DNA from: Squalus acanthias
Taxonomy: Eukaryota
DNA: 64,000 bases
Reading direction: 5' to 3'
NCBI GenBank assembly: GCA_030390025.1
Contig: CM059431.1
Location: 144,462,001 to 144,526,000 of the forward strand
Position 1 is the stretch's first letter; every line of letters starts with the position of its first letter. This document shows positions 1-64,000 of this stretch, in pieces. The notes beneath the pieces were generated by a model, which saw nothing but the letters and a program-made list of their open reading frames with translations, searched no databases and was not told the origin of the DNA. The translations under genes and the position numbers were made by a program.

Positions 1-85
1 ATCATCCCAAGTTTGTATGCAAGGTCCAAAAATGACTCCCTTTAGGGCTCTGTTCGAGTTTCTGGGGGATTTTGCGAAGCCTACA

Positions 86-1166
86 TGTGTGAGATCAAGA
101 GTTTGACATCAGGATTGTGACATCAGGAGTGTGATATCTGGAGTGTGACATCAGACGTCTTACAGCTGGATGTGGAATCAGGAGTGTGACATCTGGAGTG
201 TGAGAGCTGGAGTGTGAGATCTGCTGTGTCACATCAGCAGTGTGAGATCTGGAATGTGACACCTTGAGTGCACCATCTGGAACGTGACACCGGTATTGTC
301 ACGTCTGGAGTGTGACATCACTGGTCTGACAGCTGGAGTGAGACATCTGGATTGTGACACCAGATATGTACCTTCTGGAACGTGACATGTTGCGAATGAC
401 ATCTGGAGTCAAATATCTGAAGTACAACATCAGGATTGTGACAGGAGGAGTGTGACATCTGGAGTGTGACATCACGAGTGTGACATCAAGAGTGTGAAAT
501 GTGGAGTTTGATATCTGGAGTGTGACATCTGGAGTGCTACATCAGCTGTGTGACATCATGACTTTGACATATGTAGTGAGAAACCTGGATTGCGAGATAA
601 GAATTGTAACATTATGTGTGTGACATCTGGAGATTGACATCTGTAGTGTGACATCTGCAGTGTTACATCTGGCGTGTTACAACTGGAGTGTGACAGCTGC
701 AGCATGCCGAAAGACGTATGACATTTGGATTGTGATATCCAGAGTGCGGCATCTGGTGTGTGAGAGCTGGAGTGTGACATCAGGTGTGTGACATCTGGAG
801 TGTGACATCTGCAGTGTGCCATATGGTGTGTGAAATCTTTATTGTGACATCCAGAGTGTGGCATCTAGTGTATGAGATCTGGAGTGTGACATCAGGATTG
901 TGACATCAGGAGTGTGACATCTGGAGTTTGACATATGGAGTTTGACATCAGGAATGTAACATCAGGAGTGTGACTTCTGCAGTGTGACATCTGGAGTGTG
1001 ACATTTGAGTGTGGTACATTGAGTCTGAGATCCGGAGTGTCACCTCATTAGTGTGACATGTTGCATAAGACATCAGGATTGTGAAATCATGTTTGTGACT
1101 TCTGGAGTGTGAGATCAGGAGTGTGACATGTGTGTGGCATCTGGAGTGTGACATCTGGGGTGTGAT
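86..1166. repeat. 14-bp tandem satellite, consensus about GGAGTGTGACATCT/CA (array 1)
   Basis: Diverged head-to-tail copies of ctggagtgtgacat. The minus-strand 'MSHSRCHTPDVTLQ' ORFs come from 3 x 14 bp = 14 codons. Confidence 0.95.
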
Positions 1167-2118
1167 ATGTTGTATGTCATATTCTGATTTTCTGATCTTG
1201 CACGGAAGGGTTGCGGTAGCCAAGCATTACTTCATCGATAGTGTAAACCGAATTGTGTGTTTTCGACCTCCTTTCATGCCTGCGTTAATTATGAATATTT
1301 CCAGCAACCTTTCCCGAGCAGCTCGTTACTTGTCCAGCCGCTCTATTTCTTACTGTCGCAGTTTTTGTGACAATCTGTGTGTATATATTTGGTTCCTGTT
1401 GAGCAATTCTATGGGAATCGCCATTCTTTGGTTCAAATTACAACCGAGGCAGATATATCATTGCACATCTTCCCTTCTTTGTCCCTGTGATTCTCAGATC
1501 TGACTGAGACAAAAATCTTGTAAAGGGCAAGGAGGGGGAGAAATTCCCAAAATGACTACAGGCATAATCAGCATAATTCCAGCCCAACAGGGAAGGACAT
1601 AGTGCTGGATCAAGTTCTGGGGAATAAAATGCGGCAAGTGCAGAATGTTTCTTCGGGAGAACTTCTGGAAAAAAATGATCATCATATCATTAGGCTTAGC
1701 TTAGCCATGGTATGCAAAAAAAAATAATCAAAGTTGAAGACACTCATCTGGAAGAGGGTTAATTTCAGTGAGTTGAAAGTGGATCTTGCCCAGGTGGATT
1801 GGAAACAAGGATTACCAGGTAATACAGTAATGGGCAATGGGTGGAGTACGAGGAGGAGATAGTTCGGGCTCAGACTAAGGGGGGAAAGAAGGGCATCCAA
1901 TGCTAGAGCTTCCTGGATGACTGAAGACATTAAGGCTATAATGTGTCATTGGATAAATATGAGGCTCTTGATACCATAGAGATTGAAGCAGAATACAGAA
2001 AGTGCAGAGTAAAACTTTAAAGGAAAATAAAAGGCGAAAAGAGAGTTTATGAGAAAAGATTAGTGGGTAACATAAAATAGAACACAAAAGTCTGTTAAAT
2101 ACATATGTAGATTTATAT

Positions 2119-2729
2119 AACAACAGAAAACTCTGGAAAAACTCATCAGGCGAGGCAGCATCCGTGGAGAGAGAAACAGAGTTAACGTTTCAGGTCGAAG
2201 ACCTTTCGTCAGAACTGGAAATAGCAGGAAATGGAATAGATTTAAGGCAAGGATAAAGCTGGAAAAAGGGGGAGGGGATGAAAGAACAAAAGGAGAGATT
2301 AAGAGACATTAAGATACATTAAGAGACGATCAAGGCCAGAGGAGTTGTTGATGTAACAGGTTGAGGCTAAATGAAGTGTGAAATGCACTGGCAGAATGAA
2401 GGACAGCTGCCAGCTTCTGGGAGGGAAAAAAAAGGGGGGGCAAACAAAAGGGTGGATGAAAAAATAAAATATAAATGTGATAGGGGCTGAGATTGTGATC
2501 TAAAATTGTTGAACTCGATATTGAGTCCAGAGGGCTGTAGGGTGCCTAAACGAAAGATGAGGTGCTGTTCCTCGAGCTTACGCTGCGCTTCTGTGGAACA
2601 ATGTAATAGTCCGAGGACGGTGAGTTCAGAGTGGGAATGAAGCGGATAATTTAAGTGACAGGCAACTGGGAGCTCGGGGTCCCCCTTACGGACTGAACGG
2701 AGGTGTTCCGCAAAGCTGTCACTCCACCA
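2119..2729 (-). mobile_element. 5'-truncated Penelope-like retroelement (GIY-YIG endonuclease C-terminus plus pseudo-LTR)
   Basis: Minus strand about 2726-2500 reads FAEHLRSVRKGDPELPVACHLN...RKLEEQHLIFRLGTLQPSGLNIEFNNF. A 10-bp TSD agatttatat lies at 2109-2118 and 2730-2739. Absent in copy B (about 24718). Confidence 0.9.
2180..2216 (-). ncRNA. Minimal type I hammerhead ribozyme motif in the Penelope pseudo-LTR
   Basis: Reverse complement is AGUU-CUGACGA-A-AGGUC(UUC)GACCU-GAAAC-GUU-AACU: core boxes CUGANGA and GAAA, stem II AGGUC/GACCU, stem I AGUU/AACU, palindromic ACGU stem III. Confidence 0.75.
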
Positions 2730-2934
2730 AGATTTATATGATCGTCAAAGGAAGGCCAAACTTCTTTTAGAGCTAGACGACATGGTTGAGTTATAAATAA
2801 GATTTTTCATCTGATTTCACTAAATAAGAGGATGCTGCAAATGTCACCGTAAAAGAGGAGGGGTGGAGAAATTGGATGGACGGGTCTATTGTGTGACGTG
2901 TCAACACACATTGTCAGCAGCACAAGAACTAGTG

Positions 2935-2992
2935 TGACGTCATCGGCGAGATAGTTCCGGTGCATTCCGGGTAAAAGCGCAGTGTGACGTCA
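2935..2992. promoter_or_regulatory. Promoter-like module: two full CRE palindromes flanking two ETS-type TTCCGG motifs (copy A)
   Basis: TGACGTCA at 2935-2942 and 2985-2992; TTCCGG at 2955-2960 and 2965-2970; CpG-rich context. All four motifs are retained in copy B. Confidence 0.55.
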
Positions 2993-3519
2993 GAGATCTA
3001 GCAACAGGATCACGAGACTCCGCCGCCCGGCTCCACAGCGCTGGTTCTGCAGGATACCCGGGGCTGAATGTTCCGCAATGGGGCGCTGGGGAAATACACA
3101 GACAGGAGTGCCCAGGCTGGGGCTCAGTCTGGGCTGCAGTGGGACACTGACAATTACACTCAGTAATCCTGGACTTGGAAGTAACATTACCCAGTGTTCC
3201 CGCTCAGTTTCTGTGCCTAGTGACGCTGCTGGGAAGTGAACCTGTGTGGATTCAGGATGAGGATAGGGTCTGTTCAGCTGTCATTGGTCCCACCAATTAA
3301 TAGGGATCAATACTCACTCTATATGGTACCCCAGGAGAGTATCCTACTGAGGGTGGCTCCTGAGGATGGTGCACCCATGAAATCGGATGGCACCATTTTA
3401 TGCAGTGCATTCCAGATCATATCAATTAAATTGCTCTATTTTAATGGGGGAGCAGGAAAAGAGAGACCCGGGATTTCACATACACACATCTTTGAAAGTG
3501 ACATGATAAGATGATAATA

Positions 3520-4022
3520 TTAGAGGCATATAATACAAAAGTAAATAATTTATGCTAAACCTTAAAAGGCCTCAGTTCTGGTACCACGCTTTAGGAAGGA
3601 TGTCAAGGACTTACAAAGGCTTCAGAGCAGATTTATTAGAATGGTAATAGGGATGAGGAACTTCACTTATGTGAAGACGCTAAAGAAGCTGGGATTATTC
3701 TCCTTAGAGAAGAGAAGTTTATGCGGAGAATTAATTGAGGTGTTAAAAATTCTGAGGGGTTTTCATACAGTAAATGAGGAGAAATTGTTTCAACTGGCAG
3801 AAGGGTCGGCAACCAGAGAATATGTTCTGGAATGCATGACCTGAAAGAATGTTGCAAGCAGATTCCTTATTCAATTTCAACAGGGAATTGGATATATAAT
3901 TGAAATTGCAGTGCGATGGGGAACAAGCTGGCGAGTGGGACTAGTTGGAGAGCTCTTTCAAAGAGCAGGACACAGACACGATGGGCCGAATGGCCTCCTC
4001 TGTGCTGTATGATTCTACGATT
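3520..4022 (+). mobile_element. CR1 LINE 3' fragment (paralog about 25510-26020)
   Basis: LKKLGLFSLEKRSLCGELIEVLKILRG remnant and CR1 tail atgggccgaatggcctcctctgtgctgtatgattctacgatt. Confidence 0.85.
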
Positions 4023-4187
4023 CAAATCAGAGGGGGTGGGGTTGTAAATCATAGCTTTGAAAACTCAACTCGCATCAAAACGACATGAATCAGCTATTGG
4101 GAAATGTAAAGGAAACGCTAGGAGTCGGAAGATACTGCACTCAAACTTCATATTTGAGCAACATTTGAGTAGGACAGCGAGATCCAG

Positions 4188-4354
4188 GCGCACATGCGCG
4201 CTGACACTTCCTGGAGGGCCCCACTCAGAGCCTGGGGAGCGGAGAGAAAGGCGCAGAGACCGGCCCAATCCCCCAGCACCAGAGTATTGACTGGGGACGG
4301 GAGCCGCTCAGACGGGATCGAAGGTTGCTTCAGTCTTTACAATCGTTGAATTGG
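4188..4354 (+). other. Candidate promoter and non-coding first exon of the PYD gene (copy A)
   Basis: CpG-rich segment with NRF1-like gcgcacatgcgc and ETS-like acttcc, ending in a consensus donor TGG|GTGAGT at 4355-4360. The donor is conserved in B at 26354-26359. Confidence 0.45.
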
Positions 4355-5769
4355 GTGAGTTACTGAGAATGTCTGAGTGTGGGATGGAAAAAAGGTCGTC
4401 GGGAAGGGAAGGAGAGCATGAAAGTGACGGAGAGGTGGAAGGGATGTGAAGGTCAAAGGGGCGCCTTAGTTATTTGGACTCGGAGCCTAATGTTATGTAA
4501 AAGTTAATATATGCCTGCATTAAGTGCAGAACTCTTCATAAAAATCTGTGGCGCTTTCTGCGTATTAGAATCATAGAATACTGTCGCAGATTCTTACAGC
4601 ACAGGAGGAGGTCATTCGGCCCATCGTGCCTGTGCATCTTTTTCATAGAGCTACGCAAGTAGTTCCACTCCCCTGCCCAGTAATATTTTCAATGCGTATA
4701 TATATCCAATTCCCGTTTGAAAGTTAATATTGAATCTGCTTCCTCCGCCCATTCAGGCAGTGCATTCCAGATCATAACAACTCGCTGTGTAATAACAATC
4801 TCTACATCACCCTCCCCTTTTATGCCAATTATCTTAAATTTGTGACTTGTGGTTATCGATACATTTCATTCTTAAAACGATGTCCTAACCTTCCTTGTAT
4901 TGATTAATAAATACCTTTAATTTTACTTAACAGGTGTAAATTGTGGATCAAGTTTTATTTTGTGTTTTCAAAATATCAGTGAGAGGAAGAATCTTTAATT
5001 TGAAAGTATAGCGTGCCCAGGTGCTTTAATATTACAAAGCGACAAATATAAATAATATCATTGTTAAGAAATGGCGGGGATATATATAGATGTTTTGAAA
5101 TACAACTAAAAGTGAAGTAACACACATTCCCAAACACTTAATTTTCCAATTTGGCGGTTGTAATTCGTAAGCAAGCGTGAAAAACTGTTGCATCGCGAGC
5201 CTCTGCTGACTGCGGTTTGCAACCTGCGGAATGGCGTTAAAAGTAGGTCACATTTCTCCATCTACGGACACCGGTTCTCGGTAGAAATTAGACGGCGAGC
5301 AAAGTTGAAAAATGAAACCTAACGCGGAGAATCAATCAAAACTAAAATTTCAAAACTGCTCGGGACCCCATAATCCTCAAGTGGAGGTTCGGGCGATTTG
5401 AACTCCAGTGCCATTTTAATCAAAACACAGCGGCTTTGAAAAAACGTTCTTGTAAAATAAAACTGAAGGGGTCTCAACATCTGTATGCACGAGCTAATAC
5501 AAAGTGAAATCAAAATGCTGCAACTAGCAGAGACAGAAGCAAAGGTTTCCCTTTGTGGGCAAGTCACTTCCTCCTACTTTGGCTCGATATGCAAAAGATG
5601 TTTTTGCACTTCACACGTAGGCAGCACTTGCTGTGTCTGAAGCAACGTCTGATAAGGGACTAGGGTCTTTGTCAATTTAACTTGTTAAATACCAGTCTGT
5701 ATAGAAGTGCAGAAGATTTCGATGGCTAAAGGTTAGATTTCAACATCCTGCTGCTTCGCCTCCACAGAA

Positions 5770-6190
5770 AACCGCACACATGCTCACTCAGAATCACTCA
5801 CTGATATACAGAAGCATCCTTTATCTTTCTCTCTGACTCTCTTACATACACAGATATACATACACAGTTACTCTGATATATACACACGTACACTTTCTCT
5901 AAGTCTCTCGCACAGACACAAAGACTGACAGTCACTCGCTTCCTCTATCTCTGCCTCACACATACATTCACTTACTGATATACACACGCATTCTCTCTCT
6001 GTCTATGTCTAATTTTCTCTCTCTTACACACACACTCACTCAAGTTACTCAGTGAGGTATATATGCATCCTTTGTCTCTGTCTGTGTGTGTGTGTGCCTC
6101 TCTCTCACACACATGCACACACACAGACACAGAGTCACTCTCTGATACATAAGCATTTTCTATCTCTGTCGCTCTCTCACACACACACAA
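5770..6190. repeat. Compound (CA)n/(CT)n low-complexity region (paralog about 27760-28420)
   Basis: Interspersed ca, ct and tg dinucleotide runs. Confidence 0.85.
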
Positions 6191-6394
6191 AGGAGATCTT
6201 TAAATATCGCAGACTGATTCATTTAGAACACAGGAGCCGGAAGGAGCTCTATCGGATCGTAGCACCTTGTACTCCGTACTAACAAATAATTAGGCCCGAA
6301 GACAATAGAAAATCTTTCTACTTTAAACGGCACTGATTGCAAACAGACCTTGCTTAACAGTGAGCTTTTATTTAACTGTGGCCTAGTCTTCCAA

Positions 6395-7330
6395 TCATAG
6401 AATCAAAAATTTTAAGGCACAGACGGAGGCCATTCGGCCCATCGTGTCTGTGCCGGCCGAAAACGAGCTATCCAGCCTAATCCCACTTTCCAGCTCTTGG
6501 TCCATAGCCTTGTAGGTTATGGATCTTCAAGTGCATATTCAAGTACATTTTAAATGCGATGAGGTTTACTGCCTCTACCACCCTTTCAGGCAATGAGTTC
6601 CAGGCCCCACCACCCTCTGGGTGAAAAAATGTCTCCTCAACTCCTTTTACCGATTGCTTTAAATCTACGCCCCCTGATTATTGACCTCTCTGCAAATGGA
6701 AGTAGGTCCTTATTATCCACTCTATCTAGGCCCTTCCTATCCACTCTATCTAGGTCCCTCATAATTATATGCACATCAATTAAGGCTCCCCTCAGCCTCC
6801 TCCAATCCAATCTTTCATCATATTTAAAGTTCTCCAGTCCTGGCAACAACCTCGTAATCTTCTCTGAAACCCTCTCTGGTGCAGTTACATCTTTCCTGTA
6901 ATGTGGTGACCAGAACTGTACACAGTATCCTAACTATGTTTTATACAGTTTATACCGCTCTTATATTCTATCCCTCGACTAATAAAGGAAAGTATCCCGT
7001 ATGCATTCTTAACCACCTTATCTACCTGTCCTGCTACATTCAGCGATCTGTGGACATGCACTCAGTTCCTCTACACTTCTCGGTATCCTACCATTTATTG
7101 TGTATTCCCTTGCATTGCTATTCCTACCCAAATGCATTAACTCACACTTCTCCAGATTGAATTCCATTTGCCACTTGTGTGCCCACCTGACCAGTCCATT
7201 GATATCTTCCTACAATCTGCTGCTTTCTTCTTCATATCAACCACACGGACAATTTTTGTATATTTTGCAAACTTGTTAATCAAGCCCCCTACATTGCAGT
7301 CTAAATCATTGATATATACCACAACAAGCA
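6395..7330 (-). mobile_element. CR1 LINE 3' part, RT C-terminus to tail (paralog about 28623-29610)
   Basis: YINDLDCNVGGLINKFA and MLPGLENFKYDERLD remnants; tail catagaatc...ggaggccattcggcccatc. Confidence 0.9.
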
Positions 7331-7342
7331 AGGGAGCTAGTA

Positions 7343-8120
7343 GGTTGCAGCTGTGGCTCAGTGGGTAGCAAATCTCACCGCTGAATCAGAATGTCATAAA
7401 TTCAATCCCCCCCACCCCTCCCGACAAAGACTGGAGCCCGAAATCTATGCCGACATTCGCAGTACCGATACTGAGGCATTGCTGCATTTTCATAGAAACA
7501 TAGAATCTAGGAGCAGGAGTAGGCCATTCGGCCCGTCGAGCCTGCTCCACCATTCAATATGATCATGGCTGATCATCCAAGTCCAGTACCCTGTCCCTGC
7601 TTTAATCCCCACAGTACACATATCCCACCCTACCCCCGTAACCCCACGTATTTAATTCCCCCTAACATATCCCATCCTATTCCCATAACCCCACATATTT
7701 AACCCCCGCCTAACACTAAGGGTCAATTTATCATAGCCAAATCAACCTAACCCGCACATTTTTGGACTGTGGGAGGAAACCGGAGCACCCGGAGGAAACC
7801 CACGCAGACACGGGGAGAATGTGCAAACTCCACACAGACAGTCACCCGAGGTCAGATTCGAACCCGGGTCCGTGACTCTGGGAGGCACCAGTGCTAACCA
7901 CTATTCCACCGTGTTGCCCGAAAGTGTCGATTTTCTGCTGAGACTATAAACATACTCCCCGTATAACCTTTGAGGTGGACGTAAAGGATCCCACGGCACT
8001 ATTGCAAAAGGAAATAGGAGTGTTTTTCCAGGCATCCTAGCTAATATTTATCCCTCAACCAGCATCGCTGAAACAGATGAGCTGGTCATTTACTTTGCTG
8101 TTGTGTGCTGAAGCTTGCAT
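7343..8120 (+). mobile_element. tRNA-headed DeuSINE (SacSINE1-like), interrupted by an HE1-type SINE
   Basis: Head gcagctgtggctcagtgggtagca followed by Deu-domain-like ggtggacgtaaaggatcccacggcactatt...ctaatatttatccctcaaccagcatc. Family name is from recall, not a search. Confidence 0.7.
7491..7919 (-). mobile_element. HE1-like V-SINE (tRNA head, V-domain core, CR1-type tail)
   Basis: Minus strand begins gggcaacacggtggaatagtggttagcact...gggttcgaatc (A and B boxes), has the core tgtgtggagtttgcacattctccccgtgtctgcgtgggtttcctccggg and ends in a CR1-like ttctatgtttctatg tail. Confidence 0.85.
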
Positions 8121-9303
8121 TTCCTCTCTGTTCGAACTTACTGATCTCCCAGTACATACCTGTTGGACCATTTATCTTTACTCATGAATTGCTACAGCTT
8201 TTGAACTCGGGATGCAACACAGGCAAGACTCCTGTTGCTGTTCATCCCGGGACTGGCATCGCTTGCCGGCACCTAGGTTGGTGGTAGCAGGGTCCCTTCC
8301 CTGTAGGAATTATTGAGCTAATTCGATTTTGACACCACGGTTTTTACGACAGCTTTGATGGTTACAATGTTGGTGCAAGGTTTATCACATTCAGCTTCAT
8401 AACTTGCATTGGTAGGATTATGAACTCAAGACCTCTGGATTGCGAGTCCAGTGCTATAACCGCTAAACTATCGTAGCATTCGTTAAAGTACCGAAATGAT
8501 CTAACACAATCACCATCTATTTCCAACCACAGAAGGAGAGGCTTTATCCACAGCATGTGGAGTTGATTTGACTAAAAGACCCAATGGGTTAAAGGTCAGT
8601 GTTGTCCCACTGCCGACTAATTCCTCCTCAGAGAGACGAATACTTTAGCTCCTCTCTCTGGGGCTGTTTTTTAACCCGGGTACCACAGGATAAAGAATCA
8701 GTATATGACTCTCTGCCCATCCCATTGTCCAACCAGAGAGAGGAGCCCTTCAGCCCTTCTCTCTGCTACTTGACTTGACCCCAATTCTCAGAGGGTGAAA
8801 GGTCAGTTTCTGATTCCTCCCAGTCTCTCTTAATGTATTACAGATTTCCATGATAACTGGGAGTTAACAACGTAAGAGAGCCCTAGGGCTGTAACTAAAC
8901 ATTTTTGTTGGATGAAGTACAAATATTGAACTGCTAATTACAATTTATAACGCTCAGAAACCCTAATAGTCTCCAGAAAATGAGTTGCATACTTAGGACT
9001 GAGAGGATGAGGAATTCTCTACCCCAGAGGGCTGTGGATGCTCAGTCGATGAGTATATTCAAGAGTAAGATCGATAGATTTTCGACAACAAGTTAATCAA
9101 GAGATATGGGGATAGGGAGGTAAAGTGAAGTTAATGTAGAAGATCAGCCATGATCTTACTGAATGGCGGAGCAGGCTCGAGGAGCTGTATGGCCAACTCC
9201 TGCTACTATTTCTTATGTTCTCAAACGCCATTGTATCATATACCAGAAACATAGTCTTACAGTATAATACATCTCCTTTGTTTTCATTTAATTAGATTGT
9301 CAG

Positions 9304-9536
9304 GAGATCATGTTTCGAGTTGAAGATATTCTAGAGGAACTGAAAGCCGATGAGCTGAAAAAGTTCAAACACCTATAGGCAGAGCATGGAATCCCGGCTG
9401 GGAAAATCGAGAAAGCTGACGCTTGCAATCTAGCGGATGTGATCAAGAAAACGTTTGGGGACGAAGAAATGCGTTTAGCTGTGATTATGAGTGCTCTAAA
9501 CAGAATTCCTCGCATGGATTTGTTGGAAATGTGCAG
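9304..9536 (+). pseudogene. Pyrin-domain (PYD) exon, copy A, inactivated
   Basis: Acceptor ...attagattgtcag|, ATG at 9310, MFRVEDILEELKADELKKFKHL*AEHGIPAGKIEKADACNLADVIKKTFGDEEMRLAVIMSALNRIPRMDLL. In-frame TAG at 9376-9378, and 1 nt shorter than copy B before the donor AG|GTAATT. Confidence 0.85.
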
Positions 9537-9729
9537 GTAATTTCCATTTTCCTCTTTTGCGATACTTTCTCGGTCGCCCAGTCACGACAAACAATTAGGA
9601 ATTAGAAGAATTTTGGCTTTGGGATGGTCAACTGTAGAGGAACAACAGAGGATAACAAATGCCGCTCGTTGGAGTTAAAAGTTCAGTATAATATCCAATG
9701 TTATGTTTTAAAAAAATATTCTGTTGATG

Positions 9730-10470
9730 TCAGCCTCGCTGGCAAAGCCACCATTTATTGACCATCCCTAATTGCCCTTGAGAAGGTCGTGGTGAGCCGC
9801 CTTCTTGAACCGCTGCAGTCCATATGTTGAGACAATCCCACAGTGCTGTTAGGGAGGGAGTTCCAGGATTTTGACAAAGCGACGATGAAGCAACGGTGAT
9901 ATATTTCCAATTTAGGTTGGTGTGTAACTTGGAGAGGAATTGGAGTTGATGGTGTTCACATACGTCTGCTGCCCTTGTCCTTCTCGGTGTTAGTGGTCGT
10001 GGATTGAAAGCTTCTGTCGAAAAATCCTTGGCGAGTTTTTGCAAACCATTTTATAGCTGCTACTCACAGCAGCCGCGATGCGACGGTGGTGGAGGGAGTG
10101 AATGTTCAATATGGTGGATGGAGTGCTCATCAAGCGGACTGTATTCTCGATGATGTCGAGATTCTTGAGTGTTGTTGGAGCTGCATCTCATACAGACAAT
10201 TGGAGAGTATTCCATCACACTCCTGGCTTGTGACTTGTGGGTGGTGAAAAGGCTTTGTGGAATCAGGAGGTGAGAAACTCGCCACAGAATAACACGCCTC
10301 TCACCTGCTCCAGCACCATGGCATTTATGTGGCTGGTGCAGTTGAGATTCTGGCCAAAGTAGCTCCATACGCTTTTGATGGTGGGCGAATTGGGCGATGG
10401 TAATGACATTGAATGTCAAGGGGAGATTGTTAGGCTCACTATTTTTGGAGATGTTCATTGCCCGGCACGT
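9730..10470 (-). mobile_element. Non-LTR retrotransposon (CR1-group) 3' fragment (paralog about 31520-32260)
   Basis: Remnant ILWRVSHLLIPQSLFTTHKSQARSVMEYSP resembles the LINE C-terminal motif LYKA.VRP.LEY. Confidence 0.75.
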
Positions 10471-10809
10471 GTGCGGTGCCACCAAATCATTCTTGGGATG
10501 CATCGATGCCGGCAAGGCCAGTATTATACACTTAAAGCCCTCAGGGCAACTCGGTATGAATAATATATGCTGCACTTCCAGTGTCGCCACGCCACAAGAG
10601 CAAATCAAAAGCAAGGACCATGATTAGCCGTCAGGCATTCTTGGCTAACACATACAGCCTTCAAATCCGGATGGTTCCCAAGAATGGCCTGTGCGGACAC
10701 AACGGAATTCCTGCCCAAATTACAGAGGCCCTACTGGGAGAATCCCAGAGGAATTATTTAGAGCAGAGAAGGTTACGTGAACATTTAATAGACGTGTTCA
10801 AAATCTGAT

Positions 10810-11220
10810 AAAGCATTTATTTAGCACCTTTCACAACCTCGGGGCTTGCCAAAGTGCTTTACAGACAATTAATTACTTTATGAAATGTAGTCACTGCTGT
10901 AATGTGACAGGGAACGTGACAGGCAATTTGCACACAGCAAGCTCCCACAAACAGCAATGGGATATTGACCAGATAATCTGTGTTCAGTGATGTTGGTTGC
11001 TGGATAAATAATGGCCAAGGAAACACGGGAGAATTCCCCTGCTCTACTTCGAATTAACCATGGGATATTTTACATCCCTCCGAGAGGGCAGATGTGACCT
11101 CGTGTTACCGTCTCATCTGAAGTACGGCACCACTGCTCGTGCAGCGCTTCAAGTTTCTGGAGCGGGACCTGAACCCACGACCTGCAGACTCGTGAGGGAA
11201 ATACACTGAGCTATGGCTGA
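10810..11220 (-). mobile_element. DeuSINE (SacSINE1-like) copy (paralog about 32615-33025)
   Basis: gcatttatttagcacctttcac (tail), gcaagctcccacaaacagcaat and gggatattttacatccctccgagagggcaga (Deu core), antisense to the 7343 copy. Confidence 0.75.
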
Positions 11221-11574
11221 TCCCCAGAATAAAGAAGGAGAAAGCGTTCACATTGGCAGGTGCGTCGAGAAACAAAAGGCACAGATTTAAGGCAATTGGT
11301 AAAACCAACAGAGGGGGTGATGAGGAGATGGAATTTTTACACAGCGAGTTCTTATGGTCTGAAATGCACTGCCTGAAAGGGTCGTAGAAGCAGATTCAAT
11401 AGGAACTTTCAAAAGGAAATTGGATAAATACTTTAAAAGGATAATTAATGTTGGGCTAGCGGAAAAGAGCACTGAGTGAGACTGATGGGTTAGCTCTTTC
11501 AAAGTGCCGACACGGACACGATGGGCCGAATCGTCTCCTTCTGTGCTGTATCATTATATGATTTCACTCCGATC

Positions 11575-14500
11575 TTAAGAACATAACAATATAAGAAATA
11601 GGAGTAAAATAAGGCCACTCGGCCCTTCGAGCCTACTCCGCCATTCAATAAGATCATGTCTGATCTTCTACGTCATCTGCACCTTCCTGCAATATTCCCA
11701 TATCCCTTAATTCCATTCATATTCAAATTCAATCAATCTCTGTCTTGAATATACTCAACGATTGAGAGTCCACAGCCCTCTCTGTGTTACAGAATTCCAA
11801 AGATTCAGCAGCCACTGAGTGAAGAAATGTCTCCTCATCTCAGTCCTAAATTGCTGACCCCTTATTCTGAGACTGTGATGTCTGATTATGGACTCCCCAA
11901 CCAGGGCAAACATCCTCTCTGCATCTACCCTGTCAAGTCATGTACGAACTTTGTATGTTTCAATGAGGTCACCTCTCATTCTTTTAAACACTAGAGAATA
12001 TAGGCCTTGTTTATTCAATCTCTCTCAATAGGACAACCCCCCATCCCAGGAACCAGTCTGCTGAATCTTCGTTGCACTCCCTCTATAGCAAGCATATCCT
12101 TCCTTAGGTAATGAGACCAAACTGTACACAATACTCCAGGTGTGGTCTCAGCAGGGCCCTATATAATTGCAGTAAGACGTCTTTAATCTTATACTCAAAT
12201 CCTCTTGTAATAAAGTTCAACATGCCATTTGCTTTCCTAATTGCTTGCTGCACCTGCATGTTAACTTTCAGTGATTCGTGTACAAGGACACCCAGGTCCC
12301 TCTGAACACCAACATTTCCCAATCTCTGATCATTTAAAAATAATCTGTTTTTCTAGATTTCCTACCAAAGTGGATAACTTCACATTTCTCCACATTTTAA
12401 GACATTTGCCATGTTCTTGCCCACTCACTTAGCCTGTCAATACCCCCTTGTAGCCTCCTTCTATACTCCTCACAATTTACATTCCCACCCAACTTTGTAT
12501 CATCAGCAAACTTGGATATATTACATTTGGTCCCCTCATCCAAATCATTGATGTAGTTACTGAATAGCTGAGGCCCAAGCACTGAACCTTGCGGTACCCC
12601 AGTAGATACAGCCTGCCAACCCGAAAATGAACCGGTTATTCCTACTCTCTGTTTCTGTCCGTTAACCAATCCTTACCCCCAATCCCATGAGGCCTAATTT
12701 TGATTAATAACCTCTTGTGTAGCGCCTTATCGAATGCCTTCTGAAAATCCAAATACACCACATTCCCTGGTTCCCCCTTATGTATTCTGCTAGTTACAAC
12801 ATGAAAAATTTCTAACAGATTTGTCAAACACGATTTCCCTTTCATAAATCCGGGTTGACTCTGCCCAAGCCTATTATTATTTTCTAAGAGCCCTGTTACC
12901 ACGTACTTAATAATAGATTCTAGCATTTTCCCTGCTACTGATGTCAGCTAACGGGTCTGTAGTTCACCGTTTTCTCTCCCCCTCCTTTCTTCAATAGTGG
13001 GGATACATTTGCTACCTTCAAATCCACGGGAACCGTTCCAGAATCTATGAATTTTAGAATTTTAGAGCCATAGAGTCATACAACACAGAAAGAGGCACTT
13101 CAGCCCATCGTCTCTGCGCCGGCCATCAAACCCGATCTATTCTCATCCCATTTACCAGCACTTGGTCCGTAGCCTTGTATGCTATGGCGTTTCAAGTGCT
13201 CATCTAAATTCTTCTTGAATGTTATGAGGGTTCCTGCCTCTACCACCCTTTCAGGAAGTGAGTTCCAGATTCCAACCACCCTCTGGGTGAAAAAGTTTTT
13301 CCTCAAATCCCCTCTAATCCTCCTGCCTCTTACCTTGAAACTATGTCCCCTGGCTATTCACCCCACTTCTAAGAGGAAAAGTTCCTTTCTATCTACCCTA
13401 TCTATGCCCCTCATAATTTTGTACACCTCAATCAGGTCCCCCTCAGCCTTCTCTGCTTTAAGGAAAACAACCCCAGCCTGTCCAGTCTCTCTTCATAGCA
13501 GAAGCACGCCGGCCCAGGTAACATCCTGGTGAATCTCCTCCGTAACCTCTCCAAAGCAATCACATCCTTCCTATAGTGTGGCGACCAGAAATGCACACAG
13601 TATTCCAGCTGTGGCCTAACTAGCATTTTGTACAGCTCCATCATAAGCTCCCTGCTATTATATTCTATGCCTCGACTAATGAAGGCAAGTGTCCCATATG
13701 CCTTCTTAACCACCTTATCTACCTGTCCTGCTGCAAACAGGGATCTATGTACATGCTCACCAAGGTCCCTCTGATCCTCTGTCCTTCCGAGGGTCCTACC
13801 GTTCATTGTGTATTCCCTTGCATTGTTAGTCCTCACAAAATGCATCACCTCACACTTTTCAGGGTTAAATTCGATGTGCCACTGTTCTGCCCATCTGACC
13901 AACCCATCTATATCGTCCTCTAGCCTGAGGCTTACTTCCTCGCTATTTACCACTCCACCAATTTTCGTGTCATCTGCGAACTTACTGATCATATCTCCTA
14001 CATTCATATCTAAATCATTAATGTACACTACAAACAGCAAGGGACCCAGCACCGATCCCTGCAGTACACCACTGGACACCAGTCATCCAGTCACAAAGAC
14101 AACCTTCGTCCGTCACCCTCTGCATCCTGCCACTAAGCCAATTTTGGATCCAATGTGGCAAATTGCCCTGGATCCCATGGGCTCTTACCTTGTTGACCAG
14201 TCTCCCATGCGGGACTTTGCAACCGCCTTACTGAAGTCCATGTAGACTACATCAACTGCACTACCCTCATCCACACACTTAGTCACACCCTCGAAAAATT
14301 CAATCAAATTGGTTAGACATGACCTCCCCCCTGACAAAGCCATGCTGACTATCCTTGATTAATCCTTGCCTCTCCAAGTGGAGACTATTTCTGCCCCTCA
14401 GAATGTTTTCCAATAATTTCCCTACCATTGATGTTAGGCTCACTGGCCTGTAATTACCTGGTATATCCCTACTACCCTTCTTGAATAATGGTAATACGTT

Positions 14501-17500
14501 AGCTGTCCTCCAGTCCTCTGGCTCCTCCCTTTTGTCCAGAGAGGTTCTGAAAATTTGTGTCAGAGTCCCTGCAATCTCCTCCATTGCCTCAAATTGCAGC
14601 CTGGGATACTTCTCGTCTGGGCCTGGGGATTTGTCCAATTTTGATCCCGCTAAAACCGCTAGTACCTCCTCCCTCACAAAGCTAATTTGTTCAAGTATAT
14701 CACAATCCGCCTGCCTGATTTCTATGCCTACATTGTCCTTCTCCATAGTGAACACAGATGCAAAATGTTCATTTAAAACCTCACCTACATCTTTTGGCTC
14801 TACACACAGATTGCCATTTTGGTCCCTAATGGGCACTACTCTTTCCTTGTTTATGCTCTTGCCTTTAATATACTGATAAAACACCTTTGGATTTTCCTTT
14901 ACTTTGCCTGCCAGTGTTTTTTCATGCCCCCTCTTCGCTCTCCTAATTTCTTTTTTAAGTACCCCGCTGCACTTTTTATACTCCTCTATGGCTTCCAATG
15001 TATTTAGTCCTTTGTATCTGCCAAAAGCATCCTTTCTTTTCCTAATCCATTTTTGTATATCCCTTGAAATCCATTTTGGAAAAGGACAACCACTATCTTT
15101 ATAGCCACCTCTGTCGAAACCCTAGCATGCAGGCTATCAGGTCCAGGGGATTTATGGGGTTTCAGTCCCATTAATTTCTGGAGTAATTTTTTTTTGCTCA
15201 AACTAATTTCTTTCAGTTTCTCATTCTCACGAGATCCTTGGTTCTACACTATTTACGGGAAGTTTTTTGCGTCTTCTTCCATGAAGACAGACACAATATA
15301 TTTGTTTAATTTCTCTGCCATTTCCTTATTCCCCATTATAACTTCTCCCGTCTCAGCCTGTAAGGGACCCACATTTACTTTCGCTAATCTTTTCCTTTTT
15401 ACATACGTATAGAAGCTTTTACAGTTTGTTTTAATGTATCTCACTAGTTTACTCTCATATTCTATTTTCCATTTCTTTTCCGAATTCTGCATCCTCCTTT
15501 GCTGAGTTCTAAAATCCTCCCAATCCTCAGGCTTACTACTCCTTTTGGCAAAATTATAAGGCTATTCCTTTGATCTAATACGAGCTTTAACTTCTCTTGT
15601 TAGGCAAGGTTGGACCACTTTTCCTGTGGTGTTTTTGTGCCTTAAAGGAATGTATATTTGTTGTAAGTTATGTATTAATTATTTAGATGCTAGCCATTGC
15701 TTATCTATCATCATACCTTTTAATGTTGTTTCCCAATCTACCTTAGACGATTCGCCCCTCATACCTGTTTCGTTTAGATTTAAGAACCTAGTTTCGGATT
15801 GAACTCAATCGCTTTCAAGCTCAATATAAAATTCTAGCTTCTTATGGTCACTATTTCCTAAAGGCCCCTTTGCTAAAAGATTGTTAATTGACCCTTTCTC
15901 ATTGCACAACACTAGATCGAAAATAGCCTGTTCACTAATTGGTTTCTCCACATACTGATCTAGAAAACTATCTTGCATACATTCCATGAAATCGTCCTCC
16001 ACACTATTACTGCAAATTTGGTTTGCCCAGTCTATATGTAGATTAATTCCCCCATGATCACTGTATTACCATTTTACATGCGCCTCTAATTTCCTGATTT
16101 ATACACTGCCCTACATTTCAAAAACTGTTTGGGGGCCTATGAACAACTCCCACCAATTTTTCCTGCCCCTTGATGTTTCGTCGTTACATCCAAACTGATT
16201 ATACTACTTGATTTTCGGAGCTAAGATCCTTTCTCTCCGCTGTCTTTATCATATCCTTTATTATCAGGGCTACCCCTCCTCCTTTTAAATTTCGCCTATC
16301 TTTTCTAAAAGTTAAGTATCCTGGAATATTTAGTTCCCAAGCTTGGCTACTTTGGAAACATATCTCCGTTATGCCTATAAGATCAAACCTGTTAATTTCT
16401 ATCTGCACTATTAATTCATCTATTTTGTTGGGAGTGCTTTGTGCAGTCAGATATAATACCTTTAGCTTTGACTTATTTCTATTTTCCCCTGATGTAACCT
16501 TAGTCACTGATGCCTTATTACCTTTGTTAGTCTCTCTGTCCCCTCCTGACCCACTCTAGTTATTTTTACCTAAAACTCTACTCTGCTCTAGAACCTTGAC
16601 ATTTCTCTCGTTGATTTAAAATGTACTCTGAATCCTCCCCCCTCCCCCCAACTTCATTTGTTTAAAGCCCTGTCTATTGCCCTAATTCATTGGTTCGCCA
16701 AGACACTGGTCCCAGCCCGGTTTAAGTGGAGCTCGTCCCAGTGGACACAGTTCCCTCTTTCCCCAGTACTGGTGCCAGTGCCCCATGAACTGAAACCCCT
16801 TCCTCCCACACCACTCTTTGAGCCACGCATTTAAATCTATAATCTGTTTGTCCCTATGCCAATTTGCGTGTGGCTCAGGTAACAATGCAGAGATCATTAC
16901 CTTTGAGGTTGTGCTTTTTAAATTGGATCGTAGCTCCTCAAACTCCCTCACCTGAACCTCATCCGTAGTTATAACTACTTTGTTGGTTCTCAGGTGGACC
17001 ACGATGTCAGGTTCCTCCCCCTCCCACTGCAAGTTCTTATCCAGCCACCAGGAGATGTGTTTTAATCTGGCAAGGGGGAGGCAACACAATCTATGGAACT
17101 ATATGTCGCGGCTCCAGAGAACAGTATCTATCACCCTGACTATACTGTCACTTACCACAACTACATTACCTTTCATTCCCCTCACTTGAATGACCTCCTG
17201 CATCATGGTGCCGTTGTCAGCCTGCTCATCCATCCTGCAGGCTTTTCCCTAAACCACACAGGCAGCAAGAATCTCATACCTGTTGAACAAGGGCAGAGGA
17301 TGAGGCTCCTCCAGCACTGCACCTGTGGTCCCCTTACCTGCCTGAGTTGCAGTTACACCCTTCTGTCCCTGACCACTAACCAGACCTGTAAGACTAAGGA
17401 TCAAAGTGTCCAGGTAACTCTCCCCCTTCCTGATGCCCCGCATTGTCTGAACCTCAAAATCCAGCTCAAAACTCTGAGCTGAAGTTCCTCAAGATGCAAG

Positions 17501-18250
17501 CACTTACTGCACACCTGGTTGTCCGGGATCACAATTCTCTCCACAAACTCCCACGTGCTGCAATTGCGGCACACCACCTGAACAGACATCCCTATATGAC
17601 CTTGTTTTAATTAATTAATTGTAATTAAATTTGTATTTAGTTAACTTAGTTTACAGTGTAGTTTCTTGACTACTTACTTGATCTAGATTAAGTTAAGGGT
17701 ATTGAAATTAAATATCTACCTGTAACATAAATCACTCCAATTAGTATAGGCAAAAAGCATCAACTCCATCCCTCTCTTCTCCGAATTCCCACGTTTTCCA
17801 AATTCCCCAAAAAACACACTGTTCAAGTCCACACCGTTTAATCCCGCTCTGTGCAGACCGCTCTGTGCTCTGCAGAAATGTTTATTTTTATACTCAAGGA
17901 GCCTCACCCAATTTACAAGTGCTGACTCAGCTCCCCTGCTCCTGGTGATTAGCGCCGATTCAAGACAAACACTTACAGCTGACTGACAGTGAACTGCCAC
18001 TGGCAGGCAGCTTCTGCAAACTACAATTTTTAAATTTCTGGCGTAAAATGAAAATCTTGAAGTAAATTTCACTTCTTACAACTTCTACTAACGTAATACT
18101 TAACAGAAATTCCCACTTTCACCAAATTCCCAAATAAAGCACTCTGTTCAAGTCCACTCCGTTTAATCCCGATCTGTGAAGATAGCGCTTTGCTTCTAAT
18201 TAGGGATTTTCTCTTCTCCGTGACCAATTTCTCGCCAGTCTTTTGAACCA
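11575..18250 (-). mobile_element. Degenerate near-full-length CR1 LINE (5'UTR, ORF1 zinc finger and SGNH esterase, ORF2 APE and RT), split by a nested CR1
   Basis: ORF1: MSVQVVCRNC...VCSKCLHLEELQLRV (17589-17401) and PDIVVHLRTN...LNAWLKEWCGRKGFQFMGHW (17089-16682). APE at 16507-15805; [12 protein letters not shown]...[10 protein letters not shown] at 12669-12397; tail taagaacataac. Confidence 0.92.
13055..15070 (-). mobile_element. 5'-truncated CR1 LINE of a second family, nested in the outer CR1
   Basis: Has its own tail (catagagtcata) at about 13070, RT 13432-14079 with FADD, and PGNYRPVSLTS at 14300-14998. The outer element resumes at about 15071. Confidence 0.92.
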
Positions 18251-18324
18251 TCGATGAATTGTGGTTTATGATATTTTCCTACTACTCCCTCTTTCGGTGC
18301 CCTTTCATTTCTTCAGCCTTATTG

Positions 18325-18845
18325 CATAGGATTACATGGGATATACGGCACAGAAACAGGCCATTCAGCTCAACCCGTCCATGCCGGCGTTTATGCTACA
18401 CTCGAGCCTCCTCCCGTCTTTCCCCATCTAACCTATCAACATAACCCTCTATTCCCTTCTCCCTCATGTATTTAATTAGCCTCCTTTAAATCGATCTACA
18501 CTATTCGCTTCAACCACTTCCTGTTGTAGCGAGTTCTACATTCTCACCACCCTCTGGGTAAAGAAGTTTCTTCTCAATTCCCTGTTGGATTTCTTGGTGA
18601 CTATCTTATATTTATGGCCTCCAGTTATGCTCTTCCCCACAAGAGGAAGCATTCTCTCTGTAACCACTCTATCAAAAGCTTTCATAATTTTAAAGACCTC
18701 TATTTGGCTACCTCTCAACATTCACTTTTCAAGAGAAAAGAGACCCAGCCTGTTCATTCTTTGCTGATATTTTTTCCCTCTCATTTCTGCTATCATACTT
18801 GAAAATCTTTTTTTAACCTTCTCCAGAGCCTCTATATCCTTTTTT
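18325..18845 (-). mobile_element. CR1 LINE 3' fragment
   Basis: LRGSQIEVFKIMKAFDRV...RRNFFTQRVVRM plus tail cataggattacatggg. Confidence 0.85.
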
Positions 18846-19159
18846 ATAATAATCGGGACAACCGAAAACGACTTAGCTAAGTTACAGTTTGGGAGCTAGA
18901 AATAGACCATCACGGAGGGGAGACGGTCAAAGAGGGAACTTGCTGTAAAGTACCACAAACAGCGATTGCGTTTAATGCAGTTTCGCCCCATCTTTGTCCT
19001 CGTGGGTTTACTTCCGATGATGCAGACCGAATCCGTACCTCAACAATGCATGCGAGTTGACATAGTGCAAGAGATACGCTTTGTCCAGAGTGGATGTAGA
19101 TGGTTACAGCAGAATAGCAAAGGGAGCAGGAAGTATAGACTATGTTCTTCTCTCACATC

Positions 19160-19302
19160 TACCAGTTCTGACAAAAAGTCATCGACCTGAACCATTAACT
19201 CTGTTTCTCTCTCCACATGTGCTGCCTGGCCTGCTGAGTATTTCCAGCATTTTCTGTTTTTATTTCAGATTTCCAGCATCCGTAGTATTTTGCTTTTGTA
19301 TT
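19160..19302 (+). mobile_element. Penelope pseudo-LTR fragment with a decayed hammerhead
   Basis: agttctgacaaaaagtcatcgacctgaaccattaactctgtttctctctccac...; same family as 2119-2729, with both core boxes mutated (CUGACAA, GAACC). Confidence 0.8.
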
Positions 19303-19454
19303 ATGACTAGTTGTCATATTGAATTCAATAAGAAATGTCAAAATGGACGGGCGCATCGCCAAAGACCCAGGCACCTCTTCAGGACTGAGTGTCTGACAAT
19401 CTCAGTCGTGCTGAAGCTCCAAAGGCATCCTCGTCAACATCTGGGGGTTCCAGC

Positions 19455-19780
19455 CCTGTATCTAGCTAAACTCTCCGTTCCTCCAATTCTGGCCTCTTGT
19501 GCATCCCCACTCCCTTTTCCCCACCATTGGCGTGCGTGCCTTCACTGCCAAGGCCCTAAGCTCTGAAATCCCCCCCCCCCCCCCCCACGCTAAGCCTCCC
19601 CACCTCTCTCTGTCTCTTCTCCTTTAAGGCTCTCCTTAAAACCCAATGATTGCTTGATTAGTGTTTCTAATGGCTGCTTCTTTCTCTCGGTGTCATTTCT
19701 GACTGATTACACCTCTGTGAACCCTATTGGGAAGTTTTTACTACGTTTAAGGCGCGATATAAATTAAAGTTGCTGCTGCT
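19455..19780 (+). mobile_element. L2-type LINE 3' end
   Basis: ctccgttcctccaattctggcctcttg...cctttaaggctctccttaaaacc...ttttactacgtttaaggcgcgatataaattaaagttgctgctg matches my recall of the shark L2 terminus. Confidence 0.7.
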
Positions 19781-20007
19781 AGAAGTTGGAAAAGCCTCAG
19801 ACGAATCGGACTGACATAATCCTACTCAGAGAGCCAACATCATAAACTCCATTCCACCGGCAGGGTAGACATACCAGAGGAACATGAATGATGGATTACA
19901 GTATGGGAGTCTCAATATTGACTCGAGACCCTTCACAAGTCCTTGTGAACACATGTGCAATTCCAGTGGTACAGTACTGAGATTCGCTGATGTCCTTATC
20001 TTTGCAG

Positions 20008-20149
20008 TGTAACGATGCACCTGACGGTCAGGAGAAGAAATGGATACAATTTTATACTTTTAAATCATCAAACTGGCCCAAAGACAGAGCTCCTCAGCAA
20101 CAGGTCCTACTACAGAGTGAGCCAATCGAAATGAATTACGCACCTTCAG
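20008..20149 (+). CDS. Candidate internal coding exon, 142 nt, phase 0 to phase 1, unknown product
   Basis: Acceptor gatgtccttatctttgcag| and donor CAG|GTGAGT. Only the phase-0 frame is open: CNDAPDGQEKKWIQFYTFKSSNWPKDRAPQQQVLLQSEPIEMNYAPS. Confidence 0.45.
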
Positions 20150-20335
20150 GTGAGTGCTCAAAGATTATGCTGAATCTTCCTCAACCAGATATTTCACGCA
20201 ATCAGAACGCTGTCATTCCACAGTACACACTGCAGGCAAGGTGCGCCAAAGGTGGAAGAGGAGGATGTGTAGATGGTGGATGGGCTCCCGATCAAGTGGA
20301 TTGCTTTGTCCTGGATAGCGTCGAGCTTCTTGCGT

Positions 20336-20527
20336 GTAGTTGTTTGTGATGATTCTCCTCCTGTAGAGGTCTGTGATGATTCTAATCCTGTAGTGGTCTG
20401 TGATGATTCTACTCCTGTAGTGGTCTGTGATGATTCTACTCCTGTAGTGGTCTGTGATGATTCTACTCCTGTAGTGGTTTGTGATGATTCTACTCCTGTA
20501 GTGGTCTGTGATGATCCTACTCCTGTA
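20336..20527. repeat. 27-bp minisatellite, 7 copies (gtagtggtctgtgatgattctactcct)
   Basis: Near-perfect tandem copies; produces the VVVCDDSTP ORF repeat. Confidence 0.95.
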
Positions 20528-20544
20528 TTTGATTCTGTGACGGT

Positions 20545-23500
20545 ATCTGGAGTGTGACATCAGCAGTGAGGCACCTATAGTGCGAAATCAAGTGTCTGAT
20601 ACCAGGATTGTTCTATCTGGAGTGTGACGTCAGCTGAATGACAATTGAAGTATGTCATCAGGAGTTTGAGAGCTGGAGTGTGATATCTGCTGTGTGACAT
20701 CAGCAGTATGGGATCTGGAATGTGACATCTGTATTGTAACATCTGGAGTGTGACAAATGTAGTGTGATACCAGGTATGTACGTTCTTGAAACTGAAATTT
20801 TGAGTATGACATCTGGAGAGTACTATCAGGAGTGTGACATCTGGAGTGTGCCACCAGGGGTCTGACAGTTGGAGTGTAAGATCTGGAGTGTGACTTCAGC
20901 ATTGTGACATCTGGAGTGTGTCATCAGGAGTGTGAGAGCTGGAGTTTGTGATAAGGAGTGTTTCATTATGAGTGTGACATCTAGAGTGTGACATCTGGAT
21001 TGCGAGATAAGAAGTGTGACGTCAGTAGTGTGACATCAGCAGTGTGACATCAGTAGTGTGACATCAGCAGTGTGACATCTGGAGTATGAAATCTGGAGTC
21101 TGACCTCTGTTGTGTGACAACTGTATTGTGACATCCAGAGTGTGGCAAATGGTGTGAGAGATCTGGAGTGTGAGATCTGGAGTGTGACATCAGCATTGTG
21201 ACATCTGGAGTGTGACATCAGGAGTCTGACAACTGAAGTGTGAAATCTGGATTTTGACTTCAGCAGTGTGACATCTGGAGTTAGTCAACAGGAGTGTGTG
21301 AGCTGGAGTGTGAGAGCTGGAGTGTGACATCTGCTGTGTGGCATCTGCAGTGTGAAACCTGGAATGAGACATCTTGTGTGCACTGGCTGGAACGTGGCAT
21401 CTGTTTTCTCACATCTGGGGTGTGACATCTGGGATGTGACAGCTGAAGTTTGAAATCTGGAGTGCAACTAAGCTGTGTGACATCTGGAGCGTGTCATCAG
21501 GAGTGTGAGAGCTGGAGTGTGCGATCTAATGTGTGACATCAGCAGTGTGAGATCTGGAATGTGACATCTTGTGTGTATCATCTGGAACGTGCCATCTGTA
21601 TTTTCACATCTGGAGTGCGACATCTGTAGTGTGACACCAGGTATGTACTTTCTGGAAGGTGACATGTTGCGTATGACATCTGGAGTGTAATATCAGGAGT
21701 ACGACATCAGGAGTGTGACATCAGGAGTTTGACATCATGAGTGTGAAAGTTGAAGTTTAATATCTGGAGTGTGACATCTGGATTGCAAGATACGAAGTAT
21801 GACATTATGAGTGTGACATCTGGAGAGTGACATCAGTAGTATGACATCAGCAGTGTGACATCTGTAGTGTGACATCAGATATGTAACTTCTGGAACGTGA
21901 CATGTTGCGTCTGTCATCAGGAGTGTGACATCAGGAGTGTGACATTTGGATAGCGAAATAAGAAGCATGACCTTATGAGTAAGACATCTGGAGAGTGACA
22001 TTAGTCTTGTGATATCAGCAGTGTGACATGTGCAGTGTGACATCTGGAGTATAACATCTGGCGTGTGACATCTGCAGTGTGACATGAGTGTGAAATCTTG
22101 AGTTTGATACCTGGAGTGTGACATCTATAGGGCTACATCATGAGTGTGACATTATGAGTGTGACATTATGAATGTGACATTGAGTGTGACATTATGAGTG
22201 TGACATTATGAGAGTGACATCAACAGTGTGACATCAGCAGTGTGACATCTGCAATGTGCCATAAGGTGTTTGACAACTGTATAGTGACATCTAGATTTTG
22301 GCATCTGGTGTGTGACATCTGGAGTGTGTCATCAGCTGTGTGAGAGCTGGAGTGTGAGATAAGAAGTGTGACATCAGGACTGTGACATCAGTTGTGTGAC
22401 ATCTGGAGTGTGACATCTAGAGTGTGGTATCTGGTGTTAGAGTAATGGAGTGTGGCTTCAGCAGTGTGACATCTGGAGCTTGTCATCAGGAGTGTGAGAG
22501 CTGGATTGTAAAATCTGCTGTGTGACATCAGTCGTGTGAGACCTGCAATGTGATATCCTGATTGTACCAGCTGGAAAGTGACATCTGTATTCTTGCATCT
22601 GGGGTGTGACATCAGGGGTATGACAGCTCCAGTCTCATATCTGGAATGTAACTTCAGCTGTGTGACATCTGAAGTGTGTTATCAGGAGTGTGAGAGCTGG
22701 AGTGTGAGATCTACTGTGTGCCATCAGCAGTGTGAGATCTGGAATGTGGCATCTTGTGTGCACCACCTGGAACGTGACATCTGTATTGTCACATCTGGAG
22801 TCTGACTGTAGTGTGACACCAGGTAGGTACCTTCTGGAATGTGACCTGTTGTGTCTGACATCAGGTGTACGACATCAGGAGTACGACCTCAGGAGTGTGA
22901 CATCAGGAGTGTGACATCATGAGTGTGGAAGTTGAAGTTTAATATCTGAAATGTGACATCTAGATTGCGAGATAGGAAGTATGACATTGAGTGTGACATC
23001 TGGAGAGTGACATCATTAGTATGACATCAGCAGTGTGACATCTGGAGTGTGACATCTGTAGTGTGACACCAGATAAGTAACTTCTGGAACGTGACAAGTT
23101 GCCTCTGACATCAGGAGTGTGACATCAGGAGTTTGATATCTGGAATGTGACACTTGGATTGCGAGATAAGAAGTATGACCTTATGAGTGCTACATCTGGA
23201 GAGTGACATCAGTCGTGTGATATCAGCAGTGTGACATGTGGTGTGTGACATCTGGAGAATCACATCTGGCATGTGACATCTGCAGTGTGACATGAGTGTG
23301 AAACCTTGAGTTTGATATCTAGAGGGCTACATCAGTGCTGTGACATCAGCAGTTTTCCATCTGGAGTGTGACATCTGGAGTGTGAAAACTGCAGTGTACC
23401 ATAAGGTGTGTGACATCTGCATTGTGACATCATGATGGTGAAATCTGGAGTTTGATATCTAGAGGGCTACATCAGTGCTGTGACATCAGCAATGTTCCAT

Positions 23501-23990
23501 CTGGAGTGACATCTGGAGAGTGACAACTGCAGTGTACCATAAGGAGTGTGACATCTGGATTGCGACATCTTAAGTGTGGCATCTGGTGTGTGAGATCTGA
23601 AGTATGACATCAGGCGTGTCGCATGTGGTTTGTGAGAGCCGGAGTGTGAGATCTGCTGTGTGACATCAGCATTATGACATCAGCATTGTGAGATCTATAA
23701 TGTGACATCTTGAGTGTACCGGCTGGAACGTGACATCAGTATTCTCACATCTGGAGTATGACATCAGTGGTCTGACAGATGGAGTGTGACATCTGGAGTG
23801 TGACACCAGGTATGTATCTTCTGGAACGTGACATGTTGCGAATGACATCTGGAGATTAAAATCACGCATGTGACATCTGGAGTATAACAACTGGAGTGTG
23901 ACAGCTGCAGCGTGCCCTAAGGATTGTGAAATCTGGATTGTGACATCCAGAATGTGGCAGCTGGAGTGTAAGAGCTGGAGTGTGATATCA
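20545..23990. repeat. 14-bp tandem satellite GGAGTGTGACATCT/CA (array 2, about 3.4 kb)
   Basis: Same monomer as array 1. It shares variant blocks such as cttctggaacgtgacatgttgcgaatgacatctggag (about 372-408 and about 23818-23854). Confidence 0.95.
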
Positions 23991-24922
23991 TGTGACAATC
24001 TGTGTGTATATATTTGGTTCCTGTTGAGCAATTCTATGGGAATCGCCATTCTTTGGTTCAAATTACAACGGAGGCAGACATATCATTGCACATCTTCCCT
24101 TCTTTGTCCCTGTGATTCTCAGATCTGATTGAGACAAAGTCATTGTAAAGGGCAAGGAGGGGGAGAAATTCCCAAAATGACTACACGTCATAATCAGTAT
24201 GATTCCAGCCCAACAGGGAAGGAAACAGGGCTGGATCAAGTTCTGGGGAATGAAATGCGGCAACTGCAGAATGTTTCTTCGGGAGCACTTCTGGGAAAGA
24301 ATTATCACAATATCATTAGGTTCAGATTAGCCATGGAATGCAAAAAACAACAATCAAAGTTGAAGACACTCATCTGGAAGAGGGCTAATTTCAGTGAGTT
24401 GAAAGTGGATCATGCCCAGGTGGATTGGAAACAAGGATTATTAGGTAATACAGTAATGGGCAATGGGTGGAGTACAAGGAGGAGATAGTTCAGGCTCAGA
24501 CTAAGGGGGGAAAGAAGGGCATCCAATGCTAGAGCTTCCTGGATGACTGAAGAAATTAAGACTAAAATGAGGCATTGGATAAATATGATGCTCTTGATAC
24601 CATAGAGATTCAAGCAGAATACAGAAAGTTTAGAGAGAAACTTTACAGGAAAATAAAAGGTGAAAATATTAGTTGGTAACATAAAAAAGAACACAAAAGT
24701 CTGTTAAATACATATGAAGATTTAAATGATCGTCAAAGGAAGGCCAAACTTCTTGTCGAGGTAGGCGGCATGGTTGAGTTATAAATAAGAATTTTCATCT
24801 GATTTCACTAAATAGGAGGATGCTGCCAATGTCACGGTAAAAGAGGAGGGGTGGAGAAATTGGATGGACGGGTCTAGTGTGTTAAGTGTCAACACACATT
24901 GTCAGCAAGACAATAACTATTG

Positions 24923-24980
24923 TGACGTCATCGACGAGGCAGTTCCGGTGCATTCCGGGAAAAATACCAGTGTGACGTCA
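24923..24980. promoter_or_regulatory. CRE-ETS-ETS-CRE promoter-like module (copy B)
   Basis: TGACGTCA at 24923-24930 and 24973-24980 with two TTCCGG between them. Confidence 0.55.
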
Positions 24981-26185
24981 GAGATCTAGCACCAGGGTCA
25001 CGAAACTCAGCCGCCCGGCTCCACAGCGCTGCTTCTGCAGGATAACCGGGGCTGAATGTCCCCCAATGGGGCACGGGGGAAATGCCCAGACAGGAAGAGC
25101 CCAGGCTGGGGCTCAGTCTCGGCTGCAGTGGGACACTGACAATTACACTCAGTATTCCTGGATTTGGAAGTAACATTACCCAGTTTTCCTGCTCAGTTTC
25201 TGTGCACAGTGACGTAGCTGGGCAGTGAACCTGTTTGGGTTCAGGATAATGACAGGATCTGTTCAGCTGTGATTGTTCCCATCAATTAATAGGGTTCAAT
25301 ACCCACTCTATATGGTCACCCAGGGAGAGTATCCTACTGAGGGTGGCTCCTGAGGATGTTCCACCCGTGAAATCGGACGGCACCATTTCATGCAGTGCAT
25401 TCCAGAACATAACAATTAAATGGCTCTATTTTAATGGGGGAGCAGGAAAAGAGAGACCTGGGATTTCACATACACTCATCTTTGAAAGTGACATGATAAG
25501 ATGATAATATTAGAGGCATATAATACAAAAGCAAATAATTTATGCTAAACCTGAATAAATCACTGGTTAGGCCTCAGTTCTGGCACCACGCTTCAGGAAG
25601 GACGTCAAGGCCTTGGAAAGTGTTAGGAGGAGATTTATTAGAATGGTAATAGGGATGAGGGACTTCACTTATGTGAAGACGCTACAGAAGCTGGGATTAT
25701 TCTCCTTAGAGAAGAGAAGGTTTTGGGGAGATTTAATTGAGTTGTTAAAAATTCTGAGGGGTTTTCATACAGTAAATGAGAAATTGTTTCAACTGGCAGG
25801 AGGGTCGGCTACCAGAGAATATGTTCTGGAATACATTACATGAAAGGATGTTGCAAGCAGATTCCTCATTAAATTTCAATAGGGAATTGGATATATAATT
25901 GAAATTGCAGTGCGATGGGGAACAAGCTGGCGAGTGGGACTAGTTGGAAAGCTCTTTCAAAGAGTAGGACACAGACACGATGGGCCGAATGGCCGCCTCT
26001 GTGCTGTATGATTCTACGATTCAAATCAGAGCGGGTGGGGTTGTAAATCAAAGCTTTGAAAACTCATCTCGCATCAAAACGACATGAATCAGCAATTGGG
26101 AAATGTAAAGGAAACACTAGGAGTCGGATGATACTGCACTCAAACTTGATATTTGAGTAACATTTGAGTAGGACAGCGAGATCCA

Positions 26186-26353
26186 GGCGCACATGCGTGC
26201 TGACACTTTCTGGAGGGCTCCATTCAGAGCCTGAGGAACGGGGAGCAAGGCACAGTGACCGGACCAATCCCCCAGCGCCAGAGTCTTGACTGGGGACGGG
26301 AGCCGCTCAGACGGGATCGAGGGTTGCTTCAGTCTTTTCAATCGTCGAATTGG
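26186..26353 (+). other. Candidate promoter and non-coding first exon of the PYD gene (copy B)
   Basis: Paralog of 4188-4354; donor GTGAGT at 26354-26359. Confidence 0.45.
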
Positions 26354-27858
26354 GTGAGTTACTGAGAATGTCTGAGTGTGGGCGTGAAAAAGGTCGTCGG
26401 GAAGGGAAGGAGAGCATGAAAGTGATGGAGAGGCGAAAGAGATGTGAAGGTCAAAGGGGCGCCTTAGTTATTTGGACTCGGAGCCTAATGTTAATATATG
26501 CCTGCATTAAGTGCAGAACACTTCATAAAAATCTGTGGCGGTTTCTGTGAATTAGAATCATAGAATACTGTCGCAGATTCTTACAGCACAGGAGGAGATC
26601 ATTCGGCCCATCGTGCCTGTGCATCTTTTTCATAGAGCAACGCAAATAGTCCCACTCCCCTGCCCAGTAATATTTTCAATGCGTATATATATCCAATTCC
26701 CGTTTGAAAGTTAATATTGAATCTGATTCCTTCGCCCATTCACGCAGTGCATTCCAGATCACAACAACTCGCTGCATAAAAACAATCTCTACATCACCCT
26801 CCCCTTTTTGTGCCAATTATCTTAAATCTGTGACTTGTGGTTATCGACACATATTCTTCAGACGATGTCCTAACCTTCCGTGTATCGATTAATAAATACC
26901 TTTAATTTTACTTAACAGGTGTAAATTGTGGATCAAGTTTTATTTTGTGGTTTCAAAATATCAGTGAGAGGAAGAATCTTTAATTTGAAAGTATAGCGTG
27001 CCCAGGTGCTTTAATATTACAAAGCGACCGTTATAAATAATATCATTGTTAAGAAATAGCGGGGATATATATGGATGTTTTTAAATACAAATAAAAGTGA
27101 AGTAACACACATTTCCAAACACTTATTATTCCAATTTGGCGGTTGTAATTCGTCAGCAAGCGTGAAAAACTGTTGCATCGCGAGCCTCTGCTGACTGCGG
27201 TTTGCAACCTGCGGAATGGCGTTAAAAGTAGGTCACATTTCTCCATCCACGGACACCGGTTCTCGGTAGAAATTAGACGGCGAGCAAAGTTGAAAAATGA
27301 AACCTAACGCGGAGAATCAATCAAAACTAAAATTTCAAAACTGCTCAGGACCCCATAATCCTCAAGTGGAGGTTCGGGCGATTTGCACCTCAGTGCCATT
27401 TTAATCAAAACACAGCGGGTTTGAATAAACGTTCTAGTGAAATAAAACTGAAGGGGTCTCAACATCTGTGTGCACGAGCTAATACAAAGTAAAAGCAAAA
27501 TGCTGCAACTAGCAGAGACAAAAGTAAAGGTTTCCCTTTGTGGGCAAGTCACTTCCTCCAACTTTGGCTCGATTTGCATAAGTTTTTTTTTGCACTTCAC
27601 ACGTAGGTAGCACTTGCTGTGTCTGAAGCAACCTCTGATAAGGGACTAGGGTCTTTGTCAATTTAACTTGTTAAATACCAGTCTGTATAGGAGTGCAGAA
27701 GATGTCGATGGTTAAAGGTCAGATTTCAACATCCTGCTGCTTCTCTTCCACAGACAAACGGACACATGCTCACTCAGAATCATTCACTGATATACAGAAG
27801 CTTCCTTTATCTTTCTCTCTCTGTCAGTCTCTCTGTCTCTCTTACATACACAGATATA

Positions 27859-27940
27859 AGAAGTCGCACAACACCAGGTTATAGTGTAGTGCGACTTCTC
27901 ATTTTTGTCCACCCCAGTCCAACGCCGGCATCTCCGCATC
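27859..27940. mobile_element. 82-bp fold-back insertion, probably a Penelope pseudo-LTR terminus of a second family
   Basis: 15-bp TSD acatacacagatata at 27844-27858 and 27941-27955. Inverted arms agaagtcgcacaacac / gtgtagtgcgacttct. Empty site in copy A at 5844-5858. Confidence 0.7.
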
Positions 27941-30900
27941 ACATACACAGATATAGATAACAGTCACTCTGATATACACACACATTGACTTTCTCTACGT
28001 CTCTCGCACAGACACAATGACTGACAGTCACTCGCTTCCAATATCTCTGTCTCTCACACTACAATCATTCACTTACTGATATATACACGCATTCTGTCTC
28101 TTTGTGTAATTTTCTCTCTCTCTTACACATACACACTCACTCAAGTTACTCAGTGAGGTACATATGCATCCTTTGTCTCTGTCTGTGTGTGTGTGTGCCT
28201 ATCTCTCACACACACTCAGAGTAACTCATAAATACACGCGCGTTATCTCTCTCTCTCTCTCACACACACTCAGAGTAACTCACAAATACACACGCGTTAT
28301 CTCTCTCTCTCTCTCACACACATGCACACACACATACACAGAGTCACTCACAGCATTCTCTTTCGCTGTCTCTCTGTCTCTCACTCACTCACTCACTCAC
28401 ACACTTACACACACACAAAGGAGATCATTAAGTATCGCAGCCTGATTCATTTAGAACACAGGAGCCGGAAGGAGCTCTATCGGATCGTTGCACCTTGTAC
28501 ACCTTACTAAAATATAATTCGGTCCTAAGACAATAGAAATTCTTTCCAATTTAAACAGCACAGATTGCAAACAGACCTTGCTTCACAGTGAGCCTTTATT
28601 TTATTGTGGCCTAGTCTTCCAATCATATAACGTTACGGTACAGACGGAGGCCATTCGGCCTATCGTGTCTGTGCCGGCCGAAAAAGAGCTATCCTGCCTA
28701 ATCCCACTTTCCAGCTCTTGGTCCATAGCCTTGTAGGTTACGGATCTTCAAGTGCATATTCAAGTACATTTTAAATGCGATGAGAGTTCCCGCCTCTACC
28801 ACCCTTTCAGGCAGTGAGATCCAGAACCCACCACCCTCTGGGTGAAAAAAATGTCTCCTCAACTCTCCTCTGATCCTTTTACCGATTACTTTAAATCTAC
28901 ATCCCCTGGTTATTGAAGTCTCTGCAAAGGAAGTAGGTCCTTATTATCTACTCTATCTAGGCCCTTCCTATCCACTCTATCTAGGCCCTTCCTATCCACT
29001 CTATCTAGGCCCCTCATAATTTTATGCACATTAATTAAGTCTCCCCTCAGCCTTCTCCAATCCAATCTTTCATGATATTTAAAATTTTCCAGTCCTGGCA
29101 ACATCCTCGTAAATCTTCTCTGAAAACCTCTCTGATACAGTTGCATCTTTCCTGTAATGTGGTGTCCAGAACTGCACGCAGTATTCTAGCTGTGGCCTAA
29201 CTAGCTTTTATACAGTTTATACCGCTCTTATATTCTATCCCTCGACTAATAAAGGATAGTATCCCGTATGCCTTCTTTACCACCTTATCTACCTGTCCTG
29301 CTACATTCAGGGATCTGTGGACATGCACTCCAAGGTCCCTCCGTTCCTCTACACTTCTCGGTATCCTACCATTTATTGTGTATTCCCTTGCTTTGCTATT
29401 CCTCCCCAAATGCATTACCTCACACTTCTCCAGATTGAATTCCATTTGCCACTTGTCTGCCCACCTGACCGGTCCATTGATAGCTTCCTACAGTCTGCTG
29501 CTTTCTTCTTCATAACCAACCACACGGACAAATTTTGTATCTTTTGCAAACTTGTTAATCAAGCCCGCTACTTTGAAGTCAAAATCATTGATATATACCA
29601 CAACAAGCAAGGGAGCTAGTAGGTTGCAGCTGTGGCTGAGTGGGTACCAAATCTCACCGCTGAATCAGAATGTCATAAGTTCAATCCCCCCCGCCCTTGC
29701 TGAGACTTTAAACATACATCCCGTATAGCCTCTGAGGTGGACGTAAAGAATCCCACGGCACTATTGGAAGAGGAAATAGGAGTGTTTTTCCAGGCATCCT
29801 AGCTAATAATTATCCCTCAACCAGCAGTGTTCAAACAGATGAGCTGGTCATTTACTTTGCTGTTGTGTGCTGAAGCTTGCATTTCCTCTCTGTTCGAACT
29901 TAGTGACTTCCAATCCATACCTGTTGGACTATGTATCTTTACTCTTGAATTGTTCCAGCTTTTGGTCTCGCGATGCAACACAGGCAAGACTCCTGTTGCT
30001 GTTCACCCCGGGACTGGCATCGCTTGCCGGCACATAGGTTGGTGGTAGCAGGGTCCCTTCCCTGTAGGAATTATTGAGCTAATTCGATTTTGAAACCACG
30101 GCTTTTACCACAGCTTTGATGGTTACATTGTTGGTGCCAGGTTTATCACATTCAGCTTCATAACTTGCATTGGTAGCATTATGAACTCAAGACCTCTGGA
30201 TTGCGAGTCCAGTGCTTTAACCGCTACACTATCGTAGCATTTGTTAAAGTACCGAAATGATCTAACACAATGACCATCTATTTCCGACCACAGAAGGAGT
30301 GGCTTCATCCACAGTATGTGGAGTTGATTTGACTAAAAGACCCAAACGGTTAAAGGTCAGTGTTGTCCCAGTTCCGACTAATTTCCCATCAGAGAGACGA
30401 ATACTTTAGCTCCTCTCTCTGTGGTTGTTTTTTTAACCCGGGTACCACAGGATAAAGGATCAGTATATGACTCTCTGCCCAGCCTATTGTCCAACCAGAG
30501 AGAGGAGCCTTTTAGCCCTTCCCTCTGCTACTTGACTTGACCCCACTTCTCAGAGGGTGAAAGGTCAGTTTCTGATCCATCCCAGTCTCTCTTAATGAAT
30601 TGCAGATTTTCTTGATAACTGGGAGCTCACAACGCAAGAGAGCCCTAGGGCTGTAACTAAACATTTTTGTTGGATGAAGTACAAATATTGAACTGCTAAT
30701 TACAAGTTATAACCCTCAGAAACCCTAATAGTCTCAAGAAAATAAGTTGCATACTTAGGACTGAGATGAGGAGGAATTTCTTCACTCAAAAGTTAGTGAA
30801 TCTTTGGAATTCTATACCCCAGAGGGCTGTGGATGCTCAGTCGATGAGTATATTCAAGAGCAAGATCGATAGAGTTTCGACAACAAGTTAATCAAGAGAT

Positions 30901-31104
30901 ATGGGGATAGGGAGGTAAAGTGAAGTTAATGTAGAAGATCAGCCATGATCTTACTGAATGGCGGAGCAGGCTCGAGGGGCTGTATGGCCTACTCCTGTTA
31001 CTATTTATTGTGTTCTTAAACGCCATTGTATCATATACCAGAAACATAGTCTTACAGTATAATACACCTCCTTTGTTTTCATTTAATTAGATTGTCAGGA
31101 GATC

Positions 31105-31332
31105 ATGTTTCGAGTTGGAGATATTCTAGAGGAACTGACAGCCGATGAGCTGAAAAAGTTCAAACAAATATTGGTAGAGTATGGAATCCCGGCTGGGAAA
31201 ATCGAGAAAGCTGACGCTTGCATTCTAGAGGATGTGATCAAGAGAAAGTATGGGGCCGAAGAAAAGATTTTATCTGTGATTAAGTGTGCTCTACGCAGAA
31301 TTCCTCGCATGGATTTGCTGCTAAAGTTGCAG
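31105..31332 (+). CDS. Pyrin-domain (PYD, death-fold) coding exon, copy B, intact, 76 aa
   Basis: Exon 31099-31332 between a polypyrimidine ...gtcag| acceptor and a CAG|GTAATT donor; ATG with A at -3. MFRVGDILEELTADELKKFKQILVEYGIPAGKIEKADACILEDVIKRKYGAEEKILSVIKCALRRIPRMDLLLKLQ fits the PYD pattern LE.L..eELKKFK..L...IP...lE.AD...L......YG (compare ASC LENLTAEELKKFK). Read-through into the intron gives 98 aa ending at 31401. Confidence 0.85.
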
Positions 31333-33377
31333 GTAATTTCCATTTTCCTCTTTTGCGATATTTTTTCGGTCTCCCAGTCACGACAAACAATTAGGAATTA
31401 GAAGACTTTGGCTTTGGGATGGTCAACTGTAGAGGAACAACAGAGGATGACAAATGCCGCTCGTTGGAGTTAAAAGTTCAGTATAATATCCAATGTTATG
31501 TTTTTGAAAAATATTCTGCTGATGTCAGCCTCGCTGGCAGAGACACCATTTGTTGACCATCCCTAATTGGTCTTGAGAAGGTCGTGGTGAGCCACCATCT
31601 TGAACCGCTGCAGTCCATATAGTGAGACAATCCCACAGTGCTGTTAGGGAGGGAGTTCCAGGATTTTGACAAAGCGACGATGAAGCAACGGTGATATATT
31701 TCCAAGTCAGGATGGTGTGTAACTTGGAGAGGAATTGGAGTTGATGGTGTTCACATACGTCTGCTTCCCTTGTCCTTCTCGGTGATAGAGTTCGTGGATT
31801 GAAAGCTTCTGTCGAAAAATCCTTGGCGAGTTTCTGCAGTCCATTTTGTAGCTGCTAATCACAGCAGCCGCGTTGCGACGGTGGTGGAGGGAGTGAATGT
31901 TCAATATGGTGGATGGAGTGCTCATCAAGCGGACTGTATTCTCGATGATGTCGAGATTCTTGAGTGTTGTTGGAGCTGCATCTCATACAGACAATTGGAG
32001 AGTATTCCATCACACTCCTGGCTTGTGACTTGTAAGTGGTGAAAAGTCTTTGTGGAATCAGGAGGTGAGAAACTCGCCACAGAATAACACGCCTCTCAGC
32101 TGCTCCAGCACCATTGCATTTATGTGGCTGGTGCGGTTAAGATTCTGGCCAAAGTTGCTCCATACGCTATTGATGATGGGCCAACTTGGCGATGGTAATG
32201 ACATTGAATGTCAAGGGGAGATTGTTAGGCTCACTATTTTTGGAGATGTTCATTGCCCGGCACGTGTGCGGTGCCACCGAATCATTCTTGGGATGGATCG
32301 ATGCCGGCAAGGCCAGTATTATACACTTAAAGCCCTCAGGGCAACTAGGTATGAATAACATATGCTGCCCTTCCAGTGTCGCCACGCTACAGGAGCAAAT
32401 CAAAAGCAAGGACCATGATTAGCCGTCAGGCATTCTTGGCTTACACATACAGCCTTCAAATCCGGATGGTTCCCAAGAATGGCCTGTGCGGACACAACGG
32501 AATTCCTGCCAAAATTACAGAGGCCCTAGTGGGAGAATCCCAGAGGAATTATTTAGAGCAGAGAAGGTTACGTGAACATTTAATAGACGTGTTCAAAATT
32601 ACGATGGGTTCTGATAAAGCATTTATATAGCACCTTTCACAACCTCGTGGCAGACCAAAGTGCTTTACAGACAATGAAATACTTTATGAAATGTAGTGAC
32701 TGTTATAATGTGACACGGAACGTGACAGGCAATTTGCGCAGCAAGCTCCCACAAACAGCAATGCGATATTGACCAGATAATCTGTGTTCAGTGATGTTGG
32801 TTGCTGGATTAATAATGGCCCAGGGAACATGGGAGAATTCCCCTGCTCTACTTCGAAATAACCATGGGATATTTTACATCCCTCCGAGAGGGCAGATGTG
32901 ACCTCGTTTTAACATCTCATCTGAAGTACGGCACCTCTGCTGGTGCAGTGCTTCAGGTTTCTGGAGTGGGATCTGAACCCACGAGCTACTGACTCGTGAG
33001 GGCAATACACTGAGCTCTGGCTGATCCCTAGAATAAAGAAGGAGAAAGCGTTTATATTGGCAGGTGCGTCGAGAAACCAAAGGCACAGATTTAAGGCAAT
33101 TGTTAAAACAAACAGAGGGGGTGATCAGGAGACTGAATTTTTACACAATGAGTTCTTATGGTCTGAAATGCACTGCCTGAAAGGGCCGTAGAAGCAGATT
33201 CAATGGGAACTTTCAAAAGGAATTTGGATAAATACTTTAAAAGGATAAAGTAATGTTGGGCTAGCGAAAAGAGCAGTGAGTGAGACTGATGGGTTTGTTC
33301 TTTCAAAGAGCCGACACGGACACGATGGGCCGAATCCTCTCCTTCTGTGCTGTATCATTATATGATTTCACCCCGAT

Positions 33378-36300
33378 CTTAAGAACATAACAATATAAGA
33401 AATAGGAGTAAAAGAAAGCTACTCGGCTCTTCGAGCCTACTCCGCCATTCAATAAGATCATGTCTGATCTTCTACGTCATCTCCACCTTCCTACAATATT
33501 CCCATATCCATTAATTCCATTCATATTCAAAATTCAATCAATCTCTGTTTTGAATATACTCAACGATTGAGAGTCCACAGCCTTCTCTGTGTTACAGAAT
33601 TCCAAAGATTCAGCAGCCACTGAGTGAAGAAATGTCTCCTCATCTCAGTCCTAAATTGCTGACCCCTTATTCTGAGACTGTAATGTCTGATTCTGGACTC
33701 CCCAATAAGGGCAAACATCCTTCCTGCATCTACCCTGTCAAGCCAAGTACGAACTTTGTATGTTTCAATGAGATCACCTCTCATTCTTCTCATTACTAGA
33801 GCTTATAGGCCTAGTCTATTTAATCTCTCTCCATAGGACAATCCCCAATACCAGGAACCAGTCTGCTGAATCTTCGTTGCACTCCCTCGATAGCAAGTAT
33901 ATCCCTCCTTAGGTAATGAGACCAAAACTGTACACAATACTTCAGGTGTGGTCTCACCAGGGCCCTATATAATTGCAGTAAGATGTATTTCATCTTATAC
34001 TCAAATCCTCTTGTATTAAAGTCCAACATGCCATTTGCTTTCCTAATAGCTTGCTGCACCTGCATGCTAACTTTCAGTGATTCGTGTACAAGGAGACCCA
34101 GGTCCCTCTGAACACCAACATTTCCCAATCTCTCACCATTTAAAAATAATCTATTTTTCTAGATTTCCTACCAAAGTGGATAACTTCACATTTCTCCACA
34201 TTTTATGACATTTGCCAAGATCTTGCCCACTCACCCTGTCTATATCCCCTTGAAGCCTCCTTGTATACTCCTCACAACTTACATTCCCACCCAACTTTGC
34301 ATCATCAGCAAACTTGGATATATTACTTTTGGTCCACTCATCCAAATCATTGATGTAGTTTCTGAATAGCTGAGGCCCAAGCACTGATCCTTGCGGTACC
34401 CCACTAGATACAGCCTGCCAAACCGAAAAAGAACCGATTATTCCTACTCTCTGTTTTCTGTCCGTTAACCAATCCTTAATTCATACTTGTACATTACCCC
34501 AAATCCCATGAGCACTAATTCTGTTTAATAACCCATTGCGTAGCACCTTATCGAATTCCTTCTGAAGATCCAAATACACCACATCCCCTGGTTCCCCCTT
34601 ATGTATTCTGCTAGTTACAAAATGAGAAATTTCTAACTGATTTGTCAAACACGATTTCCCTTTCATAAATCCGGGTTGACTCTGCCCAATCCTATTATTA
34701 TTTTCTAAGAGCCCTGTTACCATGTCCTTAATAATAGATTATTGCATTTTCCCTGCTACTGATGTCAGCTAACTGGTCTGTAGTTCCCCGTTTTCTCTCT
34801 CCCTCCTTTCTTCAATAGTGGGTTTACATTTGCTACCTTCAAATCCACGGGAACCGTTCCAGAATCTATGAATTTTAGAGTCATAGAGTCAAAGAGTTAT
34901 ACAGCACAGAAAGAGGCCCTTCGGCCCATCGTTTCTGCGCCGGCCATCAAACCCGATCTATTCTAATCCCATTTTCCAGCAATTGGTCCGTAGCCTTGTA
35001 TGATATGGCGTTTCAAGTGCTCATCTAAATGCTTCTTGAATGTTGTGAGGGTTCCTGCCTCTACCACCCTTTCAGGCAGTGAGTTCCAGATTCCAACCAC
35101 ACTCTGGGTGAAATTTTTTTCTCAAATCCCCTCTAAACCTCCTGCCCCTTACCTTGAAACTATATCCCCTGGTTATTGACCCCGCTACTAAGAGGAAAAA
35201 TTCCTTTCTATCTACCCTATCTATGCCCCTCATTATTTTGTACACCTCAATCAGGTCCCTCTCAGCCTTCTCTGCTTTATGAAAAACAACCCCAGCCTGT
35301 CCAGTCTCTCTTCATAGCTGAAACGCTCCAGCCCAGGTAACATCCTGGTGATTCTCCTCTCCACCCTCTCCAATGTAATCACATCCTTCCTAGAGTGTGG
35401 CGAACAGAATTGCACACAGTATTCCAGCTGTGGCCTAACTAGCATTTTGTACAGCTCCATCATAAACTCCCTGCTCTTATATTCTATGCCTCGGCTAATG
35501 AAGGCATGTATCCCAAATGCCTTCTTAACCACCTTATCTACCTGTCAGCATCCGTGGAGAGAGAAAGAGAGTTAACGTTTCAGGTCGATGACGACCTGAA
35601 ACGTTAACTCTCTTTCTCTCTCCACGGATGCTGCCTGGCCTGCTGAGTTTTTCCAGCGTTTTCTGTTGTTATATCAGATTTCCAGCATCCGCAGTATTTT
35701 GCTATCGTTATCTACCTGTCCTGCTGCCTTCAGGGATCTATGTACATGCACACCAAGGTCCCTCTGATCCTCTGTCCCTCCGAGGGTCCTAACGTTCATT
35801 GTGTATTCCCTTGCCTTGTTAGTCCTCCCAAAATGCATCACCTCACACTTTTCAGGGTTAAATTACATTTGCCACTGTTCTGCCCATCTGACCAACCCGT
35901 CTATATCGTCCTCTAGCCTGAGGCCTGCTTCCTCGCTATTTACCACTCCAACAATTTTCGTGTCATCTGCGAACTTACTGATCATATCGCCTACATTCAT
36001 ATCTAAATCATTAATGCACACTACAAACAGCCAGGGACCCAGCACCGATCCCTGCGGTACACCACTGGACACAGGCTTCCAGTCACAAAAACAACCTTCA
36101 ACCATCACCCTCTGCTTCCTGCCACTAAGCCAATTTTGGATCCAATGTGCCAAATTGCCCTGGATCCCATGGGCTCTTACCTTCTTGACCAGTCTCCCAT
36201 GCGGGAGTTTGCAAAAGCCTTACTAAAGTCCATGTAGACTACATCAACTGCACTACCCTCATCCACACACTTAGTCACCCCCTCGAAAAATTCAATCAAA

Positions 36301-36583
36301 TTGGTTGGACATGACCTCCACCCTGTCAAAGCTATGCTGACTATCCTTGATTAATCCATGCCTCTCCAAGTGGAGACTAATTCTGCCCCCCAGAATTTTT
36401 TCCAATAATTTCCCTACCACTGATGTTAGGCTCACTGGCCTGTAATTTCCTGGTTTATCCCTACTACCCTTCTTGACTAATGGTAATACGTTAGCTGTCC
36501 TCCAGTCCTCTGGCACCTCCCCTGTGGTCAGAGAGTTTCTGAAAATTTGTGTCAGAGCCCCTGCAATCTCCTCCTTTGCCTCA
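33378..36583 (-). mobile_element. Copy-B versions of the outer CR1 3' half (33378-34875) and nested CR1 (34876-36583), truncated at the duplication boundary
   Basis: Paralogous RT ORF remnants at 33820-34723 and 35251-36516. Confidence 0.9.
35547..35707. mobile_element. 161-bp fold-back Penelope pseudo-LTR insertion
   Basis: 13-bp TSD ttatctacctgtc at 35534-35546 and 35708-35720. Perfect 42-bp inverted arms 35546-35587 / 35592-35633. Empty site in A at 13715-13727. Confidence 0.9.
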
Positions 36584-36988
36584 CACAGGCGGTTAAGGCG
36601 CCGTTCCCTGGTTTCAGACGCTGGAACATCTTCTCTGATGATATCGGTGACATTAACTGCACTGAGACATTTAAAGGATTCTCGTTACTGCAGATCAGGA
36701 AATCAAACGCAACATTGGTTTCGGTACAATCAGAGTAATTCGGAACAAACAAGGCACCGAAAGGCTTGAAGGGAGACCGCACCGTTAGCAGGAGAGCTGG
36801 TTCACGGTGACATGGTGTGTCTGCAGTATGCGGACCAGACAGTCTCTGTGTGTTCACAATGAATGTCCCATTCTTTAATTTGGAAATATAAAACTGAGAG
36901 TGGACATCTGCTATTCCGGTCGCAGCAATCTAAAACTGTATCGCACTGACAGCCTGGTTTAGGGAATTTTAGATGCCAGCACCCGGAC

Positions 36989-37010
36989 GTCTCTGTGGCG
37001 CAATCGGTTC

Positions 37011-37044
<34 letters not shown>

Positions 37045-37063
37045 GAAGCTCCACCCAGGGACG
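36989..37063 (+). tRNA. tRNA-Asn (GTT), probably a pseudogene
   Basis: gtctctgtggcgcaatcggttcgcgcgttcggctGTTaaccgaaaggttggtggttgaagctccacccagggacg matches vertebrate tRNA-Asn, except for a D-arm A>C, T-loop/B-box GTTCGA>GTTGAA and one extra base. A T-run follows at 37067. Confidence 0.9.
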
Positions 37064-50302: not shown

Positions 50303-50375
50303 GTACCGCCGCTGCCCCTGTGAGAAAATCATGTTACACAATAATTGGCGTTAGTTACAGTCACTTAACAAACAA

Positions 50376-50533
50376 GGGGCGATTTTCCCCTTCAGTGCGC
50401 CCCGGCCGCCACTGGGGAAATTGTACAACTAATTCCATGAAACTCCGTCCATTAAAAACAATGAACGGAAAGTAATCCCAGAGGGAATGTGCTCTGCGAA
50501 TCTTTGGTGAAAACTGAAGGCAATATCCCTCCC
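50376..50533. mobile_element. Possible old MITE or palindromic non-autonomous DNA transposon
   Basis: Imperfect terminal inverted repeats ggggcgattttccccttcag / ctgaaggcaatatccctccc and a central palindrome ccgtccatt...aatgaacgg. Confidence 0.5.
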
Positions 50534-53500
50534 GGACTCTGCATTAGTTTCTTGAAGTCACATATTAATTTGGTGAAATCGTCACTCATCCATTGTATAA
50601 AGATTTGTTTTGTACTGTGATGATGAATGATGATGAATCGGCACTAACATGACTGACAATGCTTTTAATCTTACATTACTGGTGGAGAACCTAATCTAAC
50701 ATTAATGCTGGTGACACTACTCTAACATTACTGGTGGTGACCCTACTCTAACATTACTGGTGGTGTCTCAACTCTAAAATTACTGTTGGTGACACTACAT
50801 TAAAATTACTGGTGGTGACCATGCTCTAAAATTACTGATGGTGAACCTACTCTAACATTACTGGTGGTGTCTGAACTCTAACATTACTAGTGGTGAACCT
50901 GCTCTAACATTACTGGTGGTGACCCTACTCTAACATTACTGCTGGTGACACAACTCTAACATTAGTGGTGGTGACCCTACTCTAACATTACTGGTGGTGA
51001 CTCTACTCTAACATTACTGCTGGTGTCTCAACTCTAACATTACTGATGGCGAACCTACACTAACATTACTGGTGGTGTCTCAACTCTAACATTACTGGTG
51101 GTCACCCTAATCTAACATTACTGCTGGTGACACGACGCTGCCAATAATTGTGTTGATCCTGCTGTAACATTACAGGTGATGACCCTACGCAACACTACTG
51201 AAGTTGATCTAACACTCACAGTACATGTCATGAATCTAGGCTATTATTTCTGGTAGTGATCGTCGTCCTACATTATTCGTGGTGATCCTGCTGTAACATT
51301 ACTGGTGGTGAACCTGCTCTAACATTACTGGTGGTGTCTCAACTCGAACATTACTGGTGGTGTCTCAACTCTAACATTACTCTTGGTGTCTGAACTCTCA
51401 CATTATTGGTGTTCACCCAACTCTAATATTACTGGTGGTGACACTACTCTAACATTACTGGTGGTGACACTACTCAATCATTACTGTTGTTGACCATACT
51501 CTATCATTACTGGTGGTGAGCCTACTCTAACATTACTGATGGCAAACCTACTCTAACATTACTGGTGGTGTCTCAACTCTAACATTACTGGTGGGGAACC
51601 TACTCTAACATTACAAGTTGTGTCTCAACTCTTACATTACTGGTGATGAACCTACTCTAACATTACTGGTGGTGTCTCAACTCTAACATAACTGGTGGTG
51701 AATTTGCTCTAACATTACTGGTGGTGATTCTACTCTATCATTAGTGGTGGTGACCCTACTCTAACATTACTGATGGCGAACCTACTCTAACATTACTGGT
51801 GGTGACCCTACTCTAACATTACTGGTGGTGTCTCAACTCGAACATTATTGGTGGTCACCCTACTCTAACATTACTGCTGGTCACAACCGCTGCCAATAAT
51901 TGTGTTGATCCTACTGTAACATTACAGGTGATGACCCTACGCAACACTACTGAAGTTGATCCAACACTCACAGCACATGTCATGAATCTAGGCTATTATT
52001 TCTGGTACTGATCGTACTCCTACATTATTAGTGGTGATCCTGCTGTAACATTACTGGTGGCGAACCTGCTCTAACATTACTGGTGGTGTCTCAACTCTAA
52101 CATGACTGGTGGTGTCTCAACTCTAACATTACTGGTGGTGAAACAACTCTAACATTACTGGTGGTGAACCTGCTCTAACATTACTGGTGGTGACCCCACA
52201 CTTACATTACTGGTGGTGAACCTGCTCCAACATTACGGGTGGTGACTCAACTCTAACAGTACTGGTGCTGAACCAACTCCAACATTACTGGTTGTGTCTC
52301 AACTCTAACATTACTTCTGGTGAACCTACTCTAACATTACTAGTGGTGACCCTACACTAACATTATTGGTGGTGTCTCAACTCTAACATTACTGGTGGTG
52401 ACCCTACTCTAACATTACTGCTGGTGACACTACGCTAAAATTACTGTTGGTGACCCTACTCTATCATTACTCTTGGTGACCCTACTCTAACATTAAAGAT
52501 GGTGAACCTACTCTATCATTACTGGTGGTGTCTCAACACTAACATTACTGGTGGTGAACCTACTCTAACATTACTGGTGGTGAACCTGCTCTAACATTAC
52601 TGGTGGTGAACCAACTATAACATTACTGGTGGTGTCTCAACACTAACATTACTGGTGGTGAACCTACTCCAACATTACTGGTGGTGAACCTGCTCTAACA
52701 TTACTGATGGTGACACTACTCTATCAATATTGATGGTGACCCTACTCCATCATTACTGGTGGTGACACTACTCTATCATTACTGGCGGTGGCCCTGCTCT
52801 AACATTACTGATGGTGAACCAACTCTAACATTACTTATGGTGAACCTGCTCTAACATTACTGGTGGTGAACCAAATCTAACATTACTGGAGGTGACCTTA
52901 CTCTAACATTCCTGGTGGTGAATTTGCTCTGAAATTACTGGTGGTGTCTCAACTCTAACATTACTGATGGCGTCTCAACTCTAACATTATTGGTGGTGAC
53001 TGCACTCTAACATTACTGGTGGTGAACCTGCACTAACATTACTGGTGGCGTCTCAACTCTAACATTACTGGTGGTGAACCAACTCAAAATTACTGGTGGG
53101 AACTGAAATCTAACATTACTGGTGGTGAACCTGCTCTAACATTACTGGTGGTGTCTCAACTCTAACATTACTGGTGGTGACTGCACTCTAACATTACTGG
53201 TGGTGAACCTGCTCTAACATTACTGGTGGTGTCTCAACTCTAACATTACTGGTGGTGTCTCAACTCTAACATTACTGGTGGTGACACTACTCTAGCATTA
53301 CTGGTGGTGACCCTACTCTAACATTACTGATGGCGAACCTGCTCGAACATTACTGGTTTGTGTCTCAACACTAACATTACTGTTGGTGACCGCGCTCTAA
53401 CATTACTAGTGGTGACCCTGCTCTAACATTACTGATGGTGAACCAACTATAACATTACTGGTGGTGTCTCAACACTAACATTACTGGTGGTGAACCTACT

Positions 53501-56261
53501 CCAACATTACTTGTGGTGAACCTGCTCTAACATTACTGGTGATGACACTACTCTCTATCATTATTGATGGTGACCCTACTCCATCATTACTGGTGGTGAC
53601 ACTACTCTAACATTACTGATGGTGAACCAAATCTAACATTACTTATGGTGAACCTGCTCTAACATTACTGGCGGTGAACCAAATCTAACATTACTGGAGG
53701 TGACCTTACTCTAACATTACTGATGGTGTCTCAACTCTAACATTACTGGTGGTGACTGCACTCTAACATTACTGGTGGTGAACTGCACTAACATTACTGG
53801 TGGTGTCTCAACTCTAACATTACTGGTGGTGAACCAACTCAAAATTACTGGTGGTGACTGCACTCTAACATTACTGCTGGTGAACCTGCTCTAACATTAC
53901 TGGTGGTGTCTCAACTCTAACATTACTGGTAGTGTCTCAACTCTAATATTACTAGTGGGGAACCGACTCTAACATTACTGGTGGTGACACTACTCTAGCA
54001 TTACTGGTGGTGACACTACTCTAACATTACTGATGGCGAACCTACTCGAACATTACTGGTTTGTGTCTCAACACTAACATTACTGTTGGTGACCCCGCTC
54101 TAACATTACTGGTGGTGACCCTACTCTAACATTACTCTTGGTGACCCTACTCTAACATTACTGGTGGAGTCCCTACTCTAACATTACTGGAGGTGACCCT
54201 ACACTAACATTAATGGTGGTGACCCTACTCTAACATTAATGGTGGTGACCCTACGCAACACTACTGAAGTTGATCCTAAACTCACAGTAAATGTCATGAA
54301 TATAGGCTACTATTGCTGGTAGTGATCGTATTCCTACATTATTAGTGGTGATCCTGCTGTAACATTACTGGTGGTGAACCAAATCTAACATTGCTGGTGG
54401 TGAACCAACTCTAACATTACTGGTGGTGTCTCAACTCTAACATTACTGGTGGTGACCCTACTCTAACATTACTGGGGTGGAACTTACTCCAACATTACTG
54501 GTGGTGAACCAACTCTATCATTACTCGTGGTGACCCTACTCTAACATTACTGATTTTGAACCTACTATAACATTACTGGTGGTGTCTCAACACTAACATT
54601 ACTGGTGATGACCCTACTCTAACATTACTGCTGGTGACCCTACTCTAACATTACTGGTGATGACCCTACTCTAACATTACTGGTGGTGACCCTACTCTAA
54701 CATTACTGGTGGTTTCCTTACTCTATCATTACTGCTGTTGTCCCTACTCTAACATTACTGATGGTGTAACTACTCTAACATTACTGGTGGTGTCTCAACT
54801 GTTACATTACTGGTGGTGAACCTGCTCTCACATTATTGGTGGTGGCTCAACTCTAACATTACTGTTTGTGACCCTACTCTAACATTACTGTTGGTGACCC
54901 TACACTAACATTAAAGGTGGTGACCCTACACTAACATTAATGGTGGTGACCCTACTCTAACATTAATGGTGGTGAACCTACTCTAACATTACTGGTGATG
55001 ACCCTACTCTAACATTACTGCTGGTGACCCTACTCTAACATTACTGGTGATGACCCTACTCTAACATTACTGGTGGTGACCCTACTCTATCATTACTGGT
55101 GGTGACCCTATTCGAACATTAATGGTGGTGACCCTACTTTAACATTACTGTTGGTGACCCTACACTAACATTAATGGTGGTGACCCTACTCTAACATTAA
55201 TGGTGGTGACCCTACTCTAACATTACTGGTGGTGACCCTACTCTAACATTACTTGGGTGGAACTTACTCCAACATTACTGGTGGTGTCCCAACTCTAACA
55301 TTACTTGTGGTGCAACACTACTGAAGTTGAGCCTACACTCACAGTACATGTTATCAATTCAGGCTGCTATTGCTGGTAGTGATCGTACTCCTACATTATT
55401 AGTGGTGATTCTGCTGTAACATTACTGGTGGTGACTCTAATCTATCATAACGGGTGGTGACTCCACTCTAACATTACTGGTGGTGTCTCAACTCTAACAT
55501 TACTGGTGGTGAACCTGCTCTAATATTATTGGTGGTGAACCTGCTCTAACATTACTCGTGGTGAAACTGCTCTAACATTACTGGTGGAGTCTCAACTCTA
55601 AAATTATTGGTGGTGAACCTGCTGTAGCATTACTGGTGATGACACTACTCTAATATTACTGGTGGTGAACTTGCTCTAACCTTACTGGTGCTGACCCTAC
55701 TCTAACATTACTGCTGGTTATTCGACTAACCTTACTGGTGCTGATCCTACTCTAACATTACTGTTGGTGTCTCAACTCTAACATTACTGGTGGTGTCTCA
55801 ACTCTAACATTACTTATGGTGAACCAGCACTAACATTACATGTGGTCAACCAAATCTAACATTACTGGTGGTGTATTAACTCTAACATTAATAGTGGTGA
55901 ACCTACTCTAACATTACTGGTTGTGTATCAAATCTAACATTACTGGTGTTGAACCTGCTCTAACATTACTGTTGGTGTCTCAACTCTAACATTACTGGTG
56001 GTGTCTCAACTCTAACATTACTTATGGTGAACCAGCACTAACATTACATGTGGTCAACCAAATCTAACATTACTGGTGGTGTATTAACTCTAACATTAAT
56101 AGTGGTGTATCAACTCGAACATTACTGGTGGTGAACCTAATCCTTCATTACTGGTGGTGACCCTACTCTAACATTACTTTTGGCGAACCTACTCTAACAT
56201 TACTGGTGGTGTCTCATCTCTAACATCTCTAACATTACTGTTGGTGACCCTCCTCTAACAT

Positions 56262-56510
56262 TAATAAGAACATAAGAACATAAGAAATAGGAGCAGGAGT
56301 AGACCAATCGGCCCCTCGAGCCTGCTCCGCCATTCAATGAGATCATGGCTGATCTGATCCAACCTCAACTCTAAAGAACACGAGAAGTAGGAGCAGGACC
56401 AGGCCACTCGGCCCCTGGGCACGCTCCGCCACCCACAGGGCCTTGACCGATCTGAACTCAAACTCATGTCCAATTTCCAGCCCGCTCCCCGTAACCCCTG
56501 ATTCCCTTTA
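56262..56510 (-). mobile_element. Short CR1-tail retroposon inserted in the satellite, with a tandemly doubled 3' stem-loop region
   Basis: (taagaaca)n tail, then two successive related segments taggagcaggagtagaccaatcggcccctcgagcctgctccgcca and taggagcaggaccaggccactcggcccctgggcacgctccgcca. Confidence 0.8.
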
Positions 56511-57232
56511 CCTGCTCTAACATTATTGGTGGTGGCTCAACTCTAACATTACTGTTTGTGACCCTGCTCTAACATTACTGTTGGTGACCCTACACTAACA
56601 TTAATGGTGGTGACCCTACTCTAACATTACTGGTGGTGACCCTACTCTATCATTACTGGTGGTGACCCTATTCGAACATTAATGGTGGTGACCCTACTCT
56701 AACATTACTGGTGGAGTCCCTACTCTAACATTACTGGAGGTGACCCTACTCTAACATTACTGGTGGTGTCTCAACTCTAACATTACTGGTGGTGATTCTA
56801 TTCTAAAATTATGCTGGTGACCCTACTCTAACATTACTGTTGGTCACCCTACTCTAACATTACTGCTGGTAACACGACGCTCTCAATAATTGTGTTGATC
56901 CTACTGTAACATTACAGGTGATGACCCTACGCAACACTACTGAAGTTGATCCTAAACTCACAGTAAATGTAATGAATCTAGGCTACTATTGCTGGTAGTG
57001 ATCGTATTCCTACATTATTAGTGGTGATCCTGCTGTAACATTACTGGTGGTGAACCAAATCTAACATTGCTGGTGGTGAACCAACTCTAACATTACTGGT
57101 GGTGTCTCAACTCTAACATTACTGTTTGTGACCCTACTCTAACATTACTGTTGGTGACCCTACACTAACATTATTGGTGGTGACACTACTCTATCATTAA
57201 TGGTGGTGACCCTATTCGAACATTAATGGTGG

Positions 57233-58917
57233 TGTAGAATTCGCAATATTATCGCGATTTTATAAATAAGGAGGAGACACATAGTTTCGTACAAACAGCT
57301 TTATTTCAGCAGAATGCTGTCAGGTTTTCAAAGTGGACACAAGCAGCCTGTAAAATGGCCGCCACGCCTCGTGGCAGAACATTCTAGACTTTTCGATAAG
57401 CAGACAAAATGGCGTTCCAATAAACATTTGTGCGAGATCGGACAAGACTCAGCACATTTGAGATAAATCACAAGACATAATGGGTTTGCATTTTACACAT
57501 AAATACTGGAATCGGTCTCCCAGGTGCGAATAAGGGCTATTGTACCAAGCGATCAAGAACCCATCCAAAGACATTAATATGCAAAATCCCCACGACTCCA
57601 CGATGAGAGAGCCATTTGCGGATAGTTACAGAAACATCTGGAAGCCCCAAAAGCCCTCCAGGGAGAATACTGACCGGTTACACAATGGGAGAAGTATTAA
57701 CGGGTACTCAGGCAGTTATAAGTATCACCGAAACCCATTAAACGGAGATCACCCTATACAAGAAGTTTGAGCGCCAAAACCCTAACAAAAGAAAAGACAT
57801 TAAGACTGGGCGGGAAAAGAGGAATCACAGCACTATAACTGTAAGGTACAACCGTCCATCTGTCTCTTGCCGCTTGCTCTTGCCTCTTCGCCTGCGACGC
57901 TGTCTCTTGACTCCTTGCTGCTCGACTTGCTAGAAGACTATTGAACTTTCTGATCCGCCAGGATCAACCTCGTGGCTTGCTGCGAAGATCTGTGTGGAAC
58001 TGGGCTGGGAAGCCTTGAAACGGGCACACCATCCCGAGAAGTCGGTAAACGGTGTTGGAACCGAAGGCCCGAGATGAGATGAGATGAGATGAGATGAGAT
58101 GAGAAGAAGACGACCATACGTATCGCCACGGTCAGTAAGCTCCGACCGCGCCTGTAGGTCGAATAAACATTTTTCCTTGCCCAGGAAGACTATTCTTTGA
58201 ATTTTACAGAACTGGCATCGGAAGACCATTCTTCGAATTTTACCGCATCGGTCTGAGGGCACAGGAAGACTCTTCTTTGAGTAGTGTCGGAACTCCGAGG
58301 ACAACACAGATCTTCATGACAGCAGACGGTCCAGCCCACTAGCCGGAGCAGAAACGAGTAAACAAGTGGGGTACGGAGACCCCTGATCAACACGTGGGTG
58401 GTCAGGTGCTGCGGTAGAAACATCCGAGCAGAGTTTCGGAATTCTCCGAGTTATCACGAGTGGTGAGCATGAGTCTCGATCCTACAAATCTAGTTTAGGT
58501 CAGGTATTGATAGGGGAGGGTCTAAGTTTTAAGGATAATTATAATGTGTGCCCCCTTTTACGATGTGTCGTGCGCTCCTCGTTTCCCTAAAATTAGTTAC
58601 ATAACTGCGTGTAAGATTGTACTGTCATTAATCTGTGCTTATGACATGTATTTCGTAATCTTGAATAATATGCAATAAAGATTTTCCATTTCGCACTATT
58701 CAACCGGGTCTACCTGAGTTTTCTCTGCATTATTGCTCTCGCATCTAAGTCCAGTGTCAGAACCGTAAGGGCGAGTGGGTCGAACCACTCACAGGTGTCC
58801 AGTGCTACCAGACTGGCTGGAGACCAGAACAGGCAACAAGGCCTAACCCGCACTAGCACCCAGGCTAAGCACAGAGCCTCAAGCGTGTCACACACACCAC
58901 GTGTCAAAACCCTTACA
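57233..58917 (+). mobile_element. Solo LTR, 1685 bp (ERV or Gypsy-type)
   Basis: TGTA...TACA termini with a 4-bp TSD gtgg at 57229-57232 and 58918-58921, cutting one satellite monomer. TATA-like ctataa at about 57833, AATAAA at about 58674, internal (gagat)n at 58071-58103. No retroviral ORF. Confidence 0.88.
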
Positions 58918-61900
58918 GTGGTGACCCTACTCTAACATTACTGTTGGTGACCCTACACTAACATTAATGGTGGTGTCCCTACTCTAACATTAATGGTGGT
59001 GACCCTACTCTATCATTACCGGTGGTGACCCTGCAATAACATTACTGGAGGTGTGCCTACTTGAAATTAATGGTGGTGATTCTACTCTAAATTTAATGAT
59101 GTTGTCCCTACGCTAACATTACATGTGCTTTTTCACTCTAACATTACTGCTAGTAACTAGTCTATCATTAATGATGGCAATCCTGCACTAACATTATTTG
59201 CGTTGACGCTACTCTAACATTACTGGTAGAAACCTCACTCTAACATTACTGTAGTGACACTGCACTATCATTACTGGTTGAAACCCTAAGCTAACCTTAC
59301 TGATGGTGTATCACTATAACATTACGTTAGCTGACCATACTCTAACATCAAATTTGTGGTTTCCCTACTCTATCATTATTGGTGGGGACTCTACTTTTTT
59401 ATTAATGATGGTGGCCCTACTCGAAAATTACTTGCGCTGACGCTACACTTACACGACAGGTGTTGATCCTACTCTAACATTAATTGTGCTGGCCATACTC
59501 GAACATTAATGGTGTTGTCCTTACTCTATCATTACTGGCGATGAACCGACTCTTATATTACTGGTGGTGACTCTACTCTAACATTAATGGTTCTGACCAT
59601 ATTCGAACATTATTGGTGGTGACTCCACTTTAACATTGCTGGTAGTAACAGTGCTCTTACGTTACAGGTGGTGAAACTACACTAACACAACTGATGGTGA
59701 CACTGCTCTAACATAGCTGATTGTGACCCTACTCTAAAATCAATGTTGGGGAAATTAAACTAACATTACTGATGGTGACTTACTGTAGCATTGCTGTTGG
59801 TGGAACTACACTAATATTGCTGGTGCTGACCCTATACTAACATTGCTGATGGTGAATCCACTCTAACATTATTGGTATTTACCATACCCTAACATAAATA
59901 TTGTCGTGTCTCTACTCTAGCATTACTGATGGTGATCCCACTCCAAAGTTACTGGTGGTGACCCTACTCTACCATTACTGGTGGTGATTCTACTCAAACA
60001 TTACTGGTGGTGAACCTACTCTAACATTACTGGTGGTGACCCTACAGTAACATTACAATGATGACCCTGCTCTAACAATACTGGTGGTGACTCTACTCTA
60101 ACATTACTGGTGAGTAACCTACCCCAACATTACTACTGGTGACCCTACTCGAACATTACCAGTGGTAACTCTATGATAACTTTAATGGTGGTGATTCTAC
60201 TCTATTGTTACTGGTGGTGACCCTACTCCAACATTACTGACAGTGAACCAACTCTAACATTACTGGTGGTGAGCCTTTGATAAATTTACTAGTGCTGACT
60301 CTTTTCTAACACTAATGGCGGTGATCCTACTCCAACATTACTGGTGGTGACCCTACTCTAACATTACTGGTGGTGATCCTACTCCATCATTGTTGGTGGT
60401 GATTCTACTCCAACATTGCTGGTGGTGACCCAACTCTAACATTACTGGTGGTGACCCTACTCTAACATTACTGATGGAGACCCTAGTCTAACATTACTGG
60501 TGGTGAAACTACTTTAGCATTACTGTTGTTGACCCTGTCCGAAAATTACTGGTGGTTACTCTACTCTCACATTACTGGTGGTGACTCTACTCTCACATTA
60601 CTGGTGGTGAACCTACTCTAACATTACTGGTGGTGACACTACTCTGACATTACTGCTGGTGATCCTACTGTAACATTACTGGTGGTGACTCTACTCTGAC
60701 ATTACTTGTGGTGATCCTACTGTAACATTACTGGTTGTGAACCTAATCTAGCATTACTGATGGTGATCCTACTGTAACATTACTGGTGGTGACTCTACTC
60801 GAACATTACTGACTTTGACACGGTGATTACATTACTGCTGGTGACACTACTCTAACATAACTGCTGTTGTCTCGACTGTAACATTACTGATGATGACCCT
60901 AGTCTAACATTACTGGTGATGACCCCACTCTTACATTACTGGTTGTGGCCCTACTCTAACATTACAGGTGATGACCCTACGCTAACATTAATGAAGTTGA
61001 TCGTACTCTCAGTGTACATGTCATGAAACTAGTCTAACATTACAAGTGGTGTACCTACTCTAAAATTACTCGTGATATCCCAACTCTAATTTTACTGGTG
61101 TTGATCCTACTATAACGTTACTGTTGGTGACCTTCCTCTAAAGTTTCTCCTCGTGAAACTAATTTAACACTACTAATGGTGACCATTCTCCAACATTGCT
61201 GGTGGTGACCGTGATTTAAAATTACCTTTGGTTACACCACTCTGTCATAACTGATTGTGACCCTTCTCTATCATTGCTGTTGGCGACCGTACTCTAACAT
61301 TATTGGTGGTGAATCTACTCCAACATTAATGGTGGTGACCCACACTAACATTGCTGGTGCTGACTGCACTCTTACATTACTGGTGGTGAAACTACTCTAA
61401 CATTACCAGTGGTGACCCTACTCTAACATTACTGGTGGTGACCCTACTCTAACAATTGTGGTGGTGACCCTACTCTAACGTTACTGGTGGTGAAACTACT
61501 CTATCATTACTGTTGTTGACCCTACTCTAATATTATTGGCGGTGATCCAACTCTAACATTACTGGTAATGACTCTACTTTAACGTTACTGGTGGCAAAAC
61601 TATCTAACATTAGTTGTGGTGTCCCTGGTTGAACATTACTATTGCTGACCCTACTCTAAAACAACTGACTGTGACCCAACTCTAACATTCCCAGTGGTGA
61701 ACCTACTCTAACATTACTGGTTTTGACTGTATGATAACTTTACTGATGGTGATCATACAGTAACATATATGGTAGTGATCCTTCTGTAACATTACTGGTG
61801 ATGCCCCACTCTAACATTACTGGTGATGCCCCACTCTAACATTACTGGTGGTTTATTTACACCAACATTACTGCTGGTAACTCTAATGTATCATTACTGG

Positions 61901-62240
61901 TGATGCCCCACTCTAACATTACTGGTTCACTTACTTTACACAAGCATTACTGGTGGTAACTCTACTGTATCATTACTGACGGTGACACTATTCGAACATT
62001 ATTGGTGGTGACTCTAGTCTAACATTACTGGTGTTTTCCATGCTCTAACATAACTGGTGGTGACCCTACTCTATCGTTACTGGTGTTGAAACTACTCTAA
62101 CATGACTGTTGGTGAACCTGGTCGAACATTACTGGTCGTGAACCTAGTCTAGCATAACTGATGGTGACCCTACTCCAGCATTACTGATGGTGACCCTATT
62201 CTAACATTACTTGTGGTGAGCCTATGATTAATTTACTGGT

Positions 62241-62700
62241 ATAAAAACAGAAAAAGCTGGTGGAATTCAGCAGGTCAGGCAGCATCTGTGAAGAGATAAA
62301 CAGAGTTAACGTTTCAGGTCGATGACCTTTCGTCAGAACTTGAAAAAAGCAGAAAATGGAACAGATTTTTAAGCAAGTGTAGAGGCTGGGAAAGTGGGGG
62401 AGGGGATGAAAGAACAAAAGGGAAGATCTGTCATAGGATAGAAGGCGGAAGAGGTTAAGAGACATTAAGAGATTTTCAAGGCAAAAGGAGATGGTAATGG
62501 GACAGTGTTAAGAAACAAATGATGACTCTAGGTGAAGTGTAAATTGCGCTGGCAGAATAAAAGACAGCTGCCATGTGGGGGAGAAGAAAAAAAAGACAGA
62601 CAAAGCGTGTGGATAAAAAATATATATGTAAATGATAGGGGCTGAGGATATGATCTGAAATTGCTGAACTCTATGTTGAGTCCAGAGGGCTGTAAAGTGA
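62241..62700 (-). mobile_element. Penelope-like 3' fragment of the same family as 2119-2729
   Basis: Colinear with 2119-2545, including the ORF end TLQPSGLNIEFSNFR and the pseudo-LTR. Confidence 0.88.
62304..62340 (-). ncRNA. Minimal type I hammerhead ribozyme motif, core intact
   Basis: Reverse complement is AGUU-CUGACGA-A-AGGUC(AUC)GACCU-GAAAC-GUU-AACU. It differs from the 2180 copy only in the stem II loop. Confidence 0.75.
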
Positions 62701-62719
62701 CTAGAGGAGTAGACTAGTG

Positions 62720-64000
62720 TGTCATAGAGTCATAGTCATAGAGTTATACAGCACAGAAAGAGGCTCTTCGGCCCATTGTGTCCGGGCCGGCCATGAAGCC
62801 CTGTCTATTCTAATCCCATTTTCCAGCACTTGGTCCGTAGCCCTATATGCTATGGCGTTTCCAGTGCTCCTCTAAATGATTCTTCAATGTTGTGAGGGTT
62901 CCTGCCTCTACCATTGTTTCAGGCAGTGAGTTCCAGATTCCAAACACCCTCTGGGTGAAAATGTTTTTCCGGAAATCCCCTCTAAACCTCCTGCCCCTTA
63001 CCTTGAAAATATGCCCCTTGCTTATTGACCCCTCTACTAAGGGAAAAAGTTCCTTTCTAACTACCCTCTATATGCCCCTCATAATTTTGAACACCTCAAT
63101 TAGGACCCCCCTCAGCCTTCTCTGCTCTAAGGAGAACAACCCCACCCTGCCCAGTCTCTCTTCATAGCTGAAGCCCTCCAGCCCAGGTAAAATCCCTGTG
63201 AATCTCCTCCGCACCCTCTCAAATGCAATCACATCCTTCCTATAGTGTAGCAACCAGAACTGCACATAATATTCCAGTTGTGGCCTAACCGGCTTTTTGT
63301 ACAGCTCCATCATAATCTCCCTGCTCCGATATTCTATGCCTCGGCTAATGAAGGCAAGTATCCCATATGCCTTTTTAACCAACTTATCTAACTGACCTGC
63401 TGCCTTCAGGGATCCATGTACATGCACGCCAAGGTCCCACTGATCCCCTGTCCTTCCTATGGTCCTACCATTCATTGTTTATTCCCTTGCCTTGTTAGTC
63501 ATCCCAAAATGCATCACCTCACACTTTTCAGGGTTAAATACCATTTGCCAATGTTCTGCCCATCTAACTAACCCATCTATATCGTTCTGTAGCCTGAGGC
63601 TTCCCTCCTCGCTATTTACCACTTCACCAATTTTCGTGTCACATGCGAACTTACTGATCATACCTCCGACATTCATATCTAAATCATTAATGTACACTAC
63701 AAACAGCAAAGGACCCAGCACCGATCCCTGCGGTACACCACTGGACACAGGTTTCCAGTCACAAAAGCAACCTTCGACCATCACCATCTGCCTCCTGCCA
63801 CTAAGCCAATTTTGGATCCAATTTGCCAAGGTGGCCTGGATCCCATGGGCTCTTACCTTCTTGATCAGTCTCCCATGCGGGACCTTGTCAAAAGCCTTAC
63901 TGAAGTCCATGTAGATCACATCAACTGCACTACCCTCATTCACACACCTAGTCACCTCCTCGAAAAATTCAATCAAATTGGTCAGACATGATCTCCCCCT
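62720..64000 (-). mobile_element. CR1 LINE 3' part running off the window end (same family as the nested CR1 at 13055)
   Basis: RT remnants DFSKAFDKVPH and [10 protein letters not shown] at 63479-63976; tail (catagagt)n. Confidence 0.93.

Follow-up and report, generated by a model that had tools for sequence, protein, structure and literature searches.

What produces a pair of duplicated exons whose differences nearly all alter the encoded protein? Two copies of an exon for a pyrin domain (PYD), here called A and B, pose this question in a 64,000-nt stretch of the Squalus acanthias genome, which is the window of our analysis. The first-pass annotation had read them as an inflammasome-type module of a shark under diversifying selection, with subsequent loss of copy A.

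Copy A (9310..9536, plus strand, GT donor at 9537-9538) is a disabled first coding exon, and copy B (31105..31332, plus strand) is an intact 76-codon reading frame from the ATG to a CAG followed by the GT donor. Over codons 1-72 (9310-9525 against 31105-31320), 20 of 72 codons and 22 of 216 nt differ, with 18 missense, one nonsense and one synonymous change (codon 72). Our recount returned exactly the codon numbers first reported, and also bore out the listed charge changes and the motifs described as unchanged (LEEL, ELKKFK, GIPAGKIEKAD and RIPRMDLL). The nonsense change is at codon 23, which reads TAG in A (9376-9378) and TTG in B. The whole exon has 76 codons. Beyond codon 72, A has three further base differences and lacks one nucleotide of codon 75 (9532-9533), which leaves it 1 nt short before its donor; the stop and the frameshift disable A. 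The ratio of transitions to transversions was 6:19 in the exon and 334:422 in the background, which is not a significant difference (p=0.063). A<>C and G<>T changes are enriched in the exon (13 of 25 against 204 of 756, p=0.011), for which we have no explanation.

The identification as a pyrin domain was sound. B scored 39.8 bits (E=5.1e-10) against Pfam PYRIN (PF02758, cut-off 22.9), and A scored 45.1 bits in a scan of its own genome. That scan gave 11 PYRIN matches, all 11 above the cut-off and including all eight exons of the family described below. An AlphaFold2 model of B (pLDDT 85.1) has predicted helices at residues 4-9, 13-25, 30-33, 38-49, 52-65 and 69-75, that is, a six-helix bundle with a short third helix. 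In Foldseek searches with this model the top matches were PYD chains, and some DED entries appeared further down the list. The best sequence matches of solved structure were the PYDs of NLRP6 (E=6.4e-8), NLRP12 (1.2e-6), NLRP3 (2.7e-5) and ASC (2.3e-4), and the model superposes on the PYDs of all four with TM scores of 0.80-0.89, although the shark domain is about five residues shorter between helices 2 and 3.

The 3.7-Gb assembly contains eight such exons: A, B, P2, P3 and P4, which form group I, and O6, O7 and O8. The O copies head genes, or gene remnants, for proteins with a pyrin domain and a CD20-like membrane domain; in O7 all seven coding exons are present, in order, across about 22.6 kb. 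In a genome-wide search, the transmembrane exon 4 was found only beside O6, O7 and O8. We found no CD20-like membrane exons near A and B in the window and none in the 10-20 kb downstream of P2-P4, which makes A and B derived fragments rather than full members of the family. The closest proteins, annotated as uncharacterized in Heterodontus, Chiloscyllium and Carcharodon, combine a single PYD with a CD20-like domain (PF04103). For two shark relatives, P0003 and P0006, the CD20 match scored 31.8 and 34.0 bits, above the gathering threshold of 27.9. A word-indexed protein search with B had no match in the "longer" or "near" length class. The shark attribution agrees with our searches to the extent that they identify an elasmobranch: the closest PYD relatives and the best 120 GPCR matches listed all came from sharks or rays. 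Of the words sampled from 31000-31600, 60-65% were present in DNA runs of two samples, and no RNA run was among those listed.

The module does not derive from an inflammasome-type (NLR/ASC) gene, since the full-length relatives carry CD20-like membrane helices and not NACHT-LRR or CARD domains. Pfam searches of 91 plus-strand reading frames of at least 45 residues (31.3-43 kb and 14.6-20.5 kb) likewise found no NACHT, LRR or CARD, the sole match being a sub-threshold one to RFC1. Some more distant matches (P0001, P0002, P0004, P0008) have 5-15 PYD stretches, so we considered whether splicing joins the tandem exons into one multi-PYD gene. This was rejected as the primary explanation, since each of the three closest shark proteins carries a single PYD close to or at its N-terminus, seven of the eight copies retain the ATG, and the tandem units are spaced 22-33 kb apart.

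In the window, A and B belong to two segmental-duplication units on the plus strand, 1366..14591 and 23991..36583, which align over 12,024 columns. A reverse-transcriptase fragment lies on the minus strand of unit A (13432-15121). Unit A retains a 142-nt linker exon at 20008..20149 (plus strand), whose homologue in the full-length genes of the O group is exon 2; its AG acceptor and GT donor are intact. About 400 nt after it, a 14-bp satellite array (20545..23989) replaces the rest of the gene; the same satellite follows exon 2 of P3, which also keeps its splice sites, and a further 14-bp array of this kind lies upstream of unit A (87..1165). Downstream of B, no counterpart of exon 2 was found within the window. 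Between the groups, exon 2 differs at 43 of 130 positions and its near flanks at 34 of 212 (p=3e-4); the exon 2 differences fall 15/13/15 on the three codon positions, so that the contrast is due to conserved splice flanks rather than to selection on the protein.

The reading that we tentatively favour is that positive selection acted in a single episode on the surface of the pyrin domain in the cut-off copies, and that drift and decay followed. Its main competitor is neutral decay: the cut-off units would have been dead from the start, the group-I exons unconstrained, and the skew between A and B an extreme that arose by chance and caught the eye of a reader in search of oddities. Divergence by itself is of little help to the former. 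The two units differ at 781 of 12,024 aligned columns (6.5%) and the exon at 10.2%, about 1.6 times this background. At least 22 mismatches are reached by 7.3% of overlapping and 5 of 55 non-overlapping 216-column windows of the 12-kb duplication, so the raw count is not exceptional and the total divergence of the exon is no outlier, as neutral decay would have it. The exon had been described as more diverged than its own introns, which holds against the average, while one such window in eleven is equally diverged. The low intron divergence on which that description relied was about right by eye, yet it is a local feature: in the 300-nt flanks 10 of 299 (3.3%, upstream) and 17 of 299 positions differ, and in the 1.5-kb flanks 113 of 1424 and 69 of 1486. 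Divergence thus falls steeply just upstream of the exon.

Unlike the raw count, the excess is an outlier within the duplication once the reading frame is considered, and this is difficult to reconcile with neutral decay. Over the 76 codons, the differences between A and B fall 8/16/1 on codon positions 1/2/3, and the probability of at most one in 25 at position 3 is 5e-4. Among 11,341 non-coding 228-column windows, five had at least 23 mismatches at the equivalent of positions 1 and 2, and none of them also had at most one at position 3. The pairwise Nei-Gojobori comparison gave one synonymous and 23 non-synonymous differences (dN/dS 6.9, Fisher p=0.033). The changes also avoid the core: of the 20 differing positions, two are among the 21 apolar-core positions (p=0.046), and family-wide the apolar positions are less variable (15 of 34 against 32 of 42, p=0.005).

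To place the excess, we compared exon changes with a tree of the flanks. The branch that divides A from the four remaining group-I copies is 0.0405 long, which predicts 9.2 exon changes; 20 are observed (P=0.0014), and at least 19 are non-silent where 7.2 are expected (P=1.9e-4), again at odds with neutral decay. The remaining group-I branches behave as neutral decay predicts. Pooled, these branches (all of group I except A+X) have 22 changes against 22.4 expected, and their ratio of non-silent to silent changes is 18:4, near the neutral 78:22, as dead sequence would show. The excess is thus that of one branch, which contradicts the idea of ongoing diversification. Maximum likelihood places 12 changes of the burst on the stem of the clade of B and eight on A (seven replacements and the stop); by eye, unambiguous sites split 7 and 6 between A and this stem, with seven three-state sites. 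The flanks divide the two as 0.0092 to 0.0213, in an alignment that also gave an implausible 0.1275 for the P3/P4 stem; the latter indicates a misaligned block, so that any division of the burst between A and the B-clade stem is provisional.

In codon models across the eight copies, omega was 1.30 under M0 (p=0.36), and M2a, with 17% of sites at omega 3.5, did not improve significantly on M1a (LRT 4.11, p=0.13) in our in-house implementation, which with 8 copies of 76 codons has low power. Diversifying selection across the family, as first proposed, is therefore not borne out, and a family omega of about 1 is what neutral decay expects. A branch model with A+X as foreground, picked after the data had been seen, gave an omega much greater than 1 (LRT 5.42, p=0.02); with single branches as foreground, p was 0.06-0.07. 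The four internal group-I branches together have one silent and 28 non-silent changes (p=0.007). Positive selection has thus left a sign on a single branch, and one of no more than moderate strength. Between group I and the O group, the exon is 27% diverged and the alignable flanks 25-29%, with dN/dS about 1; despite this divergence, the intact copies of group I align with O6/O7 over 228 nt free of indels. A faster group-I stem was considered and rejected: three other sharks polarise 11 changes to this stem and 10 to the O stem, with nine ambiguous, so neither is the faster. Three of the eight copies have lesions, namely A, P2 (start codon lost, ATC) and O8 (frameshift), and these, like the absence of membrane exons near the cut-off copies, fit neutral decay. 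Weighing this against the frame pattern, the non-silent excess on the A branch and the sparing of the core, we consider neutral decay unlikely.

Gene conversion would account for an excess confined to one branch and about 230 nt: a short tract from an older paralogue, now lost or unassembled, would have overwritten the exon either in A or in the common ancestor of B, P2, P3 and P4 and introduced many differences at once. Tandem duplicates and satellites make up the region, and conversion is common in such settings. Also in its favour, the O group has a third state at seven of the 20 differing sites (P=0.054), and one of 20 changes is silent where, given the old family divergence at dN/dS about 1, about 20% would be expected from a converted tract (P=0.046). 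Against it, none of the eight family copies in the assembly is a donor (all nine candidates scored), the changes placed on A are interspersed throughout the exon with those placed on the B-clade stem, and divergence at silent sites is below that of the flanks rather than above it. Moreover, with divergence down to 3.3% in the 300 nt upstream, the converted stretch would need to match the exon in extent. We regard conversion as distinctly improbable.

Assembly or consensus error in A is hardly credible: its seven unique residues, stop and 1-nt deletion are known from one assembled copy, but 16 of the 20 differing codons among the first 72 are identical across all four B-clade copies, the differences respect the reading frame as errors would not, and the flanks of A fit cleanly into the tree (100% bootstrap).

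The favoured reading, an episode of positive selection, can be outlined as follows. A and B are copied from the first coding exon in a gene family of the shark lineage. The full-length proteins of this family join a pyrin domain in the cytosol, through a linker, to a CD20-like membrane domain with four passes, and the exon encodes the entire pyrin domain from Met1 to a phase-0 donor. Segmental duplication that kept just exons 1 and 2 gave rise to the cut-off subfamily of A, B, P2, P3 and P4, with satellite after exon 2 in the units of A and P3. Along the branch that connects A with the ancestor of the four remaining copies, the exon gained about twice as many substitutions as the flanks, nearly all of them amino-acid-changing and outside the apolar core. 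We infer that positive selection may thereby have reshaped the exposed surface of a domain turned pyrin-only module, possibly a decoy or regulator of pyrin-pyrin assemblies. Drift at the neutral rate would have followed, with some decay (the stop and frameshift of A, the lost start of P2, the frameshift of O8).

Among the closest known parallels are the primate pyrin-only proteins (POP1/PYDC1 and relatives), likewise a single-exon pyrin domain copied from a nearby parent without its other domains. PMC3775265 places POP1 at a distance of about 14 kb from ASC and regards it as the product of a duplication. In the shark, about 70-130 kb separate the cut-off A and B from O7 and O8, the genes of parent type on this contig. 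An origin of the POP kind, by partial duplication of a PYD-bearing parent, is what the gene structures document: seven exons in O7, exons 1-2 in A and P3, and exon 4 only beside O6-O8. Unlike in POP1, the parent is a pyrin domain with a CD20-like membrane protein rather than ASC or an NLRP, two of the five cut-off copies are broken, and the shark copies are putative pyrin-only modules. With the MS4A/CD20-like tetraspan family (PF04103) the link is through P0003, P0006 and the matching membrane exons of O7; A and B in the window lack these exons. To our knowledge, MS4A proteins do not carry a death-fold domain. The literature searched did not contain "PYD" together with "CD20-like", and the papers listed by broader searches included nothing specific to sharks.

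Death-fold signalling is poorly charted in cartilaginous fishes. A PYD on a four-pass membrane protein would put PYD assembly at the membrane, an architecture not described in the literature searched. It is a speculative proposal, and one we hold to be doubtful as a whole, that sharks have a family of membrane-anchored receptors or adaptors, built from a PYD and an MS4A/CD20-like tetraspan domain, which independently yielded pyrin-only derivatives reshaped by positive selection, a counterpart of the primate POP decoys that arose from another parent gene. Should the cut-off copies be dead fragments, they caution that one exon pair can show a striking missense-to-silent ratio amid family-wide neutrality. 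If they are expressed, pyrin-only regulators would arise repeatedly via partial duplication, and the copies would offer a compact case for which residues of the PYD surface are under selection.

The pyrin-domain (PYD) exon is present in two forward-strand copies, A (9310–9536) and B (31105–31332). B matches the Pfam PYRIN profile with 39.8 bits (cut-off 22.9), and a profile made from the intact copies of the family matches the solved pyrin domains of NLRP6, NLRP12, NLRP3 and ASC, on which the six-helix structure predicted by AlphaFold2 (pLDDT 85.1) superimposes with TM scores of 0.80–0.89. The 3.7-Gb assembly contains 11 PYRIN matches above the cut-off, of which 8 are exons of this family: A, B, their close copies P2, P3 and P4, located 2.5 Mb away and sharing 96, 87 and 87% protein identity with B (together group I), and the remoter O6, O7 and O8 (O group), which are ~55% identical. 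O7 and O8 lie 70–130 kb upstream of A and B. Lesions are present in three of the eight: A has both a stop and a frameshift, P2 has ATC in place of its ATG, and O8 has a 1-nt deletion. The remaining matches, L009 (C28), L010 (C15) and L014 (C21), are unrelated single PYD exons and are candidates for ASC-like or NLRP-like partners in this species.

The 14 nt ahead of the ATG are kept between the groups (9296–9309, 31091–31104 and the same site in L006–L008) and include a possible acceptor (..TGTCAG/GAG.TC ATG), 6 nt upstream of the ATG and in frame; between groups, the 200 nt upstream are ~20% diverged, against 27% for the exon. This conserved stretch could be a constrained 5'UTR or promoter, or could reflect alternative use as an internal exon.

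Word-indexed protein searches gave no match, and a full HMMER search with the family profile returned 121 proteins. Nearest to the family among them are proteins with one PYD from Heterodontus francisci, Chiloscyllium punctatum and plagiosum, and Carcharodon carcharias, all named 'uncharacterized', in each of which the N-terminal PYD is followed by a linker and a CD20-like (PF04103) membrane domain. In tblastn searches with these shark proteins, O7 has seven of seven coding exons, in order, over ~22.6 kb, and O6 and O8 have most of the corresponding exons, likewise in order; genome-wide, the transmembrane exon 4 occurs beside O6, O7 and O8 only. O7, which lies outside the window (G000:C7:144.400–144.428 Mb; L007, L020, L021 and L030), is an apparently complete 7-exon gene for a PYD, a linker and a CD20-like four-pass domain, whose shark orthologues are annotated as no more than 'uncharacterized protein'; a literature search found no paper joining 'PYD' and 'CD20-like'. 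Among the remoter database proteins, P0001, P0002, P0004 and P0008 have 5–15 tandem pyrin domains per chain, either as genuine poly-PYD proteins or because gene prediction strung tandem PYD exons together; two have a putative FIIND/CARD-like tail at the C-terminus.

Near A, B and P2–P4, the only part of this gene we found is an exon-2-like linker exon downstream of A (20008–20149) and of P3, with splice sites kept in both; B has no exon 2 in the whole window. A 14-bp satellite (87–1165 and 20545–23989, and 15.6–20 kb downstream of P3, L026/L027) begins ~400–480 nt past exon 2 in A and P3 alike, so that the truncation point of the unit coincides with the satellite array. Given the partial exon set and the satellite, the close copies are truncated units derived from a PYD + CD20-like gene, and because the truncation is common to A and P3, it is older than their split. 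A scan of 91 downstream ORFs found no NACHT, CARD or other domain. Exon 2 itself is twice as diverged between groups as the adjoining intron (43/130 vs 34/212, with 70–150 nt on each side; 20008–20149 against P3 and O6–O8), and its differences are even across codon positions, which indicates conserved splice flanks around an unconstrained linker. A reverse-transcriptase fragment at 13.4–15.1 kb in the duplicated unit is collinear with a fragment downstream of the O-group genes.

Elsewhere, the window contains LINE-type elements at 43045–46012 (+), 13432–15121 (−) and 63479–64000 (−), one having a 669-aa open frame that encodes endonuclease and reverse-transcriptase domains, the other two being fragments of reverse transcriptase, as well as two 26-bp satellite arrays (50669–57234, ~253 copies; 58918–62224, ~128 copies; 69–74% matches over the two). 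An intronless rhodopsin-type GPCR ORF of 334 aa (48517–49521, −) is 75–80% identical to shark 'probable GPR139' and 'GPR139-like' proteins. It matches 2529 database proteins at E≤1e-20, and the best 120 of the 2529 are all from sharks or rays, which suggests lineage-specific expansion on a very large scale; the relatives of PYD and GPCR identify the host as an elasmobranch.

Between A and B, the codon tally of the first-pass annotation is exact: 20 of 72 codons and 22 of 216 nt differ (9310–9525 vs 31105–31320); 18 of these codon differences are missense, 1 is synonymous and 1 is nonsense (TTG in B against TAG in A). The exon extends to codon 76, followed by a CAG/GT donor, and beyond codon 72 A departs from B at 3 further bases and has a 1-nt deletion in codon 75. 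A is therefore broken twice; the 76-codon ORF of B is intact. Counted over the full exon, the differences at codon positions 1, 2 and 3 number 8, 16 and 1, and Nei-Gojobori counts (Sd 1, Nd 23) yield a dN/dS of 6.9 (Fisher p=0.033). An antisense open frame of 93–100 aa overlaps the exon in both copies (9300–9581 and 31095–31397, both −) and is still open in A despite the broken sense frame; it is probably a by-product of composition.

Both copies lie in a segmental duplication (1366–14591 vs 23991–36583) with 781 differences in 12,024 aligned columns (6.5%). The contrast that had been drawn between a diverged exon and its similar introns holds for the near flanks, which are unusually similar (10/299 and 17/299 over 300 nt), but the wider flanks are more diverged (113/1424 and 69/1486 over 1.5 kb). 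At least 22 mismatches are found in 7.3% of overlapping and 5 of 55 non-overlapping 216-column windows of the duplication, and the raw exon divergence is no outlier. The frame-aware pattern is one: the probability of at most 1 of 25 differences falling at position 3 is 5e-4, and first and second positions carry 24 changes in 150 where 9.75 are expected. At least 23 mismatches at 'positions 1+2' occur in just 5 of 11,341 non-coding windows, none of which has at most one mismatch at 'position 3'. What was noted about A and B is real, with a frame pattern that exceeds chance.

Codon tests, in our own implementation, covered 8 copies and 76 codons, with stops and gapped codons masked. An omega significantly above 1 across the family, the lack of which the earlier proposal of diversifying selection had itself named as its refutation, did not emerge from these low-power comparisons: omega under M0 was 1.30 (vs 1, p=0.36), and M2a, which placed 17% of sites at omega 3.5 and gave sites 51, 57 and 64 posteriors >0.8, did not significantly improve on M1a (LRT 4.11, p=0.13). 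A branch model with a foreground picked post hoc, A plus the stem X of the clade of B, P2, P3 and P4 (A+X, one branch in the unrooted tree), gave omega >>1 (LRT 5.42, p=0.02); other foregrounds gave p=0.069 (A alone), 0.063 (X alone) and 0.095 (all group I).

The same branch stands out in divergence. A differs from each of B, P2, P3 and P4 by 10–12.5% in the exon and 4.6–8.4% in the flanks, whereas between B and P2/P3/P4 exon and flank divergence are equal. The flank tree (GTR+G, both splits with 100% bootstrap) has lengths of 0.0405 for A, 0.0186 for the B/P2 stem, 0.0106 for the P3/P4 stem and 0.014–0.020 for the tips. Joint ML reconstruction of silent and non-silent exon changes gave 1 and 11 on X, 0 and 7 on A, plus its stop, 0 and 5 on each of the B/P2 and P3/P4 stems, 0 and 0 on the B tip, 1 and 3 on P2, 1 and 2 on P3, 2 and 3 on P4, and 11.2 and 39.8 on the long branch to the O group. 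A+X thus has 20 changes where flank lengths predict 9.2 (P=0.0014), with P=1.9e-4 for at least 19 non-silent ones. The remaining group-I branches pooled have 22 against 22.4 expected, with a near-neutral N:S of 18:4. With the excess on A+X and neutrality elsewhere, the signal comes down to a single episode, confined to one branch of the unrooted tree. The burst cannot be assigned to A or to X: unambiguous exon sites, judged by eye, divide 7 to 6 between them, with a third state in the O group at 7 sites, and the flank split of 0.0213 to 0.0092 comes from an alignment that also gave an implausible P3/P4 stem.

Across the 8 copies, 15 of 34 apolar-consensus positions vary, against 32 of the other 42 (p=0.005), and just 2 of the 20 positions differing between A and B (42 and 49) belong to the core (p=0.046), defined independently as the 21 of 76 positions at which at least 80% of residues are apolar across 35 PYDs of other origin. 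Intact group-I copies differ from O6/O7 at 27% of exon bases with no indels, alignable flanks between groups are 25–29% diverged, and the between-group dN/dS is 1.0–1.6. Polarised by three other sharks, 11 amino-acid changes fall on the group-I stem and 10 on the O stem, with 9 ambiguous. The whole domain has therefore diverged at a near-neutral rate with frame and core retained. This would suit a conserved fold whose surface evolves fast and is less expected of long-dead sequence.

Neutral decay combined with chance accounts for everything off the A+X branch, yet it leaves the frame pattern unaccounted for and we consider it rather unlikely. Gene conversion from an unsampled paralogue would suit an excess confined to one branch and to the size of one exon; lacking a donor, needing a tract that matches the exon extent and leaving the low silent divergence unexplained, it appears more doubtful still. 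Assembly error is scarcely credible, as four copies share the B-clade states and mistakes would need to follow the reading frame.

We tentatively favor an explanation by positive selection. Truncation would have turned the pyrin domain into a pyrin-only module, a single episode of such selection may then have acted on its exposed surface, and drift followed by decay of the copies would have come later. The nearest analogue is primate POP1, which, in the account of its origin in PMC3775265, arose by duplication adjoining ASC. The initial interpretation is thus half right: the shark pyrin domain, the surface-directed non-silent change and the dead copy stand, but the signal amounts to one episode within truncated copies of a PYD + CD20-like membrane-protein gene, not to demonstrated continuing diversification of an inflammasome gene.
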